Part shown: piece by piece, positions 1-64,000 of the stretch
Layout of the letters: each line of letters starts with the position of its first letter
Position numbering within the stretch: position 1 is the first letter of the stretch
Source of the DNA: a virus
Lineage: Duplodnaviria > Caudoviricetes
Direction: 5' to 3' (one strand)
IMG/VR virus record: IMGVR_UViG_3300025084_003138
Coordinates: 1,905-65,904 of that record
Length of the DNA stretch: 64,000 nucleotides
Translations under genes and position numbers: made by a program
Notes under the pieces: model-generated
Databases searched by the model: none
The model's input: the letters and a program-made list of their open reading frames with translations, nothing else
Told to the model about the DNA's origin: nothing

Positions 1-1
1 A

Positions 2-3000
2 GTAATTGCTGATCCTAACGCAACTGGTGTTAAATCAAATTATAAGGGCGAGTTTGTCTCTAACGTAGTATATACAGCCGGTGACATTGTAAGTTACCTA
101 GATACATTATGGTTATTTAATGAAGATTATGACGGCGATAATAGCAGTGATCTTATTAATAATGAACGAAGTGATATAACAGCAATAGGATCTATTCCTG
201 CTGATGTTAACGGATCTGCTAGTTTACTTAACGAGCAAGGGGCAATATTTATTTTCAAACAAGTTTCTCCTAGATTCTATGAGCTTAAGACAAGCACAAC
301 AAGTCGATATCCTCAAGAAAGTGAACTGTTTGGTAAAACTATAAAAATTGTAAAAGTTAATGACAACTATGAGATATATGTAAGTGCGCCAGGCACTAAA
401 AGAATTTATATTTTAGAGTATAATAATTCTACCAACACACTTTCTTATAGAGAAGATACCAGTTTTAAAGGCGAATTTAATTCTTTACAAAAATATTATA
501 AAGATGATATTGTATTATATGTACCTCAACTAGGTAATCCTAACATAACCGGTACTGAATTATATAAGGCAAAAACAGTTGTAACACCAGGTAATTTTAA
601 TTTAGCTAATTGGGAGTTAATTAACGACGATATCAATATTTTAGGGTATGTACCAAATAATTCCTTACCAGTATTGAATGACGATAGTACAGTGTTATCA
701 GACGAAGAAAGGGAAACCTTTGGCGACTCGTTTGCAGTTTCTGCAGACGGTGAAGTCCTAGCAGTAGGAATTACTAACTATCCTAAGTATGAAGCTTCTA
801 CAGTTTATTCAGTAGGTGATATCGTAAGTAATAATGGTAAAGTTTATAAAGCACTAGGTTCGATACTACCTATAAAAGAACAAGTTTTATACCTAACATC
901 GGCTACTGATACAGAAATATCAAATAATATATTTGCAAAACTAACTATACCAATTGGTGCACTTGTAACACAAAATGTTAGCGGAGCAACCGGTACGGTA
1001 AAAAGTCAGGTGATTGATTCTAATAGAATTATACTAACTAATGTAACTGGAGTATTTGATACTACTAACCCTATAAACATAACAATTCAAGATAGTTCAG
1101 CACCAGAAACATTATGGCATCAGGAAGATATTACATCAATTGCAAGCATTGTTGATATGCCAGATGCAGATACTACAGTTACAAACTCTTGGCAAGAAGT
1201 TGCCGCTGAAAAGGTTGCAATATATCGTAAAAATAATACTCGTATTACGTTAAGTGAAACTATTAGTGGTACAGTAGAAAACCAAGGGTTTGGTAGTAAG
1301 GTTGCACTTAGTGACGACGGTAAGACATTGATTATTGGTGCTCCGTATGCCGATAATGGCACACTTGAAAACAGTGGAAAAATTTACCTGTACAAATGGA
1401 AAAATCTGTCTTGGAGTTTAGAACAAACAATAGAGGCACCACAAGATTTAAGAGATCAAGAATTTGGATTAAATTTTGAATTTAATGAAAATAACTTGTT
1501 TGTTCTCACAACAGGAACATACAGATATGATCCATTAGATCTTGACTTTACAATGGATGGTAAATTTACTAGAATAGGTACTATAAACAACGACACAACT
1601 AATTTAAATGTGTACGATCAATTTGAAAACGGTTTACTTTATTCAGGACAGATAGTACTTGACGGTTCTAATGTTACTAACTTTACATTATCATCAGGAG
1701 TAAATCATGTATATGTTGGTTTACCATATAGTGGATTAGAAAATGATTTAGGTACCATTTATGATATACGAAAAGCACCTAATACTAATAGTTGGAAAGT
1801 TATAAAACAGTCAAGTGAAATTGTTGATACTTCTAAAATAAAAACTTCGTTTGTTTATAACACAAGAACAAAGAATTTTATCTCTCAAGTAGATTATATT
1901 GATGTACTACAAGGAAAAATTGCTGCTCCGTTAGAGCAAGAAATTGATTTTAAAACATATTACGACCCAGCAGTATACGATATTGGAACTAGTGATGTAG
2001 TAGTTGATAGCGATCAAAGTTGGGGTAAAAATCAAGTTGGTAAAGTATGGTGGAATTTGAATTCAAGTAAGTTTTATAATCCTTATCAGGGCGATATAGC
2101 GTATAAAACAAATAATTGGAATAAAATATTTCCAGGTTATAGTGTTGAAGTATGTGAATGGGTAGAAACAACATTACTACCTTCTCAATGGAATGCCTTA
2201 ACTAATACTAATCAAGGATATGTACAAGGAATAACAGGCACAACTAAGTACGGTGATGATGTTTATGCAACAGGAAGAATTTATAATCCTGAATCATCAT
2301 CATTTACAACAAACTACTATTACTGGATATCTAATAAAAGAACACTCCCAGAAACAAACTTTTATAGACAACTAACAGCACAAGAAATTGCGTTAATGAT
2401 TGAAGATCCTGCAGGACAAGGATACCGTTTTGTAGCATTATTAGGTAATAACGAATTTGCAATGTACAATATGGGCAGTTTGTTTAGTGGTAAAGAACAT
2501 GCACTAAACTTTAGTTATTATACTAATGATAATACACAATCTAATATACATACACAGTATCAAATATTTACAGACGGGTTAAACACTAGTGTTCCAAATG
2601 ACCAACTAAAAGAAAAATGGTTTGATAGTTTAATTGGTTCTGACAAATTTATTAGAGAAGTACCTAATAGAAACTTATCAGAAAAACAAAAATATGGAAC
2701 ATTAAATATTCCTCGACAGAGTATGTTTACAAATCGTTTTGAAGCTCGAAAAGAATTTTTTGAAAGAGTAAACTGGATTCTAAGCAAACAAGTAATTATA
2801 GATGATTATGATTTATCTACATTATTAAAGCGTGACGAACTACCTGATATTAGAGAAAACAAATATGATGTTGCAATCGACAGCACTTTTGAGTTAATAA
2901 ACATTAATTTAGAAACATTTAAAACTGCTGAAATATCCATTTCGTTGCTAGAAGGAAAAATTAATAAAATTGAAATTACCAATCCTGGTAAAGGTTATAT

Positions 3001-6000
3001 AACAGCACCTACAGTAATTATTTCCGGAGACGGACAAAACGCAGAAGTGCAAACAGTAATACAAAACGGTCAAGTTACAGATGTTGTAATAGTTAATAAA
3101 GGACAAAATTATAATGTTATTTCGCCAGTAGTACGTGATTTCACAGTATTAGTTAATGCTGATTCTAGTATTAGTAATAGATGGGCTTTATATACATACG
3201 ATACAACTGAAGGCAAGTGGAAGCGTGGTTTAACACAATCATTTGATAATACGTTATATTGGACTTATACTGATTGGTATGCTAATGGTTATAACGAACT
3301 TACCTCGATAGATTTTGTTACAGCAAATACATATGAGTTGGCAAAAATTGATGATAATATTGGAGATTTAATTAAAGTAGACTCAATTGGCACAGGAGGT
3401 TGGATACTCTTACGTAAAGTTGATAATACTGGATTAGATAATTCTATTGATTATCAGACTATAGGTAGACAAAATGGTACAATACAGTTTAATAGTTCTC
3501 TTTGGGATTATACTCAGCAGCAAGTAGGGTTTGATCTTGAAAGTTATGATACACAATTATACGATAATGAACCAACACTAGAAATGAGAAGTATTCTTAA
3601 TGCACTGTGTGATAATATATTTGTTGACGAGCTATTAATAGAATGGAATCAATTATTCCTTGCATCAATACGGTATGCATTTAGCGAACAGCGTTATATT
3701 GACTGGGCATTTAAAACGAGCTTTGTAAAAGCAGAACATAATCTAGGTGAATTAAAACAAAAAATTACATATCAAAATGATAATCTAGAAAGTTATGAAG
3801 ATTATGTGCGTGAAGTTAAGCCTTACAAAACTAAAATTAGAGAATATTTAAGCACTTACGAAAAAGTTACAAATACAAATACTGTAGTTACTGACTTTGA
3901 TATTATACCAGTATTTAATTCTGATACTGGACGTATAGAAACTCCAAAAATACAACTTATTGATGGAGAACTATTTGGTGAAGAAAATGTTTTAAATAGA
4001 ATTAATCAATCTTGGGTACAAAATGTAGGATTCAGCGTAACACAAATTGATGTAATCGACGGTGGCACAGGATATACCTATGTCCCTAAGGTTACTATAG
4101 TAGGCAATAGTACTGTTACAGCTACAGCTAATGCAATTATGCGTAACGGAGAAATAATTGCAATTGAAGTTGTAAATAGCGGAAGTGGATATTTAACTTT
4201 ACCGACAGTAGTTATTGATGATCCAACCGGTGAAGGAAATAGACGTCCTAGACTTGCAGCAAGAATTGGAAATAGTGTTGTACGATCAATTACTGATTCT
4301 CTAAAATTTGATAGAATAACAAGTACTCCAGTTTTTGATTCAATTGATCTTACACAAACAATATTAGGTAAAGATAGTCAAGTTACATATCAACTTAATA
4401 GCGAAATGGATCTTTTAAAGAGTAATGTTAGTGTAATAATTGACGGTGTAGAGTTATTAACTAGTGAGTATACATATGGAAATATAACTGTTGATAATAC
4501 AATTAAGACTCGTGACACTTATGGTCTAATAACTGGAGACAATTATTATGATAATTTCTATAGTCAATTATCAGAAGGCACCACGTCGATAGTAGGGTAC
4601 GTTACGTTAACAGTTCCTCCAACACAAAATAGTAATATTATTGTTAACTATAAAAGAGCAGCAAACAGTTTAAATATTGTTGATAGAATAAATTACTTTT
4701 ATGCACCAACTGAAGGTATGTTTGGTAATGATATTTCTCAACTTATGGACGGTGTTGATTATGGAGGAGTTGAAGTAAGTTCGTTTAATCTAGAACAAGA
4801 AAGTATTGTTGGATGGGATCAGTCAACATGGGATACATTTGCTTGGAGCAACTTTATTGAAACAGGTGATGATTATGTATTTTATACCGACGGCACTATT
4901 AGTAGTTTTGTATTACCTAGTAACTTTGTTTTAGAGCAAGGTGTTGAGTATAATATATACATAGACGGAATTAGAGTTGACGACACACGTTATGACGGCA
5001 CGACATCGATGCTGTTAACTAATAATCCAAAAGCATTTATGGCTCCGGTAGTTGGTAGCGGCGAAACATCATTTAGTTTTCCAGATGTTGCATTGTTTGA
5101 AACTTTCATTAATAGACATACTCAAGTTGGAATCGGATCAGCAGCTGAAGCTAAAATTGTAATTAGAAAAAGCACAAGCGACGGTAGCGAGTTACCCGAA
5201 AGTGAAACATACGATACATTATTATCTGGAGGCGATCTAGCATATTCAACTGCAAGTGGGTTATTATCAGAGGATATTGTTATTGACGGCGACGGATTTG
5301 TTACTATCAATACAAGTAAAGGAACAGAAGAAGTAGTTCCAGGACATATTGCTGACACACTTGACATATCAGTTTATCATAGACCAGATGACGGAGGAAG
5401 TATAATTGCTTCTAGAGCATATTATTACGATGGAACAAACGCAACATTTGACTTAGGATTTAATCCAAGTAGTGTTGGCGGGTGTTTAGTAAAAGTAAAT
5501 AATATTATAATACCTGCAACTAATTACACTATAGATTACAAACTTAGACAGGTTACTATTACTTCGTTGCTTGTATTAAATGATCAAGTAGCAATTACTA
5601 CATTAGATAGCGGATTGAGTAATATTCTTGATGTTGATAGTTTTACTGCTGACGGTAGTACTACAAATTATATAACAAATATAAAATATCAAGATGATGC
5701 AAGTGCGTTAGTAAGCGTTAACGGAGTTACGGTTCCTCACAGATTGTTTGAAACTGACAGCAGTTACGGTAATGATCAAGGATTGATTGGAATTGAATTT
5801 GGAGAAGCTCCTGTAGCAGATGATTACATTTACTATGCTATATTAAGTTCTAATGATATTCCCCAAAGTCAAATTAGTATACAAAGTGCAATCGGTGACG
5901 GCAGTTCAGTTAGCTTTAGTTTAACTGCATTACCTTACACATTAACAACTCCTGTTTATACTAATACATTAGTTAGTATAGATAATGTGTTTTTAAATCA

Positions 6001-7411
6001 AGGATACAATAAGAAGTTTGTAGTTAATAATCTAGTAAATCAGTATCAAATAGACACTTGGCAAATACCAACAGGTAGCTTTAATATAGAAGATGCAAAG
6101 GTATTTTTAAATAATGTATTATTAACATACGAAACTAACTTTTTATGGAACGAACAAACAAATGTGTTTAGTTTAATACCAGGTACTGCTACTAATGGAG
6201 ACGCATTAAAAATATTTATTTTAGGTGAAGAAGAATTTAGTATTGATACATCAAGTGGATTTAATTTAGTATTAGGAACAGCACCTGCGCTTGACTCAAA
6301 GATTGAAGTTTATGCATTAGGTGATGACAGAAATCAACTGTTTGAAAGATATCATTATGACATTGCTATTGACCAAACAGTGTCAACTGATAGTGCTCAA
6401 TATCAGCTATATTTAGAATTGCGAGCAGGACAATTTAAATTAAGAACAAAGGCAAACGGAGCAGAGTATGTCTGGGTGTTTATAAATGGAGAGTTAAAGA
6501 TACCTAATTATGATTATAAACTGTCAGACGATAAACAGAAAATAATTTATAATACCGAGTTACAAGATAATGATAAAATTGAAATTTTAGAATTTGCCGG
6601 AGACAAAGTTGGATCTAGATTTGGTTATAGAATTTTTAAAGATCTTACAAATAAAACAGAGTACAAACGATTAACAAGTAATCGAACATATAAACTAGCA
6701 CAAGATTTAAATTATTTTGATAAAAATATTGTTCTTAACACCGCAGCTGGGTTAACTACTCCGTCTAAAGATGAAAATATTCCAGGAGTAATTTATATCA
6801 ATGGTGAAAGAATAGAATATTTTATAAAACTTAATAATACCTTAAGACAAATTAGACGAGGTACTAGAGGAACTGGAATTAGTCAAGTATATCTAGCTGA
6901 CACTCCTGTTATCGATCAAAGTGTTAACCATACAGTTCCGTACAATGATACTATTGAAGTAACAACACAGAAAAACGATGATCCAGAAGCTGCTGATTCA
7001 ACATTGAGAGATGAAATTGCATTACCTTATGTGCCCAATGTAAACACAAATACATTGAATACTGATTGGTATAGAGATACAGTGCCTGCTACACATGGTC
7101 AATGTGACGAAATTGAAGTATTTGTTGCTGGAAAAAGACTACGAAAAGTTCCACATATAGTATACGATCCTGTTACAGAAACTAATATAACATATGAAGC
7201 TGAATTTAGTGTTAACGGGTACAATTATGGAACAACTGAAAACCCAATCGGAAGAGTAAGAATTACTAATCTAGATCCTACAAAGATTATAGATGTTAAA
7301 GTAGTTAGAAAAACTGGTAAAACATGGGCAGATAGCGGAGTCAAACTAGCAAATGCTGAAGGAATTATTCCTCAATTTATAAGAAATACAACTCAGGACT
7401 TACCTGAATAA
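2..7411 (+). CDS. Giant virion structural protein (baseplate/tail-associated), 5'-truncated by the window
   Basis: The frame of the 674..7411 ORF has no stop back to position 2 (VIADPNATGVKSNYKGEF...), so the 674 TTG is not the true start. Contains FG-GAP-like propeller repeats (FGDSFAVSADGEVLAVG; FGSKVALSDDGKTLIIGAPY), CBM5/12-like motifs (YTAGDIVSY, YSVGDIVSNNGKVYKA), T4-like structural repeats (IEITNPGKGYITAPTVIISGDG; IDVIDGGTGYTYVPKVTI; IEVVNSGSGYLTLPTVVI) and C-terminal beta-sandwich repeats (FTADGSTTNY, IGDGSSVSFSL). Confidence 0.8.
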   Translation, partial: VIADPNATGVKSNYKGEFVSNVVYTAGDIVSYLDTLWLFNEDYDGDNSSDLINNERSDITAIGSIPADVNGSASLLNEQGAIFIFKQVSPRFYELKTSTTSRYPQESELFGKTIKIVKVNDNYEIYVSAPGTKRIYILEYNNSTNTLSYREDTSFKGEFNSLQKYYKDDIVLYVPQLGNPNITGTELYKAKTVVTPGNFNLANWELINDDINILGYVPNNSLPVLNDDSTVLSDEERETFGDSFAVSADGEVLAVGITNYPKYEASTVYSVGDIVSNNGKVYKALGSILPIKEQVLYLTSATDTEISNNIFAKLTIPIGALVTQNVSGATGTVKSQVIDSNRIILTNVTGVFDTTNPINITIQDSSAPETLWHQEDITSIASIVDMPDADTTVTNSWQEVAAEKVAIYRKNNTRITLSETISGTVENQGFGSKVALSDDGKTLIIGAPYADNGTLENSGKIYLYKWKNLSWSLEQTIEAPQDLRDQEFGLNFEFNENNLFVLTTGTYRYDPLDLDFTMDGKFTRIGTINNDTTNLNVYDQFENGLLYSGQIVLDGSNVTNFTLSSGVNHVYVGLPYSGLENDLGTIYDIRKAPNTNSWKVIKQSSEIVDTSKIKTSFVYNTRTKNFISQVDYIDVLQGKIAAPLEQEIDFKTYYDPAVYDIGTSDVVVDSDQSWGKNQVGKVWWNLNSSKFYNPYQGDIAYKTNNWNKIFPGYSVEVCEWVETTLLPSQWNALTNTNQGYVQGITGTTKYGDDVYATGRIYNPESSSFTTNYYYWISNKRTLPETNFYRQLTAQEIALMIEDPAGQGYRFVALLGNNEFAMYNMGSLFSGKEHALNFSYYTNDNTQSNIHTQYQIFTDGLNTSVPNDQLKEKWFDSLIGSDKFIREVPNRNLSEKQKYGTLNIPRQSMFTNRFEARKEFFERVNWILSKQVIIDDYDLSTLLKRDELPDIRENKYDVAIDSTFELININLETFKTAEISISLLEGKINKIEITNPGKGYITAPTVIISGDGQNAEVQTVIQNGQVTDVVIVNKGQNYNVISPVVRDFTVLVNADSSISNRWALYTYDTTEGKWKRGLTQSFDNTLYWTYTDWYANGYNELTSIDFVTANTYELAKIDDNIGDLIKVDSIGTGGWILLRKVDNTGLDNSIDYQTIGRQNGTIQFNSSLWDYTQQQVGFDLESYDTQLYDNEPTLEMRSILNALCDNIFVDELLIEWNQLFLASIRYAFSEQRYIDWAFKTSFVKAEHNLGELKQKITYQNDNLESYEDYVREVKPYKTKIREYLSTYEKVTNTNTVVTDFDIIPVFNSDTGRIETPKIQLIDGELFGEENVLNRINQSWVQNVGFSVTQIDVIDGGTGYTYVPKVTIVGNSTVTATANAIMRNGEIIAIEVVNSGSGYLTLPTVVIDDPTGEGNRRPRLAARIGNSVVRSITDSLKFDRITSTPVFDSIDLTQTILGKDSQVTYQLNSEMDLLKSNVSVIIDGVELLTSEYTYGNITVDNTIKTRDTYGLITGDNYYDNFYSQLSEGTTSIVGYVTLTVPPTQNSNIIVNYKRAANSLNIVDRINYFYAPTEGMFGNDISQLMDGVDYGGVEVSSFNLEQESIVGWDQSTWDTFAWSNFIETGDDYVFYTDGTISSFVLPSNFVLEQGVEYNIYIDGIRVDDTRYDGTTSMLLTNNPKAFMAPVVGSGETSFSFPDVALFETFINRHTQVGIGSAAEAKIVIRKSTSDGSELPESETYDTLLSGGDLAYSTASGLLSEDIVIDGDGFVTINTSKGTEEVVPGHIADTLDISVYHRPDDGGSIIASRAYYYDGTNATFDLGFNPSSVGGCLVKVNNIIIPATNYTIDYKLRQVTITSLLVLNDQVAITTLDSGLSNILDVDSFTADGSTTNYITNIKYQDDASALVSVNGVTVPHRLFETDSSYGNDQGLIGIEFGEAPVADDYIYYAILSSNDIPQSQISIQSAIGDGSSVSFSLTALPYTLTTPVYTNTLVSIDNVFLNQGYNKKFVVNNLVNQYQIDTWQIPTGSFNIEDAKVFLNNVLLTYETNFLWNEQTNVFSLIPGTATNGDALKIFILGEEEFSIDTSSGFNLVLGTAPALDSKIEVYALGDDRNQLFERYHYDIAIDQTVSTDSAQYQLYLELRAGQFKLRTKANGAEYVWVFINGELKIPNYDYKLSDDKQKIIYNTELQDNDKIEILEFAGDKVGSRFGYRIFKDLTNKTEYKRLTSNRTYKLAQDLNYFDKNIVLNTAAGLTTPSKDENIPGVIYINGERIEYFIKLNNTLRQIRRGTRGTGISQVYLADTPVIDQSVNHTVPYNDTIEVTTQKNDDPEAADSTLRDEIALPYVPNVNTNTLNTDWYRDTVPATHGQCDEIEVFVAGKRLRKVPHIVYDPVTETNITYEAEFSVNGYNYGTTENPIGRVRITNLDPTKIIDVKVVRKTGKTWADSGVKLANAEGIIPQFIRNTTQDLPE

Positions 7412-7415
7412 ATAC
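7408..7415 (+). promoter_or_regulatory. T4-late-promoter-like motif ATAAATAC
   Basis: Resembles the T4 gp55 late consensus TATAAATA; lies ~20 nt upstream of a structural gene; the identical 8-mer recurs before two other structural genes (11784 +, 56331 -). Confidence 0.6.
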
Positions 7416-7434
7416 AATATAGGACACAAGGACA

Positions 7435-8049
7435 ATGATGAAAAACACAGATGAACATAGCGGCGTTTATGTAAAAGGCCATATTAAGATACATGATCCT
7501 GCATCAGGCGAAGTTCTTATAGATAAACCAAACGCCATTCATTATGAGAATATGAGTGTTGCACTTGCTGAAAGTTTAGGTAATGCTGGACAAGGGTTTA
7601 TATATGAGATGGCGTTTGGTAACGGCGGAACTAATGTAGATCCAACAGGAATAATTACGTACCTTACTCCAAACTCAACTGGTACTAATGCAAGTTTATA
7701 TAAAGAAACATTTTCAAAAGTTGTAGATGATCGTAGTGTTAATAACCTTGACCCGATAAGAAACAAAATTGAAACTAGACACGTAAGCGGTACAAATTAT
7801 ACCGATGTGTTTATTAGTTGTTTATTAGATTATGGTGAGCCTAGTGGACAGGATGCTTTTGATACAGCAACTAACACAGAAGCATTATATGTATTTGATG
7901 AATTAGGTCTTAAAAGTTATAGTCCGTCCGGTAACAGTAAATTACTTACACACGTAATTTTTCACCCTGTACAAAAAAGTTTAAACAGATTAATTCAAAT
8001 TGATTATACAGTAAGAGTACAAAGTTTAACAGGCTTTAATGAGGGGTAA
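7435..8049 (+). CDS. Virion structural protein (baseplate-associated), 204 aa
   Basis: Clean ORF with AAGGA RBS between structural genes; sequence style (KGHIKIHD...NAIHYENMS...FDELGL...THVIFHPVQKSLNRLIQIDY) resembles structural proteins I recall from T4-like jumbo phages. The start could be the second ATG at 7438. Confidence 0.65.
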   Translation: MMKNTDEHSGVYVKGHIKIHDPASGEVLIDKPNAIHYENMSVALAESLGNAGQGFIYEMAFGNGGTNVDPTGIITYLTPNSTGTNASLYKETFSKVVDDRSVNNLDPIRNKIETRHVSGTNYTDVFISCLLDYGEPSGQDAFDTATNTEALYVFDELGLKSYSPSGNSKLLTHVIFHPVQKSLNRLIQIDYTVRVQSLTGFNEG

Positions 8050-8052
8050 CTA

Positions 8053-10059
8053 ATGGCAATAACAATATTATATAGCGATGGCGAAGAGCTTCAAATACAA
8101 GATAATACTATTAATGCAGAAACTAGTTTAGATCTTCCAGGCAGAGGATATCCCGGTTACGGTGGAAAAATTAATGAAAGTTTATTACATTTATTAGAAA
8201 ATTTTGCAAATACTTCAGCACCTAGATCACCAACTGAAGGACAAATATGGTACGATACAGGCGCAGGGGGCGGATTAAAAGTTTGGAATGGTGTTAACTG
8301 GTTAGATGCAGGTGGCCTAAAGTCTGGAGCAGTAAGACCGGCAGGTAGCGTATCTGCCCCGGGTGATCTATGGAGTGATACTGGCTCACAACAATTATAT
8401 CTTTGGAGCGGTACAGCTTGGGTATTAATTGGTCCTGAATATTCTGAAGGATTGATCACTGGAGCAAAAGCAGACACAATTGTTGATGTGAGCAATTTAG
8501 AAAAAACAGTATTAATACTATATGTTGCTGGACAACCAATTGCAATTGTATCTACAGAAGATTTTACGCCAAAGAATTTTTTATCAGGATTTACATCAAT
8601 CAAAAGCGGATTTAATGTTTCTTCTAATGTTCTTATAAATGGTATTGCTGACAGGTCCAATAATTTAGTAGTTGATGGTAATACGGTTGCTGGCAATCAG
8701 TTTATGAGAAAAGATACTAGTAACATTACTAACGATACAATTTCTATTCGAAATAATCAAGGACTAGGTATTGGACTAGATAGCACAATGCGTCTTGAAG
8801 TAGGCGGCGTTACTGGTAATATTAAACATTCTAGTCAAAATAGTAATATTAATATTAGTGTTACAAACGAAAATGGAAATCTAAATTCAGTTTTAAGAGT
8901 ACAAGGATCACAACGAGTTGGTATTAATAAAAATCCTGACGTAGCATTAGATGTAGCAGGGGATTTAAAACTAACAGCAGCAAACGGAGAAACTGGAGAC
9001 TTAACAATCTCGGGCGATGCAACTTTAGGCGGCACATTAGATGTTACCGGAGCAACATCACTTAATGCTACAACAGTTAACGGAGTGCTTGATTCTACAA
9101 CAGTAACATCTAATAACTTTTTACCTAATACAAGTGCCGGAACACTAGGAGCGCCATCGAATAGATTTGATTCTGTATATGCAGCTACAATAATTGCTGA
9201 TACTATTACAGGATCGTTTAGTGGTAGTGCTACCAGCGCTGGACGTTGGTCTTCGCCTATACAGTTACAGTTCGGCGGAGCTAATAGTGATGTTAGTAGC
9301 GATCCTTTTGAAATTGACGGTACACAAAACATTGTATTAAGTGCAGCAGTTTCTAGTACTTTTGTTACTAATAAAAGTACAGTAAGTACAGCAGCCGATG
9401 CCGATTCATACCTTATTCAACGAGGCGGTCAATTATTTAAAGTTCCGTTTAGTGTAATTCGAAACTCACTACAACAGACTCCTATTGGTACAATTACTGC
9501 ATTTGGTGGCGCAACAGCACCTGCTGGATGGAAACTATGTGATGGATCAGAGATAACTATTCTTGACTTTGAATCATTGTTCCTTGTAATTGGTTATAAT
9601 TACGGAGCAATAGGAACAGTTACTTCAGGAAACTTTAAGCTACCTGATTTAAGAGGTAGAGTACCGTTAGGAACTGACAATATGGGAGGTAGTTCGGCTA
9701 ATAGAACACTAGATACTGCGGCCGATACATTAGGATTGTCAAACTCTAAAACTAGTGAATTAACTCTTCAACAGCGTAACTTGCCTGAACACCGCCACGG
9801 ATTTGAGTCAACTAATCAAGGAAACAATGTAGGAGTTGATCAGTTTTATGCAATTACTGATTCTAATGCAAATACATCAGCTGAAGGTGTTAGTAACAAC
9901 CTAGGAATTGCAAAAGATATAGCAGGAACAACTTCGGGATTAAATCGTACAGGTATAATTTTTAGAGAAAACATAAATGAACCTGTAAACGAAGCACTTA
10001 ATATTATGCCTCCATATCAAACAGTAAATTATATTATATACCATGGAGAACTAGAATGA
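8053..10059 (+). CDS. Tail fibre protein with phage tail-collar domain
   Basis: C-terminal tail-collar motif PIGTITAFGGATAPAGWKLCDG...LFLVIGYNYG...FKLPDLRGRVPLG; N-terminal anchor (GRGYPGYG..INE.LLHLLENFA...P..PTEGQIWYDT) shared with the next two genes; Gly/Thr/Ser-rich shaft. Confidence 0.85.
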   Translation: MAITILYSDGEELQIQDNTINAETSLDLPGRGYPGYGGKINESLLHLLENFANTSAPRSPTEGQIWYDTGAGGGLKVWNGVNWLDAGGLKSGAVRPAGSVSAPGDLWSDTGSQQLYLWSGTAWVLIGPEYSEGLITGAKADTIVDVSNLEKTVLILYVAGQPIAIVSTEDFTPKNFLSGFTSIKSGFNVSSNVLINGIADRSNNLVVDGNTVAGNQFMRKDTSNITNDTISIRNNQGLGIGLDSTMRLEVGGVTGNIKHSSQNSNINISVTNENGNLNSVLRVQGSQRVGINKNPDVALDVAGDLKLTAANGETGDLTISGDATLGGTLDVTGATSLNATTVNGVLDSTTVTSNNFLPNTSAGTLGAPSNRFDSVYAATIIADTITGSFSGSATSAGRWSSPIQLQFGGANSDVSSDPFEIDGTQNIVLSAAVSSTFVTNKSTVSTAADADSYLIQRGGQLFKVPFSVIRNSLQQTPIGTITAFGGATAPAGWKLCDGSEITILDFESLFLVIGYNYGAIGTVTSGNFKLPDLRGRVPLGTDNMGGSSANRTLDTAADTLGLSNSKTSELTLQQRNLPEHRHGFESTNQGNNVGVDQFYAITDSNANTSAEGVSNNLGIAKDIAGTTSGLNRTGIIFRENINEPVNEALNIMPPYQTVNYIIYHGELE

Positions 10060-11771
10060 GTTATATTCTTAATACGTCAAATGGATCTATTTTGACTACA
10101 TTAGCTGACGGAATACTTGATAGTACAACAACAAGTATTGGACTAATAGGAAGAAATTATACAGGTTTTGGTGAAACTATAAATGAAAATTTTATAAAAG
10201 TATTAGAAAATTTTGCAAATAGTAGTGCTCCATCAGCACCTTTACCTGGGCAAATTTGGTGGGACACCGGAGAGTCTAGATTAAAGGTATATGACGGAAC
10301 AACTAAATCCTGGCGTACAAGCGGAGGCCCAATTTTGTCTCCAACTTCACCTATAATGGTAGCAGGTGATACATGGATTGACACTGCAAATAGACAACTT
10401 TACTTTAGTGATGGCGTCGGCACTCCGACACTTGTAGGTCCTAGTTATTCCTCATCACAAGGAATATCGGGATTTGTTATTGAAGATATTTTAGATAATG
10501 GCGGCGCAACTAAATCTGTTGCTTCGATGTATGTTGGTAATATAAGAATTGCAATTTTAAGTAAAGAACAGTTTACACCGCTTAATGCAGTTATAGGATT
10601 AACAACAGCAGCTATTGTACCTGGTATGAATTTATTAAATACCACAGGAGAAATTAATCCTGTAATAAGCGGAACAGCAACTAATGCAAAAGGCATTGAC
10701 GGAGTTGGTACTGCTAATTTGCTAAGATCAGATAGTAATGATACTACAATTGGTACAATAAGAATTAAAAATGATGGCGGAATTGGCATTGGCAACGCAC
10801 AAGAATATTTTAATCTTCTTGTTAACAGTCAACGAGATACAGTTTTTAAAAATAATAATTCGAATAGAAAAATGCTGTTTACATTAAGAGGCGGGTCGGC
10901 TACAGACGAAGTTGCACTTGATATAAATCCTGGAAATCGACAAGTAAGTTTTTACCCAACAGTTGGAAATGCCGATGTTCGAGTAAACGGAGACTTAACA
11001 GTTGAGCAAAATTTAGTAGTTAACGGAAGTACTACCACAGTTAACACAGCTACACTTACAGTTGAAGATAAAAATATTGAACTTGCTGCTGCTGAAACTC
11101 CTACAGATGCAATTGCATCCGGCGGCGGCATAACATTAAAAGGAACAACAGATCATACAATAACGTGGCAAGTTGATTTAATTAATGGAAATTATTGGAC
11201 TGTAAGTGATCATTTAAATCTAGCTAATACTAAAGAATATAAAATTAATAATCAATCTATTTTAAGTAGTACACGATTATTTAATACAGTAGTAGAAAGT
11301 AATATTGAACAATTAGGAGATTTAGTAGATCTCACTATTCAAAATGGTCCTTCTATTGTTGGGAACACACTAACTACATCAGATTCGCTTACGTTTAGTA
11401 TTGATGGAGATTTAAATCTTACAAATGGTGTAGGTGATGTTGAAATAAAAGGAGTGTCAACACCTTCTGCATCTAATAGTGCTGCTAATAAAGCATATGT
11501 AGATGTAAAAACTAGAGATACAATTGCATCATTAAGTTTTGATATGACAAATTATAATACTGACAGTAAGTACGATCAGTCAATTACTGCTACTTGGTTA
11601 GAACAGGTAGCTTCGGCAAGTGACAGAAACGTTGGCACGTTAGCCAAAGTTCATTGTGTATTTTACTTATCGGGGGGTTATGAACGTGAAGTTAGAGTTT
11701 ACAATGTTGAATCAACATTAGGTGTACGTGTTTGGGAATTCCAAGGTGTTGAATCAGTGAGTCAACCATAA
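10056..11771 (+). CDS. Tail-fibre-like structural protein (paralog 2)
   Basis: Same N-terminal module (GRNYTGFGETINENFIKVLENFAN..APSAPLPGQIWWDT); beta-shaft motifs (VNGDLTVEQNLVVNGSTTTVNTATLTVEDKNIEL); ATGA overlap with the preceding gene. Confidence 0.8.
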   Translation: MSYILNTSNGSILTTLADGILDSTTTSIGLIGRNYTGFGETINENFIKVLENFANSSAPSAPLPGQIWWDTGESRLKVYDGTTKSWRTSGGPILSPTSPIMVAGDTWIDTANRQLYFSDGVGTPTLVGPSYSSSQGISGFVIEDILDNGGATKSVASMYVGNIRIAILSKEQFTPLNAVIGLTTAAIVPGMNLLNTTGEINPVISGTATNAKGIDGVGTANLLRSDSNDTTIGTIRIKNDGGIGIGNAQEYFNLLVNSQRDTVFKNNNSNRKMLFTLRGGSATDEVALDINPGNRQVSFYPTVGNADVRVNGDLTVEQNLVVNGSTTTVNTATLTVEDKNIELAAAETPTDAIASGGGITLKGTTDHTITWQVDLINGNYWTVSDHLNLANTKEYKINNQSILSSTRLFNTVVESNIEQLGDLVDLTIQNGPSIVGNTLTTSDSLTFSIDGDLNLTNGVGDVEIKGVSTPSASNSAANKAYVDVKTRDTIASLSFDMTNYNTDSKYDQSITATWLEQVASASDRNVGTLAKVHCVFYLSGGYEREVRVYNVESTLGVRVWEFQGVESVSQP

Positions 11772-11783
11772 TTATAAAAAAGC

Positions 11784-11791
11784 ATAAATAC
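11784..11791 (+). promoter_or_regulatory. T4-late-promoter-like motif ATAAATAC
   Basis: Identical 8-mer in the short intergenic gap ~22 nt upstream of the 11814 ATG. Confidence 0.6.
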
Positions 11792-11813
11792 ATTATACTA
11801 ACAGGGGTCAAAA

Positions 11814-13373
11814 ATGGCGTATAGCATACAGAAAACAAATGGCGCAACTTTAACAACTATCGCCGACGGTACAGTTGACAATTCAACTGATATAAAACTA
11901 ATTGGTAAAAACTTTGCAGGATATGGTGAAATACAAAATGAAAACTTTGTATTTTTATTAGAAAATTTTGCTGGAGCAAATCAACCACCGAGAGCAATCC
12001 AAGGACAGATTTGGTTTGACAGCGGTGAAAATAAACTTAAATTTTACGATGGCGGAAATTGGAAAACAACTGGAGGTACAGTTACGTCTCCAGCACAGCC
12101 AGTAGGGTTAGCACTCGGCGAATTATGGTTTAATACAGCTGAACAAAAACTATATGTATATAACGGTGTAGACTTTTCCTTCATTGGCCCCCAAGATGCA
12201 GGCGACGGTGTAACACAAATGCAAAGTAAAGAAATTATTGCTACAGATAATACATCTAAAGCAGTGATTGTTTCTATACTTAATGACGAAGAAGTTGCAA
12301 TTTTTAGTAATGATAACTTTACTATTAAAGATATCGGCACACAGTTTGCAGATTATGCCGGATTTGTTGATGCTGGAAGAACAGTTAAAAAAGGTATTAC
12401 CCTTAAAGATAATGATCTAAATGGCGTAAATTCTGACTATTTCTTTTACGGCACAGCTACTAATGCAAATAGTTTAGGTGGATATAGTGCAGCTAGTTAT
12501 GTAAGATCAGATGCAGCAGCCTTTACAGGGTCAGTTAACTTTGATGATAACGGTATTACAATTGGTAATGATCAAGATTTAGGTATTCTTATAGACGGTG
12601 CTGGCGGCAACGAAATTCACTTAAAGGCTTCACAAAGTTTAATAAAACTTACTACATATAACGGTAGTAGTTTTGAAAATATTGCAAGAATTAATAATAA
12701 TTCGATTCAGCCTGGATACGAAACATCAGCAGCCGATCAAGGACCGAGAGACTTAGGTTCTACAGCAAACAAATGGAACGAAGTACATGCTACTAGTTTT
12801 AAAGGTGTTGCAGATAGATCTAAAGAAATGCTTGTAGGAGCAGAAGCAAATGGCGAATATATTACAGCTTCTTATACTTATAATCCGGGTGTTGATGAAA
12901 ATAAAATAGTTGCAAGAGACGACACTGGAAATATTTCAGCAAACGTATTAATTGGTACTGCTTCACAAGCAAAGTTTGCTGACTTAGCGGAAATATATAA
13001 ATCAGAAAACAACGATCTTCCTAACGGAACAATTGTTGGTATTATAGGCGGTGTAGGCAATACAGAAATAGGACCTGCATTTATAAATGGAGCTGAAGGT
13101 TCTGCTGTAATTGGAATTATTAGTACAAATCCAGCATACTTAATGAATGCAGAAGCTGACGGACAAGCGGTAGGACTAATAGGAAGACTACCTACTCTAG
13201 TTAAAGGTATAGGTAGAAAAATGGGAGCTCCTGTTTATCTTAGTGATGAACCAGGAATTGGTACAACTTCGCCAGAAGAAGGAATGTCAGAAATTCGTAT
13301 AGGATATATATTAGAAGAAGATGCAGGCGACTCGGATACTCCGACTCTTGTTGAATGTTTTGTAAAGGTTTAA
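11814..13373 (+). CDS. Tail-fibre-like protein (paralog 3) with C-terminal peptidase-G2-like/intramolecular chaperone-type domain
   Basis: Shared N-terminal module (GKNFAGYGEIQNENFVFLLENFAG..QPPRAIQGQIWFDS); the C-terminus ADLAEIY...GTIV...VIGIISTNPAYLMN...VGLIGRLPTLVKG matches the pattern of fibre-terminal autoproteolytic/chaperone domains. Confidence 0.75.
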   Translation: MAYSIQKTNGATLTTIADGTVDNSTDIKLIGKNFAGYGEIQNENFVFLLENFAGANQPPRAIQGQIWFDSGENKLKFYDGGNWKTTGGTVTSPAQPVGLALGELWFNTAEQKLYVYNGVDFSFIGPQDAGDGVTQMQSKEIIATDNTSKAVIVSILNDEEVAIFSNDNFTIKDIGTQFADYAGFVDAGRTVKKGITLKDNDLNGVNSDYFFYGTATNANSLGGYSAASYVRSDAAAFTGSVNFDDNGITIGNDQDLGILIDGAGGNEIHLKASQSLIKLTTYNGSSFENIARINNNSIQPGYETSAADQGPRDLGSTANKWNEVHATSFKGVADRSKEMLVGAEANGEYITASYTYNPGVDENKIVARDDTGNISANVLIGTASQAKFADLAEIYKSENNDLPNGTIVGIIGGVGNTEIGPAFINGAEGSAVIGIISTNPAYLMNAEADGQAVGLIGRLPTLVKGIGRKMGAPVYLSDEPGIGTTSPEEGMSEIRIGYILEEDAGDSDTPTLVECFVKV

Positions 13374-13387
13374 AGAGGAGATAAACG

Positions 13388-14407
13388 ATGGTAGCAGTTG
13401 GCGCAGTAATACAGGATACCGATTATAATAATATTCGAGACGATATTATTGGAGTACTAGGCACACCGTCCGGGACACAAGGAAACTCATCATCTAATCA
13501 AGGATACGGGCAACCATTAGAGAGTAATTCAGTCGCAGCAGGCGCAACTGTTACAGCTGATGATCTTAATAGATTATATCTTGATATATATACTTGTAGA
13601 CTACATCAAGTTAACGGTACAGGCTTTGCAGTACAAGAAGTTAGTACAGGCAATGTAATTGGTGCTGATGCAAGTGGAACAGATGTTGACACTCTTACAC
13701 TCTTGCAGCAAGGTTTTAACGACTATGCAGCAGAAGCAACAAATTCTGTAAATGGAAGAAATACACATAGTGCAAGTTATCTAGCTGCTGACACAGCAAC
13801 AAATAAACAACGTACAACGGCTTGGGGATATGGCGGATTTAACACTATTGACCATTATCTAACAGTAACATTTGCAGGACAAACTAAATCTTCAGCTAGT
13901 GGCAATTCGTTAGCCTTAACAGCAGCAAATCATGCTAGAGCATTTTTTAATACAGGTGGCGAAATAAGATTATTTGCAACACGTACCGGCGGCGCTGGTC
14001 ATACTAAAAACACTGACTGGACAAATATGTTAGCTACATATATTAACACTATTAGTATGAGTGGATCTACTTCATCTGTTAATGGTGACGGTCTTGGTGT
14101 TTCTAATAATACAATTGGTTTTTATGATTTAACAACATCGGAGCAAGTAGTAGTATCAGCAGTCGGATCAACATATGCAGCTAATACATATACACTGAGG
14201 GCTAAAGTTGATAATGCAACAAACCCAACCGCTATTACTTTTAGAATTACACTAACTGACGGAGATGATCAGTTTGCTAGTGTTGACCCAAGTGTTGACG
14301 GTACACTAACTAGTAATATTCAAGTATATAGAGCACAAGACGGTAACAATATAATAGAAATTGATGCACCATCAGTTAATACAAATGCTACCGGAACTAC
14401 ACTTTAA
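13388..14407 (+). CDS. Virion structural protein, 339 aa
   Basis: GAGGAG RBS; Thr/Ala/Gly/Asn-rich composition; last gene of the structural run. Confidence 0.6.
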   Translation: MVAVGAVIQDTDYNNIRDDIIGVLGTPSGTQGNSSSNQGYGQPLESNSVAAGATVTADDLNRLYLDIYTCRLHQVNGTGFAVQEVSTGNVIGADASGTDVDTLTLLQQGFNDYAAEATNSVNGRNTHSASYLAADTATNKQRTTAWGYGGFNTIDHYLTVTFAGQTKSSASGNSLALTAANHARAFFNTGGEIRLFATRTGGAGHTKNTDWTNMLATYINTISMSGSTSSVNGDGLGVSNNTIGFYDLTTSEQVVVSAVGSTYAANTYTLRAKVDNATNPTAITFRITLTDGDDQFASVDPSVDGTLTSNIQVYRAQDGNNIIEIDAPSVNTNATGTTL

Positions 14408-14420
14408 TTTCACTTATTGC

Positions 14421-14449
14421 TTGACATTTAGATAGATATAGTATATACT
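14421..14449 (+). promoter_or_regulatory. Sigma70-type promoter TTGACA-N17-TATACT
   Basis: TTGACA at 14421-14426, 17-bp spacer, TATACT at 14444-14449; AAGGAG RBS at 14463-14468 before the ATG at 14474. Confidence 0.8.
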
Positions 14450-14473
14450 ATAAGAAGTATATAAGGAGTATCT

Positions 14474-14827
14474 ATGGACCCTCGTCTTGAAAACGCATTA
14501 TCTTTTGCAAATTATAATCTCACACTCGAAAAAGAAAAACTACAAGCCAAAGAAAATTTTAGAATAGGTAGAGTAATTTATCGAAATAAAGGACAGTTTA
14601 CTATTACAGTTGAACTACTATCTTATTGTAAAATTCTAATTGATTCTGACAACACCGAAGATGTTGTGCTAATAGACGATAATGAAACCCCAATTTTAAT
14701 TGAAGATCTAACAGAATTTTATCAATTAATTTTGTCTCAATATTCGATTGTGTGTAATGATTACTACGAACGTTTTTCTTCATTGTCGAAAAAACGAAAT
14801 GTTGAGGACATAGTGTTTAATGACTAA
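14474..14827 (+). CDS. Hypothetical protein, 117 aa
   Basis: ORF with strong RBS; overlaps the next gene; no recognisable motif. Confidence 0.75.
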   Translation: MDPRLENALSFANYNLTLEKEKLQAKENFRIGRVIYRNKGQFTITVELLSYCKILIDSDNTEDVVLIDDNETPILIEDLTEFYQLILSQYSIVCNDYYERFSSLSKKRNVEDIVFND

Positions 14828-15677
14828 AGGGGTATTATTATTTGCAAATAATAACGAAAGTATAGATTATGTAACGCAAGCATACCAGTTAGCAAAGCGT
14901 ATAAATCAATATTTAAATTTACCTACTAGCATTGTTACTACTGACAAAAATTATCTGCAAAAAACATTTAGCGACTATGATGAAGTATTTGATGAAATTA
15001 TCGAAACTGACCAAGAGTTAGTTAAGAATAATAGAGTTTATCATGACGGTATTGCATCTAATCAAATTCTAAATTTTAGGAATAATCTAAGACCATATGC
15101 ATATGATTTATCGCCTTATGACAGTACTATTGTAATGGATGTTGATTATATTATATGTAGTGATCATCTTTCAAAATGTTTTGATCAAACAGAGGATTTC
15201 CTAATCTACAAAGACGGAACATATTTAGGAATTGACGAAAAATATACAAAAGAATTTAGTTATGTAAGCGACGGTGGAATAGATTTTTATTGGGCTACTG
15301 TTGTTTATTTTGAAAAGACAAAAAAGAACAACGTATTTTTTGAGTTATTAAAACATATACAAGATAACTGGTATCACTATGTACTATTGTATAAACTACC
15401 TAACACAATGTATCGAAATGATTTTGCTTTTAGTATAGCAATACACATAATGAATGATTATGGTTCTTTAGATATGTTTAAAACAATGCCAACAAGTATT
15501 CTATATACTCTAGACGTTGATATATTACATTCTATAAAAGATGATGTGTTAATTTTATTAACTGGAAAACAAGGACATCCAGGAGAATATGTAGCACACA
15601 GGACTCAAGGATTAGATGTACATGTAATGAATAAATTTAGTCTAGATAGATTATACAAAGGAGAACAACATGTCTAA
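14820..15677 (+). CDS. Glycosyltransferase-like protein (GT-A fold, GT8/GT71-like)
   Basis: N-terminal KGVLLFA strand, 'PYAYDLSPYDSTIVMDVDYII' with a DxD motif, 'YWATVVYF', 'RNDFAFSIA', 'HVMNK'; paralogous to 15670..16530. Confidence 0.6.
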   Translation: MTKGVLLFANNNESIDYVTQAYQLAKRINQYLNLPTSIVTTDKNYLQKTFSDYDEVFDEIIETDQELVKNNRVYHDGIASNQILNFRNNLRPYAYDLSPYDSTIVMDVDYIICSDHLSKCFDQTEDFLIYKDGTYLGIDEKYTKEFSYVSDGGIDFYWATVVYFEKTKKNNVFFELLKHIQDNWYHYVLLYKLPNTMYRNDFAFSIAIHIMNDYGSLDMFKTMPTSILYTLDVDILHSIKDDVLILLTGKQGHPGEYVAHRTQGLDVHVMNKFSLDRLYKGEQHV

Positions 15678-16530
15678 GGGTTTTGTTTTTCTTGCTCAAA
15701 ATAACGATACAACTGATTATGTTAAACAATCATATTTGTTAGCATGTAGTATCAAAGCTACACAACACACAAATAATGCAACCTGTTTAATTACAAACGA
15801 AGTAGTACCTGAAGAGTATAAAAAAGTATTTGATCATATTGTAGATATTCCGTGGAGCGATGATGCAAAAGAATCTAAATGGAAAATTGAAAATAGGTGG
15901 AAAATATACCATGCTACTCCGTTTGATGAGAATATTGTATTAGATACAGACATGTTAATTCTAGAAGATATTGAACATTGGTGGAAATATTTAGATTCAT
16001 ATGACTTATATTTTACAACAAATGTTAGAACATTTAGAGATAAACCGATTACTGAAGGATTATGGCATTATAGAAAAGCATTTATTCGATATGATTTACC
16101 AAAGATATATGTTGGCGTACATTATTTTAAAAAGTCCGAACTAGCCCACAAGTTCTATAAATGGTTAGAATTTATAAATCAAAATTGGGAAATGTTTTAT
16201 GGAGAGTTTGCCGGAGGCAATGCTTTTCAAAAATGGGCAAGTATTGATGTAAGTTCGGCAATAGCAATTAAGCTTCTAGGTATTAGTAGTCAAGTTACAA
16301 ATTCAATAAGCGATATTCCGAAATTTGTGCATATGAAAACATATCATCAAGGAGTAAGTAATTTACACAACAGTTGGCAAGGATATGTAAATTCATATAT
16401 GGACGACGAATTAAATTTGAGAATTGGTAATTATAAGCAAAATGGTATATTTCATTATGTAGAAGATAGTTTTGTTACAGATTCTCTAATAGAGAAATAC
16501 GAAGGATATTTAAGTAAAAATGAATTTTAA
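15670..16530 (+). CDS. Glycosyltransferase-like protein (GT-A fold), paralog of the preceding gene
   Basis: 'KGFVFLAQN', 'YHATPFDENIVLDTDML' (DxD), 'YVGVHYFKKS', 'FVHMK', 'FHYVE'; same motif layout as 14820..15677. Confidence 0.6.
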   Translation: MSKGFVFLAQNNDTTDYVKQSYLLACSIKATQHTNNATCLITNEVVPEEYKKVFDHIVDIPWSDDAKESKWKIENRWKIYHATPFDENIVLDTDMLILEDIEHWWKYLDSYDLYFTTNVRTFRDKPITEGLWHYRKAFIRYDLPKIYVGVHYFKKSELAHKFYKWLEFINQNWEMFYGEFAGGNAFQKWASIDVSSAIAIKLLGISSQVTNSISDIPKFVHMKTYHQGVSNLHNSWQGYVNSYMDDELNLRIGNYKQNGIFHYVEDSFVTDSLIEKYEGYLSKNEF

Positions 16531-17116
16531 AAAAGAGTTTTCTCGATTAAATGCACTGTCACATAAAGATCCTAAGTGGTATTGTAATTTTGATAAAAAA
16601 ACTGGAGTAATTTATTCAGTTAAGAATCATAATAACGACAGCGATAGTTACATTACTATAGAGCATACTATGGCACTTGATTTTAATAATAGAAATAAAA
16701 GTTTAGACGATTATCAGATAGTTTGGAATAAAGATCAAAAGAAGTACAAACTATTAAAAAAAACAGATACAACAATTGAATCTGTAAAAAACACATTTAT
16801 GGAAATTACTAATAACGAAGTAGGCGAAGTTGTAGTTACTAAAAATTATAAAACTAAAGAGTGGCAATTTTCAGTTGACAACGATGTTAAAGAGCGTTAT
16901 AATAATGGAACAGTAATAGAAGGAGATGCATTGCATTTTAGTGTAACAGCAAAGTGTAACCCGCATATTCTTTATAGAACTATTACAGTTTCGATTGTGG
17001 AATTATTCGAAAATGATGTGAACATTAATTTCGATAATAGTGACATACAACAAACTAATTTTAGTATCTACACTAATAAAAAGATAGACTCGTATGCAAT
17101 TAAAGAGCTTATATAA
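16520..17116 (+). CDS. Hypothetical protein, 198 aa
   Basis: Overlap-coupled ORF within the GT block; no recognisable motif. Confidence 0.7.
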   Translation: MNFKKEFSRLNALSHKDPKWYCNFDKKTGVIYSVKNHNNDSDSYITIEHTMALDFNNRNKSLDDYQIVWNKDQKKYKLLKKTDTTIESVKNTFMEITNNEVGEVVVTKNYKTKEWQFSVDNDVKERYNNGTVIEGDALHFSVTAKCNPHILYRTITVSIVELFENDVNINFDNSDIQQTNFSIYTNKKIDSYAIKELI

Positions 17117-18060
17117 TGGATAATAAATTTAAAATTGTCGACTATGATATTATATATCTAAGTTATGATGAACCAAATGCTGAAAAAAACTATGCAGATT
17201 TGTGTAGTAAAATTCCGTGGGCAAAAAGAGTACATGGTGTAAAAGGTTCAGATGCCGCGCACAAGGCATGTGCAGAATTAAGTGAAACAGATCGTTTCAT
17301 TACAGTAGACGGCGACAACATAATACACACAAAGTTTTTACATAAAGAATATGATCTCAGTTCACATGAAGATACTCATTGGAACAGCAATGTAGATTTT
17401 GATAAGTGTGTAATAAGTTGGACAGGCCGTAATATAATTAATGGTTTAGAGTACGGTAATGGCGGCTTAAAATGTTGGCCTAAAGAGTACGTGTTGAATA
17501 TGCGTACACATGAAAATGCTGACCCTGACAATACCCATGCACAAGTAGACTTTTGTTGGGATCTCCAATATATACAAATGAATACGTGTTACAGCGAAGT
17601 AATGAATAATGCAACTCCGCAACAAGCATGGCGAGCTGGATTTAGAGAAGGTGTTAAAATGGCACTTGATCGAGGAGTAAGGCCTACGCAGGAAGATTTT
17701 CTAAATGGACATTGGAAAAACTTACATATGCTTTGGATATGGATGATGATTGGTGCAGATGTAGAAAATGGACGCTGGGCTATATACGGTGCAAGAGAAG
17801 GTTTGTACAAGACAATGTGTACAGATTGGGACTATGTACAAGTTCGTGACTTTGAATGGCTTAACGACTACTGGAATAGCAAACAATTAGATGAAGATCA
17901 AATGGAACAGGACACAGTTGACCTTGGGTATTCATTAATAGATGAGCTTCAGTTGCCTATCGCAGCTGATCCTCTTAACGGAACTCAAAGTTTATTTTTT
18001 AAAACAGTATATCAAACACCTGAAAGACGAAAACAAGATCTTTTGATTGAAAGTACATGA
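17116..18060 (+). CDS. Glycosyltransferase-like protein (GT-A, DGD motif)
   Basis: YDIIYLSYDEPNA...RVHGVKGSDAAHKACA...FITVDGDN...YGNGGLKCWP...AWRAGFREGVKM; clearly homologous to the C-terminal domain of 28945..31560. Confidence 0.6.
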   Translation: MDNKFKIVDYDIIYLSYDEPNAEKNYADLCSKIPWAKRVHGVKGSDAAHKACAELSETDRFITVDGDNIIHTKFLHKEYDLSSHEDTHWNSNVDFDKCVISWTGRNIINGLEYGNGGLKCWPKEYVLNMRTHENADPDNTHAQVDFCWDLQYIQMNTCYSEVMNNATPQQAWRAGFREGVKMALDRGVRPTQEDFLNGHWKNLHMLWIWMMIGADVENGRWAIYGAREGLYKTMCTDWDYVQVRDFEWLNDYWNSKQLDEDQMEQDTVDLGYSLIDELQLPIAADPLNGTQSLFFKTVYQTPERRKQDLLIEST

Positions 18061-19469
18061 CAGATAATATTAAAGGTGACGAAGTAACTCTACTTAATGG
18101 AAAATATAAAAGTGTATATTTTGAAAGTAGTAAAGAAGTACTTGACGGACTTAATAGCGTAAGTCCTAGTTTTTGTTTGGCTAAATGGTATAATGTAAGT
18201 ATACACATTCCAACTGGTCAAACACATAGCTGTTATCATCCTCCAACACACAAAATACCGTTAGATGAATTAGCAAAATCTGCCGATGCCCTGCATAACA
18301 CAAAACATAAAAAAGAACAGCGTAAAAAAATGCTTGCAGGAGAGCGTCCTAAAGAATGTGAATTTTGTTGGGCAATTGAAGATCAAGGCAATATTAGTGA
18401 TCGTGCGTATCGTAGCAAGGATGTGTATCAACCGGGAATGTTAGAACAAGCCCTAACTGACGAAAATCCTAAACCTAGATATGTAGAAGTTAATTTTAAT
18501 CAGGCATGTAATTTAAAATGTGCATATTGTAGTCCGCACTTGTCAACAGAATGGCATAAAGAAGTAAAAAAACACGGGTCGTATAAACTTGCTGACAAGG
18601 AACACAATCATCCAAATTGGGTTGATAGTTTAGGTATTAATAATGCTCCTGATAGTCCTTATGTACAAGCATTTTGGGAATGGTTTCCTGATATATATCC
18701 TACACTTACAACATTTCGAATGACAGGCGGCGAGCCTTTAATGGATAAAAATACGTTTAAAGTATTTGATTACGTAAAACAAAATCCTAATAAAAATTTA
18801 CACCTAAGTATTACTAGTAACTGTTCACCTCCAAAAGGTCAATGGGGTAAATTTATGACTAGTCTAAAAGAAATAACAGATGCAGATGCAATTGATCATT
18901 TTATGTTATTTTGTAGTTTAGATAGTTGGGGCGAGCAAGCTGAATACATTCGTAACGGACTCAATTTTGAGGATCTTTACAAAAATATTACACAATACCT
19001 AAGAGAAAGCTCGAAGCACAGTTTAACATTTATTGTAACTGCTAATTTATTAAGTTTACCTGGCTGGACTGAATATATTAAAAATATTCTTAAACTGCGT
19101 CAAGAATTTAATACTGATCGTCAGCTAATTTGGTTTGATACTCCTATGTTACATGACCCTAAATGGTTAAGTATGAAGTTAGCAAACAAAGAAATGTTAC
19201 AACCTTTGTTAGATAGCATTGAATTCATGGAGTCTAATAAAGAAACTACTAACAACAGATTCAAAGGGTTCAAAGATTATGAAGTTGATAAAGTCAAAAG
19301 ACTGTATAATTGGGCAGTTGAACCATTAAATACACAAGAAGAGTTTTTAGCTAAAAAGAATTTTGATTTGTTTTTTACACAACATGATACTAGACGAAAT
19401 ACTAATATAAGAAAAACGTTTCCAGAATTAACAACCTTTATAGAAGAATGTAGGATAATAAATGAGTAG
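18057..19469 (+). CDS. Radical SAM enzyme with N-terminal twitch (half-SPASM) domain
   Basis: N-terminal CLAKW..SCYH..CEFCW Fe-S ligands; CxxxCxxC = NQACNLKCAYC; MTGGEP; CSLDSWGEQAEYIRNG. Confidence 0.9.
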   Translation: MTDNIKGDEVTLLNGKYKSVYFESSKEVLDGLNSVSPSFCLAKWYNVSIHIPTGQTHSCYHPPTHKIPLDELAKSADALHNTKHKKEQRKKMLAGERPKECEFCWAIEDQGNISDRAYRSKDVYQPGMLEQALTDENPKPRYVEVNFNQACNLKCAYCSPHLSTEWHKEVKKHGSYKLADKEHNHPNWVDSLGINNAPDSPYVQAFWEWFPDIYPTLTTFRMTGGEPLMDKNTFKVFDYVKQNPNKNLHLSITSNCSPPKGQWGKFMTSLKEITDADAIDHFMLFCSLDSWGEQAEYIRNGLNFEDLYKNITQYLRESSKHSLTFIVTANLLSLPGWTEYIKNILKLRQEFNTDRQLIWFDTPMLHDPKWLSMKLANKEMLQPLLDSIEFMESNKETTNNRFKGFKDYEVDKVKRLYNWAVEPLNTQEEFLAKKNFDLFFTQHDTRRNTNIRKTFPELTTFIEECRIINE

Positions 19470-20817
19470 AGATAAAAGAGTTGATGCAGTTGCCGAACGG
19501 TTAAACAACATCGGACCAGGGTTTTGTACACAGAAATGGTTACATGAAACATTATATCTGCATACAGGTGACAATCACAGTTGTTATCATCCAAGGCCTC
19601 ATCATATTCCTTTAGATGAAATTGCAGAAGACCCAAGTGCATTACATAATACTAAATGGAAAAAAGAACAACGTAAAACAATGCTAGAGGGCGGTAGACC
19701 CGACGAGTGTTATTACTGCTGGAATATTGAAGATCTAGAGGGCGAACATTTAAGTGACAGACATTTTCATAGTGCTAGTTCTTATTCAGAACCAATAATT
19801 GAAGAAGTAGCAAAATTACCTTGGGATCAACATATTAATCCACGCTATCTAGAAGTTAGTTTTGGGAATGGATGTAACTATCGTTGTGGTTATTGTTGTC
19901 CGCAGGCAAGTACGTTGTGGATGGACGAAATTAAAAAACATGGAAATTATGATCTAACATATAATCAATATGGAATTGAATTTTTAGAGCACGGTACTTA
20001 CTACGGACCTAAAGACGATAATCCGTATATCGAAGCATTTTGGAAATGGTGGCCTAGTTTACGCAAAGATCTACACACACTACGTATTACTGGTGGTGAG
20101 CCTCTTATGAATCCTGGCGCAATGCAATTTTTTGATCTATTAGAAAAAGAACCTGCTCCTCAATTAGAAATCAGTGTTAATAGTAATTTTGGAGTAACTA
20201 CTAATAAACATGATCGTATGCTTAATAGAGTACAAAATTTATTAGATACTAATAAAATTAAAAAGTTTACACTGTTTACTAGTATAGATACTTGGGGACC
20301 GCAAGCAGAATATATGCGTACAGGATTACAGTTAACACATTGGGAACGTAATTTAAAAAAAGCACTAAGTATGGGATTCGAAGTAAGCATAATGTGTACT
20401 TTCAATGTGCTTTGTGTATCTAACTATAAAAGTTTAATGCATAAAATGATTGAATGGCGTGAAGAGTTTGGAAAAAATGCAATTAGATTTGATGTTCCAT
20501 ATCTTAAAGAACCTCCGCATTGGATGATAAACATTTTACCTGAATCATTTATACCATATATGGACGACACATTAAAATTTATTGATGATAATATGGATAA
20601 ATTTAAAGCACAAGAATATGAAAAATTCAAACGTGTAACTAATTATATGAAAACTAATCCTGTTGATCCGCAAAAGATTAAACAAGGGCGTAGAGACTTT
20701 TATAGTTTCTTTGAAGAAAATGACAAACGCCTTGGATTAAATCTATTAGAAGTATTTCCAGAGTACACAGAGTTTTATGAACAATGTAAACAGGTATACG
20801 AGTCTTACGAAGTCTAA
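19462..20817 (+). CDS. Radical SAM enzyme with N-terminal twitch domain (close paralog of the preceding gene)
   Basis: CTQKW..SCYH..CYYCW; GNGCNYRCGYC; ITGGEP; TSIDTWGPQAEYMRTG. Confidence 0.9.
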   Translation: MSRDKRVDAVAERLNNIGPGFCTQKWLHETLYLHTGDNHSCYHPRPHHIPLDEIAEDPSALHNTKWKKEQRKTMLEGGRPDECYYCWNIEDLEGEHLSDRHFHSASSYSEPIIEEVAKLPWDQHINPRYLEVSFGNGCNYRCGYCCPQASTLWMDEIKKHGNYDLTYNQYGIEFLEHGTYYGPKDDNPYIEAFWKWWPSLRKDLHTLRITGGEPLMNPGAMQFFDLLEKEPAPQLEISVNSNFGVTTNKHDRMLNRVQNLLDTNKIKKFTLFTSIDTWGPQAEYMRTGLQLTHWERNLKKALSMGFEVSIMCTFNVLCVSNYKSLMHKMIEWREEFGKNAIRFDVPYLKEPPHWMINILPESFIPYMDDTLKFIDDNMDKFKAQEYEKFKRVTNYMKTNPVDPQKIKQGRRDFYSFFEENDKRLGLNLLEVFPEYTEFYEQCKQVYESYEV

Positions 20818-20883
20818 ATTACCAGTTATTATAATAACGCAAGTGTAAATAAGATATATAACAATAAAGGATGTACAACAATT

Positions 20884-22095
20884 ATGATTGATGATACAAA
20901 TAAACAAAGTTGGTGTGTAAACGCTGAACATGCAATGAGTGGCGACAACACAGGTGAAACTAAAATTTGTTGTATGACACGATTTATGAATAGACGCTTG
21001 TCGATTGGTAGAGAGACTATTCAAGAAAACTTTAATCAACCTGACTTTGTAGAAGTACGTGAAGCACTTGCAAAAGGTGAACGCCATGATGTGTGTAAAC
21101 TTTGTTGGGAAGAAGAAGATGCTGGACGTATGAGTAAGCGATTACGAGATAACGAAAAATATGTCAATATGATCGAACAAGGCGGCAAGCCGTTTAAAGG
21201 ACTTGCTAAATTTGAATTAAATCTAGGCAATCAATGTAATCTTAAATGTAGAACTTGTGGGCCTCATTCGAGCAGTACTTGGCTTAAAGAAAGATTTGAT
21301 AGGCAAGAAACAGATAATTACACCGACTTTAAAGCCTATGCTAAAGAAATGCGCAAGTTTAGTAAATGGTACGAGTCGGATAGTCCGTTTTGGGACGACT
21401 TTGATAACAACTTAGAAAATATTAATCAGTTAGACTTTTATGGCGGCGAGCCGTTTATGAGTGAAAAAATGTGGGGCACTTTAAGAAAAGCAGTTGAACT
21501 TGATTATGCAAAAAATATCGAATTACATTATGCAACAAACTGTACAAAATGGCCTGATGATGTTGAAATACTTAAAGAGTTTAGACATCTAAATTTAAAC
21601 TTTAGTATTGATGGAGTACACGACGGATTCAACTATATGAGATATCCCGGCGATTGGGGCGAAGCAGAAGTAACTCTAAATAAAGCAAGAGAATTTGCAA
21701 AAACTCATCCAGATATACATATGAGTTGGATTATCACATTGAGTACTATTAACATTCATAACTTACCTGAAATAATTGCAGAGTACGAAGAAAAATATAG
21801 CGACTTTGGTATTTTCTTAAACTTAGTACATAGTCCTAAATATTATAACATTAATATTTTACCTGACGGTATTAAAGAAGGAGTTATTGAAAAAATAGAA
21901 TCAATTCCTAAAGACTCGTTTGTTTGGACAAACTATTTGCCAGGAGTAATTCAATATATTAAAAATGGCACTCCGAATATTGGCTTATGGAAACAAGCAA
22001 TGAGAGAAATAAAATGGCAAGATACTTATAGAGAACAATCGTTTAAAGATGTGTATCCAGAATATCATCAGTTAATACAGGATGTTTCTAAATGA
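20884..22095 (+). CDS. Radical SAM enzyme with N-terminal twitch domain
   Basis: WCVNAE..ICC..CKLCW..SKR; GNQCNLKCRTC; FYGGEPF; FSIDG..FNYMRYPGDW. Confidence 0.9.
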   Translation: MIDDTNKQSWCVNAEHAMSGDNTGETKICCMTRFMNRRLSIGRETIQENFNQPDFVEVREALAKGERHDVCKLCWEEEDAGRMSKRLRDNEKYVNMIEQGGKPFKGLAKFELNLGNQCNLKCRTCGPHSSSTWLKERFDRQETDNYTDFKAYAKEMRKFSKWYESDSPFWDDFDNNLENINQLDFYGGEPFMSEKMWGTLRKAVELDYAKNIELHYATNCTKWPDDVEILKEFRHLNLNFSIDGVHDGFNYMRYPGDWGEAEVTLNKAREFAKTHPDIHMSWIITLSTINIHNLPEIIAEYEEKYSDFGIFLNLVHSPKYYNINILPDGIKEGVIEKIESIPKDSFVWTNYLPGVIQYIKNGTPNIGLWKQAMREIKWQDTYREQSFKDVYPEYHQLIQDVSK

Positions 22096-23354
22096 TTAAT
22101 TCTTTTTTCACTTGGGAAAAGTTATCACAAATGCATATCGAATTAACAAATTCGTGTAATGCGGCCTGTCCAATGTGTACACGATTTTTTGGTAATAGTC
22201 CGTTAATTAGACCCGACCTTGAATTAGGACAGATTACTTTAGATAAATTTAAAAAGTATTTTCCTAAAGAAGTAATGGATAAAATGGAAGTAATACTATT
22301 TTGTGGCGTACACGGTGATCCCTGTGTTGCAAGAGATGTTTATGAAATTTGTGAATATATTGCCGAAACAAATCCTAATACTTGTGTAAGAATGAATACA
22401 AATGGCGGAATGCGTAATACAGAATTTTGGTCTAAACTAGGTAAACTTTTTGCAAGTAAAGAAAATGGTCCATGGTCTTGGAGAATTACTTTTAGTATTG
22501 ACGGATTAAAAGATACTAATCATTTATATAGGCGTAACGTTGTTTGGGATAAGTTATATGCAAATGTAAAGGCGTATTTAGATACAGGAGCTCAAGCTGA
22601 ATGGGATTTCTTAATATTTAAACATAACGAACATCAACTACAAGAAGCAAAAGACTTATCAGAAGAACTAGGATTTTATGCATTTGTGCCTAAAAAAGCA
22701 TTAGGTGTAGACGATGGCGGATCTTTACGAAAGATGCCCGCAGTATCAAGGACGGGCGATCTTGAATATTACATTGAGGCTCCTGTTGATCCAAAAAATA
22801 GAAATATTGAAACTCCTATAGGCGAAGAAAAAACAGGCCATTGGCAGTTTGATCCAGAAGATTATAAGCGTTTTAGAAAAAATAGAGAAACGCATAATAA
22901 TTATCAGCACATGATAGATAATGCATATAATGTACTTGCTAAAGAAGACAACACACAATTAGATAGTGCAACAATTAAATGTAAAGCAAAAACACGACAA
23001 GAAGGTATTGAGATTTTTGTTGATAATTTTGGAAGAGTAATGCCGTGCTGCTACGCAGGCACTCATTTAGTTGGAACACACGGTGACGGTCAAAGTTTAC
23101 AGTTGCATTATGAAACACAAAAATACGGATGGGAAAAATTTGATCTTGAATTGCATTCTTTAAAAGACATAATGCAGCAAGGTCATTTAGATAGGTTATA
23201 TACCGACTCGTGGTCAAAACCTAGTTGCGGCGATGGTAAAATGGCATACTGTGCAAATATCTGCGGTACTTACAGTAGAGTAGATAGAATTTGGACACAC
23301 GAAGATATGACAGATAAATCCCGTAATTGGCGAAAACCAGCGACTCATGAATAA
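22092..23354 (+). CDS. Radical SAM enzyme with C-terminal twitch/SPASM domain
   Basis: TNSCNAACPMC; FCGVHGDP; FSIDG; C-terminal IKCKAK..VDNFGRVMPCCY..CGDG..YCANICG. Confidence 0.9.
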   Translation: MINSFFTWEKLSQMHIELTNSCNAACPMCTRFFGNSPLIRPDLELGQITLDKFKKYFPKEVMDKMEVILFCGVHGDPCVARDVYEICEYIAETNPNTCVRMNTNGGMRNTEFWSKLGKLFASKENGPWSWRITFSIDGLKDTNHLYRRNVVWDKLYANVKAYLDTGAQAEWDFLIFKHNEHQLQEAKDLSEELGFYAFVPKKALGVDDGGSLRKMPAVSRTGDLEYYIEAPVDPKNRNIETPIGEEKTGHWQFDPEDYKRFRKNRETHNNYQHMIDNAYNVLAKEDNTQLDSATIKCKAKTRQEGIEIFVDNFGRVMPCCYAGTHLVGTHGDGQSLQLHYETQKYGWEKFDLELHSLKDIMQQGHLDRLYTDSWSKPSCGDGKMAYCANICGTYSRVDRIWTHEDMTDKSRNWRKPATHE

Positions 23355-24477
23355 AGATACTTTTTGCGCACTTCCATTTACTGAAATTTTTTTATACCCA
23401 AATGGGGATATAAAACCTTGCTGTTCAGCAGTCATGTCTCTTGGAAATTTAAATACTAATAACATACAAGATATACTACAATCCGATACTGCTAAAGATG
23501 TTAGACAACATATTCTTGACGGTAAATGGCATCCATTATGCGAACAATGCGAACGTCAGGAGCAGCAAGGAGTTAGGTCTGAAAGACAGCCTGAATATAG
23601 TAATGTACTTAGGGACTTAGAATTAACAAATTCAACTTTTAAACTAGAAAGACTTGATTTAAGATGGAGTAATACTTGTAATCTAAGTTGTGTTTATTGT
23701 TATGAAGGCTTTAGTAGTAAGTGGGCAAGTATTAAAGGCATTCCGATTAATGATGTTAAGAAAACTGGTGAAGAAAGTTTATTAGAACTTATTAAAGAAA
23801 ATACAGAGTCAGTTAGTACAGTTATGTTATTAGGAGGTGAACCTCTTTTACAAAAACAAAACTCAATTCTAATTGATATATTACCTAATGTCAATTTTTA
23901 TTGTTTAACTAATCTATCAGTACCGATGAAAACTAATAAAATTGCACAAAAATTAATGGAAAGAGGATCGTGGTCACAATTTGGTGTTAGTATAGAAACT
24001 GTCGGAGATCGATTTGAATATGTAAGACGTAATGCTTCCTGGGACCTGTTTACAGATAATGTAAAATATTTTAACGAAATAGGCAAACCGTTAGAGGCAC
24101 ACTCTTTATACTCTATATATTCTGCATTTAATTTAGTTGAATTTTATGATTTTATATTAGAACATAAGTTTCTTAATATATTTTGGAACTTGTTGGAAAG
24201 TGCAGGCGAAAACAGCAAAGCAAGTGTATTTAGATTACCTAAAAAACTTAAAGATAAAGCAATACAGGAAATTGATCGCTGCGCTGAAAAATACAAAGGC
24301 GAAATTGGGATACACCATTTAGAAGGTTATAAAAATAATTTAGTAAATCAAATAGATAATGAATCTACAACAGAATATCACTTAAATGAAATTAAATCAT
24401 TAGAGCTACTGCAACCATATAATAAAACATTCTCGGATGTTTGGCCTAAGTTATATAAAGGTTTAGTAAAATGTTAG
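23347..24477 (+). CDS. Radical SAM enzyme with N-terminal twitch domain
   Basis: FCALPFTE..GDIKPCC..CEQCERQE..SER; SNTCNLSCVYC; LLGGEP; VSIETVGDRFEYVRRNASW. Confidence 0.9.
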   Translation: MNKDTFCALPFTEIFLYPNGDIKPCCSAVMSLGNLNTNNIQDILQSDTAKDVRQHILDGKWHPLCEQCERQEQQGVRSERQPEYSNVLRDLELTNSTFKLERLDLRWSNTCNLSCVYCYEGFSSKWASIKGIPINDVKKTGEESLLELIKENTESVSTVMLLGGEPLLQKQNSILIDILPNVNFYCLTNLSVPMKTNKIAQKLMERGSWSQFGVSIETVGDRFEYVRRNASWDLFTDNVKYFNEIGKPLEAHSLYSIYSAFNLVEFYDFILEHKFLNIFWNLLESAGENSKASVFRLPKKLKDKAIQEIDRCAEKYKGEIGIHHLEGYKNNLVNQIDNESTTEYHLNEIKSLELLQPYNKTFSDVWPKLYKGLVKC

Positions 24478-25364
24478 TTTATTGTAATGGTGATAGTTTT
24501 ACAGCCGGAATAAGTCTTTACGATTATGTTTTACCTAAATATCTAGGACCAATGACTAAAAAACAAATTAGTAATTCTAGTAAAAATATTAAATATTTTC
24601 AAAAAGTAAAAGATATGTATGATTGCAAGTATGTAGATTACAAATCTATAAAAACTATCAATAATACTAACCTTGAATTTTTTGATGATAAACGCCTCGG
24701 AGCAGTACAATACAGTGATGTAAAACATATTTTAGAAAAACAATTAGCATACCCTGCACAACTAGAAAAAGTTGATAAAACTATAAAAACAATCAATGCT
24801 GCAATTGCAGGAGCAAGTATTACAGGCATAATATATAGGACTATAATAGACTTATTAGATTTTAAAGCAGCAGGACAGAAAATACATAGAGTAGTTATAC
24901 AACTTACTTCCGCAAGTCGAGGTGAATTTTTTTCATCAATCGGGCAAAACTTAATGACAGACAGGCCACTCACACATTTTAATGATCCTGATCACCGTAG
25001 AATATCAAAACTTGTTGCAATAACACATACTGACGAAGATTTTATGATAAAGTACCTTTATACTGTTAGTATGTTAAAAGAAGTTTGTCTAAGCATAACT
25101 GGTAAATTACCTGTAATAATTGATTCCTATAACGGAACATTTTTTGATCCTGTTGTAAAGAGATTAGACAACACAATTAAAAACGATAATCCTAGCGAGT
25201 ACAATCAATTTGAAAAAATATTAGAACATTCTATGTACAATATTTGGAATAATAACTTTATGAAGAACATTGCTGATACAGTTAAAAGACCTTTAGAACA
25301 CGATGAACATTATGCATTAACAGTTCATAAAAAAGCCGCAGCAGAATTGGTTGAGTTATTATGA
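24471..25364 (+). CDS. SGNH/GDSL-like hydrolase or acyltransferase
   Basis: Block I 'VYCNGDSFTAG', 'NAAIAGAS', C-terminal 'EHDEHY..VHKKAA'. Confidence 0.55.
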   Translation: MLVYCNGDSFTAGISLYDYVLPKYLGPMTKKQISNSSKNIKYFQKVKDMYDCKYVDYKSIKTINNTNLEFFDDKRLGAVQYSDVKHILEKQLAYPAQLEKVDKTIKTINAAIAGASITGIIYRTIIDLLDFKAAGQKIHRVVIQLTSASRGEFFSSIGQNLMTDRPLTHFNDPDHRRISKLVAITHTDEDFMIKYLYTVSMLKEVCLSITGKLPVIIDSYNGTFFDPVVKRLDNTIKNDNPSEYNQFEKILEHSMYNIWNNNFMKNIADTVKRPLEHDEHYALTVHKKAAAELVELL

Positions 25365-26089
25365 AAATTTGGGCATATGGAGACAGCTTTGTGGCAGGTG
25401 ATCAGGATATAAAAGGCAGAGTTGATGCTATACCAGAATACCAAGACTATAATAGATACAATGTTAGCTTTTCGTCAGTTCTTGCAAAAAAATTAAATTG
25501 TGAGTTAACAAACAGAGCTGTAAGCGGATGTAGTAATTTTTCTCAAATAGATAAACTTATTGAAGATTCGAAACATATTGAGTCTGATGATATTGTATTG
25601 TTTGGTATTACTAGTTTTTATAGAGATAGGCCAAAAATATCTGTATACTTTAAAGATTTAATACCTAAAACACAAGGACCGGCTCTAGGCGATAGAGAGT
25701 TATTACTTAATGGTGATCTTGCAGTAATTGGGTCGTATGATATTTTTTATACTCTAAGTATTATTGACTCTATTGAAAAAATAAAAAATATTAAGATTAT
25801 AAAATTTAATGCATTTCATAATTTTATGGATGACTGTAATATAAAACATTTAATGAAGTTTAATAATTTTATAAGTTTACATCAACCGTCAAATACGTTG
25901 ATAAATTTATTAGATAATACTTGGGGAAAGATTGATGGAACAAATTTTGTAGATCACAGTAAATGGTCTCCTCCGGAAAAGTATCGAGAGAATTTTACAA
26001 GACAATCTCATCCTAGTATAATAGGACATAAAAAAATAGCAAATTGGCTATACAAGGTATTGAAACATGATTATAACTATTCCATATAA
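25361..26089 (+). CDS. SGNH/GDSL-like hydrolase or acyltransferase
   Basis: 'IWAYGDSFVAG', 'NRAVSGCSN', C-terminal 'SHPSIIGHKKIANWL'. Confidence 0.65.
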   Translation: MKIWAYGDSFVAGDQDIKGRVDAIPEYQDYNRYNVSFSSVLAKKLNCELTNRAVSGCSNFSQIDKLIEDSKHIESDDIVLFGITSFYRDRPKISVYFKDLIPKTQGPALGDRELLLNGDLAVIGSYDIFYTLSIIDSIEKIKNIKIIKFNAFHNFMDDCNIKHLMKFNNFISLHQPSNTLINLLDNTWGKIDGTNFVDHSKWSPPEKYRENFTRQSHPSIIGHKKIANWLYKVLKHDYNYSI

Positions 26090-26891
26090 CTGGTGCAAAG
26101 GTTTAGGTACACAAATCGGTGTAATAAGCGCCATTGCCGATTCTAAGTATACTACAATTAAGTTTTTAGAAAAAACAGATGAATACAAAAATTTTAAATT
26201 TTTTGTAGAGTATTATAATTTAGATTTAGAAATCGTATTAGATAAGCCTACCGACGACGATCAACAAATATTCTTCGATGACTTTTCAAAATTATTTTCA
26301 CCCTATGTAAACAAAGCTACTGATTATAAAAATAATAAGTATATATGTATCAGTATGTATCAAGATCTAACACAATGCTTATTTGATAGTGAAATTATAC
26401 AATATCCGTACAATAAAATGTATACAATAGATCAATACTCGAAAATTTTTGAAATTGTACGGCAAAATGGGTATGATGTAATAACAATGGATTCTAAAGA
26501 TATTACAATACCTGAAAAGTTAGAATTATTATCAAATTGCCGAGCAGTTATAGGATATGAAGGCGGCATAGCACATCTTTGTCATACATTAGGATTGCCT
26601 TTTATAATGCTTCCGTGGCGAGCGTTAAATACAAAACACCCAAGTTTATTAGAACTTTTACATCTAGATAAAAAAACGTATTTTTTAAAAAGTTTAAAAG
26701 AATTATTATGGATGGATACTGAAGAATTTTCCAATATATTAGAGCAGTTAGATAATAATAATGGAAACAATACATTGATGGGCACACGGTTTAATAAAGA
26801 AGAATGGAAAGCTCACGAACTACCTATAAGTTCGGATGAATATAATTTTTTTCCAAGACATAATAAATTAGGCGGAATATATAATATATAA
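26067..26891 (+). CDS. Putative GT-B glycosyltransferase (GT9/heptosyltransferase-like C-terminal motif)
   Basis: 'LELLSNCRAVIGYEGGIAHLCHTLGLPFIML' resembles the GT9 motif (l..adl.vg.DSG..HlA.A.g.P.v.l); N-terminal 'KGLGTQI' resembles GT9 'GLGD.V'. Confidence 0.45.
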   Translation: MIITIPYNWCKGLGTQIGVISAIADSKYTTIKFLEKTDEYKNFKFFVEYYNLDLEIVLDKPTDDDQQIFFDDFSKLFSPYVNKATDYKNNKYICISMYQDLTQCLFDSEIIQYPYNKMYTIDQYSKIFEIVRQNGYDVITMDSKDITIPEKLELLSNCRAVIGYEGGIAHLCHTLGLPFIMLPWRALNTKHPSLLELLHLDKKTYFLKSLKELLWMDTEEFSNILEQLDNNNGNNTLMGTRFNKEEWKAHELPISSDEYNFFPRHNKLGGIYNI

Positions 26892-26908
26892 TATAAAGGA
26901 AATAGATC

Positions 26909-28906
26909 TTGGATAACGAAATTGGTGATTTTGACGACAAGCACTTAGCTGTTATGGAAGCTATACTTCCTTACGCTAAATCTAAACCTCAGAAAAATCT
27001 AGAAGAATTACAAATAGAAAATATAACACGAAACACTTCTGTAAGGTTTTTCTTATTGCCTGAATGGGCACCTAACTTTCCTCCTTATAATTTAGCAAGA
27101 TTGGTTTCTGTGTGTAAAAATGCAGGATATAAATCTGATGCAGTTGATTTAAATATCAAAGCATATCGTCAATGGGAAAAGTGGAATTTAGAATTTAATC
27201 CGTGGCACGGAAGTCAAGAATGGCGCTGGACAGGGCAGTCTTATCACGATTCAATTCATGCACATTTAGCACCGTTATTAGAAGAATATATTACTGCAAT
27301 TGAAGAAGATAATATTGATGTAGTAGGATTCACTTTGTATTATTGTAATCAAGAACCTACACAATGGATGGCAGAACAAATAAAATTAAAATATCCACAT
27401 GTTAAAATACTAGTGGGCGGCCCGCAATGTCATACATTTCCGCCAGGAGAAGAACAATGGTATTACGATTACGTGGTATCAGGCGAAGGCGAGCAAATGT
27501 TGCTTAGAATTCTAAGTCAAATTGAAAAAGACGAAGTTAAAGAAACACAACAAGTATTAACACAACCTCCTGGTATGAGACTTAATTTAGATACTATGCC
27601 GATGCCTGACTACAGTTCGTTTGATATACACGAATACAATATGCCAAACGGAGTTAATACTGAATTCAGTCGAGGCTGTGTTGCTAAATGTGTGTTTTGT
27701 AGTGAGACACACTTTTGGAAATTTAGAGGGCGGTCGTCTAGTAGTTTGTTAAACGAAGTCCTTACACTCAATGAACGTTATGGTATAGATTTTATTTGGT
27801 TCCTTGATAGTTTAGTAAACGGTAATATTAAAGAATTAAGAGCTTTTTGTAAAGGTATAATTGCAAGTGGAATAAAAATTGCCTGGACAGGATATGCTAG
27901 ATGTCACAAAGCAATGGACGAAGAATATTTTGATGATCTAGCTGCAAGCGGATGTAAACATCTTAACTATGGAATCGAATCAGGATCAAATAAAGTTCTT
28001 GAAGACATGGACAAAAAAATTACTGTAGATGTTATTGAGCGTAATTTAGAACTTGGGCATAATGTTGGAATACAAGCACAAACTAATTGGATAGTAGGTT
28101 TTCCTACAGAAAAATTACAAGACATATACGAATCGATGACACTATGTCATCGTAACAGTGATTATTTACAAAACGTAGCTACTGGTCATGGATTCACTGA
28201 ACCGCCAGACACTATCATATCACAAAATTCAGCAAAATATGATATGCTTAGATCTTACTATTTAGACAACTGGATCAATACTGATTTTACTAGTTCTAAA
28301 TTACATCGTATGCTTAGGATCATATATTTTAATATTTTATTAGAACAAACTGTAAGTTATGATAACGAAAAAACATTGCAAAATTTTGACACTACTCGAT
28401 TTTGTTCAGTACAGTTTAAAACAGATAAAAATATTTCAGTTGAATATGAAGATTTTGATTTTGATATAATCAATAGTGGACCGAGCGATTTTGCAAATAG
28501 TTTAATGAACGAAGTATGGCCTCTATTAAGACTATTTTGGAGATCAAGAGGAGCATTTAGTGCATCCTTTAACATTGATCCCAAAGATACATATTCAGTA
28601 TTTGGAAATAGACTTGCAGGTGATGTATCTATGACCGGAACATTCAAAATTAGTGAGACAGGAAACTTTGTTGCAAAATTCCAGTATGCATACAAGCAAC
28701 CGGAAGATGCTTGGAGATACGTTGACTTTTCTAACGAAACTTCGATAGCAGCACAAAATGCACGTATGCAATCGATTCCGGGTAACAAAGGAGAAGTTGT
28801 TTCAAATTTTGAAGAAAAGCGTCATAAGTTTCTAAAGGACCTAGATGAACATCGAAAGATTGATTTTACTTTTGACAAAAGAATTTTAATAAAAGGTTCT
28901 TGGTAG
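26909..28906 (+). CDS. Cobalamin-dependent (class B) radical SAM enzyme, probable methyltransferase
   Basis: B12-binding region (FPPYNLARL...DVVGFT...KILVGGP...VVSGEGE) followed by EFSRGCVAKCVFC, GIESGSNKVLEDMDK and WIVGFPTE; TTG start with AAGGA RBS. Confidence 0.85.
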   Translation: MDNEIGDFDDKHLAVMEAILPYAKSKPQKNLEELQIENITRNTSVRFFLLPEWAPNFPPYNLARLVSVCKNAGYKSDAVDLNIKAYRQWEKWNLEFNPWHGSQEWRWTGQSYHDSIHAHLAPLLEEYITAIEEDNIDVVGFTLYYCNQEPTQWMAEQIKLKYPHVKILVGGPQCHTFPPGEEQWYYDYVVSGEGEQMLLRILSQIEKDEVKETQQVLTQPPGMRLNLDTMPMPDYSSFDIHEYNMPNGVNTEFSRGCVAKCVFCSETHFWKFRGRSSSSLLNEVLTLNERYGIDFIWFLDSLVNGNIKELRAFCKGIIASGIKIAWTGYARCHKAMDEEYFDDLAASGCKHLNYGIESGSNKVLEDMDKKITVDVIERNLELGHNVGIQAQTNWIVGFPTEKLQDIYESMTLCHRNSDYLQNVATGHGFTEPPDTIISQNSAKYDMLRSYYLDNWINTDFTSSKLHRMLRIIYFNILLEQTVSYDNEKTLQNFDTTRFCSVQFKTDKNISVEYEDFDFDIINSGPSDFANSLMNEVWPLLRLFWRSRGAFSASFNIDPKDTYSVFGNRLAGDVSMTGTFKISETGNFVAKFQYAYKQPEDAWRYVDFSNETSIAAQNARMQSIPGNKGEVVSNFEEKRHKFLKDLDEHRKIDFTFDKRILIKGSW

Positions 28907-28909
28907 TTC

Positions 28910-28938
28910 TTGACAAAATATTAATTGTGTAGTATAAT
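28910..28938 (+). promoter_or_regulatory. Perfect sigma70 consensus promoter TTGACA-N17-TATAAT
   Basis: TTGACA 28910-28915, 17-bp spacer, TATAAT 28933-28938; the ATG lies only 6 nt downstream at 28945. Confidence 0.85.
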
Positions 28939-28944
28939 TGAATT

Positions 28945-31560
28945 ATGTTTGATATTATTTTTATTGGTGAAAGAACAGATAAGTGGAAAGACTTAAAGAA
29001 AAAGTTCTTCTCTGCTAAACGTGCATCTTCAATTGACGAAGCACAGAAGAAGTCATTGACAAATATGTTTTGGACAGTTTGGCCTGATATTGACATATGC
29101 GAAAATTTTAATTTTGATTATGTACCCGACGAATGGAGTAAAGATGTTCCGCATCTTTTTAAAAACGGCGACACTTACGATGGAATGTGTTTACTTCCTA
29201 AGGCTATAAAATTAAGTAAAAATGAAACTGACTATCGATTCTTTATACATAAAAAAGAAATAGATATTGTTGCAAGTAATCCTGTACCATTTGATTACTT
29301 TGATATTGATACATATGAAGAATACACAGCAGCATTAGAACATAGTACAACTGATATGTTTTGGATGGGCAGTAGAAATATACAAGTTGATAAACAGTTA
29401 ATTAATAACTTTTATATATCACATCACCAACAAATAGATAGAAAACAAAATCATTCTTTTATTCACGATGCTGATGGCGAAAAATCTAGAAATGGAGTAT
29501 ACCTTTGTAGTAAACATACACCTGTGTCAAAACGAGAAATAGAATATCGACATCTAGTTCATAGAAAAGAATGGGATATAGAACTTAGCAGACCAAAATT
29601 ATATGAGCAATTTATAATAGATACATATGATGATTATCAACATGCACTTGAAAAATCACAAACAGAAATGTTCTGGGCTATTCGATCAGGAATTGATACA
29701 ACCGACTTTGATTTTAAAATGCACTTTCCGTTTAGCAATAATTATGATAGGCAAACTAATCATATATTTTTACACAACGAACAAGACCAGATGCTTACAA
29801 ACGGAGTTTGGTTATTATCTAAACACACGCAAGTATCTAAAAAAGAAATTGAATATAGGTTTCTTGTAAATGCTAAAGAACACAAAATAGTTGCTAGTAA
29901 AACTAAACTATACGATCGATTTATTGTTGATACATACGAAGACTATCAAAATGCATTTGATAATTCTACAACAGAAATGTTCTGGGCTGTACGTAGCGAT
30001 ACTGAAATAGTTGACTCTGCGGTATTTGATATATATTTTCCGTATAAAAATTTGCATGATCAGGAATATATATTTGATAGACACAAAAATCATACATTTC
30101 TGCATGATCATGCCGGCGAAACTATACGGAACAGTGTATGGCTTTGTTCTAAACACACACAAGTATCTAAAAAAGAAATTGAATATAGATTTATAGTAAA
30201 TGCAAAAGAATGGGACATTGTTGCTAGTAAGACAAAATTATACGATCGATTTATTGTTGACACATATGAAGATTATCAAAATGCGTTAACAGATTCTCAA
30301 ACAGAAATGTTTTGGGCTATACGTAGCAATACTGAAATAGTCGACTCGACAGTTTTTAATATGCATTTTCCTTATAAAAACCTACATGATCAAGAACACG
30401 TATTTGATAGACACAAAAATCATACATTTCTACATGATCACGAAGGCGACACAATACGAAATAGTGTATGGCTATGTTCTAAGCACGAACCTATATCTAA
30501 AAAAGAAATTGATTATAGATTTATTGTAAATGCTAAAGAACATAATACTGTTGTTAGTCGCACAGTAAAATATGATAAATTTAAAGTTGATACATACGAA
30601 GACTATCAAAATGCATTTGATAATTCTACAACAGAAATGTTTTGGTGTATTCCAACTGATATAATTATAACTAACGATAGCATATTTGAAACAGTGTTTC
30701 CGATAAAAAATGCATTTGATACAACTTATGATTTTGAAAGAGCAATAAATCATATATATAAAAACGGAAAATATAATGACGGTGTAATGTTATCTACTAA
30801 AAAATCTAAAATTACAAAAAAAGAATTTGAATACGGATTTATCATACAGAAAAAAGATATTGATATTGAAGTAAGTGCGCCAAAGCCGTATGATATTGTG
30901 TTTATTAGTTATGAAGAATCAAATGCAGATGAAAACTATATTAATGTATGGAAGCAGTTTCCTCGAATAAAACGTATACACGGAGTTAAAGGAATTCATC
31001 AAGCACATATCGAAGCAGCAAAAATATGCACAACAGATATGTTTTATGTTATCGACGGTGACGCCCAAATTTTAAAAGAATACAATTTTGATTATCAAGT
31101 TCCGCGATGGCAACGAGACCAAGTGTTTGTATGGCATTCATCTAATCCTATTACTGGAGCAACATATGGATACGGCGGCGTAAAATTATTACCAAGAGTG
31201 CAAACACTTAATGTAGATACAACAAGTGCTGATATGACAACTAGTATAAGTTCAAAATTTAATGTAGTACCGCAAGTAAGTAATATTACAGCATTTAATA
31301 CAGATCCGTTTAGTACTTGGAAAAGCGCATTTAGAGAATGTGTAAAATTAGCAAGTAAGTCTATACAAGGCCAACTTGATAGCGAAACTGAAGAACGGTT
31401 AGAAGCATGGCAACATCCAATACCGGATGCACTTTATAGACATGAAGCAAAACGTGGAGCCGAAGAGGGTAGAGCATACGGAGAAAAATATGCCCAATCA
31501 CCACAAGACTTGCGTAGAATAAATGATTTCGATTGGTTGCAGAAAAAATTTAACGAGTAG
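28945..31560 (+). CDS. Repeat-expanded glycosyltransferase-like protein: six degenerate GT-A-like units plus one C-terminal DGD-containing GT-like domain
   Basis: The C-terminal domain (YDIVFISYEE..RIHGVKGIHQAH..FYVIDGDA..YGYGGVKLLP..WKSAFRECVKL) is homologous to 17116..18060. The upstream ~103-115-aa units share the 'A...S.T.MFW...D..I...F.F...H.F...NGV.L..K' skeleton. Confidence 0.75.
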   Translation: MFDIIFIGERTDKWKDLKKKFFSAKRASSIDEAQKKSLTNMFWTVWPDIDICENFNFDYVPDEWSKDVPHLFKNGDTYDGMCLLPKAIKLSKNETDYRFFIHKKEIDIVASNPVPFDYFDIDTYEEYTAALEHSTTDMFWMGSRNIQVDKQLINNFYISHHQQIDRKQNHSFIHDADGEKSRNGVYLCSKHTPVSKREIEYRHLVHRKEWDIELSRPKLYEQFIIDTYDDYQHALEKSQTEMFWAIRSGIDTTDFDFKMHFPFSNNYDRQTNHIFLHNEQDQMLTNGVWLLSKHTQVSKKEIEYRFLVNAKEHKIVASKTKLYDRFIVDTYEDYQNAFDNSTTEMFWAVRSDTEIVDSAVFDIYFPYKNLHDQEYIFDRHKNHTFLHDHAGETIRNSVWLCSKHTQVSKKEIEYRFIVNAKEWDIVASKTKLYDRFIVDTYEDYQNALTDSQTEMFWAIRSNTEIVDSTVFNMHFPYKNLHDQEHVFDRHKNHTFLHDHEGDTIRNSVWLCSKHEPISKKEIDYRFIVNAKEHNTVVSRTVKYDKFKVDTYEDYQNAFDNSTTEMFWCIPTDIIITNDSIFETVFPIKNAFDTTYDFERAINHIYKNGKYNDGVMLSTKKSKITKKEFEYGFIIQKKDIDIEVSAPKPYDIVFISYEESNADENYINVWKQFPRIKRIHGVKGIHQAHIEAAKICTTDMFYVIDGDAQILKEYNFDYQVPRWQRDQVFVWHSSNPITGATYGYGGVKLLPRVQTLNVDTTSADMTTSISSKFNVVPQVSNITAFNTDPFSTWKSAFRECVKLASKSIQGQLDSETEERLEAWQHPIPDALYRHEAKRGAEEGRAYGEKYAQSPQDLRRINDFDWLQKKFNE
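29290..30888 (+). repeat. In-frame tandem repeat, five units of 309-330 bp
   Basis: Unit starts at 29290, 29602, 29911, 30241 and 30571 (Y/F-D..F.(I/V)DTY(E/D)(E/D)Y); a 56-bp block is identical at 29926-29981 and 30586-30641. Confidence 0.9.
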
Positions 31561-31634
31561 AGATAAACTACTAAGTACAATAACTTAACAGAAAATTAGA
31601 TTTTCATACTATATATATACCGAGGTAAAATTAA

Positions 31635-32477
31635 ATGGCGTTAACTTTAGAAGCTCTAAAAGGGTCTGAATACAAGACTGTAGACTTTTATATGACAAAA
31701 AGCTGTAATAAGAGCTGTCACTATTGCACTGCTTGGACACTCGAAATGCGCAATCTAGATGTAGATATGGACTTTTTACGAAATACAGTAAAATATTTAA
31801 GTCCGTATAAAACCCGTATTTGTTTGTTAGGCGGAGAACCAGGACTTATAAAAAATCTAGATGAAGTAATAGCTGAAATTAAAAAGTATCCGAACTTAGT
31901 AATACAAGTACTTTCTAATAGTTTAGTAAGAAAATTTTATCCGCACGTTTTAGAAGACCCTGATATAATTTATATTGAACACTTGGTCTTAGATTTTTAT
32001 GAAGATCGAATAGAAAAACTAGGTAACTATGATTTTTTTGAACCTAATGAACTAAACAATTATAATCTAATTATTCAAACACCTGGATATTTTGACTATA
32101 GAGACAAACACGACTTGACGTATCTAAAACACAAAAATACAGAATTTAAAGAATACAATTCACGTTCTCCTGATTTCTTTTCAGACCATACCCCTGTACA
32201 AGCGCCAGAGCTTGATAGAAGAATTTGTGCTAAATTTCCACTTGTACCTGTATTTGACTTTGAAATACAAAAAATTAGACATTGTAGCAGAAAAGTAATT
32301 AACGGATCTCGACAGTTTGATGTTACAAAAGAAAATGTTGATAAGATGTTTGCATATAAACTTTTTGAATTTGAAAAGTATTGCAGTGCTTGTATGGACA
32401 TTATTCCTCCAAGACCTGCAGCAAGACGTAATGCAATTACACGTATATTAGAACAAGAGGGCATTTCTATAGAATGA
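31635..32477 (+). CDS. Radical SAM enzyme with C-terminal twitch-like Cys cluster
   Basis: TKSCNKSCHYC; CLLGGEPG; C-terminal ICAKF..RHCS..YCSACMD. Confidence 0.85.
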   Translation: MALTLEALKGSEYKTVDFYMTKSCNKSCHYCTAWTLEMRNLDVDMDFLRNTVKYLSPYKTRICLLGGEPGLIKNLDEVIAEIKKYPNLVIQVLSNSLVRKFYPHVLEDPDIIYIEHLVLDFYEDRIEKLGNYDFFEPNELNNYNLIIQTPGYFDYRDKHDLTYLKHKNTEFKEYNSRSPDFFSDHTPVQAPELDRRICAKFPLVPVFDFEIQKIRHCSRKVINGSRQFDVTKENVDKMFAYKLFEFEKYCSACMDIIPPRPAARRNAITRILEQEGISIE

Positions 32478-33988
32478 AAATATTTTCAGTTGCCGTAAAT
32501 ATACACGACCATAACACATACGACGGTAAATTACACTATCAAGTTGAACGACATAATCGTGTTAAACATAATTTAAATCCTAATAACCCGCATGATTCGG
32601 AACCCAGTCGTGAGTTTTTTCACAAACACTTTAGACCTAATTATGATAATAAAGATCACATGCTTGCATTTACTGTTAGTAATCTTGGACAGGAATTTGT
32701 TAGAGATATATTAGAAGAAACTATAGGCAATTTAGAATTTTTAAATTTTAAACCTAACAACTTATGGGATTGTTACGAAACAGCAGATTATTATTATATA
32801 GATCATCATCAAAGCCATTCGGCGTATGCTTATCTAAGTTCTGGATACAACGAATCTGACATCCTTGCGATTGATGGAAGAGGATGGCAATTTAATTGCA
32901 TCTTTACAGATAAGAACGGAAACATCACAGACTTATCAAATAAAATATCCATAGGCGGATTATGGAATAGATTAGCACAGGATATCGGTTTTGGATATTT
33001 AGGTGCAGGTAAAGCAATGGGCCTTGCCGGATACGGCAAATTCAATGCAGATATAAACAGTATGATAGATGAGTATATGCGCAATCCAAACCATAAACTT
33101 CCTAAGTATGCATACGGTCTTATTGAAACAGTACCAAAAGAAGATATTGCATTTACACTACAACACTATACTTCTATACTAATTAAAGAACATGTATACC
33201 CGTTAAAAACATCTAATAATCTTTGTGTAGCTGGCGGAGTTGCATATAACGGATATATGAACGAAGAGTTTACTAAGCATTATGATAATGTATATGTGCC
33301 TCCGGCTGTCGGCGATGAAGGCCAAGCATTAGGCACTTATATGCATGCCGAGTATGTACTTAATAACAATACACATGTACCTAATGTATATTCTGGTAAG
33401 GAATACGCTGTAGATGCATCTGTGCTTCGAGATTGTACATATAGCTCAATGAAGTTTGAAAATATTATTATTGAAATTGCTCGAGAAATTGCTAAAGGAA
33501 AAATTGTTGGATGGTTTCAAGGTAAAAGTGAAAGCGGTAATAGAGCATTAGGTAATCGAAGCATACTTGCTGACCCGAGAAATCCTAAAATTAAAGATAT
33601 AATAAACAGCAAAATTAAACTACGTGAAGACTTTAGGCCATTTGCACCAAGTGTACTTGAAGAACATTACAAAGACTATTTTGATACTAATCAGCCTAGC
33701 CCGTATATGAGTCGTATTATGCCAGTTACGTCAGATAAAATTCCAGGGGTAACACATGTAGATGGAACAGCACGTATACAAACTGTATCAAAACAACAAA
33801 ATGAAAAATATTATTCCTTAATTAAGGAATTTGGAAATTTAACTGGAATACCTATGTTGCTTAACACTAGTTTCAACAGTCAAGAGCCGATTGTAGAAAC
33901 TCCTGAAGACGCTATTGCTACGTTTAACAAGTGTGGATTAGACATATTAGTAATTGGCAATTATATAGTAAGGAAAACAAATGATTGA
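32474..33988 (+). CDS. Carbamoyltransferase (NodU/CmcH/TobZ family)
   Basis: Kae1-like HHQSHSAYAY, IDGRG, GKAMGLAGYG, AGGVAYN, VPPAVGDEG; YrdC-like GKSESGNRALGNRSILADP, REDFRPFAPSV, THVDGTARIQTV, LLNTSFN. Confidence 0.95.
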   Translation: MKIFSVAVNIHDHNTYDGKLHYQVERHNRVKHNLNPNNPHDSEPSREFFHKHFRPNYDNKDHMLAFTVSNLGQEFVRDILEETIGNLEFLNFKPNNLWDCYETADYYYIDHHQSHSAYAYLSSGYNESDILAIDGRGWQFNCIFTDKNGNITDLSNKISIGGLWNRLAQDIGFGYLGAGKAMGLAGYGKFNADINSMIDEYMRNPNHKLPKYAYGLIETVPKEDIAFTLQHYTSILIKEHVYPLKTSNNLCVAGGVAYNGYMNEEFTKHYDNVYVPPAVGDEGQALGTYMHAEYVLNNNTHVPNVYSGKEYAVDASVLRDCTYSSMKFENIIIEIAREIAKGKIVGWFQGKSESGNRALGNRSILADPRNPKIKDIINSKIKLREDFRPFAPSVLEEHYKDYFDTNQPSPYMSRIMPVTSDKIPGVTHVDGTARIQTVSKQQNEKYYSLIKEFGNLTGIPMLLNTSFNSQEPIVETPEDAIATFNKCGLDILVIGNYIVRKTND

Positions 33989-34799
33989 TAGGACTGTTGT
34001 AAAATACTATGAAAATATTTTAAAAACATCTAACTCTAACGTTAACTTAGATATTTTATCTACAATATTAAATTGCATCGAACACGATAAAGACAACGAA
34101 CTTTTGAAAATTATATTAAAATTATCTCATCCGTCTATTGATGATACTTATCTTTTTAATGTAATAAATCTTATTAAAGATATGCCTGAAATAAAAACTG
34201 ATATTTTAGATTCTGTTAGCAGTAATCAAGTTGCATCAAAATATGCATTGATAGATGCAGTAAACAACTTAAAGATTTTAAATAAGGATTCGGTTGTTGT
34301 TATCTGGGGCAGCTGGTATGGCAGTATTCTTATACCAGCACTTACTAATAAAGTTAAAAAAATAATTTGTATAGATATAGATAATAATCCTTTACAAATT
34401 GCTAAGAACAGATTATTTAATGAGTACACTAACATTGAATATATTTGTGACAATATTTTTAAAAAATATCGTAATGTTTATATAGAAACAGATTTAATTA
34501 TTAATCCAAGTTGCGAACATATGAAACCTATGTATGATTGGAAGTGGTTTGACGAAGGTGCTATGAGTCAAGATTCGGGCGATGTATTTAAAACACCTAA
34601 ACTTTCGAACAATTGTCATTTTGCATTTACATCAAATAATATGTTTGATATCAAAGACCATATTAATTGTGTAAATAATTTAGAAGAGTTTAAAGACCAG
34701 TTGCCGTTACGAGCTGAAGTTTTACACGAAGAAGAAGTGACAGATACTAGGGGATCTAGATACTTATTAGTAGGTAAGTTTAATCCTCTAGTGTACTAG
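33981..34799 (+). CDS. Class I SAM-dependent methyltransferase-like protein
   Basis: Motif I variant 'VVVIWGSWYGSIL', acidic strand-2 end 'IICIDID', 'LIINPSCEHM'. Confidence 0.6.
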   Translation: MIDRTVVKYYENILKTSNSNVNLDILSTILNCIEHDKDNELLKIILKLSHPSIDDTYLFNVINLIKDMPEIKTDILDSVSSNQVASKYALIDAVNNLKILNKDSVVVIWGSWYGSILIPALTNKVKKIICIDIDNNPLQIAKNRLFNEYTNIEYICDNIFKKYRNVYIETDLIINPSCEHMKPMYDWKWFDEGAMSQDSGDVFKTPKLSNNCHFAFTSNNMFDIKDHINCVNNLEEFKDQLPLRAEVLHEEEVTDTRGSRYLLVGKFNPLVY

Positions 34800-34846
34800 T
34801 ACATCTTACCATATATAGTGTAAATTCTAAATTTGTTTTTAATACA

Positions 34847-34902
34847 TACAACATATTGTATTTTTTTTAGCAAAATATAACTAAAAAATACAATATGTTG
34901 TA
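34847..34902. terminator. 20-bp perfect AT-rich inverted repeat between convergent operons (putative bidirectional terminator or cruciform)
   Basis: tacaacatattgtatttttt (34847-34866) is the exact reverse complement of 34883-34902, with a 16-nt loop; lies between the stop codons at 34799 (+) and 34941 (-). Confidence 0.55.
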
Positions 34903-34940
34903 AAGCAACATAAATTTATTAAAAGATGATTCTTATTCTT

Positions 34941-37175
34941 CTATATAATGTTTTGATCTGTAACTTCATCTTGTTTTTTTGCAGTTTTGTCCCAAGATGC
35001 AAATAATTTTTTATCAGCATCTGTTAGCTCTTTAGGAATATAATATTTTTCTAATTCGGGAAAAACGTCAAATAAGTGAGATTCCCACTTAGTTCCTTTG
35101 TAGTATTCGTCAGATTTTAATAGGTATGCAAATACATCCTGTATATCAATATTAGGGTCTGCAGGCATTCTTAATGCAGCTTGTATATCTGGCCAATCTT
35201 TATACTTGGGTATTAGGTTGGTTTTTATTTCTATTGGTAAATTACGAACTTGTAAAGCCCCAGGGTTTTCAACAAACGCCCAATTTAGCTGATCGATGCA
35301 TGGGTTTTCTTTACACCAATCGATTATTTCATAAAATCTCATAACACTAAGGAACGACACTAATCCGTTAAAGTCAACTACTACGTTAGGATGTTTTTTA
35401 ACTAATTCAATGTTTTCTACTACTTCGTTCCAGTCTGTTCTTCTACGCATATATTCAATAACAGGTCCAATGCCGTCTATTGATGCAACTATTGTTACCC
35501 TATCAAAATGTGGAATATATTTAAATATATTATGTTTGCCTGCTTTAGTTTTTGTTAAGTTAGTTTGGTATTTAATTCTTATTTTATCAGCGTGTCCTGT
35601 TTTAATTATAGCATCTAACATTTCATAATGTTTTTTCATAATCAAAGGCTCGCCGCCTATTATTTTAATACTTTTTATGTATTGTGCCATTTCAACGATC
35701 TGCTCAGTTACTCCGGCAGTTTTATCCTTCATAACTTGTGCGTTTCTTGCATCAACGGCCGGAGACTGTTTGCCAAATATGTTGTCACTCCACACTCCGT
35801 TTTTTGCAACTTGCATACGTGTTGTAGAATTATCGTGCATACACATAAAGCAGTCTAAGTTGCATTCCGACCCATAAATTTTTAATTGTACTTCAAATAT
35901 TCTACCAGCACCTCGCAAGGTAAACTTACCAGTTTCTTTAAATTTTGTTACTTGTCTTTCAATTTTATTCCAAAATACTGCATCATTAGTATGAATCTTC
36001 ATACAGTTAGTTCTTCTAGATCTTCCATAATTAGCTTCGTCACTACGACACCGTTGACACCATTTGTCTACTGCTTTTAACTTAGAACCCGGTGTGGTCA
36101 TTTCTCTACGTAGATCATTCATGTATTCACTGTCTTCCATCCACTCTTTTAATGGAACTTCTTCTACGCTTACTCCGGATGGTTCGCCAAAACAACATGC
36201 TTGGTACTGTCCGTCTAGTTCTGAATATATTTGTGTGAACGGAATTGTACAAAAGTAAATATCTTTATCCTTTGCTTGCGTTACTATTGATCCTTCTTTG
36301 GCAGCAATTTCTTTACCTTCATCGTCTAATTTTTCCCACCAAGCGTCTGTATTTACAAAACCTGGCTCGGACCGATCACCAGGGCCACCTTTTGTTAAAT
36401 ACTCCGGTAAATCAGGTTTTGGTAAGGGATAGTCAAATGCCCATGCCTTTTCATGACACCAGAAGCAAGTGTTACAGGTGTGTTCAAAATTATTAGTTTG
36501 TCTAGCTGTTCCTACACAAGACCTTGTTAACGGATATAAAGTTTCCATTAAATTATGGTCTTTAAAAACTCCAGCAACAAATTTTTTATCTACATTAGCG
36601 TATACTTGATAGATATTTAACCAGTAGTCTTTAGCATAGGATCTAAAGTTTTCGACTTCAGGGTGTTCTTTATCTCTTCTTCGTTCTGCTTTTTCATAAA
36701 ATCCTGAAGATAACATTTCATTCGCCGGCGGATTTCTTGTCATACCATCGAGTCTTATTGCACCTGGATGTTTTTTCATTACATTCCAGTTTATTGTATC
36801 AACTTGCATAATCTTTGAAACCTGTGTTCTACGCATGCCGTTAAACTGACGGATTTTTTTAATTGCTTTATCAACTTTTCTATGGCTTAGAAAATCCTCA
36901 GTTTTATCGTTAAAATCAAATATCTGTGTATTTCTAATATTGTTCTGCGGAAATTCTTTTTGCATCCAGTTAACAATATCAACAGCAGCATCAGCATCTA
37001 ACGGAGCATTTAGGTCTCTACAGGTTACTGGAATTACTTCTATTTGGGGGAAATATTTACTTACTAGATATAGCAAGGATGCACTGTCGAGCCCTCCTGA
37101 TAATGAAATTACACATTTTTCTGGAATTTTGTCAGGAAAAAAGTTTATAGTTTGATTATTATATGTAAGTTTCAT
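34941..37175 (-). CDS. Fusion of a QueC-like PP-loop ATPase domain to an N-twitch radical SAM enzyme
   Basis: N-terminus: ISLSGGLDSASL and TRSCVG..TCNTCFWCHEK (QueC-like Zn site). A Pro-rich linker is followed by FCTIPFTQ..QACC..CQRC..SRR, SECNLDCFMC, IIGGEP and ASIDGIGPVIEYMRRRTDW. Confidence 0.85.
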   Translation of the reverse strand: MKLTYNNQTINFFPDKIPEKCVISLSGGLDSASLLYLVSKYFPQIEVIPVTCRDLNAPLDADAAVDIVNWMQKEFPQNNIRNTQIFDFNDKTEDFLSHRKVDKAIKKIRQFNGMRRTQVSKIMQVDTINWNVMKKHPGAIRLDGMTRNPPANEMLSSGFYEKAERRRDKEHPEVENFRSYAKDYWLNIYQVYANVDKKFVAGVFKDHNLMETLYPLTRSCVGTARQTNNFEHTCNTCFWCHEKAWAFDYPLPKPDLPEYLTKGGPGDRSEPGFVNTDAWWEKLDDEGKEIAAKEGSIVTQAKDKDIYFCTIPFTQIYSELDGQYQACCFGEPSGVSVEEVPLKEWMEDSEYMNDLRREMTTPGSKLKAVDKWCQRCRSDEANYGRSRRTNCMKIHTNDAVFWNKIERQVTKFKETGKFTLRGAGRIFEVQLKIYGSECNLDCFMCMHDNSTTRMQVAKNGVWSDNIFGKQSPAVDARNAQVMKDKTAGVTEQIVEMAQYIKSIKIIGGEPLIMKKHYEMLDAIIKTGHADKIRIKYQTNLTKTKAGKHNIFKYIPHFDRVTIVASIDGIGPVIEYMRRRTDWNEVVENIELVKKHPNVVVDFNGLVSFLSVMRFYEIIDWCKENPCIDQLNWAFVENPGALQVRNLPIEIKTNLIPKYKDWPDIQAALRMPADPNIDIQDVFAYLLKSDEYYKGTKWESHLFDVFPELEKYYIPKELTDADKKLFASWDKTAKKQDEVTDQNII

Positions 37176-37197
37176 ACTGTATCCTTTGATTATTTTA

Positions 37198-37205
37198 GTA
37201 CTTAT
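37198..37205 (-). promoter_or_regulatory. Late-promoter-like motif ATAAGTAC
   Basis: The plus-strand gtacttat reads ATAAGTAC on the minus strand, ~23 nt upstream of the 37175 start; one mismatch from the ATAAATAC seen before structural genes. Confidence 0.4.
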
Positions 37206-37224
37206 GTTATAAGTTAACTGCCTA

Positions 37225-37914
37225 TTAAAGACTTGACACGTTGTTTAATGCCCATTTCTTTTCTTGACACCACCAACATTCTCCGCAGTTGCCGATTGGT
37301 TCAGTACAGGAATTAGTTTTTTGTAATAAGTCTTGTTCGTTGAAATCGTAATAACATTGAATAATAAATCTTTTATCGATTCCTACAAACGGTGCTTTTG
37401 GAGTGTTAGAAAATTTTTCTATTTCTTCCCATAGTTCGTGACCCGGTCTTCTAAAAACTCCCCAACTTCCTCCATCTGATCTTAGATTAAATGACTGTTG
37501 TATTTCTGTTGGCGGCCCTAAACATAATGCATTTACTAAGACGTCTATAATTTTATTTTTTGCTAATTTTTCACTAAGTGGACGTATATAACTATTTTTA
37601 TCTAAGCCTTTTTCTTTAATTCCTTTAGTATTAAATACAACAGAAATTGGCCAATGTAGTTTAACTGTAGGAAATTTATTTTGTAAATATTTTATAATCT
37701 CTGGTAAACCTGCAGAATCACCCGAACACCATATATCGTAACCATTAAATGGTTGTATCTGTATATTTAAATTTTTTTCTTTTATTGTGTTTGCTAGAAG
37801 AAAGCATAATAGTGTACTATCAGCACCGCCTGACATAGATATGCCAATAGTCTTGTTATTAAATACACTATCGCTTAAAATTTCAACAGTTCCAAATTTA
37901 TTTTTATATTGCAT
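37225..37914 (-). CDS. Stand-alone QueC-like PP-loop (adenine nucleotide alpha-hydrolase) protein
   Basis: ISMSGGADSTLL; C-terminal TNSCTEPIGNCGECWWCQEKKWA Zn-site pattern; paralogous to the N-terminal domain of 34941..37175. Confidence 0.75.
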   Translation of the reverse strand: MQYKNKFGTVEILSDSVFNNKTIGISMSGGADSTLLCFLLANTIKEKNLNIQIQPFNGYDIWCSGDSAGLPEIIKYLQNKFPTVKLHWPISVVFNTKGIKEKGLDKNSYIRPLSEKLAKNKIIDVLVNALCLGPPTEIQQSFNLRSDGGSWGVFRRPGHELWEEIEKFSNTPKAPFVGIDKRFIIQCYYDFNEQDLLQKTNSCTEPIGNCGECWWCQEKKWALNNVSSL

Positions 37915-38977
37915 GTTTTATTGTATCTATTATTGTTTTAATTTCGTTATCAGTTAACCACGCATGTATGGGCAACGATAAAACAGTGTTAGATGCCGCC
38001 TTAGACGCTGTACAATTGTCACTGCGTATGGTTGCACTGTTGTACATATTATTTGCGCTCAAAGGTGTTTCGTAGTGTATGCTGGCGTTTAGTGCGTTCT
38101 TTACCCGTTTACGAGTGTCCTTGTCCTCAAACCGTATAACATATTTGTGATAATTATTATCTAATCCATTTGTAACCTTAGGAGTTATAACAGGCAAGTT
38201 TGCAAAAGCACTATTGTACTGATGTGCAATAGACTGACGCTTGGTTTGATTTTGCTCCATACTTTTCATACGCTGTTCTATAATACGAGCATTGAGAACA
38301 TACATACGGCTATTATATCCTAGTATATCAAACGTTTTATCTTTACCGTGTCTACGAATCATCTTAAGACGCTTTGCAATATTGCTATCGTCTGTTAGTA
38401 CAACACCACCGCCGTTAATGCCTGCGATAACTTTATTACTGTTAAAACTGAATATACTGCAATCGCCGATCGTTCCTGCACGTACTCCGTCTAAACTACT
38501 ACCTAACGCTTGTGCTGCATCTTCGATAAACAGTATGTTGTGTTCCTTACAGAACGCTTGTAGTGCAGTTGTGTCTTCCATAGCACCAAACAAGTGTACA
38601 TACACGATAGCCTTTACACGGTCGCTGTACATACGCTGTACGCTGTCTAAGCTCATTTGATAAGTATCTAAATTTATATCGCAAAACACAGGAGTAGCAC
38701 CTACCATATCTACACAACTAGCACTACTGATCCAACTAAAGTCTGTTACTAGTACTTCATCACCTGGACCAATGCCATGTGCTATTAGTGAAAAGTGCAA
38801 TGCGTCTGTAGCACTGCTCACGCTAACGCAGTGTTTGCGCCCTAGCTTCTCAGCAAAATTGCGCTCAAAATCTTCATTGTTTTCGTAGTTCATTTGACTC
38901 ATAAATTGGTCAAAGATTTCTAAGTATGTTTGTTTGTTTTCTTGATACTCTCGGTCCCACGCATCATATGCTGTCAT
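37904..38977 (-). CDS. DegT/DnrJ/EryC1/StrS PLP-dependent sugar aminotransferase
   Basis: SATDALH, GPGDEV, SWISSASC, PVFCDI, IEDAAQALG, FSFNSNK (PLP lysine), GYNSRM, VLSLPIH. Confidence 0.95.
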   Translation of the reverse strand: MTAYDAWDREYQENKQTYLEIFDQFMSQMNYENNEDFERNFAEKLGRKHCVSVSSATDALHFSLIAHGIGPGDEVLVTDFSWISSASCVDMVGATPVFCDINLDTYQMSLDSVQRMYSDRVKAIVYVHLFGAMEDTTALQAFCKEHNILFIEDAAQALGSSLDGVRAGTIGDCSIFSFNSNKVIAGINGGGVVLTDDSNIAKRLKMIRRHGKDKTFDILGYNSRMYVLNARIIEQRMKSMEQNQTKRQSIAHQYNSAFANLPVITPKVTNGLDNNYHKYVIRFEDKDTRKRVKNALNASIHYETPLSANNMYNSATIRSDNCTASKAASNTVLSLPIHAWLTDNEIKTIIDTIKHAI

Positions 38978-40202
38978 TGTAATAGCTCTCTAGTTCTGGA
39001 TATAATTTAAAAATATCTGTTTTATAATATTCGTCTGATTGTTTAATATAGTTTATAGCTGCTATAAACTTTTTCTTATCTCCCTTCATTGCAAGTGCGT
39101 TAACAATAATTGGATAATTACGATACTTCTTACGTAATTTCTTTTTAAGTTTTTTAGGTAAGTGTCTAACATGCAACTCATCAGGATCGTCGACTACAAA
39201 ACAGAAATATTCTAAATTTTTTCTATCACAAAAATTTTGTAGTTTGTCGTATTTTAATACACTTAATAATGATAATGTTGAAAACACACCCATTTTAACA
39301 TTTCTATAACTTCTAAGAGTGTTTAGGTTACTAACAATAGTATGCCAGTCTGATCTTCGACGTATATAATCATTATATTTTCCAAATCCGTCAAGCGAAG
39401 CACTAATATTTAATTGTCTAAATTTATCAACAAAGTCTAAAATATTATACTTAGTAGTTCCTAGTACTGTTAAATTACTATTCATTTCAAGAATAATGTT
39501 TTTTGAGTGACCGCTTTCGACTAGTCTGTTAAGAAAATCAAACTGTTTTTTCATTACAAAGGGCTCGCCGCCTTGTAGCAAAAAAGTATGTATATACGGT
39601 GCAAGTTCAACTAGTTCGTCTATAGTGTTGCTTTTAGAAGATTTTATATTATTAGGAGAATCTTGGTCAAATGTTTTTATGTACTTTCTATTATCAAGTT
39701 TTTTAAACATTAGTTGTCTAGTAGACGATGCACCTGGTTGACACATATAACAATCGAGATTACATTGATTACCGAAAACTCTTGCTTGTAATACTAAGCA
39801 TCTTTCTGTAATTGTATATTCCTGCGTAGGATCAAACGAAAGTACTTGATCTATACAAGAAAAGTCTTGGTTAATCTTAATGGTTTCTAGCAATCTTTTG
39901 ACATGATGCTGTCTGTCAGATTCTCCGTAATTTGCTTCTTGTTCTATACAGCGTCGACATTGACTGTTTAAAACAGGAGTATCAACAATTGTTTCGTCTA
40001 GCATTTCAATTCTTGCATCAGTTAACAATTTAGAATTTAACCATTCTTTAGGTGTAGTTGTTGATGTGTTAAGATCGGCGTCTTCACCAATACAACATAC
40101 TTTGTAATCACCATTTGGATTAGTATATATGTGATCAAACAGTCTAGGACAAAACCAAATAGAGCCGTCTTTAATTTTATTTAATAATGTCTCGCGGTTC
40201 AT
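38964..40202 (-). CDS. Radical SAM enzyme with N-terminal twitch domain
   Basis: WFCPRLF..YKVCC..CRRC..SDR; GNQCNLDCYMC; LQGGEPF; ASLDGFGKYNDYIRRRSDW (close to the rSAM half of 34941..37175). Confidence 0.9.
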   Translation of the reverse strand: MNRETLLNKIKDGSIWFCPRLFDHIYTNPNGDYKVCCIGEDADLNTSTTTPKEWLNSKLLTDARIEMLDETIVDTPVLNSQCRRCIEQEANYGESDRQHHVKRLLETIKINQDFSCIDQVLSFDPTQEYTITERCLVLQARVFGNQCNLDCYMCQPGASSTRQLMFKKLDNRKYIKTFDQDSPNNIKSSKSNTIDELVELAPYIHTFLLQGGEPFVMKKQFDFLNRLVESGHSKNIILEMNSNLTVLGTTKYNILDFVDKFRQLNISASLDGFGKYNDYIRRRSDWHTIVSNLNTLRSYRNVKMGVFSTLSLLSVLKYDKLQNFCDRKNLEYFCFVVDDPDELHVRHLPKKLKKKLRKKYRNYPIIVNALAMKGDKKKFIAAINYIKQSDEYYKTDIFKLYPELESYYNDSI

Positions 40203-40984
40203 TTATTCTCAGACCCTAACAGTGCATGTTGCCGATTAAATTCTGCCTCCATCTTTTTACGAGGCATCTTATGCCAATCAAGCAAAGATTGGGCTTTATG
40301 CCCCCAATATTCTTTTTTTACACGTTCTTGTGTGTGTTTTTTATCTGGAGTAGTTAGCTTAAAGTCTACATTTTTTCTAAGTAACGGACTATCAGGATTA
40401 AATCCTCTGTTTGTGTTTACTAATAATAAACTAAAATCTTCTTGCTTTGCAATTTCGATAGCACGATCTACTTCGTGTTCGTTGTATCCAAATATAATAT
40501 ATTGCCAAACAATTACATGACCTAGATCTCTGCCCTGCTTCATTCGTTTCCATACATCGTCAAACTTAGAACCAATGCGATATAGTTCGCTCTTCTCGTC
40601 AATTCCATCTACACCAAAATACCAAGCATTTTCACCTACACCGTAACTGTATGCTTCGTCCCACCATGCATCACTCTTGCCACTTCCTACAGTAGCAATA
40701 CGAACTGCTTTTTGGTTACCGTTACACATTTTTAAAAGATTTAAAAATTTTGGATGATATATGGGATCAGATATTTGTCCACAAAATGTTAATCCGTAAT
40801 CGTAATAGTCTAGAATTTTTTTAAAGTTATGTTCTTCTAAATCAAAACTACGTTTAATTTGTGCTTGGCTAGATGTTTTTTGTCTAATACATTGCGGACA
40901 TTTAAAAATACAACGATGAGAAGCATCGATGTTAGGCCTAAACATTCTTTGTTTTTCTACATATTCATCAGTAATCCTTGACAT
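40199..40984 (-). CDS. Short radical SAM core lacking an auxiliary domain
   Basis: SHRCIFKCPQC; FCGQISDP; FGVDG..LYR; WQYIIFGYNEH; aligns by eye to the core of 22092..23354. Confidence 0.85.
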   Translation of the reverse strand: MSRITDEYVEKQRMFRPNIDASHRCIFKCPQCIRQKTSSQAQIKRSFDLEEHNFKKILDYYDYGLTFCGQISDPIYHPKFLNLLKMCNGNQKAVRIATVGSGKSDAWWDEAYSYGVGENAWYFGVDGIDEKSELYRIGSKFDDVWKRMKQGRDLGHVIVWQYIIFGYNEHEVDRAIEIAKQEDFSLLLVNTNRGFNPDSPLLRKNVDFKLTTPDKKHTQERVKKEYWGHKAQSLLDWHKMPRKKMEAEFNRQHALLGSENK

Positions 40985-41315
40985 TTGCTTGTCCTATTAC
41001 TTCTTGTTTTTCTTCTTCCTTTAATTTCTTCATATCTACATCAATGCCGCATTTCTTTTTACACATATAAGATGCATTCTCTGGATCATTTAGTAAAGTT
41101 TGAAAAAAGTTCTCCCATTGGTCAGAGACAAATATGTCGTCTAAACAACTATTATTTTCAACGGCTAATACTTCGTCCTTTAGTCCGCACTCAGTTACAT
41201 ACCGATGCACAGGAGGATCGTCCATCCAACAACATGGTAACATATAACCGTCTGATGTATATGCTGCTCCTTTATTGTTTCGATCAAATTGCAAACATTT
41301 AGGTTGTATTTTCAT
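40968..41315 (-). CDS. Stand-alone twitch/SPASM Fe-S domain protein
   Basis: IQPKC..TSDGYMLPCCW..MCKKKCG; matches the C-terminal domain pattern of 22092..23354. Confidence 0.75.
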   Translation of the reverse strand: MKIQPKCLQFDRNNKGAAYTSDGYMLPCCWMDDPPVHRYVTECGLKDEVLAVENNSCLDDIFVSDQWENFFQTLLNDPENASYMCKKKCGIDVDMKKLKEEEKQEVIGQANVKDY

Positions 41316-41662
41316 AATTGACTATCGCCTTTTTCAACTCTATAGTTATCTTGTGTGCTATCTGGTGTACTTACTTCTATTATAGTACCTTCTTCAACAC
41401 ACATAAGCTGATGCGGCAGCATTGGAGTAATATGCTTAGTGTCGCCGATATTTAATGTTTCTACATTTATAGTTGCAGAAGTTGTGTCAATTGTTTTAAG
41501 TATAAAGCTACCACTAAGCACATGCCATGTTTCATCTTTTTCTTTGTGGAGATGCATACTAAATTTAGAACCTTGATTAAAGTTTAATAATTTCCCGCAA
41601 TATAGATTATTAGAAGCAAATATTTTTTCAGTACCCCAACCCTTTTTAACAATTTCTGTCAT
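41312..41662 (-). CDS. Cupin-fold sugar isomerase/epimerase-like protein
   Basis: KKGWGTE, FSMHLHKEKDETW, ITPMLPHQL, IIEVSTPD cupin metal-binding pattern. Confidence 0.8.
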   Translation of the reverse strand: MTEIVKKGWGTEKIFASNNLYCGKLLNFNQGSKFSMHLHKEKDETWHVLSGSFILKTIDTTSATINVETLNIGDTKHITPMLPHQLMCVEEGTIIEVSTPDSTQDNYRVEKGDSQL

Positions 41663-42470
41663 TTATATAATCCGTTATTGTAGTCCAGTTCATGTCAACT
41701 GTAGAAGATAGCTTGTCTAAGTTAGCACAGGTGTATGCTTGATATTGATTTTTTACCTCTGCTGGTATAGTTATATATCTAATTTTAGCATTATATTTTT
41801 TGATAATGGTTTGTGCAACATCTTCAAAACTAGTTGCTGTTCCGGTTCCTACATTGTATATATTACTAAATGTGCTATTAAACATTTTAGTGTGTAACAT
41901 ACACACATCTTCTACACATACAAAGTCTCTTTTATAATTATTACTATTTTCGAATAACGATATAACTCCGTCATATTTTGCTTGATTTATAAATTTAGTA
42001 TAAGGACTTGCCATATTACCTTTGTGTTCTTCACCAGGGCCGTATACATTAAAGTATCGAAATCCTTGTATAATAATATTACAAGTGTTAATAGTTTTAG
42101 ATACATACTGATCAAACAAATATTTTGACCAAGCATAAGGACTTTGTGGAGATAGATATCCGTCTTCTGTAAAATGAGTAGTTGTTCCGTATACACTGGC
42201 ACTTGATGCATATTGAAAATTAGTATTACTCTTCTTACACAATTGTAGAAGATCTACACTAAATTGATAATTTTGTTTCAAAATTTGGTATACATCAGTA
42301 TAGGTAGTGGAACTAATAGCACCTAAATGTATACACCAGTTATATCCTCGAGTGTCAGGCATAGAATTAGATTTCCATTCCCATCCGTCAACTTCGTGTC
42401 CTTGTTCTTTTAAAAATTTAAGAATGTTTGATCCTATAAATCCTTCGTGTCCTGTAACTAGTATTTTCAT
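41646..42470 (-). CDS. hldD: ADP-L-glycero-D-manno-heptose 6-epimerase-like SDR
   Basis: ILVTGHEGFIGSN, HLGAISST, YASSASVYG, YAWSK (YxxxK), GFRYFNVYGPGEEHKGNMAS, RDFVCVEDV; adjacent to hldE. Confidence 0.85.
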   Translation of the reverse strand: MKILVTGHEGFIGSNILKFLKEQGHEVDGWEWKSNSMPDTRGYNWCIHLGAISSTTYTDVYQILKQNYQFSVDLLQLCKKSNTNFQYASSASVYGTTTHFTEDGYLSPQSPYAWSKYLFDQYVSKTINTCNIIIQGFRYFNVYGPGEEHKGNMASPYTKFINQAKYDGVISLFENSNNYKRDFVCVEDVCMLHTKMFNSTFSNIYNVGTGTATSFEDVAQTIIKKYNAKIRYITIPAEVKNQYQAYTCANLDKLSSTVDMNWTTITDYINDRNC

Positions 42471-43609
42471 TTACTTGCTTTTATAATATCTGTTGTTGAA
42501 TATCCTACTATTGTAGGAACAATATGTACATTAGTTAAGTCGTGTCCGACAACTTGTTCTACTGTATAATCGCCGCCTTTTACAATTACGTACGGCTTTA
42601 ATTCTTTAATTAATTCGTACGGAGTATCTTCATCAAATACAACTACTTGATCTACCCACGGTAATATCTCTAATTGACTAATACGCTTTGCTTGGTTATT
42701 AATAGGACGACTACTGCCCTTTAACCGTTTTACACTAGCATCTGAATTAATACCTACAATTAGTTTAGTGCCGAGTCCTTTTGCTTCTGCTAAGAGCTCA
42801 AAATGACCTTTGTGTAGTATATCAAATACTCCGTTAGTAAACACTATACAATCTTCTAAGTCACTTATAGTAAGTGTATATGTGCCTGTATGTTGTACTG
42901 CTTGCCTAGAACCTTTAATAGCAATTTCTAAACATTTTTTATAAGCATATTCTTTTGTAAGTCCATATACAAATGCTGCTAAGAAGCAGTCGCCTGCACC
43001 TGTAACATCTGATACTTGTAAAGTTTCTACAGGTATGTCATAACTTTCTTTATCAATAATAGCATGTACATTATTTCCAGCATGTGTAACAATAATATTA
43101 CCTTGCCATAGATCAAAGTCTAATTCTGTAAATTCTTTTTCGTTAGGTTTGACAAGCCAAGCACCTTCGTAAAGAGTATAGTGGTCTTTCGGATCTACTA
43201 TAACTTTACAACCAAATTTATTAATGTGTTTAATAATGTCATATGATTGAGATAATACACCTTTGGCATAATCGCTTAGTACAACGTAATCGTACTGTTG
43301 AAAATCTTTATTAAGTATATCGCCTAATATTTCATCACCATTTGCGTGATAGTCGTTATCTATACGTGTGACGTAATGCCCATCACACATCACACGAGTC
43401 TTTACACTCTTTGGTTGATCATATTCATATAGTTCAACATCAACACCTAAACTTTTAAGATTGTTGTATACTAGTCCTGCACCGCCTAGTGATTCTTTTT
43501 CTTCCTTATATGTTACAACAGGCACTGGTGCTTCAGGACTTATACGAGTACTAGTACCGTATATGTATTTGTCAATTATTATATCACCGAGGACTAATAC
43601 TTTTATCAT
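42467..43609 (-). CDS. hldE: Bifunctional heptose-7-phosphate kinase / heptose-1-phosphate adenylyltransferase
   Basis: PfkB part LGDIIIDKY..RISPEAPVPVV..GGAG..SDYAKG..DPK..KPNE..DVTGAGD; cytidylyltransferase-like part VFTNGVFDILHKGH..VGINSDASVKRLKG..RPIN..VKGGDY. Confidence 0.95.
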   Translation of the reverse strand: MIKVLVLGDIIIDKYIYGTSTRISPEAPVPVVTYKEEKESLGGAGLVYNNLKSLGVDVELYEYDQPKSVKTRVMCDGHYVTRIDNDYHANGDEILGDILNKDFQQYDYVVLSDYAKGVLSQSYDIIKHINKFGCKVIVDPKDHYTLYEGAWLVKPNEKEFTELDFDLWQGNIIVTHAGNNVHAIIDKESYDIPVETLQVSDVTGAGDCFLAAFVYGLTKEYAYKKCLEIAIKGSRQAVQHTGTYTLTISDLEDCIVFTNGVFDILHKGHFELLAEAKGLGTKLIVGINSDASVKRLKGSSRPINNQAKRISQLEILPWVDQVVVFDEDTPYELIKELKPYVIVKGGDYTVEQVVGHDLTNVHIVPTIVGYSTTDIIKASK

Positions 43610-44457
43610 TTTAGTTCTTTTACAGCACCTAAAATTGCAGTTATGTCCGGTTCTTTGATATCACGCTTCCAATATATAGTTCCACCGTCTGTTCCCGGAT
43701 CTTTCCGTTCATAAATTACATCCTTGCCATAATACTTGCACTCTTGAAATATACGAGGAGCAGGATCAAAAGTTTCTTTAGTATATACATAAGTTTCAAA
43801 TAAGCTCATAAGATTTTCCACAGGTACAAATATATTATTATGCTTTACATTAACATACTTTGCGTCATATGTCAAGATACCGTGATCCGGATATTGATCA
43901 ATAACTTTTTCAACACTAGCATAGTATTTGTCATTTGTACCAAGAAATAAATGCTTAAACTGTATGTTATCTTTGTAAGGCTTGTATATGCTAAAGTTAA
44001 TAGTCTTTTCGAAGTGAGCACCTACACCATTAGGGTATACGTCTGTATCGCATAGATCTACTATTTGTTTAGGATTGTAAAATTCAACAGCCTTAGGATA
44101 ACCGTCTACATGATTTTCTGAATATACACTAATAACATCTCCGTCAAACAAGCGATATAATATACGTTTTTGTACGTCAGTATAATCATTAAAACTCTGC
44201 CAACTAAGTGTCATCATACTACGCCCCATAATAAGTGTAGTATCATTTAGTGCCGGAACATAATCGTCGATAAGAATATTATGACAATGTATATATTTGT
44301 TTTTAATTGAAGTTAGATACTCATCTTTAGTAAAGTTACGATGTGTTATAACAACAACCTGTGCAGGATAACCAGCATTATTAAGCATGTCACAGTATTC
44401 ATAACTGTAATAGAATAGGCCGTCTACCGGTTTGCTTGTAACTACAATATTAATCAT
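43606..44457 (-). CDS. Hypothetical protein, first gene of the heptose operon (possibly a divergent GT-B-like protein)
   Basis: Clean 283-aa ORF; the C-terminal 'FETYVY..DPAPRIFQECKYYGKDVI' loosely recalls GT-B donor-binding (E..a.G.pvi) motifs; weak. Confidence 0.6.
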   Translation of the reverse strand: MINIVVTSKPVDGLFYYSYEYCDMLNNAGYPAQVVVITHRNFTKDEYLTSIKNKYIHCHNILIDDYVPALNDTTLIMGRSMMTLSWQSFNDYTDVQKRILYRLFDGDVISVYSENHVDGYPKAVEFYNPKQIVDLCDTDVYPNGVGAHFEKTINFSIYKPYKDNIQFKHLFLGTNDKYYASVEKVIDQYPDHGILTYDAKYVNVKHNNIFVPVENLMSLFETYVYTKETFDPAPRIFQECKYYGKDVIYERKDPGTDGGTIYWKRDIKEPDITAILGAVKELK

Positions 44458-44463
44458 TATGCA

Positions 44464-44516
44464 ATTACTTATAAACCAGTATTATACTAAGACAATACTT
44501 TTGGCTTATAAGTAAT
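44464..44516. promoter_or_regulatory. Back-to-back divergent late-promoter-like motifs (11-bp inverted repeat, TATAAGTA each way)
   Basis: attacttataa (44464-44474) and ttataagtaat (44506-44516) are exact reverse complements in the gap between the divergent starts at 44457 (-) and 44536 (+). Confidence 0.6.
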
Positions 44517-44535
44517 ACATAAGCGAGGAAAAAAT

Positions 44536-45156
44536 ATGATTGAATATTTAACATTAGCTGGTTACGGAGATTTTATAGAAACTTCGATTCGGATAGAAGA
44601 TCCAGTATCTGTAGTGGAATGGACTGAAAATAATTTTGAGTATGTGCAATATAATCCGCATAGAAAAATTAATAGATGGGGATTAAGTATAACTAGCTTA
44701 GATGGCGGAGTGTCTGGAAAACCAGACCTTGATTCTTTTTACGCTACAGATCCTAATACCATGCCTACGGAGATGGATATTAATGTTCCTACTCCAGTTT
44801 ATGAACATCCTGAAATTAAAAAATTATGCGAACACTTTCAACCTTTTGTTGGCAGATCGCACTTTTTAAAGATACCACCAGGCGGATATTTCCCTCCGCA
44901 TAGAGATTATAAAAGTGCTGAATTAGAATCATTTAGAATTATTGTACCTATGTTAGACTTTGACTATCCTAGATTTACGTTTATTCTTGAAGATAAAGTA
45001 TTGCCTTGGAATGCAGGAAGTGCATATTTCTTAAACACTGCAAAAGCACATCACTTATTTAATTGTGGTGACCACGATAGTTATTGGATAGTACTTAATA
45101 TACAAACAACTAAAGAATCAATTATGAGAGTTATTGAACATATGGCTATTAGATGA
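44536..45156 (+). CDS. 2OG-Fe(II) dioxygenase, Asp/Asn beta-hydroxylase (LpxO-like) family
   Basis: RSHFLKIPPGGYFPPHRD (HxD), FRIIVP, YFLNTAKAHHLFNCG (distal His). Confidence 0.75.
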   Translation: MIEYLTLAGYGDFIETSIRIEDPVSVVEWTENNFEYVQYNPHRKINRWGLSITSLDGGVSGKPDLDSFYATDPNTMPTEMDINVPTPVYEHPEIKKLCEHFQPFVGRSHFLKIPPGGYFPPHRDYKSAELESFRIIVPMLDFDYPRFTFILEDKVLPWNAGSAYFLNTAKAHHLFNCGDHDSYWIVLNIQTTKESIMRVIEHMAIR

Positions 45157-45674
45157 CATACTATACTGAAGAACTTACTAAAGTTACACCGGCACTAGAA
45201 GACTTTATTGCACAATGTACATTATTTGGATATAAAAATAATAGTAGTCTAAAAGAATTACGGTGGGACTGGTGTTTAGAAGGAGGTATGTGGTATGCTA
45301 CATATACTAGAAACACAATAGTAAGTCTTACAGGCATTCATCCTTTTAAAGATGGGTACAGGGCTCTTTATAGAGGAGCGCAATTATGGGCAAGACCTAT
45401 GAAGGGACTAAATAGATATCAAATGCAGAGTTGGGGTATATATGATCATCTTCCCTTACAAATAGAATTTGCAAAAGGAAAGACTCTTTATATAACAACT
45501 AATATTAATAAAGATAACAGCGGAAGAATGAATAGGATACATAAGAGCTTTACTGCTATGGAAAAAGGCGGCATGGTATCGTATGTTGGTGATGAACAGA
45601 TTTTTAATGCTATGCAGAGTGTATGGAAATTAAATAATGAAAGATATTTTGAATTGAGAGAAAAATATGTATAA
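45153..45674 (+). CDS. Hypothetical protein, possibly GNAT-like
   Basis: Overlap-coupled ORF; the pattern WYATY..IVSLTGIH..YRALYRGAQ loosely resembles GNAT strands 2-4; weak. Confidence 0.55.
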   Translation: MTYYTEELTKVTPALEDFIAQCTLFGYKNNSSLKELRWDWCLEGGMWYATYTRNTIVSLTGIHPFKDGYRALYRGAQLWARPMKGLNRYQMQSWGIYDHLPLQIEFAKGKTLYITTNINKDNSGRMNRIHKSFTAMEKGGMVSYVGDEQIFNAMQSVWKLNNERYFELREKYV

Positions 45675-46740
45675 TGTAATAGGTAGTGGAACAGCGGCTT
45701 GGATAGCATGTTTATATTTGTTGAAAGCCGACAAACAAGTTACATTATTTAGAGATCCAAATACTGTTGTACGGAAAATAGGCGAATCAACTGTCCCTAC
45801 AATTAATGAAATACCTAAATTAATTGGTATGTCAGATCAAGAGTTTTTAAACAAAGTGAACGGTTATTTTAAATACGGAACATTATTTTCTGGTTGGAAA
45901 GATAATAACAGTTGGCTTTACTATTCTGCAAATGAACCCAAAGCATTAGAAACTGACAGACATCAAACTTATGCTTACCATATAGATGCTCCTGGATTTT
46001 GTCAGGTATTACAAAAATGGTGTGAGCAACAAGATAATTTTAAAATTGTAAATACACAGTTTACAATAGATCAATATGATAAGGAAGAATTTTACATTGA
46101 TGCTACAGGACAAAACGGTGTGCTTTCTGATCAAGTAGGATTAGTACATAATAAAAGTGACTTCCTTATAAATGACTATGCAGTAATTGGAAATGCTCCT
46201 AGTAAATACATTCCTTATACAAAGTCGCAAGCTCTAAGTAACGGTTGGCTATGGAGTATAAGTTTGCAAACAAGATTAAGTTATGGATATGTTTTTAGTT
46301 CAAAGTATATTTCTATAAACAATGCAATAAAAGAATTTGAAAACACAACAGGTGTTAAGCATGAAAATGTAATTAAATTTGAAACTAGAATACCAGAGCA
46401 AGCCTGGAAGGAAAATGTTTTATTCTTAGGTCTAAGTGCTGGATTTATAGAACCTTTAAATGCCACTGCAAACTTTGCGGCGCAAAGCGGAATCAAAAAT
46501 TTTCTTTTGCTAGAAGATAAACCTGATGCATATAACAGATTAATTAATAAAACATATACCGGAATACATAAATGGATAAAAGCATTGTATTCATGCAATA
46601 CTAGAAAAGGAGAGTATTGGGATTATTATAAAGACAATAGAGAAGATGCTGTAAATGATATATATTTTTACAGTGAGAACGGACACCAAGGGCTTATGGG
46701 TAAACATAGTTGGAATTTATTAAAGGATCACATGTTATGA
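45667..46740 (+). CDS. Tryptophan-halogenase-like flavoprotein
   Basis: VIGSGTAAW, IGESTVP, FKYGTLFSGW (PrnA K79-equivalent Lys), YAYHIDA, FYIDATG, GWLWSI, YGYVFSS, LGLSAGFIEPL. Confidence 0.85.
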   Translation: MYNVIGSGTAAWIACLYLLKADKQVTLFRDPNTVVRKIGESTVPTINEIPKLIGMSDQEFLNKVNGYFKYGTLFSGWKDNNSWLYYSANEPKALETDRHQTYAYHIDAPGFCQVLQKWCEQQDNFKIVNTQFTIDQYDKEEFYIDATGQNGVLSDQVGLVHNKSDFLINDYAVIGNAPSKYIPYTKSQALSNGWLWSISLQTRLSYGYVFSSKYISINNAIKEFENTTGVKHENVIKFETRIPEQAWKENVLFLGLSAGFIEPLNATANFAAQSGIKNFLLLEDKPDAYNRLINKTYTGIHKWIKALYSCNTRKGEYWDYYKDNREDAVNDIYFYSENGHQGLMGKHSWNLLKDHML

Positions 46741-46943
46741 TAGAATGGAATCATCTTAAAAAAGTTCAATCTAATTATTTTAAACATTTCTTTTATGCTA
46801 TGTACTTTAACATACTAGCCCTGTTAGTCTTTATAACTGGCACAATACATGCTATATTTCCTTTTTTATTTGCTTTTACACCATATAAATTAGCCAAGAA
46901 GATTACTGATGGAACTGAAAAACATTTTAAAAAACGGGACTAG
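46737..46943 (+). CDS. Small membrane protein (DUF6356-like), 68 aa
   Basis: The ATG at 46737 overlaps the halogenase stop (ATGA) and has an AAAGGA RBS; pattern HL....NYFKHF..A......L......IHAIFPFLF; one hydrophobic segment. Confidence 0.6.
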   Translation: MIEWNHLKKVQSNYFKHFFYAMYFNILALLVFITGTIHAIFPFLFAFTPYKLAKKITDGTEKHFKKRD

Positions 46944-47589
46944 TATACGTTCTAGTGGTACAACAGGCACCGCAAAAGCAATCTTTCAAAGTCCTACAAA
47001 AATAAAACATGCAAATCGTATTGCATGTGATGTACAAAAAATTACTAAGAATAGTAAAATTTACACAGTTTGCAATTTAGATCACGCAGGTGGCTTACTT
47101 GCACAGACATTGCCAGGATACGAAATAGGTGCAGATGTCTATATAGAAAATTTTAATGCTTATAGATGGGTAAGTCGTATTAAAGACTTTACGCATTCAC
47201 ATCTTACACCAGGGATGGCATTGGCTATAAGCAAAACTAAAGGTTGGAATAATTTAGATTTACAAGACAAGATTATTGTATGTGGTAGCGACAAAGTTCC
47301 TGCAGAGTGTATTAATAGATATTTAGATAAAGGAGCAACATTTATTGCAAATTGGGGTATGAGTGAAATTGGTCCTATTGCAATAAACAAAACTTTTACT
47401 TCGGAAGGTCCTTTAGTACATGATTTGCCCGGACATACTATTATGGGCGACACTGCGTTTTGTGAAACAAAAATAATTAGACATGAGTTATATGTTAAAG
47501 GTGATATCTGTGTATATGACGATTGGTTTGCCACAGGCGATATAGTAAAAAAAGTAGATGGAGAATATTGGTATTATGGCCGAAAATAA
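46909..47589 (+). CDS. Truncated ANL-family adenylate-forming (AMP-binding) protein
   Basis: SSGTTGTAK P-loop near the N-terminus, HAGG, NWGMSEIGP, WFATGDIV, ending at YYGRK (hinge); only 226 aa. Confidence 0.75.
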   Translation: MELKNILKNGTSIRSSGTTGTAKAIFQSPTKIKHANRIACDVQKITKNSKIYTVCNLDHAGGLLAQTLPGYEIGADVYIENFNAYRWVSRIKDFTHSHLTPGMALAISKTKGWNNLDLQDKIIVCGSDKVPAECINRYLDKGATFIANWGMSEIGPIAINKTFTSEGPLVHDLPGHTIMGDTAFCETKIIRHELYVKGDICVYDDWFATGDIVKKVDGEYWYYGRK

Positions 47590-48304
47590 TTGTATCTTAA
47601 TTAACTTCCCACAAGGAGCCGGCGGACATATGTTAGGTCGTATGCTTGCTAGTTGTGATAATATTGCATGGTATGACCATGAACAAAATGGAGAATATCC
47701 TTGGATGCCTTATTGCTCACCTGGTGACGATAAATTTAGTAAAATGCATTTTAATAAACGTTTTAAAGGTGCATCAGAAAAAGGCGCAGATAAAAATCGT
47801 ATTCCTCCTATTTTGCGTACAGCTGAACAACGTGATATCACTACTACATCACAAGACATTGCAGAATGGAAGCAAAGGCTAAGTCCTAAAAACTTTATAT
47901 ATACAAATCATGAACTACTAGACGATACAAAAAAATTATTTAATCCTGCCAAGTATATAGTTGTTATACCAGAAGATATTGATTTGCTTATTGAACGTTG
48001 GATGCGTAGTAGTTATTATTACTATTTTGACCCAGCACGTAAAGACTATCTGTCAGGAGATTTATATAGAGATAAAGCCAAAGAGCAAGGCATCACTATG
48101 AAACAAGCACTACGTAATGATTTTGAAGTGCAGTTGTCTAATTATAAAGAATATGTAACAGACGATGATATTATTGTAAATGAAGTGAATGATATACTAG
48201 ATTATGATTACTTCTCAGCAGTATGCAAAAAATTAGAACTTGTAGTTAACAAAAATAACTATTTAAAAGTAAAAGAGTTATTTAAAAACAAATCACATCT
48301 TTAG
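47576..48304 (+). CDS. Hypothetical protein with a Gly-rich P-loop-like N-terminus (kinase/sulfotransferase-like fold possible)
   Basis: ILINFPQGAGGHMLGRML; the start could alternatively be 47558. Confidence 0.55.
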   Translation: MAENNCILINFPQGAGGHMLGRMLASCDNIAWYDHEQNGEYPWMPYCSPGDDKFSKMHFNKRFKGASEKGADKNRIPPILRTAEQRDITTTSQDIAEWKQRLSPKNFIYTNHELLDDTKKLFNPAKYIVVIPEDIDLLIERWMRSSYYYYFDPARKDYLSGDLYRDKAKEQGITMKQALRNDFEVQLSNYKEYVTDDDIIVNEVNDILDYDYFSAVCKKLELVVNKNNYLKVKELFKNKSHL

Positions 48305-49018
48305 TATTTCAAAATAAAAACGTTGTCTATCTTTTTTATATTGTTCTAACTTGCAGTTGTATTCTTTTGCGAGAGCATATGCAAATTCAAAACTCCACGG
48401 AAATATATCTACGTAAGGACCTTTAGGCCAAAGTATTCCTGGATTAACTCTGAAATACATTCTTCCACCTACGTCTAGTAATGAATGTAACTTTTTAAAA
48501 CGAGTGCGTATATCCGCTTCATCGCCAAAGTTCAAACTACCAAATACAATCATATGATCATACTTTTCATCTACATTAAAGTCTAAAATATCTACCATGT
48601 AGTCTGCATTTTCGTTATATGGATCAATTCCTGTTAAATTTTTAATACGTGGTTTAAATTGATTATACCCACAACCAAAGTCTAGAACATTTTTTGGATT
48701 TCGTTCATTTATTCTATCAACAATACTCCAGCCACTAAACGTATGATCATCTGTGTTTGGTTTCCAAATTTCGCCAAAGAATCGCTTCATATAAATTTTA
48801 TCTAATGATTGTACAAAATGTTCAACAGTTCCAGATAGTTGTAAATGTTCTATATCTAACTCGTTCATAATTGCTTGTGCAAATTTTTCTCTACGTACAG
48901 GAGTGAACGGAAGATCATCTAATATACTAAGCTGGTTTAATTCTAGTCCGTCATATTTAGGTAGACTAAAGCTATCTTTTAAATTTTGCATGACTAACGA
49001 AAAAATTCGTGTATTCAT
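48293..49018 (-). CDS. Acyl-carrier-like N-terminal domain fused to a class I SAM methyltransferase
   Basis: C-terminal VLDFGCGYN, LTGIDPY, YDHMIVFGSLNF, LLDVGGRMYF. The N-terminal ~75 aa follow an ACP-like helix pattern (see findings). ATG 49018 is preferred over GTG 49030. Confidence 0.75.
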   Translation of the reverse strand: MNTRIFSLVMQNLKDSFSLPKYDGLELNQLSILDDLPFTPVRREKFAQAIMNELDIEHLQLSGTVEHFVQSLDKIYMKRFFGEIWKPNTDDHTFSGWSIVDRINERNPKNVLDFGCGYNQFKPRIKNLTGIDPYNENADYMVDILDFNVDEKYDHMIVFGSLNFGDEADIRTRFKKLHSLLDVGGRMYFRVNPGILWPKGPYVDIFPWSFEFAYALAKEYNCKLEQYKKDRQRFYFEILKM

Positions 49019-49106
49019 AATTTTTTTCACTTTCTATTAAAAAAATACCACTTTTTTCTAAAAAAGTGTTTCTTTCATATAATTAATTATGTAACAAGGA
49101 AAAATT

Positions 49107-50540
49107 ATGGCTTCATTATTGGCATTACTAGCAGGTACGTTTTACGGTTTAATTATTGGCATATTGCCTGGCGCAGGTGCTACTACAGGATTAATATTTG
49201 TGTTTTCATTTATTACACTGTTTCCTGATCCGTATCTAGCAGTAATATTTGTAATGGCAGTTGTCGCTGCTAGTACAACAGGAGATACTTACACAGGTGT
49301 GTTGCTAGGAATACCTGGTGCTAATAGTGCGGCTGCTACAATGATAGATGGATTTCCGTTAGCATTACAAGGACAAGCAACATATGCAATTAGTTCTGCT
49401 GTTACTACAAGCACACTTAATGGATTATTATGGGGTTCACTTACATTCTTTTTGTTGCCTTATTATACACAATTGATAATGGTGTTTGGTGTACCAGAGC
49501 TTTGGGCATTCACAATGTTAGCAATGGTATGTGTTACATTTGTTACAAACAAATTTTGGTTTAGAAGTATGATTGCTTTGAGTTTAGGTTTGTTTGTAGG
49601 ACTGATAGGTGTAGATCCAAGCACAAATGCAGATAGATGGACAGGTGGTTGGGAATACCTAGGTGATGGTGTACAACTTATGCCGTTAGTTGCTGGCTTA
49701 TTTGCTATACCAGAATTAATTGACGGATTAAAACAACGTACTAACACTAGCATGCCAGAATTAGCAAATGGTGTACAGACTAAGCAAGGTATAATGGCTG
49801 TATGGCACAACAAGTGGGACGCACTACGTGGCGGATTTATAGGAGCATTTATAGGGCTTTTGCCTGGACTAGGTGGCGCAGTTGCAGACTGGATGGCATA
49901 CAGTTCAACAGTTGCAAGTCATCCTAAAGAAAGATTTGGTAACGGAAATATTAAAGGTGTCATAGGCCCAGAAGGTGCTAACAACGCACAAAAGGCAACA
50001 AGTATGATTCCTACAGTTTTATTTGGAATACCAGGAGCAAGTTTTGCCGCTATTGTAATAGGACTATTTGCATACTTAGACTTTGAATTAGGTACCTTAG
50101 AGCTTGCAATGGACACAAAGTTCTTTGATAGTATGTTATATGGCTTTATGCTTGCAACAGTGCTTGTAGGCGCTATATGCTTGTTTACGACACCACTTAT
50201 AGCACGAATTGCACAAATACCCTACAAATACTACTTTCCAGTATTGTTGGGCTTTATTGTGCTTGCATGTGTACAATACACAGGCGGTTGGGAAGATTAC
50301 TTTATACTAGTAGTATGTAGTATCGTAGGACTACTAGCAAAGAAATACAAATTTAGCAGACCTGCACTGCTATTTGCTTTTATTCTAGCAGATAGAATAG
50401 AAGCCTTAACGGTACAAATGGCAGGACTTTATACAGTTGAAAAACTGTTACACAAACCAATATTCCTCGGCTTATGTGTTGCAATAGGTGTAACATTGCT
50501 ATGGGGGCTAACATCAAAAAGGAAAATAGATTATGCGTAA
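49107..50540 (+). CDS. tctA: Tripartite tricarboxylate transporter large membrane subunit
   Basis: GLIIGILPGAGAT, GVLLGIPGANSAAATMIDGFPLA, GLLPGLGG..ADWMAY, GPEGANNA, PTVLFGIPG; highly hydrophobic, 477 aa. Confidence 0.92.
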   Translation: MASLLALLAGTFYGLIIGILPGAGATTGLIFVFSFITLFPDPYLAVIFVMAVVAASTTGDTYTGVLLGIPGANSAAATMIDGFPLALQGQATYAISSAVTTSTLNGLLWGSLTFFLLPYYTQLIMVFGVPELWAFTMLAMVCVTFVTNKFWFRSMIALSLGLFVGLIGVDPSTNADRWTGGWEYLGDGVQLMPLVAGLFAIPELIDGLKQRTNTSMPELANGVQTKQGIMAVWHNKWDALRGGFIGAFIGLLPGLGGAVADWMAYSSTVASHPKERFGNGNIKGVIGPEGANNAQKATSMIPTVLFGIPGASFAAIVIGLFAYLDFELGTLELAMDTKFFDSMLYGFMLATVLVGAICLFTTPLIARIAQIPYKYYFPVLLGFIVLACVQYTGGWEDYFILVVCSIVGLLAKKYKFSRPALLFAFILADRIEALTVQMAGLYTVEKLLHKPIFLGLCVAIGVTLLWGLTSKRKIDYA

Positions 50541-51576
50541 ATTAATATTAGGACTTGTGTTTGCTATGGTAACTTCTGTAGCACATGCAGATTATACAAT
50601 GATAGTACCACAGAAACCAGGAGGCGGCACAAGCGTCTGGGCAGAAATTGTTGCTAAAGAATTAGAAAAATATCTAGGTGAAGATATCAACATTAAGCAC
50701 ATTCCAGGTGCAAGAGACATTCCAGGATTTAATGCTTGGCACAATGAAATGCGTAATGACGATAAAGTTATTATGGTATCACATGGCGGCAATGGCGTTG
50801 CATTCTTACAAGAAGAAGTTGACTATAACTACGGTGAATATGAATCAGTAGGACTTATGAACTTAAATATTATTGCAGGAAAGCGTATCGGTGAAGATAT
50901 GAATAGTCCAAGTTTTGCGGCAGGTAGCGGACAGACACCTGAAGCATATGCAATGACAATGCTTATCTGTGGTCCACAAACGTCTATGGATGCATATGTA
51001 AAATGCTTTAAAGATAATGTGCAATGGGTAAAAGGTATGAGTGGAAGTGAAAGACGTCTTGCATTTAGACGTGGTGAACTTACTGGTACAAGAGAAAATC
51101 CAGCAGCATACAAAAAGCATGTAGCACCGGACGACAATGCAGAAATTTGGTTTCATCATGGAATACTACAAGAAAACGGAACACATGCTGACGATCCAAA
51201 CTATCCTGGTTTCCAGTTTGAAAAGTTATATGAAAATCGTTGGGGTGTAGCACCAAGCGGTGAATTTTATGATGCTTACAAACTAGTAAAATCATTTAGA
51301 GATGGTATGCAAAAAGCATTATGGGTTAACAGAGGTAATCCTAATGCTGAGAAGCTACAAGCTGCATTAACTGAAATGTCTTTGAATGCAGAAAGCAGAG
51401 CAATCATAGAAAAGAAGGTTGGTAAATACGAATGGAAGATTGGCGCAGAAGGCAATGCACATAGAGATACACTTATGAGTTTTGTTACTGTATCAGCTTT
51501 AGAAGACCTTGTGTACTTTAATACAAACGCTTTAGGTCTTGCAAGTGTATTTAAAATGGAACTAGCATCTAAATGA
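50533..51576 (+). CDS. tctC: Tripartite tricarboxylate transporter periplasmic binding protein (Bug/TctC)
   Basis: Signal peptide (MRKLILGLVFAMVTSVAHA), TMIVPQKPGGGTSVWA, NIKHIPGA, ERRLAFRRGELT; directly follows tctA. Confidence 0.8.
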   Translation: MRKLILGLVFAMVTSVAHADYTMIVPQKPGGGTSVWAEIVAKELEKYLGEDINIKHIPGARDIPGFNAWHNEMRNDDKVIMVSHGGNGVAFLQEEVDYNYGEYESVGLMNLNIIAGKRIGEDMNSPSFAAGSGQTPEAYAMTMLICGPQTSMDAYVKCFKDNVQWVKGMSGSERRLAFRRGELTGTRENPAAYKKHVAPDDNAEIWFHHGILQENGTHADDPNYPGFQFEKLYENRWGVAPSGEFYDAYKLVKSFRDGMQKALWVNRGNPNAEKLQAALTEMSLNAESRAIIEKKVGKYEWKIGAEGNAHRDTLMSFVTVSALEDLVYFNTNALGLASVFKMELASK

Positions 51577-52277
51577 AAATTGTTATTTCACATGGTAGCG
51601 GGGGAATTGGCTCTGCTGAAACCTTCGCCCGTGACTTTTTTGAAAGTAAAGGATATGATGTACATCTTATAGATTATTTTACTCCGCATGGCATCGACCG
51701 AATAAGATGGAGCGAAAAAGAGCCTGATAATTACGATGTTACTTTTAAGGAAATGTTTAACGTAGATTTTCCTAAAGGTGATTTAGTACATATAGGGTTT
51801 AGTCTTGGTGCTTTTCTAGGCATTGTTAATCATGCAAAGTTTGTTAAAAATTATTTGTTTTACCCCGGAGTACTGGGAATAACACAAGAGATGTTAGATG
51901 TAGATTATAGTAATGCAAGTGTAATCTTATGTGGTAATGATAAAGGAAAATACAAATATGAAAAATTTAAAAGTCTTTTAAAAAAACCGCCACTGACTGA
52001 ATATATGCTTCCTTACACACATCATGCATTTATGATTGAAGATATTGATTTTGAATTTAACATGGTACGCTATAATACAACGGGTAATATAATGAGTTCA
52101 GATGAGTTTTCTCAATTAAAGCCTAACCATAAATATCTTAGCGAACGATATGGTCATACTACTTCTCCTACACATTTATTGTTTGATAAAGAATTAAGAT
52201 GGCAATATTTAAATCATATAGAAGAAGATATCAATGAAACCTTTCTTAGTGTTCGAAAACGGAACAACATATACTAA
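51573..52277 (+). CDS. Alpha/beta hydrolase (dienelactone-hydrolase-like, Ser nucleophile)
   Basis: SHGSGG, nucleophile elbow IGFSLGA, C-terminal PYTHHAF. Confidence 0.75.
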   Translation: MKIVISHGSGGIGSAETFARDFFESKGYDVHLIDYFTPHGIDRIRWSEKEPDNYDVTFKEMFNVDFPKGDLVHIGFSLGAFLGIVNHAKFVKNYLFYPGVLGITQEMLDVDYSNASVILCGNDKGKYKYEKFKSLLKKPPLTEYMLPYTHHAFMIEDIDFEFNMVRYNTTGNIMSSDEFSQLKPNHKYLSERYGHTTSPTHLLFDKELRWQYLNHIEEDINETFLSVRKRNNIY

Positions 52278-53400
52278 ATCTCAGTTTGATAAAGCTGCTA
52301 AAAAATATGCCAAGCAATTAAAAAAAGCTGGTTATGACAAAACATGTCGTATTGGAGTTTTTAGTAATACTGAGAATGTATTTAAAATTTTTGGGGCTAT
52401 GCAAGTGTGTAGCCCTGTTATTATAGACCATACTATGACCGAGCATGAGCTTAGTTACTACAATATAGATATATGGAACGATATACTTCCACAGCCGCGA
52501 TACAATCAATGTAACACAGATGAAGTTGTAGGTATATGTAGCAGCGGCAGTACTGAGAAACATCGTATAATACCAATTACTGAAGATCAATACTACCGAG
52601 ATGGATTAGATAATAATATACAAATTCATGGTAACATTACAGAAAATGACAGCACTATAAATGTTATACCATTATGGGTTTGTATAGGCTTTCAAACATT
52701 TGCACTATGTTATAAAACAGGAGCAACATACTATATTTTAGATGATCCGTGGAAATTTTGGCCTAGTGTAAATCCTACATTTATTATAGGAAGTCCAAAT
52801 GTGCTACGTGGAATGATGTCTCCTAATGTGCTTTATGAAAACATGACTATACGCCATATAAGGACCGTTGGCGCACCTATGTATAAAGACTTTAAAATAG
52901 AAGCACAAAAGTTTTTCAATTGTATTACTACAGACAGTTACGGAGTAAATGAAATAGGCACTATTAGTATAATGCATTATCCGCAAAAGTACAACAGTGT
53001 AGGTTACGTTTTAGATAATATCGACTGTAAAGTAATCGATAATGAAATAATTGTAAATAATTTTGCAACAGGAGATCTAGGACATATAGATGAAGATGGA
53101 TTTCTTTTTATAACAGGTAGAAAAAAAGAAACAATTATAAATGGCGGCTGGAAAATTATGCCTTATGAAGTAGAACAAGCATTGTTAGATTCAGGAGCAT
53201 CTGATGTAGTTGTGTTTGGGTATGATACTGTGTATGCAGAAGTAGTGGGTAAAATTGATTTAGACTTACTAAAGTCAAAAATAGCTAGATATAAAATTCC
53301 TGAAAAAATATTTTATGTTGAAAGTATTAAACGAAAAGGCCAAGGTAAGATTAACAGGAAGAATTTATTAGATGAATATAAACAAAATAGAAAAATATGA
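52234..53400 (+). CDS. ANL-family acyl-CoA ligase/adenylate-forming enzyme
   Basis: ICSSGSTE, DSYGVNEIG, FATGDLGHIDEDGFLFITGRKKE, MPYEVEQAL, YKIPE, GQGKINRK (A10 Lys). Confidence 0.85.
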   Translation: MKPFLVFENGTTYTKSQFDKAAKKYAKQLKKAGYDKTCRIGVFSNTENVFKIFGAMQVCSPVIIDHTMTEHELSYYNIDIWNDILPQPRYNQCNTDEVVGICSSGSTEKHRIIPITEDQYYRDGLDNNIQIHGNITENDSTINVIPLWVCIGFQTFALCYKTGATYYILDDPWKFWPSVNPTFIIGSPNVLRGMMSPNVLYENMTIRHIRTVGAPMYKDFKIEAQKFFNCITTDSYGVNEIGTISIMHYPQKYNSVGYVLDNIDCKVIDNEIIVNNFATGDLGHIDEDGFLFITGRKKETIINGGWKIMPYEVEQALLDSGASDVVVFGYDTVYAEVVGKIDLDLLKSKIARYKIPEKIFYVESIKRKGQGKINRKNLLDEYKQNRKI

Positions 53401-54352
53401 CTGGTATGAAGATTATATAGTGCATTGGCGCCCTACCAATATGTGTAATTATGATTGTAGTTATTGCGAGCCTTCTAATCATCACGCAATCGACAAGCGA
53501 AAATTACCAAATGTAGAAGACTTAATTGCTGCTGCTAAAAAGATAAGAGATAGTGTTCCTGCAGATAAAAGTGTGTTAGTTTATATTACAGGCGGCGAGC
53601 CATTCTTGATCAAAGATGTACATAAGTGGTTTAACTGGATGGGTGAAAATAATATTAGAGTGGGCATTTTTACAAACGGAAGTTTGCCATTAAAAATATA
53701 TGATATGAGCAAAGAGTCATTTAAAAACATTAATATCAAAATAAGTTTTCATCCTGAGTTTGCCGAAATTGATAGAGTTGTTGAGTTTGTTAATATGATT
53801 AAAGAAAACAACGGCAACGTAGAAATCCGTGCAATGATGGCAGCAGGATTATTTCATAAAGTAGATGAATTAGAAGAAAAGTTGCTCAATACTCCTATTG
53901 TAAGATTGCCTGTATTTCCGTTATATAATAAAACAACACAGGAAGTCAATCCTACTTATTCTTCGAGTAGATTTTTAGAAGGGTACAAGCAAAAAATGGA
54001 TGACGGGCAGCTAGGGTATTATACTAAAGATGAGTTAGATACACTTGAAAACTTAGAACAGGATGAACCTACTTATTTAAGTTGTACTGTAAATAATGAC
54101 ATTGAAACTAATGCTGTTAATTTTGTAACAGAAAGAACAAACAAGTTTAAAGGCTGGACATGCGGTATTGTTAATAAAAAAATATTAATAGAAGCTAACG
54201 GAAATGTAAAGTATGGAACTTGTGCTGCCACAGGTATCATTGGTAACATATTTGAAAAAGAAATAGATCTATTTAAAGAGGAATGGACTATTTGCGGTAA
54301 AGAAGTTTGTAGTACTCTTGATGAAATAATGGTTACTAAGTTTAAGGTGTAG
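53372..54352 (+). CDS. Radical SAM enzyme with C-terminal twitch-like domain
   Basis: TNMCNYDCSYC; ITGGEPF; FTNGS; ISFHPE; C-terminal FKGWTCG..GTC..GNIF..ICGKEVC. Confidence 0.88.
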   Translation: MNINKIEKYDWYEDYIVHWRPTNMCNYDCSYCEPSNHHAIDKRKLPNVEDLIAAAKKIRDSVPADKSVLVYITGGEPFLIKDVHKWFNWMGENNIRVGIFTNGSLPLKIYDMSKESFKNINIKISFHPEFAEIDRVVEFVNMIKENNGNVEIRAMMAAGLFHKVDELEEKLLNTPIVRLPVFPLYNKTTQEVNPTYSSSRFLEGYKQKMDDGQLGYYTKDELDTLENLEQDEPTYLSCTVNNDIETNAVNFVTERTNKFKGWTCGIVNKKILIEANGNVKYGTCAATGIIGNIFEKEIDLFKEEWTICGKEVCSTLDEIMVTKFKV

Positions 54353-56300
54353 CAGCAGTACCGTCGTCTAAATTAATCCAAGCGCCGCCTTGACGTCCTT
54401 CAAATTTATCATTAGTACTATTGTAAATAACCATTCCGTTTACAGGTGTTAGTGCATCACGTTCTGTAGATGTTAATGATCCAAACTGAACAAATCCGTC
54501 AATCTTAGCATTACCGTTATTGACATGAAGTTTTTCATCTGGTCTCGGAGTACCGATACCTAGCTTCCCTGCACTATTAAATGTCATAATATTAGCAAGA
54601 CTACCTGCATTATTTGCAGTAATAAACACTACTCTTCCTGGAACAACTCCTGTTGCAACAGTTTGATCAAGATCAACTGAAACTCTTACAAGACCAGCTT
54701 CTGAATAATCTGTACCGTCATATCCTAACCCGCGCATTTCAGCTAAATGGGTACCAGTCGTAGAGCCAGCTACTGCTGTCGGTGATTCGACAGTTCCGTC
54801 ACTTGTATTAAATTCTATTCTTGGTCCGGTAACACCAGAATTTGTATTACCTGTTAATGTAGCCATTACATTATCGTTTGTAGTAACGTCTAGCTTGTCT
54901 GTTGAATTTATTTTACCAACAATACTATTTGCAACACCATCTACAAGTACAGTTGAATCATCGCCAAACACACTTCCAGTTACGTCACCGTTTACAGTAC
55001 CAGTATGAGCACCGTCACTGTTACCTATTAGGTTACCTGTTACGTTACCTACTACGTTACCTGATATAGTCCCAGTAGCAGTTATATCTGCTGTAATAAG
55101 TGTAGTACAGTTTATAGTTGCTGCCCATACTTCACTCCATTTTCTACTAGATAAACCTAAATTGTGTGTAGCAGTTACCGCTGGGTTAACATTTGTAGCG
55201 ATATTTTCTAAATCAAGTGGAGTTGCAGGTCTAAATACAAGATCCGAACCTGCTATTAATGTTTGACCTTCTGTTGGCGGAGTAGATAGGTCAACATTTG
55301 ATATGTCGTTTAAATCTAAAGTCCTTGCTTTCCAACTAGATGAACCACTATCGTATTGTAAAAAATCATTATCTAATACACCAAGCGATAAATCAATATC
55401 AGTAATATTTGCAAATACTGGAGCAGGTACAGCTTCGTTAATCCAACTATTAGAACCAGGGTTCCATACAAGTGTTTGACCTGCTGTTGGACTAGTTGTA
55501 GTAACATCTGTTAAATCGTTGACACTTGCGTTTAATATAAACTCGCCAGTTGTGTTATCATATTGTAAACCAACACCTGCACTTAAATCTGTTAAGGCTA
55601 TTCCGCCTCCGCCTCCACCACCTTGTGCTGCTAGTGCCTGCCATTTACCGGCAGTTGAATTCCATGTAAGAACCTGGTTATTCTGTGGATTTGTTGCATC
55701 AACATCAGATAATAGTGATAAAGACTGATCTGATGCTGTCCAAGTACTTGTGCCGTTATTCCACTTTAAGACTTGGCCGTCAGTTGCACTTGCTTGTGCT
55801 AATGCCGATGTAGTAATTCTTGATGTTGCTGAATCTATAAGAATAGTACTATCGTCGCCTACTATGTCTGCATTTACACTTACAGCATTAAACTCACCGT
55901 CGATATTAATGTTAGTAGTATATAGGTTTTTAAAACGCTTATTAGCATTACCTAGTATATAGGCATTGTTATTTGTAGGTATTAAATTACTACCTAGTCC
56001 AGTACCTTCTCCTGATTGCAAACTTAAACTTGTAGCGTCAACTCCGCCTTGAATATTAATTGACCCTGTTCCGTTAATAGTAAAACTATTAAGCGACAAG
56101 TTTCCTCCTAGTTCGGGGGATGTATCCTCAACAATATTATCTATACCCAAGAACGGATCACCAGTAACTGGAAGACCTCCTGCATTTATACCGTCTCCAA
56201 TATAAAGTTTCTTAGTGTCAGTTGTATATATCAGTTCACCCTGATCAGGTGTAATGGTTTGTCTATCAGCATTTGTACCACGGCGTACTCTTAGCGGCAT
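54342..56300 (-). CDS. Tail fibre with major-tropism-determinant-type N-terminal domain and internal repeats
   Basis: MPLRVRRGTNADR..PDQGELIYTTDTKKLYIGDG; repeats of L.D(V/I)....P..GQ.L.W...W; GDDST(I/V)L(I/V)D motifs; Gly6 hinge; C-terminal RDALTPVNGMVIYNSTNDKFEG. Confidence 0.8.
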   Translation of the reverse strand: MPLRVRRGTNADRQTITPDQGELIYTTDTKKLYIGDGINAGGLPVTGDPFLGIDNIVEDTSPELGGNLSLNSFTINGTGSINIQGGVDATSLSLQSGEGTGLGSNLIPTNNNAYILGNANKRFKNLYTTNINIDGEFNAVSVNADIVGDDSTILIDSATSRITTSALAQASATDGQVLKWNNGTSTWTASDQSLSLLSDVDATNPQNNQVLTWNSTAGKWQALAAQGGGGGGGIALTDLSAGVGLQYDNTTGEFILNASVNDLTDVTTTSPTAGQTLVWNPGSNSWINEAVPAPVFANITDIDLSLGVLDNDFLQYDSGSSSWKARTLDLNDISNVDLSTPPTEGQTLIAGSDLVFRPATPLDLENIATNVNPAVTATHNLGLSSRKWSEVWAATINCTTLITADITATGTISGNVVGNVTGNLIGNSDGAHTGTVNGDVTGSVFGDDSTVLVDGVANSIVGKINSTDKLDVTTNDNVMATLTGNTNSGVTGPRIEFNTSDGTVESPTAVAGSTTGTHLAEMRGLGYDGTDYSEAGLVRVSVDLDQTVATGVVPGRVVFITANNAGSLANIMTFNSAGKLGIGTPRPDEKLHVNNGNAKIDGFVQFGSLTSTERDALTPVNGMVIYNSTNDKFEGRQGGAWINLDDGTAATP

Positions 56301-56330
56301 GTTTATCTCCTAAAGAATAATTCTTACTAT

Positions 56331-56338
56331 GTATTTAT
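56331..56338 (-). promoter_or_regulatory. T4-late-promoter-like motif ATAAATAC
   Basis: The plus-strand gtatttat reads ATAAATAC on the minus strand, 30 nt upstream of the tail fibre start; a GGAG RBS follows. Confidence 0.6.
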
Positions 56339-56356
56339 CAAAGTGTTATCAGAACC

Positions 56357-56671
56357 TTATTTTCCTTTCTTAAGAAAAAACTTTGTTCTTCTAGTAATAT
56401 CGTGCTTTACTTTTTCAACGTTAAGTCTAAAGTCGATATTATCAATATAATCATTATATTCTTCAAGTAACGATTCAATTTCGGATTCTAAATTAGCCGC
56501 AGATGGCTTTTCTAGACTTTTTTGTATATCTACTTCCCATATTTTACCGTCAGTAAATAAGATTCGCATACTATGGAGATACTCTAGTGGAACTACTGAA
56601 ACATCCACATCATTGAGTACCTCCGGCCAATGGTCGATTACGTCTTGCGGAAGTTTATTCTGCTTGCTCAC
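56357..56671 (-). CDS. Hypothetical protein, 104 aa
   Basis: Overlap-coupled ORF in the minus-strand operon. Confidence 0.7.
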   Translation of the reverse strand: MSKQNKLPQDVIDHWPEVLNDVDVSVVPLEYLHSMRILFTDGKIWEVDIQKSLEKPSAANLESEIESLLEEYNDYIDNIDFRLNVEKVKHDITRRTKFFLKKGK

Positions 56672-57245
56672 TCTTTTGACGCTTCTTAGTTGGCACTAGC
56701 TCTTCTGCTTTTCTTCTAAGTTCAGCAGCTTCTTTATATAGAGCATTAGCTTGTGATCTATATCCTTTGGCTATATCTTCGTCAGTAAGAGCTGATTCAG
56801 TAGTTGCCGAATCATTGATGTATACATCTTCTGCAGGCTTTGTGTCTTCGGGGGTTGTTGCAGTGCCACCTGCTAATTCAGCAATAGTTACACCTTTTTG
56901 ATCAGCAATCATCTGATTTAATTCTGCTAAATTAATTACTTGTTTATTATCTGGCGTCATTTCTATATTTTTAGTAGGTTGTTTTGATAGTTTACCAAAT
57001 TTATGGAACGCTTTTAACATATTACGTCCGTCGGGTAGTGTTGCTCTGTCCATTGCATCAGCAAGTTCTTCAGCTGACTGTCCGGCGTTTGATTCAATGC
57101 AACGCATTAGTGCGTCATGTTCGTCTGCCGATAGTGACTCTGTGGACACTACCAGGCAACTTTCTGCGTCACCTGGCAATGTTCTAAAAGCAACTCCGAC
57201 CTTTTTTCGTGTAGAAGCAATTCTACCTACGTGCTTTAAGGCCAT
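56655..57245 (-). CDS. Hypothetical protein (~196 aa)
   Basis: The true start is probably ATG 57245 (MALKHVGR...), just after the upstream stop; the longer track start overlaps the upstream gene out of frame. C-terminal coiled-coil-like segment. Confidence 0.7.
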   Translation of the reverse strand: MALKHVGRIASTRKKVGVAFRTLPGDAESCLVVSTESLSADEHDALMRCIESNAGQSAEELADAMDRATLPDGRNMLKAFHKFGKLSKQPTKNIEMTPDNKQVINLAELNQMIADQKGVTIAELAGGTATTPEDTKPAEDVYINDSATTESALTDEDIAKGYRSQANALYKEAAELRRKAEELVPTKKRQKSEQAE

Positions 57246-57249
57246 TTTA

Positions 57250-57546
57250 TTAAGTTCCTGTTTCTGTGCCTTCTGCTGGCTCTTCACCTTCAGGGGCTTG
57301 TGATTGTTGTGCTTGTACTGCAAGCAAGAAGTTGTTTAGGCGTGTATATGTTTTGCCTACAGCTTCCATTTCAGTTGGGCGGAATGCGCCTCTTGCACTA
57401 GCAACATCAATAATTTGTTTTAGTGCATTTAAATCACCGATACTTAGATCAGTGTTTTGTTCACCTTGTGCTTCTTGAGCATTTTGTGCTAATTCTTCGG
57501 CTACAGCTGGATCAGCAGTTGCTTGTGTTTCAGTAGTTTCAGACAT
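57250..57546 (-). CDS. Hypothetical acidic protein, 98 aa
   Basis: AAGGAG RBS; core LSIGDLNALKQIIDVASARGAFRPTEMEAVGKTYTRLNNFL with disordered acidic ends. Confidence 0.75.
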   Translation of the reverse strand: MSETTETQATADPAVAEELAQNAQEAQGEQNTDLSIGDLNALKQIIDVASARGAFRPTEMEAVGKTYTRLNNFLLAVQAQQSQAPEGEEPAEGTETGT

Positions 57547-57592
57547 ATTATGTATTCTCCTTTGTTTACTAATAATATATATCTACAATTAA

Positions 57593-57871
57593 TTAATTGT
57601 ATTTTAAAAGTGGACAAGCTAATAAAAAATAACTTGCCTCTTTTTCGTTTTCGAACCCTATTTGAACAACTGTTTCAATTTTGTTCGTAGTAGTTGAAAT
57701 ATTTACACTCTTACATATAGCGTATCTTCCTTTTAGTTTGCTATTAATCCATTTGTCAACAGCATTAATTGTATTATACTTATATTCAATATTAACTTTT
57801 TCAAAATATTCTGGTATAACAGGAAGTTTTCGAGTACCAAGTAGGTTGTGTGGGTTAGGCCGCATTGTCAT
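57593..57871 (-). CDS. Hypothetical protein, 92 aa
   Basis: Overlaps the VWA gene end; C-terminal 'IGFENEKEASYFLL' pattern. Confidence 0.7.
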   Translation of the reverse strand: MTMRPNPHNLLGTRKLPVIPEYFEKVNIEYKYNTINAVDKWINSKLKGRYAICKSVNISTTTNKIETVVQIGFENEKEASYFLLACPLLKYN

Positions 57872-59171
57872 AATGTGCCGTTACACCAAACGGTGCTTCT
57901 AAGTTCTTTTGATGATTACTATGAATAACAAATACTGTGTCACAGTATTCTGGATCGCCCCATGAATCCCATGCATAACCGTCTGTAAACATTAAGAACT
58001 TCTTAGGTTGAATGTCATTTTCTTTCATATAAGTCCAATTGACCATAAAGTCAGTGCCGCCACCGCCCATAACTTGATATTCTGTTAAGTCTTCGCCACC
58101 GTCGGCACTAAAATCTGCTTCGTTATAGACTTTTGTATCAAAGCACCATAACTTAATTTTATAGTCTTTGTATTCGTCCATAATACCTTTAACTTCGCTT
58201 AGAAAGTCTGTAGCCTGATCATTACCTATTGACCCGCTCATATCAATACAAATACATAAATCGATAGTTTGATCAAAATTCATTCCTGGTAAAACTGCAC
58301 CAGTGTGCCAACCTTTACGTGAAGGACGTATAAATGTATAGTCACTTCGAATTGTTGACTGAATTTGCTGACGTAAAATTTCACGCCAGTTCATTTTAGG
58401 CTCAGTAAGCTCTTTAATCATACGAGCAATTTCGCCCGGAATATTACCTGCGCCTGAACTTTGTGCCGCAGAAATCATTCCCTCTTTTATTTCGTCACGT
58501 ATTTTACGTAATTCTTCTTTAGAATATTTCGGAGGTCCGCCTTTACCTTTGCTTTTGCCTGGAGTATTACTGTCACCACTGTCACCGTCGCCATCACTTT
58601 CCCAGTCAACATGTTCGTCTAACAGTTCACCTAGTTGTTTTAGTTCTTCCTCGTCGTACTTGCCAAAGATGTCATCGTATACTTCTTCTGACGTCCAACC
58701 TTCATATTTAAAGTCTTGAAAGCAATCAATAAAGGTAGGTTTATCACCAATACGATCTCTTACTAGTAGGTTGTTTACAATATAGTCAGCGGCAATATTG
58801 TAAATTTGTGGGTCTCTATCGTCTCGGCGTGCTAAGTGATCAAATACACAATGCAGAATTTCGTGTGCAATAACAAACTCGACTTCTTTGTTTGACATTG
58901 CATTAAAGAACTGCGTATTGTAATATAAGTTACGTCCGTCGACAGCGGCAGTAGGACACCAGTCGTCTGCTTCTTTAATAATTAAACGTGTTGCCATATT
59001 ACCAAAGAAAGGATGGCGAAGTAGTAATCCTACACGAGCAATAATAATACGATCTAATACTTCAACTCGCATTTCTTCTAATGCTTTTGGAGTAATATCA
59101 GGGTCCGGAGCCCAATTCTTTTTACCTTCTAAGTTGTATAGTACATCTGAATTAAAAAAATCTAAAGGCAT
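57855..59171 (-). CDS. Metallopeptidase-like (HExxH) + VWA domain protein (DUF2201-type)
   Basis: TAAVDGRNLYYN, FVIAHEILHC, NIAADYIVN; VWA MIDAS DMSGS, GGGTDF, FTDGY. The start is reassigned to ATG 59171 with an AAGGAG RBS. Confidence 0.88.
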   Translation of the reverse strand: MPLDFFNSDVLYNLEGKKNWAPDPDITPKALEEMRVEVLDRIIIARVGLLLRHPFFGNMATRLIIKEADDWCPTAAVDGRNLYYNTQFFNAMSNKEVEFVIAHEILHCVFDHLARRDDRDPQIYNIAADYIVNNLLVRDRIGDKPTFIDCFQDFKYEGWTSEEVYDDIFGKYDEEELKQLGELLDEHVDWESDGDGDSGDSNTPGKSKGKGGPPKYSKEELRKIRDEIKEGMISAAQSSGAGNIPGEIARMIKELTEPKMNWREILRQQIQSTIRSDYTFIRPSRKGWHTGAVLPGMNFDQTIDLCICIDMSGSIGNDQATDFLSEVKGIMDEYKDYKIKLWCFDTKVYNEADFSADGGEDLTEYQVMGGGGTDFMVNWTYMKENDIQPKKFLMFTDGYAWDSWGDPEYCDTVFVIHSNHQKNLEAPFGVTAHYDNAA

Positions 59172-59181
59172 AACCTTCTCC

Positions 59182-60276
59182 TTATGCTGATTGCGCCGCA
59201 GTAATATACTTACCATACCGTTCATGGAATTCATCAAAGCATTCTACTTCGTCTGGATCAATTGGAAGACTATATTGTGTAAGTGCAAGTTTGATACCCA
59301 TAACAACTAACTCTGTGTCAAAGTTATCCATACTAAAACGCAGGAAGTTATTTACTTTGTCGTCAAACTTTTTATCGTTTTTATTACATGCTTCTCTAAG
59401 TTCGTAACATAGTGATACAGTCAACGAATACATAGCACTGATTTCTTTGTTTTGTAAGTCTTTTACTTTACCTGCTAAGATGTCAGTTGGGTTAGGCATT
59501 TTAGATGCAATTTTTCGGTGCGCCATAAACTTAACAGCAAGACCTTCGCCTACTGATCCGCTTACAAGATCTGTTGTAGTTTCTTCATCTTCACCGTCTT
59601 CTAACAGTTCTGATACAAATGACCACGAACGAGGTGTTGCAAACGAACGACTAGGTGACTTAGGATCAAAATCATATAAGTCTTTTTTAGCAAATGTCAA
59701 ATAACCTACAACGTCTTTATGTTGATTATTTTCTGGTGCAACTGCCCATTCAAACCAATCATCAAAAGATACAGTAAGTTCTAAGTGTACAAAGCGGTTA
59801 GCCAACGGAGCGGGCATACGATATGTAACACCTTTGTCTGCTTCTCGGTTACCAGCCGCAATAATAATAACATTGTCAGGTAGTTTATATGTACCTACTC
59901 GGCGATTAAGAATTAACTGATATGCTGCCGCTTGTACAGCAGGCGCCGCTGAGTTCATTTCGTCTAAGAACAATACAATATTATCAAATTGCTCTGCCAT
60001 TTCTTGTGTAGGCAATTCAATTGGTGGCGCCCATTTCATTGTATTATCGTTGGCAGCATAATAAGGCATACCCTTGATATCTGTCGGATCCCATAATGAT
60101 AGTCGAATATCGATTAAATGCGAATTAGATAATGAGTTGGTTACTTGCCCTACAATGTCCGATTTACCAATACCTGGAGGTCCCCAAAGGAAGATTGGAC
60201 GTTTTTTCTTCATAGCACGTAGAATACTACGTTTTGCTTTATTTGGAGTTACTGTACGTGTTGCAATATTTTCCAT
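59182..60276 (-). CDS. MoxR-like AAA+ ATPase
   Basis: Walker A WGPPGIGKS, Walker B LFLDEMN, sensor AAGN, PLANRF, TPRSW; adjacent to its VWA partner. Confidence 0.92.
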   Translation of the reverse strand: MENIATRTVTPNKAKRSILRAMKKKRPIFLWGPPGIGKSDIVGQVTNSLSNSHLIDIRLSLWDPTDIKGMPYYAANDNTMKWAPPIELPTQEMAEQFDNIVLFLDEMNSAAPAVQAAAYQLILNRRVGTYKLPDNVIIIAAGNREADKGVTYRMPAPLANRFVHLELTVSFDDWFEWAVAPENNQHKDVVGYLTFAKKDLYDFDPKSPSRSFATPRSWSFVSELLEDGEDEETTTDLVSGSVGEGLAVKFMAHRKIASKMPNPTDILAGKVKDLQNKEISAMYSLTVSLCYELREACNKNDKKFDDKVNNFLRFSMDNFDTELVVMGIKLALTQYSLPIDPDEVECFDEFHERYGKYITAAQSA

Positions 60277-60309
60277 TACTTATGCCCTTTGCTGTGTTGC
60301 TATACTACT

Positions 60310-60338
60310 AATATAGTACATATTGAGTCAAAAGTCAA
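60310..60338 (-). promoter_or_regulatory. Sigma70-type promoter TTGACT-N17-TATATT
   Basis: Minus-strand TTGACT at 60338-60333, 17-bp spacer, TATATT at 60315-60310; a second TTGACT (60331-60326) with TAGTAT at 18 bp overlaps it. Confidence 0.65.
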
Positions 60339-60721
60339 CCGCTTTTGGTAAATTTTTCCATAGTTTTTGTCAATCCGTATCTATTAATATCGCCTGAGAA
60401 AAGTGTTAGTTCAACGGCTTTTCTTTCGTTTGTAACATAGATACTATACGGAGTAAGATAATACGGGCTATCAATAAACTGGTCTAAGAATATAATAGCA
60501 TGAACAGTTAAGTTAGTGTCTTTAGGAAACGGAACTTCGTATACAGTAATTTCTAATTCGTTTAACATTTGAAAACCTTCATCGGTTAAACGTAATCCGC
60601 CAACATCTTTGTTTCGAGTGTTTTTCCACCACTTTGGAATGTGCTGTTTTACGGACACTTCATTAGTACTCTTACCTTGTTGATGCAAAAAAACCTTTGT
60701 ATATTTTTGCTTAGGATTCAT
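60335..60721 (-). CDS. Hypothetical protein, 128 aa
   Basis: Clean ORF (..GGLRLTDEGF..FLDQFIDSPYYL..ELTLFSGD) in a co-directional run. Confidence 0.7.
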   Translation of the reverse strand: MNPKQKYTKVFLHQQGKSTNEVSVKQHIPKWWKNTRNKDVGGLRLTDEGFQMLNELEITVYEVPFPKDTNLTVHAIIFLDQFIDSPYYLTPYSIYVTNERKAVELTLFSGDINRYGLTKTMEKFTKSG

Positions 60722-60723
60722 TA

Positions 60724-61005
60724 TTAAACTTTTTCACCTTGCGTTAGTTTATAAACAGAGAAGTCTGTACAATTAAATAAACGATTTAATCGTTTTTGTA
60801 AATTTAGTGCATGTCCTGGATTAGAAAAACTTACTTTTTTATACTTAGGTCCTGGGTAGTTTGTGATTACGTTTAGTGTCTTTAAATTAAAAGGTTTTCC
60901 TTTATAAAAGACTGCCCAGATTGCATCAGCTTCGAGAACTTGCTCGCTTTTATAGGTAGTCTTTTCTATTTTTTCTAATAAAACAGTAGGCTTAGGTCTA
61001 CTCAT
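60724..61005 (-). CDS. Hypothetical protein, 93 aa
   Basis: AAGGA RBS; MSRPKPTVLLE..YPGPKYKKVSFSNPGHA; a TAAATA motif lies 30 nt upstream (61035-61040). Confidence 0.75.
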   Translation of the reverse strand: MSRPKPTVLLEKIEKTTYKSEQVLEADAIWAVFYKGKPFNLKTLNVITNYPGPKYKKVSFSNPGHALNLQKRLNRLFNCTDFSVYKLTQGEKV

Positions 61006-61050
61006 ATGCGTTCCTTTGTAGTTATATACGCATATATTTAGCTAAAAAAT

Positions 61051-61281
61051 TTAGAAATTTTCGCCTTGCATTACAATACTAATAACTTCTTCTGCATTTT
61101 TATCTTTAATAAGTAGTTCTTCTAGATCACCGTTTAGTCTAGTCATTACTTCAGCTAGTGTAAATGCAACTTTTTTAGCAGTCTGTATATCTAATCTAAT
61201 TTCTTTTTGATTACTTGCGTCTGCAGATTTTACTTGTTGTATAAACTTTTCTAAAGGAATGGTATTTAGAGATTCTTTCAT
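61051..61281 (-). CDS. Hypothetical protein, 76 aa
   Basis: TAATG stop/start overlap with the upstream gene. Confidence 0.7.
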   Translation of the reverse strand: MKESLNTIPLEKFIQQVKSADASNQKEIRLDIQTAKKVAFTLAEVMTRLNGDLEELLIKDKNAEEVISIVMQGENF

Positions 61282-61754
61282 TATCTACCCTTTTTATTTG
61301 CAAGACTTAATTTGTGTTTCATTTCTAAATCAGTTAAGAACGGTCCTTGGTATTCGTACCGTTCGCAAGTTATTAGTTTAGGACAGAAACTTTTAACCCA
61401 GCCTTTATCGAACTGAATAATATAATACCCTGCACAATATAAACTAGTTGATTTATCACTTTTTGTAAACAGCGGCAACTTACGTTTAACATCAAATACA
61501 CTGTTACATGGAGGAACATTTGTTGGAAATCCGTGAACTTCTTTTTCTGTTACTACATATTCTTTAATACTTCCATTAAAAATACTTTTTCCTAATTCTT
61601 TTGTAAGTGTAGATTTATCTTTAAAAAATTTATTTTTATTAGATGTACTAAACATATAACGATCTTCGTCATAGCTAATAGTTCCAACTTTATCAGAACC
61701 GTTTTCTACAATCCAAAATTTATTTTTTAATATTTCTTTTGCTTTAAGCCCCAT
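61281..61754 (-). CDS. Hypothetical protein (~157 aa)
   Basis: The start is reassigned to ATG 61754 (MGLKAKEILKNKFW), overlapping the RNase H stop, with a GAGG RBS. Confidence 0.7.
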   Translation of the reverse strand: MGLKAKEILKNKFWIVENGSDKVGTISYDEDRYMFSTSNKNKFFKDKSTLTKELGKSIFNGSIKEYVVTEKEVHGFPTNVPPCNSVFDVKRKLPLFTKSDKSTSLYCAGYYIIQFDKGWVKSFCPKLITCERYEYQGPFLTDLEMKHKLSLANKKGR

Positions 61755-62733
61755 TATTATACCTCGCTTGTAATGGTTCGGCAAACGATGCCGCTTGGTC
61801 TGCAATACGTTGCATATCCCACTTAGCACAAAACTTCATTAGTCTCATGCCTACTTGAGAAACATTCTTACTTTCAACTGATTGAATAGTATTATTTATA
61901 ATTTCTCTAATGTCTTCAGGTTGTGCAGTCAAGTCACAAAGAGTAACATTACGTGTATAGTCATCTAGTACACGATGTTCTACACCTTCATGATCTACCC
62001 AACGCTGTAACATCATGTTATTCCAGCTATAACCTTTGTTTTGCTTATCTTCAAATGCTTCAATAAGACCAACTTTGTTCTTAGTGCCTTTCTTACGTAC
62101 ACCTGGATATGCACTAAACACATTGTCACTAGTGTCGCCACGCATACATTTCTCGAACAACATGTATTCAGGATCAGGTGCAGGCTTTGCCTCTTTAGTC
62201 TTCTTGTCAATAACAGGAGCACCTTTGTCGTCAAAGTAGCCTTCGTGTGTAATAGTAACGTTCTGTATGCCATTGTACTGTTTTACATTAGGTGCAATCA
62301 ATTGTGCAAAGTCACCGTCAGTACTAATAATAACATGATTGTCGTTAGGGTGTGATTGTACCCAACCTGCAATAAGATCATCTGCTTCTAGTTGCGGATG
62401 ACGCATAACAGTGCAGTTAGTTTTGTCTGTAATAAATGTTTTAAACTCGTCAAAGCACTCCCAAAATACTTTATCTTCTTCAGCCTGTGCAGGCGTTAGT
62501 GCATCGCGAGCAACTTTTCTGTTGCGCTTGTAAGGTTCATAGTAGTCCTTACGCCAGCTACGACCTTCTAAACAAAACACAACATGATCAGCATCGAAGT
62601 CACGCCACGCTTTCTTAACACCTGCAAGTGTGATATGAAACGCCATGCCTACTTTAGTGTCTATGTCGCCACGTACTACATGCCTTGCACGAAAGAATGT
62701 ATTAGCAGTGTCTACTAGAATATGTGTTGCCAT
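61744..62733 (-). CDS. rnh: T4 RNase H-like 5'-3' exonuclease (FEN1/PIN fold)
   Basis: ILVDTAN, FCLEGRSWRK..Y..YKRNR, LEADDLIA, ISTDGDFAQL, KCMRGDTSDNV. Confidence 0.88.
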   Translation of the reverse strand: MATHILVDTANTFFRARHVVRGDIDTKVGMAFHITLAGVKKAWRDFDADHVVFCLEGRSWRKDYYEPYKRNRKVARDALTPAQAEEDKVFWECFDEFKTFITDKTNCTVMRHPQLEADDLIAGWVQSHPNDNHVIISTDGDFAQLIAPNVKQYNGIQNVTITHEGYFDDKGAPVIDKKTKEAKPAPDPEYMLFEKCMRGDTSDNVFSAYPGVRKKGTKNKVGLIEAFEDKQNKGYSWNNMMLQRWVDHEGVEHRVLDDYTRNVTLCDLTAQPEDIREIINNTIQSVESKNVSQVGMRLMKFCAKWDMQRIADQAASFAEPLQARYNNGA

Positions 62734-62762
62734 TAGTTTGCCTCTGTGTAATTTATAGTACT

Positions 62763-62791
62763 ATTATAGCATCGGATCTGGCTGTTGTCAA
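62763..62791 (-). promoter_or_regulatory. Perfect sigma70 consensus promoter TTGACA-N17-TATAAT
   Basis: Minus-strand TTGACA at 62791-62786, 17-bp spacer, TATAAT at 62768-62763; upstream of rnh. Confidence 0.85.
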
Positions 62792-62794
62792 CCA

Positions 62795-63169
62795 TTAAGA
62801 TATTTCACTCTTACCTTTATCAATCGGTACTACGTTAATATATCCAGCGTCACGTTTAGAATCTTGTCCTTCTTCTTCAAGCATTTGTGAAATAACAGTT
62901 TTAAACCATTGGTCTACAATTTGCTCATTAGTTTCACCTGTATAGCCTGCATCAAGAAGTTGCTCAATAAATTCGTTATTCCAATCGAGCTCAAAGAACC
63001 CGTTTCGAATGTTGTCTGGATTTACTTGTGTATCTAATACAGCAACCCACGGTTCTTTCTTTTTAGTAGCAAGAGCTTTTTCAGCATCAAGAGCTTCACG
63101 ACGAATATCTTCTTGCGTCTTTTCTTCTGTTACTGACTTTTCTTTTACTAATTTATTCCACCAACTCAT
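62795..63169 (-). CDS. Hypothetical protein, 124 aa
   Basis: AAGGAG RBS; core EPWVAVLDTQVNPDNIRNGFFELDWNNEFIEQL. Confidence 0.75.
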   Translation of the reverse strand: MSWWNKLVKEKSVTEEKTQEDIRREALDAEKALATKKKEPWVAVLDTQVNPDNIRNGFFELDWNNEFIEQLLDAGYTGETNEQIVDQWFKTVISQMLEEEGQDSKRDAGYINVVPIDKGKSEIS

Positions 63170-63241
63170 TACATAATTCTCCTTATTTTCTCAAATTCAT
63201 CTTCATCTCTAATACCTTTAGGAATACTATTTAAGTTTTCT

Positions 63242-64000
63242 TTAAGTGCCCCAGGCATTTCCGAATAAGCTGATATGGAGTCTAGGTGTGAATCGCCATC
63301 CTCGTTCCATACAGGCTTCTGCGACTTCTTTAACATTGAGGGTATATTCTTCACTGCGCCCGCCCATTGGCATAAGATATACCGGACATTCCACCCCGGC
63401 ACTTCTGTAAGCGTCCACAGCTTTTGTAACTTCGTCAAAGTCGTCATTAGTAGCCACAACAAACTTAAGATACAATTCGCTATCAGTAACACACTGATAC
63501 TCACTAGCAACATTAGGCTTAATAGCAGTTTCCCAAGGTTCTCCACTGACACTAAGTTTTGGGGAACAACTCCAAGTGACCGTAATTCTATCGCTATCAT
63601 TGAGATAGTTGTAGAGATCGTCGTGTAAATGTTGTGTAGTGTTTGTTTCAAATGTAACATTTTTTAAGTCCTGCATACGTGGATGTTCAAATAGTTCAAC
63701 GTAAAGTCGTTGCCACGCTAACAACGGCTCTCCGCCTGTCATAATCAAGTGGACATCTTGACCATTGTCCATTGTCCACTTACCTTCTGGTAGTAGACTT
63801 AATAAGTGTTCAACTACTTCATCTACAGTTGCTTGACGATTAAAGTGTTTAAACTCTGGATAGATACTTGCATATGTATCGCAACCTGTGTGTATAATAG
63901 GCAAGTCTGTAAACTCTTTAGTTGTTTCATGTACACCTGCGTCAAGTAATCCTTGTACTTCAGCATTATGAATAATGCCTGCTTTTTGTTTTACATCACG
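63242..64000 (-). CDS. queE: QueE/NrdG-like radical SAM enzyme (7-carboxy-7-deazaguanine synthase-like), 5'-truncated by the window
   Basis: The frame is open to position 64000 (RDVKQKAGIIHNAEVQGLL..LPIIHTGCDTYAS); LIMTGGEPLL, VTFETNTTQ, WSCSPKL, LKFVV, VYLMP, FTPRLH. Confidence 0.75.
   Translation of the reverse strand, partial: RDVKQKAGIIHNAEVQGLLDAGVHETTKEFTDLPIIHTGCDTYASIYPEFKHFNRQATVDEVVEHLLSLLPEGKWTMDNGQDVHLIMTGGEPLLAWQRLYVELFEHPRMQDLKNVTFETNTTQHLHDDLYNYLNDSDRITVTWSCSPKLSVSGEPWETAIKPNVASEYQCVTDSELYLKFVVATNDDFDEVTKAVDAYRSAGVECPVYLMPMGGRSEEYTLNVKEVAEACMERGWRFTPRLHISLFGNAWGT

Follow-up and report, generated by a model that had tools for sequence, protein, structure and literature searches.

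A ~40-kb island of closely packed genes, enclosed by two sets of fibre genes in the genome of an uncultured marine jumbo phage, most likely serves to assemble and modify an unusual sugar structure. Within the 64,000 nucleotides analysed here (the window), the island comprises 39 open reading frames (14474-54352). As to its product, we tentatively favour, at somewhat less than even confidence, a short, heavily edited glycan from a cassette-built locus, attached most likely to the phage's own virion, with the fibre-like protein g13388 as the best candidate acceptor. The island and its flanks are delimited as follows:

2-7411, plus strand: giant virion structural protein, left flank (phrog_10938, E 8e-70)
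7435-8049, plus strand: conserved baseplate or structural protein, synteny anchor (phrog_11259)
8053-10059, 10056-11771 and 11814-13373, plus strand: three paralogous tail fibres (PHROG tail/tail-fibre families)
13388-14407, plus strand: fibre-like protein g13388, a candidate for the acceptor or a component of the module
14421-14449, plus strand: sigma-70-type promoter, TTGACA-17-TATACT, in the gap 5' of the island
28910-28938, plus strand: sigma-70 promoter of perfect consensus, TTGACA-17-TATAAT, immediately 5' of g28945
34800-34940: convergent gap containing a long inverted repeat (sequence inspection)
54342-56300, minus strand: right-flank tail fibre with an N-terminal Mtd_N domain (Pfam E 2.3e-10), convergent with the island

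Overlaps join 28 of the 34 same-strand neighbour pairs, and ~99% of the island is coding; the counts and borders thus bear out an initial annotation that had described about 39 overlap-coupled genes between fibres. A chimeric assembly is unlikely, since base composition is even over the sequence, the same fibre-island-fibre layout recurs in independent contigs, and a contig of a different sample spans 44144-56999 at ~99.9% identity. The giant structural protein, whose reading frame is open back to the contig start, is longer than 3100 residues, as its gene runs off the 5' end; it is kept in 75 of 80 related loci. The anchor protein is found at 75-84% identity in more than 600 IMG/VR stretches and at 45-57% in Atu_ph07, Phosso and Rak2-like jumbo phages. 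The three tail fibres share an N-terminal anchor domain (GYG..NEN..LENFA..GQIW.D).

Both fibre flanks are kept in related aquatic jumbo-phage contigs, and the right-flank fibre and the genes beyond it in all relatives, whereas the island between them measures 0, 27, 28, 38, 40 or 43 kb. Cassettes are swapped even among strains that are 95-99% identical: strains otherwise 95-97% identical are devoid of 45.65-51.57 kb, and one close strain has 1283 other bases in place of 45653-46775. The proposed synteny comparison was therefore positive, and the length range and cassette replacements sustain the claim of strain-variable content.

A conserved core, including most of the candidate glycosyltransferases (GTs), recurs in the relatives:

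14474-14827, plus strand: core, 117-aa helical protein g14474 (56 homologues)
14820-15677 and 15670-16530, plus strand: core, two paralogous GT8/glycogenin-like proteins (family profile)
16520-17116, plus strand: core position, 198-aa protein g16520 (25 weak homologues, same position)
17116-18060, plus strand: core, GT-A-fold glycosyltransferase g17116 (conserved DxD motif VDGDN; C-terminal domain helical)
26067-26891, plus strand: weak GT9-like protein, GT-B C-terminal motif (Pfam Glyco_transf_9 E 2.6e-4, 34 residues)
28945-31560, plus strand: core, 871-aa protein g28945, its C-terminal unit a g17116-type GT-A domain
33981-34799, plus strand: core, class I methyltransferase-fold protein g33981, weakly spermidine-synthase-like (homologues and profile)

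The homologues of g14474 are invariably the first island gene; its AlphaFold2 model (mean pLDDT 91), in which two long helices surround a small beta insert, matched no PDB entry at E <= 0.001. The GT8-like pair, present in all relatives, shows conservation of an aspartate cluster of DxD type (VLDTD in the consensus) and is assigned solely by its profile match to glycogenin-1 and -2 (E 1.8e-5), which covers roughly the first 100 residues. Family searches returned no match for g16520. The protein g17116 is 53-73% identical in relatives, and its GT-A identity derives from a predicted fold (residues 4-165; mean pLDDT 83), for which generic GT-A enzymes rank highest by Z (9.3 for B4GALNT1, 8.6 for STIV A197). 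Its Foldseek matches (E 3e-4) include the peptide- or capsid-glycosylating ThuS/SunS and PBCV-1 A64R, in keeping with a virion acceptor, and in the ESM Atlas it groups with viral "GT2-like" clusters. All four relatives possess g28945 (43-54% identity). A PDB sequence search with the GT9-like protein gave no match. Of five GT-like proteins claimed earlier, four to five were found. The g33981 family, with homologues in G001, G002, G004 and two bacterial loci, has conserved motifs (consensus IxGGWxG, IDID, NTSCEH) and matches spermidine synthases weakly (E 0.026-0.19).

The distantly related cultured Ralstonia phage RsoM2USA also harbours the core module, which starts with a fibre-like protein, a 117-aa protein (30% identical to g14474), two GT8-like proteins (36-37%) and a GT-A protein (47% to g17116), and continues with an N-twitch radical SAM enzyme, a second GT-A protein (ORF348, ~230 aa, 42% to g28945) and a methyltransferase-fold protein (ORF347, related to g33981). 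As in the window, the module lies directly 3' of a fibre, ORF355, to which the C-terminal part of g13388 is similar.

The most numerous enzymes of the island are radical SAM proteins, listed here with the associated PP-loop proteins:

18057-24477, plus strand: five consecutive radical SAM enzymes, N-twitch at 18057, 19462, 20884 and 23347, core first at 22092
26909-28906, plus strand: class B radical SAM enzyme (B12-binding and Radical_SAM domains)
31635-32477, plus strand: small radical SAM enzyme, overlapping the carbamoyltransferase gene
34941-37175, minus strand: fusion of a PP-loop ATPase with an N-twitch radical SAM enzyme (NF033640 287 bits, residues 308-712)
37225-37914, minus strand: free-standing PP-loop paralogue of the fused ATPase (PP-loop motif)
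38964-40202, minus strand: N-twitch radical SAM enzyme (NF033640 279 bits), overlapping the DegT gene
40968-41315, then 40199-40984, minus strand: two-gene radical SAM enzyme, Cys-rich 115-aa protein and bare core with intact CX3CX2C
53372-54352, plus strand: small radical SAM enzyme g53372 (Radical_SAM 44.6 bits)

The CX3CX2C motif is intact in each of the 11 enzymes claimed earlier. Nine score above the Pfam threshold or just short of it, and the other two are weak. Six score higher than the curated cut-off (170 bits) of the NCBIfam family NF033640 (N_Twi_rSAM), for which we found no characterising paper in the literature. Four of these lie in the run of five (322, 311, 286 and 222 bits), where g22092 is a partial match and a four-Cys N-terminal module is conserved. 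The class B enzyme is probably a C-methylase, to judge from its domains; its best NCBIfam matches (ApyD, PhpK, RiPP C-methylase) are all well under their cut-offs. Two domains formerly described as QueC-like are PP-loop ATPases with SGGxDS motifs (SGGLDS in the fusion, SGGADS in the paralogue), but their QueC matches are sub-threshold. The split enzyme recurs in G001 in the same order (63% and 73% identity).

Sugar-nucleotide, modifying and transport functions are represented by the following genes:

24471-25364 and 25361-26089, plus strand: two SGNH/GDSL-like proteins (GDSF at residue 7 in both)
32474-33988, plus strand: NodU/TobZ-family carbamoyltransferase (N and C domains; Carbam_trans_C E 1.7e-69)
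37904-38977, minus strand: DegT-family sugar aminotransferase (297 bits)
41312-41662, minus strand: WbuC-like cupin (phrog_7851 E 7e-37; WbuC score weak)
41646-42470, minus strand: HldD-like SDR epimerase (TIGR02197 235 bits, cut-off 274.6)
42467-43609, minus strand: HldE-like kinase/adenylyltransferase (NF008454 281 bits, cut-off 521)
43606-44457, minus strand: 283-aa protein g43606, first gene of the minus strand operon (71% identity in G001)
44536-45156, plus strand: Asp/Asn-hydroxylase-like 2OG oxygenase (Pfam 19.7 bits, cut-off 22.6)
45153-45674, plus strand: 173-aa protein adjoining the 2OG oxygenase
45667-51576, mixed strands: strain-variable cassette of six genes, halogenase-like to TctC-like
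45667-46740, plus strand: halogenase-like flavoprotein (Trp_halogenase family, 198 bits)
46909-47589, plus strand: ANL fragment (Pfam)
47558-48304, plus strand: protein without assigned family, in the strain-variable cassette
48293-49030, minus strand: methyltransferase (Pfam)
49107-50540, plus strand: TctA (312 bits)
50533-51576, plus strand: TctC-like protein (signal peptide, PGGGTS motif)
51573-52277, plus strand: alpha/beta-hydrolase-like protein (GFSLGA nucleophile-elbow motif)
52234-53400, plus strand: acyl-adenylate (ANL) ligase (AMP-binding, 65 bits)

Among the earlier assignments, DegT, carbamoyltransferase and TctA have firm domain matches, and Pfam domains confirm two ANL-family proteins and the halogenase-like flavoprotein, whose WxWxIP motif is degenerate (WLWSIS). 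The DegT protein is nearest to PseC and LegC, under their cut-offs. The hydroxylase shows family resemblance but stays under its threshold; TctC has the expected signal peptide and motif, but its PDB match reaches just E 0.62; and the SGNH pair is recognised by motif, but gave no HMM or PDB match. Family searches with g43606 yielded nothing informative. HldE, HldD and the cupin are present as "-like" matches below equivalog-level cut-offs, the HldE-like kinase domain being N-terminally short. This heptose-type cassette is an accessory three-gene insertion, as judged by gene order: homologues are missing from the islands of G001, G002 and G004 and from the RsoM2USA locus, G005 has weak, distant matches elsewhere only, and in G001 the neighbours g43606 and g40968 directly adjoin. 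The radical SAM/carbamoyltransferase pair 31635-33988 is retained in G001 (84% and 67% identity).

Bacterial NF033640 proteins, mostly of Bdellovibrionota, are arrayed in tandem next to genes for GT2, DegT, carbamoyltransferase and sugar-nucleotide enzymes. Among 124 neighbouring ORFs are GT2 (9), DegT (4), PfkB (3), carbamoyltransferase (2) and GDSL (2) proteins, and single loci add SIS and cytidylyltransferase-like genes, or NTP_transferase. Homologues of the island carbamoyltransferase occur in nine N-twitch loci and of the 2OG oxygenase in five (its family also seven times in relatives' islands), and a g53372-type enzyme is the best match of 18 ORFs over these loci. Taken with the GT8-like/GT-A core, DegT, the carbamoyltransferase and the HldE-/HldD-like proteins, these neighbours support a sugar-building and sugar-editing pathway. 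The aminoglycoside analogy drawn initially goes no further than a shared enzyme vocabulary: no equivalog cut-off is reached (BtrN, GenK, AprD4, TobZ-type), and the twitch domain is N-terminal in the island enzymes, in contrast to C-terminal in the aminoglycoside comparison.

The only link that suggests the virion as acceptor is that the island adjoins a fibre-like gene and co-occurs with it. The island always lies between two convergent fibre modules, and g13388 and the island start are both present in 43 loci, both absent in two (L060 and L071, where the right-flank fibre directly follows the plus strand fibres) and never discordant; the two island-less loci may, however, reflect a single evolutionary event. 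The recurrence of the module behind a g13388-like fibre in RsoM2USA points the same way, yet homologues of the phage fibres, of g14474 and of the GT8 pair are all absent from the bacterial clusters. Nor are the fibres exceptionally Ser/Thr-rich, as had been supposed: Ser+Thr amounts to 19-22%, ordinary for fibres. The product may instead be placed on the host envelope or on DNA, or be a free metabolite. GT8 and HldE/HldD enzymes classically belong to LPS-core synthesis, and an importer (TctA/TctC; ABC importer parts in relatives' islands) acts on the host cell. On the other side, no lipid-carrier enzyme was recognised among the island proteins, which apart from TctA, the sole one with multiple predicted transmembrane segments, have at most one. 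The promoter at the island start, of a type found in the equivalent gap in 28 of 46 distinct relatives, and the perfect consensus at 28910 (by rough estimate about 0.05 sites per 20 kb expected by chance) point to an early, host-polymerase unit apart from the fibre genes, which weighs against a virion target; the inverted repeat at 34800-34940 is probably a bidirectional terminator.

Pelagimyophages (2020) contain comparable "host recognition clusters", fibre islands with GT8, rfaE and radical SAM cassettes, interpreted as modifying the host O-chain, and hypervariable islands often adjoin fibre genes for reasons that have nothing to do with the virion (PMC7029224). Together with the curated status of NF033640, this makes the earlier designation "undescribed" too strong. 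A precedent for the virion comes from mycobacteriophages, whose capsid and tail proteins are glycosylated by phage-encoded transferases (according to papers citing Freeman et al. 2023; PMC12619734).

For the favoured virion glycan, we infer both the chemical steps and the acceptor. Host polymerase would turn on the locus at the promoters 14421 and 28910. Accessory cassettes would supply activated or modified sugars, including a heptose-nucleotide branch (HldE-/HldD-like proteins and cupin); DegT would aminate a keto-sugar, and the TctA/TctC-like importer and the ligases might provide a carboxylate side group. Two GT8-like, two DxD GT-A and possibly one GT9-like transferase would then build the glycan on its acceptor. 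Subsequently, the radical SAM enzymes (six of N-twitch type, the B12-dependent one and four more) would rewrite it by hydrogen-abstraction reactions, for example by oxidising, epimerising, deoxygenating or C-methylating it, and the carbamoyltransferase, methyltransferase-fold proteins, SGNH esterases, 2OG hydroxylase and flavoprotein would act at the same stage. Through gain, loss and replacement of cassettes, each strain would thereby obtain a product of its own.

The source contig is viral, linear and 65.9 kb long (G+C 30-39%), and the window represents 64 kb of it. The CheckV-type completeness of 18% implies a genome of ~350 kb, and related records are likewise estimated at ~350 kb. The left contig end codes for a giant virion protein, which remains open past the contig edge, followed by a structural protein (7435-8049) and three paralogous tail fibres. 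The structural protein, used here as an anchor, recurs at 75-84% identity in more than 600 IMG/VR stretches, located on contigs of up to 262 kb, and shares 45-57% identity with Agrobacterium phage Atu_ph07, Sinorhizobium phage Phosso and Rak2-like jumbo phages. This likeness, together with the structural genes at the left end, indicates an uncultured marine jumbo myophage. The island (14474-54352) lies between the + strand fibres and a convergent fibre gene (54342-56300, - strand), the product of which carries an N-terminal Mtd_N domain (major tropism determinant); no reverse transcriptase is seen among the annotated right-flank genes near this fibre.

The initial annotation proposed that conserved flanks with variable island content would speak for a glycan serotype locus, and this pattern is borne out by a comparison of every window protein with the 50-60 kb that follow the anchor gene in four related records. 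The fibres on the left as well as the convergent fibre and all genes beyond it on the right are conserved (up to 85% identity), and the islands between them measure about 27, 38, 43 and 28 kb and differ largely in content. In two further loci the island is absent, and the + strand fibres stop about 70 bp before the - strand fibre. With 40 kb, the present island is among the largest compared (relatives, 0-43 kb). The Pfam families of the four relatives' islands comprise 36 rSAM (radical SAM), 7 Asp/Asn-hydroxylase-like, 3 TauD, 3 B12-binding and 2 UDP-glucose dehydrogenase matches, parts of an ABC importer and others.

Within this variable content a core is found in all four relatives. It consists of g14474, the invariant first island gene (117 aa), a GT8-like pair (14820-16530), the putative glycosyltransferase gene g17116, paralogous rSAM enzymes with an N-terminal twitch domain (N-twitch rSAMs) and g28945, which ends in a unit homologous to g17116. 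The AlphaFold2 model of g17116 (pLDDT 83) adopts a GT-A fold over residues 4-165 and matches many GT-A enzymes with moderate Z scores of 8-9.3, including 9.3 to B4GALNT1, and its VDGD motif is invariant. A GT-A fold with a DxD motif is accordingly predicted for g17116 and for its homologue, the C-terminus of g28945. The Foldseek matches of g17116 include the peptide-glycosylating enzymes ThuS and SunS and the chlorovirus capsid transferase A64R, and a search of the PDB by sequence with the g17116 family profile yielded no match. The GT8-like pair has no Pfam match at E <= 0.01, yet its family profile matches glycogenins over about 100 residues (E 1.8e-5), and an aspartate cluster is conserved. 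The model of g14474 (pLDDT 91) is composed of a helix, beta hairpins and a helix, such that two long helices surround a small beta insert. No structural match was obtained for it at E <= 0.001; a prefoldin-like arrangement appeared at TM 0.37-0.40 (probability 0.2), and a role as a fibre chaperone would be only a guess.

The core is linked to the fibre-like gene g13388 (13388-14407, + strand) directly left of the island: this gene and the island start are both present in 43 loci and both missing in 2, with no discordant case, while 4 further loci are not evaluable. Among 50,697 GenBank phage records, only the cultured Ralstonia jumbo phage RsoM2USA (MG752970) matches all three tested core proteins (g14820, g17116 and the g18057-type rSAM); a divergent N-twitch query, g20884, also weakly matches rSAM genes of about 28 Vibrio phages. 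In RsoM2USA the core retains the same order directly behind a fibre with a g13388-like C-terminus, and ORF347-355 (PMC8504454) share 27-47% identity with the island: fibre, 117-aa protein, two GT8-like proteins, one further gene, GT-A, N-twitch rSAM, GT-A and a methyltransferase-fold protein. This module is minimal, spanning about 7 kb with one rSAM and none of the accessory cassettes, and all of its genes are annotated as hypothetical. Mass spectrometry of the virion identified ten bands, none of which is an ORF347-355 protein (PMC8504454). In a closer relative, from a sediment metagenome, the fibres are again followed by the 117-aa protein, two GT8-like genes, one further gene, GT-A and five rSAM genes, with a B12 rSAM further on.

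Beyond the core, the island varies even between near-identical strains. Seawater and virome contigs that match 37.0-45.65 and 51.57-57.0 kb at 95-97% identity are devoid of one segment:

45653-51573, strain-variable cassette comprising the halogenase-like gene, an ANL fragment, a methyltransferase, TctA and the TctC-like gene; absent in 95-97% identical strains

In one virome contig, 45653-46775 (the halogenase-like gene) is swapped for 1283 unrelated bases. These differences are cassette-level structural variation within one phage population. A contig from another sample bridges 44144-56999 at about 99.9% identity, which speaks against a chimeric assembly. The first 10 kb of the island recur near-identically in at least 16 marine studies. 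The genes for the HldE-like, HldD-like and cupin proteins form a three-gene insertion; in one relative (G001) their neighbours, g43606 and a split rSAM pair, are directly adjacent. The split rSAM (40199-41315), a Cys-rich 115-aa gene overlapping a gene for the bare core, also consists of two genes in G001 (L084:13275-14358; 63% and 73% identity) and is therefore a stable arrangement rather than a recent break. Other islands, in relatives, encode components of an ABC importer (an ATPase, a solute-binding protein and two permeases) where the present one has TctA/TctC, and thus substrate import seems to be a recurring accessory function.

The assignment of the island to a sugar-directed pathway is well supported. 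The ORF map counts 39 ORFs at 14474-54352, with overlaps in 28 of the 34 same-strand neighbours, in agreement with the overlap-coupled genes first noted, and the CX3CX2C motif is intact in all 11 rSAM enzymes. A RiPP locus was set aside, since the intergenic gaps of 14-168 nt are too small for a precursor-peptide gene. HMM scans of the island proteins against Pfam, NCBIfam and PHROG reproduced nearly the entire enzyme list of the initial annotation, with clear family matches for DegT, the carbamoyltransferase, TctA (312 bits), a B12-binding rSAM, two acyl-adenylate-family proteins and a Trp_halogenase-family flavoprotein. The assignments as SGNH, TctC, GT9 and second methyltransferase rest on motifs or sub-threshold matches; the TctC-like protein combines a single motif with a signal peptide and a PDB hit at E 0.62, and no tctB is recognised beside the TctA/TctC-like genes. 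A PHROGs scan of 20 unannotated island proteins returned nothing informative, and single-sequence PDB searches with g50533, g51573, g26067 and g24471 returned nothing significant.

The heptose enzymes HldE and HldD proposed for the island are present as HldE-like and HldD-like proteins, both of which are shortened and fall short of the equivalog cut-offs. The HldE-like protein scores 281 bits with NF008454 (cut-off 521), and its domains I and II score 186 and 158 bits with TIGR02198/TIGR02199 (cut-offs 345 and 181.5, respectively); it comprises 380 instead of about 475 aa, and its kinase domain begins at model position 98. The HldD-like protein (274 vs. 316 aa) reaches 235 bits with TIGR02197, compared to an equivalog cut-off of 274.6. 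Within the island no SIS or HAD family match was found that could represent GmhA or GmhB, and therefore these two steps of an ADP-heptose pathway would have to be supplied by the host.

Central to the island are the N-twitch rSAMs: six proteins cover the NF033640 model in full length and exceed its curated cut-off of 170 bits (g18057, 322; g19462, 311; g20884, 286; g23347, 222; C-terminal part of g34941, 287; g38964, 279). They share an N-terminal four-Cys module, CX3CX2C and GGEP, and in an alignment of 13 N-twitch members Cys 11, 30, 71 and 74, followed by CNxxCxxC and GGEP, are invariant. NF033640 is a curated sequence model only; in this phage its members occur in arrays and in one fusion to a PP-loop ATPase. 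Literature searches retrieved no paper on a characterised member, nor one on such a system under jumbo phage rSAM and glycosyltransferase, ADP-heptose and phage fibres, or N-terminal twitch. The first island rSAM, g18057, has more than 5,500 homologues among metagenome proteins, many at 70-83% identity.

A prokaryote scan with one genome per species yielded 273 N-twitch relatives, and the best 80 of these belong overwhelmingly to Bdellovibrionota, including closed chromosomes, besides some Bacteroidota, Legionellales and others. The genes are concentrated in predatory Bdellovibrionota (Bdellovibrionales, Bacteriovoracaceae, Halobacteriovorax and Oligoflexia), where a genome often has several loci and 2-6 copies lie in tandem. 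Such tandem arrays adjoin homologues of the island's other rSAM types, carbamoyltransferase, B12 rSAM, hydroxylase, DegT and PfkB kinase. The 124 ORFs of nine chromosomal loci include 39 rSAM, 13 SPASM, 9 GT2, 4 DegT, 3 PfkB, 2 carbamoyltransferase and 2 GDSL matches (Pfam). A Halobacteriovorax locus combines SIS, a cytidylyltransferase-like gene, carbamoyltransferase, GT2 and DegT; a Chitinophagales locus contains NTP_transferase, two GT2, DegT, carbamoyltransferase, a B12 rSAM and six further rSAM genes. BLAST revealed no homologues of the phage fibres, g14474 or the GT8 pair beside bacterial N-twitch arrays. Bdellovibrio has fibre-like adhesins. Three MAG contigs of 43-183 kb (Haliscomenobacter, Legionellales) resemble the phage island closely in gene order, with several g18057- and g20884-type rSAMs, a B12 rSAM and a carbamoyltransferase, and may stem from jumbo phages whose contigs were assigned to MAGs.

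Read gene by gene, three bacterial loci appear to be self-contained clusters that encode soluble enzymes and lack genes for polysaccharide export, which would suit a free small molecule as the product: a pseudo-oligosaccharide or nucleoside-type, aminoglycoside-like metabolite, which might act inside or outside the infected cell, e.g., against competitors or host defences. DegT, carbamoyltransferase, B12 rSAM, twitch rSAM, ANL ligases and the halogenase-like flavoprotein indeed form the vocabulary of sugar natural-product tailoring, and in aminoglycoside pathways (BtrN, AprD4, GenK) rSAMs with an auxiliary cluster or B12 domain likewise adjoin DegT and carbamoyltransferase genes. Yet, the auxiliary domain of the aminoglycoside twitch rSAMs is C-terminal, whereas it is N-terminal in the six island proteins. 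The likeness to BtrN and GenK drawn at the outset was not upheld: neither type is among the matches listed, where AprD4 is the sole aminoglycoside rSAM model (27 bits vs. 500), and no enzyme reaches the equivalog cut-off of a known antibiotic pathway. No scaffold-forming enzyme (e.g., of the 2-deoxy-scyllo-inosose synthase type; no aminocyclitol scaffold gene), exporter or self-resistance gene is recognised in the island, and a core of four to five transferases with its fibre linkage fits a macromolecular acceptor better. A secreted or intracellular metabolite thus appears rather doubtful.

The same rSAM repertoire might serve protein maturation without a dominant glycan, where rSAMs, hydroxylases and the LodB/GoxB-like flavoprotein would cross-link, epimerise or hydroxylate fibre residues, with sugars in a minor role. 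Peptides are frequent substrates of rSAMs with SPASM or twitch domains, peptide maturases are the secondary NCBIfam matches of the island rSAMs, and Asp/Asn-hydroxylase-like proteins recur (7 in the four relatives' islands). The flavoprotein (357 aa; Trp_halogenase Pfam, 198 bits) has degenerate motifs (GSGTAA for GxGxxG, WLWSIS for WxWxIP), and its best NCBIfam matches are the protein-maturing GoxB and LodB, both far short of the cut-off. However, the peptide-maturase-type matches all stay far below their cut-offs, the conserved core consists mostly of transferases, and the bacterial clusters include sugar-nucleotide enzymes, which makes this option quite unlikely.

Transcription signals were predicted at three sites, all exactly in intergenic gaps:

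14421-14449, predicted sigma-70 promoter, near-consensus, in the gap before g14474
28910-28938, predicted sigma-70 promoter, perfect consensus TTGACA-17-TATAAT, directly before g28945
62734-62794, - strand, predicted sigma-70 promoter before a right-flank gene

In 28 of 46 distinct relatives the island start likewise has this promoter, although the identity of the surrounding sequence is low; another subgroup of relatives shares a motif of its own at this position, GTAAATAGTTATAC. The convergent gap between the + and - operons (34800-34940) contains an inverted repeat of roughly 20 bp flanked by T and A runs. The repeat, which was read from the sequence and not called by a simple terminator scan, looks like a bidirectional terminator. 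Judging from the promoters and the inverted repeat with its T runs, the island appears to be a transcription unit of its own, probably an early one. No RNA datasets are among the studies listed as holding island sequence; a cDNA-labelled run (X19), with small contigs over parts of 40.8-44.9, 52.5 and 54.3-57 kb, is probably DNA and was not counted as expression.

In pelagimyophages and cyanomyophages, hypervariable islands that are linked to fibre genes and carry GT8, rfaE, UDP-glucose dehydrogenase, transport genes and rSAM cassettes are known as the host recognition cluster (HRC; Zaragoza-Solas et al. 2020, PMC7029224). By description, the HRC and the present island are alike: both are large, hypervariable and embedded in the structural module, mix fibres with glycan genes, have GT8 or GT8-like transferases, rfaE (HldE) or HldE-like genes, transport genes and rSAM cassettes in common, and are under-recruited by metagenome reads. 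The HRC belongs to T4-like phages of SAR11 and cyanobacteria and lies between VrlC and the neck protein gp14 (PMC7029224), whereas the flank proteins of the present phage are closest to Atu_ph07/Rak2-like jumbo phages. Given that such transferase/rSAM islands were described in other marine myophages (PMC7029224) and that NF033640 was already curated, the system can no longer be called undescribed, as the initial annotation had it.

The pelagimyophage islands were read as O-chain modification (PMC7029224), and by analogy the enzymes studied here might alter the LPS core, the O-chain or another surface glycan of the host, thereby blocking superinfection or keeping progeny from sticking to debris. 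Such envelope remodelling would accord with the GT8-like, GT9-like and HldE-/HldD-like proteins, which are the vocabulary of LPS-core synthesis, with sigma-70 promoters of early type, and with TctA and the signal-peptide-bearing TctC-like protein, which act in the host envelope. However, no flippase, polymerase, ligase, polyprenyl-phosphate transferase or membrane-anchored transferase is recognised in the island. The same export and lipid-carrier classes are absent among the first 25 families listed in each of the tallies of relatives and bacteria, and no flippase, polymerase or lipid-carrier transferase is recognised, gene by gene, in the Halobacteriovorax, Chitinophagales and H. marinus loci. 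Moreover, the heptose cassette is accessory rather than core, and remodelling of the host leaves the tie to the fibre-like gene unexplained. Altogether, an action on the envelope is possible, with odds clearly against it.

DNA is another known substrate of phage glycosyltransferases (Pyle et al. 2024, cited in PMC12619734), and transferases and rSAMs might accordingly decorate modified bases of the DNA (or RNA) genome and evade restriction. Two island PP-loop ATPases are weakly QueC-like, and besides its canonical ThyA-family gene (242 bits) the module-bearing phage RsoM2USA contains another, divergent one (MG752970 7739-8398, - strand; 85 bits), which could encode a pyrimidine hydroxymethylase. 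The "QueC-like" domains of the initial annotation fail as QueC, though: they are PP-loop ATPases with SGGxDS motifs, and the QueC match of 21.3 bits is below the cut-off and confined to the C-terminal 50 residues. By sequence, 7-deazaguanine DNA modification, which would call for QueC above threshold and TGT/DpdA, is not indicated, as TGT/DpdA is absent from five related records (up to 73% complete) and from the complete RsoM2USA genome. ThyA-family genes are likewise absent from the five marine records, which are incomplete. Furthermore, the island resides in the fibre module away from the replication genes, and no DNA-binding or base-flipping domain is recognised; nucleic acids are thus an improbable target.

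A destination on the virion itself is favoured by the fixed place of the island in the fibre module and by the co-inheritance of its core with the fibre-like gene, which extends to a very distant cultured phage. In addition, TctA is the only protein with more than one predicted transmembrane segment, and the GT-A fold resembles protein-glycosylating enzymes. Capsid and tail glycans made by phage-encoded transferases occur in mycobacteriophages (Freeman et al. 2023, via PMC12619734), and the "moraphage" lineage has four core glycosyltransferase orthogroups (PMC12619734). In virion-glycosylating viruses (mycobacteriophages, chlorovirus with A64R, Mimivirus with its fibrils), as in the island, virus-encoded transferases adjoin structural genes, and g17116 is similar in its GT-A fold to PBCV-1 A64R and Mimivirus R699; virion glycosylation is a candidate reading for the present phage. 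To our knowledge, none of these viruses uses rSAM arrays. We tentatively propose, as one possibility with prospects well below even, that the N-twitch rSAMs edit glycans in a hitherto unrecognised way after their assembly on receptor-binding fibres, that the set of cassettes defines a strain-specific virion "glyco-serotype", and that this chemistry is common to predatory Bdellovibrionota and some Bacteroidota.

The locus of ~40 kb takes up roughly one tenth of the estimated 350-kb genome, and with thousands of g18057 homologues and near-identical recurrence across marine studies it represents an abundant, unstudied piece of ocean virus biology. The present island adds an inserted heptose-nucleotide cassette, a TctA/TctC import cassette and cassette replacement between near-identical strains to what is known of such loci. 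Its gene set is organised around an rSAM family for which literature searches found no characterised member. RsoM2USA, as a cultured phage carrying the minimal module, provides a testable system, in which base modification is also worth checking in view of the second ThyA-family gene. If the product is placed on the virion, the island would constitute a novel means by which phages diversify or mask the structures that recognise the host; if the product acts on the host, the cell surface would be reprogrammed extensively and in a manner specific to the strain.

Follow-up and report, generated by a model that had tools for sequence, protein, structure and literature searches.

Described relatives and layout of the array

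The prototype of the twitch radical SAM enzymes is BtrN (PDB 4M7T/4M7S), the butirosin 2-deoxy-scyllo-inosamine dehydrogenase, whose substrate is sugar-like and whose pathway also includes a DegT-family aminotransferase; its four-Cys twitch module (C-x17-23-C ... CxxC) is C-terminal. A similar core fold with a C-terminal auxiliary-cluster domain is found in the SPASM/twitch peptide maturases SuiB (5V1T), SkfB (6EFN), CteB (5WGG), anSME (4K36-39), and ChlB (9GM3), which often carry an N-terminal RRE and have a cognate precursor, and BlsE (7VOB) and DesII (8HZV) act on nucleoside- or nucleotide-linked sugars. Proteins with an N-terminal twitch module (N-twitch proteins) are catalogued and uncharacterized as NCBIfam NF033640, "N_Twi_rSAM," a family of twitch domain-containing radical SAM proteins with a full-length cut-off of 170 bits. 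The family comprises 6,660 clusters (50% identity) matching at E ≤ 1e-30, with members in 4 of the 401 Bacteroidota genomes searched, and a search of the literature found no paper describing it or testing any member. Four of the five enzymes of the array reported here belong to that family.

The window (the whole 64,000-nt stretch that was analyzed) comes from an uncultured giant marine phage. Within an island of ~40 kb, five intact radical SAM genes (R1–R5) stand side by side on the + strand at 18057-24477, the ORFs lying exactly where the original prediction had placed them (Table 1). Adjacent genes overlap by 4–8 nt, except R2 and R3, which are separated by 66 nt containing only an RBS-like AAAGGA, leaving no room for a short precursor ORF, as had been anticipated. 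A promoter scan gave 110 hits against 103 expected from shuffled sequence, which is not above expectation. R1–R5 would be transcribed together and encode functional radical SAM enzymes. Modeling R1 and R2 as a complex (score 0.00) was uninformative on binding. Beyond the array, the window contains two more N-twitch genes and several additional genes for radical SAM enzymes.

Table 1. Positions of the array genes, their cluster motifs, and neighboring features (nt, numbered along the window)
Feature	Position	Strand	Details
Upstream core with R1: g117, two GT-A-like paralogs, h198, h314	14474-18060	+	Order shared by dozens of loci
gtA and gtB, two paralogous GT-A-like proteins	14820-15677, 15670-16530	+	
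h314, DGD-motif GT2-like	17116-18060	+	
R1, N-twitch radical SAM	18057-19469	+	470 aa; NF033640, 321.6 bits
R1 twitch Cys	18174-18368		C40, C59, C101, C104
R1 CxxxCxxC	18507-18530		C151/155/158; GGEP at residue 224; KW...SCYH present
R2, N-twitch radical SAM	19462-20817	+	451 aa; NF033640, 311.0 bits
R2 twitch Cys	19525-19719		C22, C41, C83, C86
R2 CxxxCxxC	19873-19896		C138/142/145; GGEP at residue 211; KW...SCYH present
R3, N-twitch radical SAM	20884-22095	+	403 aa; NF033640, 286.2 bits
R3 twitch Cys	20914-21105		C11, C29(C30), C71, C74
R3 CxxxCxxC	21235-21258		C118/122/125; GGEP at residue 187
R4, radical SAM, ordinary domain order	22092-23354	+	420 aa
R4 CxxxCxxC	22155-22178		C22/26/29; HGDP at residues 74-77, invariant
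R4 C-terminal SPASM/twitch-like domain	22980-23264		C297, C319, C320, C379, C387, C391
R5, N-twitch radical SAM	23347-24477	+	376 aa; NF033640, 221.6 bits
R5 twitch Cys	23365-23550		C7, C25(C26), C65, C68
R5 CxxxCxxC	23677-23700		C111/115/118; GGEP at residues 163-166
Downstream coupled genes	24471-28906	+	Same genes after R5 in related loci L004, L053, L054, L057, L070
Two GDS(F)-motif SGNH-like proteins	24471-25364, 25361-26089	+	
GT9-like protein	26067-26891	+	GT9 sub-threshold, 20.8 bits
B12-binding radical SAM	26909-28906	+	Pfam B12-binding and Radical_SAM
Opposite-strand NF033640 pair	34941-40202	-	Flank a QueC-like gene and a DegT aminotransferase
QueC-like/N-twitch fusion (first of pair)	34941-37175	-	NF033640, 288.6 bits
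N-twitch protein (second of pair)	38964-40202	-	412 aa; NF033640, 278.5 bits; 32% identical to the QueC-like/N-twitch fusion

Cluster motifs and domain order

An N-terminal auxiliary module had been predicted for four of the five enzymes, and R1, R2, R3, and R5 all exceed the NF033640 cut-off, sharing with the family a full-length match, the N-terminal four-Cys module, CxxxCxxC, and GGEP. The N-twitch family of unknown function named in the prediction corresponds to NF033640. The count of four is correct within the array, whereas the contig holds six members in total. Compared with the family at large, the members here stand as a five-gene array in a phage island, in which R4 lies outside the family. 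The cluster motifs are intact as predicted, with CxxxCxxC in 5/5 enzymes, GGEP in the four family members, and HGDP in R4. Against the Pfam PF04055 (radical SAM) cut-off of 29.5 bits, R1 (29.7), R2 (38.5), R3 (32.6), and R5 (52.1) reach the threshold; R4 (24.7) falls below it, but its model aligns with the cores of radical SAM enzymes (Z 14-17).

In all six paralogs of the window and in 57 sequences of the R5 type, the four N-terminal Cys are invariant; all cluster Cys of R1 are invariant in an alignment of 39 orthologues, and those of R2 are also invariant in alignment. CxxxCxxC is kept in 276/276 N-twitch ORFs of related loci. The KW...SCYH signature described in the prediction was confirmed and is specific to the clades of R1 and R2, occurring in 132 of these 276 ORFs. 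Residues 7-69 of R5 match Pfam SPASM (43.9 bits), residues 18-75 of R3 match it below threshold, and R1 and R2 gave no Pfam SPASM match, their modules being placed by the NF033640 alignment and the conserved Cys. The R5-family profile aligns over 7-75 with the twitch region of BtrN (169-242), a weak match (E 0.009), and over 106-226 with the N-terminal cores of ChlB, CteB, and SkfB. In the AF2 model of R5 (pLDDT 92.4), the module is predicted as a β-hairpin (13-16, 21-23) and a CxxC-bearing helix (63-73). At the sequence level, it is evident that the twitch module is swapped to the N terminus relative to BtrN, with which it shares the C-x17-23-C ... CxxC arrangement of its four Cys; unlike BtrN, N-twitch proteins also end in an additional helical stretch of 80-150 residues.

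All five enzymes had been called twitch-type, which stands for R1, R2, R3, and R5. R4 is not an NF033640 member (50.8 bits, over the core only), and its AF2 model (pLDDT 89.5) has a canonical core with a C-terminal SPASM/twitch fold. Its best fold matches are the SPASM/twitch peptide maturases (Z 15-17), and VIA-align gave SuiB (Z 17.1), SkfB (16.2), BlsE (16.1), and BtrN (14.1), with model residues 7-392 aligned to SuiB 103-425 and matches also to SkfB 100-390 and BtrN 1-250 (whole length). Pfam SPASM was sub-threshold (15.6 bits), and a search of PDB sequences with the R4 profile returned no match. Because six C-terminal Cys are conserved (49 orthologues), the auxiliary domain of R4 may be SPASM-like instead of a minimal twitch.

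Comparison with solved structures did not single out one substrate class. For the R5 core (residues 86-335), BlsE was the top fold match (Z 13.7, 215 residues aligned) and it also ranked high for R4, but BlsE and DesII tie with the peptide enzymes within 1 Z unit, at 9-16% sequence identity and without a sequence-level family link. The best PDB sequence matches of the R5 profile were peptide maturases (E 1e-7 to 2e-5 overall; ChlB, 1e-7; CteB and SkfB, 1e-5). By sequence and fold together, the N-twitch family is equidistant from the peptide enzymes (ChlB, CteB, SkfB, SuiB, and anSME) and the small-molecule enzymes (BlsE, DesII, MoaA, and BtrN).

Age, selection, and recurrence of the paralogs

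R1 and R2 had been described as close paralogs, which they are not: they are 35% identical, and identities among the paralogs are 21-35%. Judged from their sequences, the paralogs are old. In a tree each forms one orthologous clade, with the R2 clade separate from and sister to that of R1 and R3 in a clade of its own, a result that fits the predicted link between many retained paralogs and distinct chemistry. R1 orthologues occur on >200 viral contigs at 47-83% identity, and the nearest Atlas clusters of R3 are 88-100% viral. Estimates of dN/dS were 0.05-0.3, values that are rough because dS was mostly saturated (>1); the least saturated pair, R4 and its counterpart at locus L004, gave dS 0.72 and ω 0.08. 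Together with the intactness of every copy, these values show purifying selection and speak against relaxed selection or pseudogenization, which would have counted against the prediction.

The same order, fiber genes followed by g117-gtA-gtB-h314 and R1-R2-R3-R4-R5, recurs on dozens of uncultured jumbo-phage contigs in IMG/VR, and up to seven consecutive N-twitch copies were found in phages. No GenBank phage matched the 6.4-kb stretch by megablast. Among cultured phages, the conserved core is present in Ralstonia phage RsoM2USA with R1 as the single N-twitch gene (gene 349), and Vibrio phage KVP40 encodes a relative below the cut-off. The sole genome-contig locus recovered from the R5 alignment proved to be of phage origin, assigned by binning to a Haliscomenobacter MAG. 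Natural fusions of R1-like and R2-like units exist, as do ~30 further proteins with two or three N-twitch units, which argues that the copies work together. Among 36 long family members, the fusion partners were scattered (GNAT, S8 (subtilase), GT, and TPR) and gave no consistent clue.

Gene neighborhood and candidate substrates

The sugar genes of the window encode an SDR epimerase, a PfkB kinase with nucleotidyltransferase (HldE-like), a TobZ/NodU-type carbamoyltransferase, the GT9-like protein, and the DegT aminotransferase (E 2e-88); the island also encodes a Trp-halogenase-family protein, an AMP-binding enzyme, and QueC-like ATPases. Of the upstream core, h314 has viral nearest Atlas clusters that are auto-named "Glycosyltransferase 2-like." At related loci, UDP-glucose/GDP-mannose dehydrogenase, carbamoyltransferase, GT9, and methyltransferase genes were found, and most neighbors are other radical SAMs or family-less proteins. 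In every locus the cassette lies directly behind fiber genes. Beyond it lies another fiber gene, which carries an Mtd_N domain. In one Bacteroidota genome, the genes on either side of four N-twitch genes encode a GDSL-like protein, a GT22-like protein, and a fusion of GT2 with a methyltransferase. At another bacterial locus, N-twitch genes accompany PhyH dioxygenases, a WelO5-like halogenase, and a secreted fiber-like protein, with no glycosyltransferases.

From this neighborhood, we put at about even the chance that the array tailors a sugar or glycan made by the phage, and we favor this reading over protein modification because of the HldE/HldD-like, DegT, carbamoyltransferase, GDSL-like, and GT9-like neighbors. 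Several observations run against a sugar substrate: the GT-like core proteins lack sequence-level matches (Pfam and PDB searches with gtA, gtB, h198, h314, and g117 returned none), the closest solved relatives by sequence are peptide maturases, the fold matches tie between peptide and small-molecule enzymes, one bacterial locus has PhyH and WelO5-like enzymes as partners, a few fusion partners are a subtilase, TPR repeats, and a GNAT, and the neighbors at related loci are mostly other radical SAMs or family-less proteins.

That a protein is modified instead, either a fiber or other virion protein of the phage or a peptide encoded outside the window, is in our estimate unlikely; the chemistry would then be epimerization, thioether or C-C cross-linking, or Ser/Cys oxidation, as in anSME, SkfB, CteB, SuiB, and ChlB. 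The peptide maturases, anSME among them, that head the PDB sequence matches and the SuiB and SkfB folds that head those of R4 point this way, as do the fixed position behind fiber genes, a bacterial N-twitch pair adjoining a T9SS-secreted protein with a Peptidase_S74 fiber-chaperone domain, and the subtilase and TPR fusions. The sequence matches are, however, weak in E-value, and their rank reflects a PDB biased toward peptide-modifying SPASM enzymes. No PqqD/RRE domain was found among the neighboring genes scanned and no leader-core pattern in the small ORFs of the window, so that neither the cognate precursor nor the RRE/PqqD-like element of RiPP maturases was found in this range, though a precursor may lie outside the 66-kb contig. 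Beside the carbamoyltransferase, at 33900-35000, no partner peptide of 34-35 residues was seen. In addition, g117 is conserved along its entire length, the twitch module fills the N terminus, where RiPP maturases have their RRE, and the island is rich in nucleotide-sugar enzymes. Similarly improbable is action on a diffusible small molecule (aminoglycoside-, nucleoside-, heptose-type, or cofactor-like) or on a host surface glycan during infection, in place of virion decoration. The Trp-halogenase-family protein, AMP-binding enzyme, and QueC-like ATPases of the island would suit such a product, the folds match the antibiotic sugar-tailoring enzymes BlsE, DesII, and BtrN, and known members of the WelO5-like halogenase family act on free small molecules. 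Yet the cassette keeps its place between the fiber genes and the Mtd_N fiber gene, the invariant partners of R1 are GT-like proteins, and no gene for export or resistance was identified here. DNA glycosylation and hypermodification are known from phages, and the QueC-like proteins of the island, including the one that is fused with an N-twitch unit, could suggest sugar-bearing or deazapurine-type bases in phage DNA or nucleotides. We regard this as very improbable: the cassette is linked to fiber genes and not to replication genes, and the scanned genes included no DpdA/TGT, hydroxymethylase, or nucleotide kinase, an absence that is weak evidence because the contig covers only ~18% of the genome.

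For the favored tailoring of a sugar or glycan, each of R1–R5 would bind a SAM-cleaving [4Fe-4S] cluster at CxxxCxxC, and R1, R2, R3, and R5 are predicted to hold a second, fully Cys-ligated [4Fe-4S] cluster in the N-terminal twitch module, with the auxiliary domain of R4 staying C-terminal. We infer that each enzyme would form a 5'-deoxyadenosyl radical and take hydrogen from a different position of a shared sugar-based substrate, which would be a nucleotide-sugar or a glycan made by the GT-like neighbors with the heptose, amino-sugar, and carbamoyl enzymes of the island. The auxiliary cluster may serve as an electron sink or relay, and outcomes could include oxidation, epimerization, dehydration, or C-C chemistry, and the B12 radical SAM, the SGNH-like proteins, and the carbamoyl enzymes would contribute extra decorations. 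Judging from the position of the cassette behind tail-fiber genes, the virion probably carries the product on its fibers, and up to seven copies in a row, purifying selection, and the place beside fiber genes suggest that it probably matters for infection.

A broader reading, possible if rather doubtful, is that such arrays form a modular radical-editing toolkit in which each of the old paralogs makes a different, chemically difficult edit (epimerization, deoxygenation, or formation of C-C or C-S bonds) on a fiber-attached glycan or fiber protein, and units are gained, lost, and fused as cassettes, diversifying a surface code for host recognition or evasion. If true, this would be post-assembly virion modification without characterized precedent. 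A cultured handle on the family is offered by RsoM2USA. Identifying the substrate would give a function to thousands of proteins, and it may yield new radical carbohydrate or protein chemistry and a view of the particle surface of large marine phages.

Gene layout and family assignment

The window makes up the greater part of a 65.9-kb virus contig from IMG/VR (~33% G+C), and the contig completeness of ~18% (CheckV) implies that its source is a jumbo phage with a genome of ~350 kb. Neighbouring ORFs of the five-gene radical SAM array (R1-R5) overlap by 4-8 nt, except for a 66-nt spacer before R3 that contains RBS-like sequence only, and no terminator-like sites above chance were found inside the array. 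Three sites match the sigma-70 promoter consensus perfectly or nearly so (11-12 of 12 positions), the overall count of promoter-like sequences being not above chance.

Features of the window and their coordinates
Feature	Coordinates (nt)	Strand	Basis
R1, 470 aa	18057-24477 array, first	+	ORF
R2, 451 aa	18057-24477 array, second	+	ORF
R3, 403 aa	18057-24477 array, third	+	ORF
R4, 420 aa	18057-24477 array, fourth	+	ORF
R5, 376 aa	18057-24477 array, fifth	+	ORF
QueC-like fusion, further NF033640 member	34941-37175	-	NCBIfam
412-aa protein, further NF033640 member	38964-40202	-	NCBIfam
261-aa radical SAM core and 115-aa ORF	40199-41315	-	
Fibre-like proteins, 571 and 519 aa	10056-13373		
h314, 314 aa, GT2-like	17116-18060	+	
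871-aa repeat protein	28945-31560		
Promoter before g117	14421-14449		sigma-70 consensus
Promoter within h198	16875-16903		sigma-70 consensus
Promoter before 871-aa gene	28910-28938		sigma-70 consensus

All five proteins carry CxxxCxxC plus a GGEP or HGDP motif. R1, R2, R3 and R5 gave full-length matches to NCBIfam NF033640 ("N_Twi_rSAM, twitch domain-containing radical SAM protein"; cut-off 170 bits) of 321.6, 311.0, 286.2 and 221.6 bits, respectively, whereas the R4 match was restricted to the core and scored just 50.8 bits. Both the N-twitch architecture, with its auxiliary Fe-S module ahead of the radical SAM core, and the family are already catalogued in NCBIfam. A literature search on either found no paper, and the R1-R5 array is one more member of a known, biochemically untouched kind.

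The N-terminal module and the domain order of R4

Four Cys residues preceding the core (C7, C25, C65 and C68 in R5; C40, C59, C101 and C104 in R1) were invariant across the six paralogs of the window and across 57 aligned sequences (R5 orthologues plus four window paralogs). Pfam SPASM matched residues 7-69 of R5 (43.9 bits), and in the AlphaFold2 model of R5 (pLDDT 92.4) a beta-hairpin lies between the first and second Cys and a helix starts at the CxxC, which, as modelled, is the twitch layout. In a search of PDB sequences with an R5-family profile, positions 7-75 aligned weakly (E 0.009) with residues 169-242 of BtrN, a twitch enzyme with a C-terminal module, and positions 106-226 aligned with the N-terminal cores of ChlB, CteB and SkfB. 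Structure alignments of the R5 model (BlsE, anSME, SkfB, SuiB and DesII) started at about residue 86-100, leaving the N-terminal module unaligned. Taken together, the Cys, SPASM, profile and model results support a predicted swap of the twitch domain order in N-twitch enzymes. Given four Cys ligands, the auxiliary cluster would be fully ligated, as in BtrN, and such a cluster would suit a redox or electron-relay role.

R4, as judged by its model, is a conventional radical SAM enzyme. Residues 7 to 392 of the model (pLDDT 89.5) align with SuiB 103-425 (Z 17.1); the model also aligns with SkfB, BlsE and the entire BtrN (Z 14.1), and six C-terminal Cys are kept in 49 orthologues. The minus strand also encodes a bare radical SAM core of 261 aa (21% identity to R4), ahead of which a separate Cys-rich ORF of 115 aa gave a SPASM match below threshold; the two look like a split R4 relative.

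Paralog divergence, synteny and spread

R1 and R2 are 35% identical, and every other pair 21-25%. In the tree built for N-twitch ORFs (113, non-redundant, taken from the window plus 80 related loci), R1, R2, R3, R5 and the minus-strand NF033640 pair each fell in a separate clade with orthologues from many contigs; the protein of Ralstonia jumbo phage RsoM2USA, which has the upstream core and R1 only, was the basal branch of the R1+R2 clade. CxxxCxxC and the N-terminal CxxC were kept in all 276 N-twitch ORFs of related loci and GG[ED]P in 272, and a KW...SCYH signature marks the R1/R2 clades (132 ORFs). Values of dN/dS against orthologues were 0.05-0.3 for all five genes, with dS mostly saturated. 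Non-cluster Cys are conserved unequally (C256, C286 and C465 in R1 orthologues, C442 in R2, none in R5), which hints that chemistry may differ among the paralogs.

The order fibre genes, g117-gtA-gtB-(h198)-h314-(rep871), R1-R2-R3-R4-R5 was strikingly conserved in dozens of contigs from uncultured viruses, the longest of 282 kb, and arrays in related loci hold one to seven N-twitch genes. In many of these loci a match to the 871-aa protein (37-47% identity) lies between h314 and R1; within the window, h314 and the last 220 residues of that protein are 29% identical. In their first 250 residues the two fibre-like proteins are 36% identical; beyond that point they diverge, a pattern that fits a common anchor with swapped distal parts.

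The N-twitch family is very large: a six-paralog profile retrieved 6,660 clusters (50% identity) at E <= 1e-30, many of them proteins with two or three N-twitch units, fusions of an R1-like with an R2-like unit included. P0361 (1203 aa), P0362 (950 aa), P0365 and ~30 other cluster representatives hold 2-3 complete units in a single predicted protein, an R1-like unit being joined to an R2-like unit in P0362 and P0365; these look like neighbouring array genes that fused naturally, some possibly being gene-calling artefacts. Atlas clusters nearest R3 were 88-100% viral. Only 4 of 401 Bacteroidota genomes searched had a member, and one of the four has binned phage contigs. Two large phage-like contigs (C1 and C3; loci L082, L085 and L090) of a Haliscomenobacter MAG (G001) each carry 5-6 N-twitch genes in arrays, and in this MAG a terminase, a RecA-like protein and an endonuclease adjoin an N-twitch match, so that these contigs are probably phage DNA that was binned with a bacterial genome.

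Genomic context and candidate substrates

Genomic context points to carbohydrate chemistry. The window island encodes a DegT aminotransferase, an SDR epimerase, an HldE-like kinase/nucleotidyltransferase, a TobZ/NodU-type carbamoyltransferase, a GT9-like protein, two GDS-motif SGNH-like proteins and a B12 radical SAM. Most neighbours in related loci are further radical SAMs, accompanied by UDP-glucose/GDP-mannose dehydrogenases, methyltransferases, carbamoyltransferase and GT9, and one bacterial four-gene N-twitch cluster lies between a GDSL-like protein, a GT2-methyltransferase fusion and a GT22-like protein. We favour, at roughly even odds, a reading in which R1-R5 would act one after another in the radical tailoring of a sugar-based molecule, probably bound for the virion.

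Protein modification, the main rival, is rather unlikely; it draws on the closest solved relatives by sequence, which are peptide maturases, on the cassette always adjoining fibre genes, and on one bacterial N-twitch pair whose neighbours are a secreted fibre-like protein, dioxygenases and a halogenase. Searches of the R2/R3 spacer, the neighbouring genes and the small ORFs of the window yielded no precursor peptide, RRE or leader-core pattern. Tailoring of a diffusible natural product or a host-surface glycan is similarly doubtful, and DNA hypermodification is highly improbable.

The bacterial N-twitch pair beside the fibre-like protein is chromosomal, on a 1.46-Mb Bacteroidota contig (L091; G080:C2:1208500-1228400), and lies between two PhyH dioxygenases, a WelO5-like halogenase and a methyltransferase. 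Adjoining them is an 842-aa protein that combines a fibre-chaperone domain (Peptidase_S74) with a T9SS sorting tail, an arrangement that parallels the way phages pair fibre genes with tailoring enzymes. A sub-cut-off N-twitch relative (134.6 bits) was also found in Vibrio phage KVP40 (L083), in a three-gene unit (KVP40.0274-0272) whose other two members are a 97-aa ORF and a 333-aa protein that was at one time annotated as PF00534. KVP40 is a cultured system in which the N-twitch family is testable.

Follow-up and report, generated by a model that had tools for sequence, protein, structure and literature searches.

An uncultured marine jumbo myophage encodes a 744-amino-acid protein that is a genuine fusion of two enzymes, a QueC-like PP-loop domain and a full N-twitch radical SAM (rSAM) enzyme. 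Because relatives carry both parts fused, adjacent, or further apart, the QueC-like ATPase and the rSAM enzyme very probably cooperate, as members of a conserved set of biosynthetic genes. Below, "the window" denotes the whole 64,000-nucleotide stretch of phage DNA that was analyzed, and positions refer to it.

The fusion gene and its junction

The reading frame of the fusion gene is open throughout and runs from the PP-loop domain over a short linker into the rSAM enzyme. Its features are the following.

34941–37175, minus strand: fusion protein, QueC-like PP-loop plus N-twitch radical SAM, 744 aa (one open frame; independent contigs; 16 fused homologous clusters)
36435–37175, minus strand: PP-loop (QueC-like) domain, residues 1–247 (AF2 model, VIA-align, PF06508 in 15/15 homologs)
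37083–37100, minus strand: SGGLDS pyrophosphate-binding loop, residues 26–31 (motif, conserved in relatives)
36456–36518, minus strand: four-Cys site C220-x13-C234-x2-C237-x2-C240 (motif position; conservation in 140 members)
36375–36434, minus strand: fusion junction, linker DYPLPKP followed by LPEYLTKGGPGD, the conserved N terminus of the rSAM partner (comparison with split relatives)
34941–36374, minus strand: N-twitch radical SAM part, residues 268–744 (NF033640, 287 bits; AF2 pLDDT 87)
36048–36254, minus strand: N-terminal twitch Cys cluster C309, C327, C328, C373, C376 (invariant in 21 homologs)
35841–35864, minus strand: CxxxCxxC radical SAM cluster motif CNLDCFMC, residues 438–445 (invariant in the alignment)

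An earlier note on this DNA had proposed the fusion from the letters alone; the fusion is real, and its ORF, like that of the adjacent gene, lies exactly where the note placed it. The possibility that it is a sequencing artifact with a missed stop is ruled out by independent, indel-free assemblies and by fused homologs. Logan contigs from independent runs and studies bridge positions 35900 to 37300 with zero indels, and one contig spanning the junction represents a diverged strain, with 49 substitutions and no gaps. The search for the architecture in other phages that the note had suggested yielded 16 protein clusters of full-length fused homologs, with 60 to 89% identity (54 to 91% for the N-domain alone), and the same single fused frame is found on many IMG/VR contigs. 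The literature searched contains no description of this architecture, in line with the earlier remark that no enzyme of the kind has been characterized.

What had been described as a Pro-rich linker is only about 8 residues long (DYPLPKP), and the segment after it belongs to the rSAM partner. In split relatives, the PP-loop gene ends at the junction point and the rSAM gene begins in a different frame; the two genes overlap by up to 7 nt or lie up to 5 nt apart. The junction sequences vary between fused lineages.

Placement of the PP-loop domain in the QueC-like superfamily

The AF2 model of the PP-loop domain (pLDDT 90.5) gave Cap9 (Z 14.0, rmsd 2.8, 166 residues aligned) and TilS (Z 13.8) as its top VIA-align matches. 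The QueC chains scored Z 13.3 (model residues 18–250 on chain residues 3–213) and 12.5, and other matches were NcsA (12.9), TtuA (12.6), LarE (12.3), and QatC (12.2). The structural comparison with QueC, TtuA, and LarE proposed in the earlier note therefore gives a divided answer: the QueC family is among the top matches, but TilS, NcsA, TtuA, and LarE score nearly as high. The fold does not single out one chemistry, since Cap9, TilS, QueC, NcsA, and LarE are effectively tied (Z 12.3 to 14.0). The chains that align through the C-terminal Cys site are those of the QueC family (Cap9, QueC, and QatC).

In profile searches, PF06508 alone among the Pfam families matched every one of the 15 homologs (E ≤ 1; best 1.2e-6), the next being NAD_synthase with 11/15; residues 1–255 of the fusion (19.3 bits) and the 229-aa product of the adjacent gene (21.3 bits) both score below the PF06508 gathering cutoff of 22. 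PHROG 1550 ("QueC-like") is a weak match. The ESM Atlas neighbors are virus clusters in which 21 to 93% of the members have PF06508. Judging from the model, the QueC-like superfamily in a wide sense is the best placement, a nonexclusive one given TilS, NcsA, and LarE within about 1 to 2 Z. The designation of the PP-loop part as QueC-like thus holds, with PF06508 in 15/15 homologs and Cap9, QueC, and QatC among the top structural matches. The QueC-like family is large (1084 clusters at 50% identity) and appears to be restricted to viruses.

The SGGxDS loop is kept in 15/15 and 51/51 relatives. Across 140 diverse family members, conservation is complete (100%) for K197 and the four Cys, reaches 99% for E242, and ranges from 93 to 98% over the positions of the loop. 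As SGGxDS, K197, and the four Cys are all retained, the domain is predicted to be active, not dead. The four-Cys site, which is probably a zinc site, is followed by HEKAWAF, with the family signature E242, W245, A246, and F247; R167, K197, E242, and W245 are conserved residues of the family's own. The Cys pattern had been given as C-x-C-x2-C-x2-C; it is in fact C-x13-C-x2-C-x2-C in the fusion and C-x6-C-x2-C-x2-C in the neighbor. The contrast once drawn between the Arg that follows the last Cys of canonical QueC and the EK found here is a weak one: EK is present, but its basic residue occupies the same +3 position as the Arg of E. coli QueC, and this residue is Arg in 4 of the 15 homologs.

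The neighboring gene also encodes a QueC-like protein.

37225–37914, minus strand: QueC-like paralog, 229 aa, with SGGADS, C-x6-C-x2-C-x2-C, and QEKKWA (hhalign; ~50 homologous clusters)

Its SGGADS loop spans residues 28–33, and its homologs form about 50 clusters. This protein is not the same PP-loop domain standing alone, as had been thought, but a distant paralog from a sister subfamily: hhalign against the fused domain's family gave a probability of 99.2% at 24% identity.

Departure from canonical QueC

QueC (PF06508 cluster 1; PDB 3BL5, 2PG3) and the phage domain share the PP-loop Rossmann fold, SGGxDS, and a C-terminal four-Cys site that ends in C-x2-C-x2-C with a basic residue at +3, and their alignment reaches the domain end. 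They differ in that the substrate motifs and the x8 Cys spacing are QueC's, whereas the phage domain falls below the Pfam cutoff and has as its partner a fused rSAM that is not QueE. The QueC motifs YxQxHxxE, VPxRN, and YPDC were shown to be essential by mutagenesis (PMC13329287). In a regex scan, which found all three in E. coli QueC, they occurred in 0/15 and 0/51 relatives, so the departure from canonical QueC suspected at first sight is borne out; an "RN" remnant of VPxRN persists in 12 of the 15. The C(x)8CxxCxxC spacing is likewise found in 0/15 and 0/51; the families of the fused domain and of the neighbor have x13 and x6, respectively. Against E. coli QueC, hhalign aligned the P-loop alone, with a probability of 28%.

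Searches for QueD (PF01242) and TGT/DpdA (PF01702) returned zero matches in five records, four of them fragments and the fifth a complete 170.8-kb genome (G001) in which the PP-loop gene is present; the controls were positive. With no QueD and no TGT/DpdA in its company in these five records, and with the QueC substrate motifs missing, the domain is very probably not a preQ0 synthase. A wider role in 7-deazaguanine chemistry would make the domain a functional analog of QueC, DpdC, or Cap9 acting on CDG or preQ0, with the rSAM part tailoring the deazapurine for DNA or a conjugate. PF06508 as the best Pfam family and the weak PHROG 1550 match fit such a role, and so does the preQ0 pathway itself, where QueC acts directly after the radical SAM enzyme QueE. 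We nevertheless regard it as highly improbable in view of the absent motifs and C-x8 spacing, the hhalign match confined to the P-loop, the Pfam scores below gathering cutoff, and the five records, complete genome included, in which QueD (PTPS) and TGT/DpdA were not found.

A second PF06508 group was rejected as well. WbpG-type N-acetyl-sugar amidotransferases (PF06508 cluster 5) have an SGGxDSxY loop, a CxxC(x)6CxC motif, and a YDC triad (PMC13329287). The phage loops read SGGLDSAS and SGGADSTL, neither CxxC(x)6CxC nor Y.D[CS] is present, and there was no NCBIfam match to the WbpG-type family at E ≤ 0.01.

A role in inserting sulfur or modifying nucleic acids, as known for TtuA, NcsA, ThiI, LarE, or TilS, would agree with Z scores of TilS, NcsA, TtuA, and LarE that lie near those of the QueC family. 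TtuA, NcsA, and nonsacrificial LarE, however, have three core Cys for a [4Fe-4S] cluster (or, in LarE, a sacrificial Cys), and the phage domain has neither: only its C-terminal four Cys are invariant. The domain is also only about 250 residues long, has no RNA-binding domain, and belongs to a module with DegT and a carbamoyltransferase. We consider this reading very unlikely, and the thio chemistry that the earlier note had listed among its options is disfavored because there are no conserved core cysteines.

The radical SAM half

Residues 308–712 of the fusion match NF033640 (N_Twi_rSAM) with an E value of 2.4e-85 and 287.1 bits against a cutoff of 170, covering positions 4–398 of the 398 in the model. 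This part is thus a full-length member, with CxxxCxxC, the conserved N-terminal auxiliary-cluster cysteines, and a GGEP motif at residues 507–510, and the motifs of both Fe-S sites are intact. What sets it apart from NF033640 is a conserved N-terminal extension (LTKGGPGD) and, within this lineage, the fused PP-loop domain. To our knowledge, no member of this subfamily has a known reaction. The solved cores nearest to the model are BlsE (Z 10.6) and viperin (Z 10.1), with others effectively tied, and the similarity to solved BlsE, viperin, SkfB, and anSME reaches a Z of only about 9 to 10.6. Among the matches of the core, enzymes that act on nucleotides or nucleosides (BlsE, viperin, MoaA) score about as well as those that act on peptides (SkfB, anSME).

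A variable slot in a conserved module

The fusion gene and its 229-aa neighbor occupy a variable slot in a conserved module with the order 283-aa protein, twitch protein, rSAM, DegT, slot, rSAM, carbamoyltransferase, and methyltransferase-like gene. In the window, the other module members are the following.

43606–44457, minus strand: 283-aa protein, first module gene (49 to 83% identity across loci)
40199–41315, minus strand: twitch protein (115 aa) and radical SAM core (261 aa), scaffold pair (conserved in ~31 loci)
38964–40202, minus strand: second N-twitch radical SAM, 412 aa, accessory module member (NF033640, 278.8 bits)
37904–38977, minus strand: DegT/DnrJ/EryC1 aminotransferase, scaffold gene directly upstream of the PP-loop slot (PF01041, E 2.3e-88)
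31635–34799, plus strand: right arm, with a 280-aa rSAM, a TobZ/NodU-type carbamoyltransferase, and a 272-aa methyltransferase-like protein (conserved in ~20 loci)

DegT is 69 to 87% identical in closer relatives and 46 to 55% identical in distant module types. A QueC-like gene directly follows it in several types of the module, among them the PPL2 type at all loci examined, and in other phages the sister-family paralog alone fills this position; loci of the L022- and L038-types have their PP-loop gene at another place in the cluster. The 115-aa/261-aa pair directly adjoins the PP-loop gene in L022-type loci and in G001, and the 412-aa rSAM occurs only in some loci. The 283-aa protein has zero Pfam, NCBIfam, and PDB matches. 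DegT, the carbamoyltransferase (E 1.7e-69), and a PP-loop gene occur together in 5/5 records, one of which is the 170.8-kb genome rated complete, where the three genes are dispersed. The module always adjoins tail-fiber-like or collagen-repeat genes.

DegT/DnrJ/EryC1 aminotransferases and TobZ/NodU carbamoyltransferases are known to act on sugar, cyclitol, or small-molecule substrates. A sugar context is also suggested by weak GT2 and GT9 matches, with a GT2-like gene near the module, and HldE and HldD are present in the window. HldE, HldD, and a cupin are confined to the version of the module in this window, so the module's substrate is not, in general, heptose. The gene order recalls the BtrN/BtrR-type logic of aminoglycoside pathways, in which a twitch rSAM dehydrogenase is followed by a DegT-family aminotransferase: the 115-aa/261-aa pair lies upstream of DegT in all the module types, directly adjacent to it in L004/L014/L055-type loci and separated from it by the 412-aa rSAM here. 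This likeness is one of gene order; the phage module differs in its QueC-like ATPases, additional rSAMs, and carbamoyltransferase, as well as in being viral and beside tail-fiber genes.

Recurrent pairing of the PP-loop and radical SAM enzymes

In other phages, the PP-loop and rSAM partners are fused, encoded by overlapping or adjacent genes, or set apart within one cluster. At least five changes between the fused and unfused states, by fusion or fission, are forced by well-supported branches of the tree. A same-strand PP-loop gene is present in 33 of the 46 loci with this rSAM clade; among the remaining 13, 3 are cut where the PP-loop gene would fall, and none was found in the fetched flanks of 10 more distant ones. 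Alternative combinations also exist. In P0178, this PP-loop type is joined to another type of rSAM, the 261-aa core; in P0113 and P0117, the module's carbamoyltransferase is the fusion partner of the rSAM clade; and in L038–L040, 2 nt separate the end of an N-twitch rSAM gene from the PP-loop gene. The Rosetta-stone argument of the earlier note, that the fusion couples ATP-dependent activation to a radical step, is much strengthened by this recurrent pairing and by the repeated changes of the fused state.

Proposed function

Our best explanation, offered with moderate confidence, is that amide-type chemistry driven by ATP is coupled to a radical step on a small-molecule intermediate that resembles an amino sugar. 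The PP-loop domain keeps the QueC-type ATP loop and four-Cys site but has a different substrate pocket, and it would most likely adenylate a carbonyl (carboxylate or carbamoyl/amide) on such an intermediate. Nitrogen would then replace the AMP, in amide, amidine, or nitrile chemistry as in QueC, Cap9, and QatC. The chemistry of the family leads from a carboxylate through an acyl-adenylate to an amide, with NH3 or an amine (PMC13329287; bioRxiv 10.1101/2025.04.06.647259). The rSAM domain may act by radical chemistry on that intermediate or on the one that follows it, with hydrogen abstraction leading to oxidation, epimerization, dehydration, or C-C chemistry. The module's product would most likely be a modified amino sugar or cyclitol that decorates the virion or host surface. 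It counts against this explanation that no sugar-acid-forming enzyme is conserved in the module.

A different target is suggested by the relatives of both halves. Twitch and SPASM rSAMs are frequent peptide modifiers, and peptide maturases (SkfB, CteB, SuiB, and anSME) are among the relatives that the fold search recovered. Cap9 (type IV CBASS), the best structural match, and QatC (QatABCD), also among the matches (PDB 9NTO, 9Y01), use a QueC scaffold repurposed outside tRNA and DNA modification, with an amine other than ammonia as the nucleophile; both conjugate to protein N termini. The target may therefore be a protein, such as a tail fiber. The QueC-like domain would then ligate a carboxylate-bearing group to a protein amine or amidate a protein carboxylate, and the twitch rSAM would modify the same polypeptide, for example a tail-fiber or virion protein, in keeping with the tail-fiber-like or collagen-repeat genes beside the module. 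Cap9 and QatC, however, are bacterial defense proteins that place CDG on the N terminus of a partner protein, whereas the phage genes lie in a DegT/carbamoyltransferase/rSAM module, and the phage domain lacks deazaguanine-binding residues, including the Y-x-D type motif of Cap9. The substrates of the DegT and TobZ/NodU families also speak against a protein target, and neither a precursor peptide nor a RiPP recognition element was observed. On balance, we think protein modification unlikely.

By analogy with known enzymes, the PP-loop enzyme could instead act on the carbamoyl group in the product of the co-inherited carbamoyltransferase, using ATP to dehydrate it to a cyano group (the second half-reaction of QueC, or HypF/HypE logic) or aminating it to a guanidino group or isourea (argininosuccinate synthetase logic), with the rSAM acting on a neighboring carbon. 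This would account for a carbamoyltransferase in all five PP-loop records, even where the genes are dispersed, and for an rSAM clade whose fusion partner, depending on the lineage, is the PP-loop domain or the carbamoyltransferase. The second step of QueC is itself an activation of an amide carbonyl (PMC13329287). Since O-carbamoylation is the usual reaction of TobZ/NodU enzymes and carbamoyl groups of this kind are as a rule final products, we rate action on the carbamoyl group as quite improbable.

Implications

The fused, split, and alternative fused forms establish a firm genetic link among the QueC-like ATPase, the twitch rSAM, and the carbamoyltransferase, which can guide the choice of proteins to purify together. 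The QueC scaffold was recently found to be repurposed in the CBASS and Qat defense systems; the family described here represents a further large, apparently virus-specific radiation, with conserved residues of its own and no deazaguanine signature. A bolder view, to which we give little credence, is that this family forms a new class of ATP-dependent nitrogen-installing enzymes in obligate partnership with rSAMs; in this module, a cyano, cyanamide, amidine, or guanidino group would then arise from a carbamoyl or carboxyl group on a sugar aminated by DegT. Were that true, the product would be a glycan building block new to viruses, dressing tail fibers or remodeling the host surface.

In marine jumbo and T4-like phages, large islands rich in radical SAM genes lie next to the tail-fiber genes. 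Should the product of the module prove to be a new sugar or protein modification carried by virions or host envelopes, it would bear on how abundant ocean phages recognize their hosts and exclude superinfection.

Authenticity and distribution of the fused gene

Both PP-loop genes lie where the earlier note had located them. One encodes a QueC-like PP-loop domain joined to an N-twitch radical SAM (rSAM) domain (here, the fusion), and the other a free-standing PP-loop paralogue (the neighbour).

34941-37175, minus strand: fusion gene, 744 aa, one open frame
37225-37914, minus strand: neighbour gene, 229 aa, open frame
Fusion, residues 26-31: SGGLDS loop
Fusion, four-Cys site: C220-x13-C234-x2-C237-x2-C240, then HEKAWAF
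Fusion, residues 248-267: junction DYPLPKP-DLPEYLTKGGPGD
Fusion, residues 308-712: complete N-twitch rSAM (NF033640, 287 bits, cut-off 170)
Fusion, residues 438-445: CNLDCFMC
Fusion, residues 507-510: GGEP

A fused frame of this kind could be an artefact of a missed stop codon, but this explanation is ruled out. Independently assembled contigs from other runs and studies span positions 35900-37300 in one piece with 0 indels; one of these contigs belongs to a diverged strain and shows 49 substitutions but not a single gap. The full-length architecture, for which the earlier note had proposed a search in other phages, is present in related viral loci and in 16 protein clusters (54-91% identity over the N-terminal domain, 60-89% over the full length), and a single fused frame is also found in many IMG/VR viral contigs. 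The five N-terminal auxiliary-cluster cysteines of the rSAM domain are invariant among 21 aligned homologues. No relatives of the fusion were found in GTDB genome contigs, and it is absent from cultured phages, the phage collection giving only distant rSAM matches and a single distant PP-loop relative.

The only “bacterial” record carrying this rSAM clade is a metagenome-assembled genome labelled Saprospiraceae bacterium (L050, GCA_028262585.1), in which the whole phage module adjoins collagen-repeat fibre-like genes; this contig probably derives from a phage and was assigned to the MAG by binning. Separately, two convergent genes end at 34799 and 34941, and the 141-nt gap separating them holds an AT-rich near-perfect inverted repeat (about 34848-34900; ACAACATATTGTATTTTTT ... 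AAAAAATACAATATGTTGT). Judged by its sequence, it looks like a candidate bidirectional terminator, which a consensus terminator scan missed because the stem has no G-C pairs.

Placement of the PP-loop domain

Pfam matches of the PP-loop domain are below threshold yet consistent: PF06508 (QueC) is the sole family matching 15/15 homologues, with a best E value of 1.2e-6. PHROG 1550, “QueC-like,” also matches weakly, and the ESM Atlas neighbours are virus-only clusters, with PF06508 found in many of their members. An AlphaFold2 model (pLDDT 90.5) has the PP-loop fold. Its best chains in VIA-align were Cap9 (Z 14.0), TilS (13.8), and QueC (13.3 and 12.5), followed by NcsA (12.9), LarE (12.3), and QatC (12.2), and the QueC-family chains align through to the C-terminal Cys site. 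Since these scores are nearly tied, the modelled fold assigns the domain to the superfamily, within which the QueC branch is favoured but not proven. A profile search of the PDB by sequence aligned the P-loop region alone and gave nothing specific.

At 50% identity, an exhaustive profile search gathered 1084 viral QueC-like clusters, of which 693 had E ≤ 1e-10. Across 140 diverse members, the family signature comprises SGGxDS, P149, R167, K197 (100%), T-x-S-C220, and, at the C terminus, C234-x2-C237-x-W-C240-x-E242-x2-W245-A. The domain is very probably catalytic, as its ATP loop is under strong sequence conservation. The family has no conserved core cysteines, which argues against sulfur chemistry of the TtuA or LarE type; thiolation is therefore disfavoured.

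The neighbour carries SGGADS and C-x6-C-x2-C-x2-C followed by QEKKWA. It had been described as the same PP-loop domain standing alone. Homology is upheld (hhalign against the fused domain's family: probability 99.2%, E 2.5e-19), but identity is just 24%, and the neighbour falls in a sister subfamily of about 50 clusters.

Does either protein act as a canonical QueC? The QueC signature, defined and tested by mutagenesis (PMC13329287), consists of YxQxHxxE, VPxRN, YPDC, and C-x8-C-x2-C-x2-C. It is complete in Escherichia coli QueC, whereas it is missing in 15/15 homologues of the fused domain and in 51/51 members of the neighbour's family. An hhalign comparison of the PP-loop family with E. coli QueC aligned the P-loop alone. 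The departure from canonical QueC noticed at the outset holds. Further, no genes for QueD (PTPS) or TGT/DpdA were found in the five records searched, one of which, a genome of 170.8 kb with a completeness rating of 100%, does contain the PP-loop gene. The missing signature and the missing partner genes both speak against deazaguanine chemistry, which is disfavoured.

Fused, split, and separate states

We mapped the window proteins onto 46 related viral loci and inspected the reading frames at the junction. The PP-loop and rSAM parts are fused in the window, L004-L010, L013, L021, and L033. In L011, L012, and L014-L017, they form two genes read in different frames, anything from overlapping by 7 nt to lying 5 nt apart, and in L022-L034 and L038-L043 they lie some kilobases apart within one cluster. 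Where the pair is split, the C terminus of the PP-loop protein reads ...WAFDLxWEE... before its stop, and the rSAM protein starts with M..(D)LPE(F/Y/H)LTKGGPGD. These ends show that the supposed Pro-rich linker in fact consists of a linker of about 8 residues and the conserved N terminus of the rSAM partner.

Fused lineages differ from one another in junction sequence. A maximum-likelihood phylogeny built from 51 sequences of the rSAM part requires at least five switches between fused and unfused, each imposed by branches with good support; phage recombination could inflate this figure. Even so, a single origin of the fused state is excluded. Across this rSAM clade, the PP-loop gene is on the same strand in 33/46 loci; among the remaining 13, 3 are truncated at the expected PP-loop place and 10, which are more distant, have no PP-loop gene within the fetched flanks.

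Other proteins join parts of the same module. P0178 (458 aa) combines the same PP-loop type (43% identity) with a short core like that of the 261-aa rSAM (34% identity). The metagenome proteins P0113 and P0117 (961-966 aa) contain this rSAM clade (41-43% identity, N-terminal extension included) with a carbamoyltransferase fused C-terminally that is 57% identical to the product of window positions 32474-33988. The latter pair is a second Rosetta-stone link within the module, and jointly these fusions connect the parts of the module. When longer proteins with the PP-loop domain were sought, only the 16 rSAM fusions emerged, which argues weakly against other partners; to these, the exhaustive search added P0178 and also P0214 (498 aa), which has two PP-loop domains in tandem. 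Complex prediction with the separate PP-loop and rSAM domains was run twice and gave an ipSAE of 0.00, which speaks neither for nor against an association.

The conserved gene module

The record is a 65.9-kb viral contig of 18% estimated completeness, in which the island is flanked by tail and virion genes. Among cultured phages, two flanking proteins find their best relatives in jumbo myophages with genomes of 280-490 kb (for example, PA5oct, Atu_ph07, and Phosso); a reading of this phage as a pelagimyophage was dropped. Gene order in the module is as follows.

Genes 1-3: 283-aa unknown protein; 115-aa twitch protein; 261-aa rSAM
Next: 412-aa N-twitch rSAM (some loci); DegT aminotransferase; slot; 280-aa rSAM
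End: TobZ/NodU-type carbamoyltransferase; 272-aa methyltransferase-like protein; protein with a weak GT2-like C terminus

The 283-aa protein had no PDB match by single sequence or profile, and the 272-aa protein had faint methyltransferase matches alone. In three metagenome contigs (L055, L057, and L059), the neighbour subfamily stands alone after DegT and the fused pair is replaced. In one version, a nitroreductase-family protein and two unknown ones take its place; in the other, a twitch protein and a short rSAM do. Scaffold genes on either side are 52-86% identical (67-86% without the 272-aa gene). The interval from DegT to the 280-aa rSAM is therefore a variable slot. In loci of the neighbour's PP-loop type, its first gene, immediately behind DegT, is QueC-like.

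Genes for an HldE-like kinase/adenylyltransferase, an HldD-like epimerase, and a WbuC-like cupin (41312-43609, minus strand) are inserted into the conserved module of the window. One weak SDR match apart, they are absent from 46/46 related loci; thus, ADP-heptose supply is an add-on of this phage, outside the core pathway.

DegT, the carbamoyltransferase, and the PP-loop gene each occur in 5/5 larger records tested. In the complete genome (G001), they are dispersed: the PP-loop gene adjoins only two twitch genes and a 261-aa-type rSAM core, a minimal stand-alone unit at 84.9-87.2 kb of contig C1 (L060), with DegT and the carbamoyltransferase about 27-30 kb away and rSAMs of the fusion clade near 158-162 kb. 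Co-occurrence despite dispersal points to pathway-level dependence rather than mere adjacency.

Beyond the fusion, the window contains five complete N_Twi_rSAM paralogues (NF033640, 222-322 bits), accompanied by two partial copies, at positions 18057-24477 and 38964-40202. This single, uncharacterised rSAM subfamily is expanded here to an unusual density.

Proposed chemistry

QueC adenylates a carboxylate and then the amide carbonyl; ammonia displaces AMP, and elimination yields the nitrile. Cap9 and QatC share this activation, and an amine of a protein acts as their nucleophile (PMC13329287; bioRxiv 10.1101/2025.04.06.647259). By analogy, the viral PP-loop domain may adenylate a carbonyl of a module intermediate and install or rearrange nitrogen on it. 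The fused or neighbouring twitch rSAM would then carry out a radical step on the same or an adjacent intermediate, and fusion would serve its hand-over between the domains. The DegT and carbamoyltransferase partners suggest two options: an amide could be formed at a carboxylate, possibly with a DegT-made amine, or a cyano or guanidino group could be made from a carbamoyl group.

A protein target, for example a tail fibre, is a serious rival to a small-molecule intermediate. The nearest solved cores to the rSAM model (pLDDT 87) are BlsE (Z 10.6), viperins (about 10), and SkfB, NifB, and anSME (about 9.4-9.8), and a profile search against the PDB by sequence gave no match. Small-molecule and peptide enzymes are thus tied in the model comparison, which singles out no one reaction for the rSAM.

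The QueC and radical SAM superfamilies are both already known. In the literature searched, we found no description of the apparently virus-specific QueC-like clade, its repeated twitch-rSAM fusion, or its place in the module, nor of the fusion architecture or of N-twitch rSAM function, in keeping with the earlier note, which knew of no characterised enzyme of this architecture. One distant family member, the sole PP-loop relative in the phage collection, is gp134 of Ralstonia phage RsoM2USA, a cultured 344-kb jumbo phage (MG752970.1, 90121-90780; E 1.2e-11 against the family profile). Its annotation is “hypothetical,” its sequence reads SGGADS ... SC..CGHCFQCDERRWAF, and the gene next to it on the downstream side is not an rSAM. 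This protein may provide an experimental handle on the viral QueC-like family.
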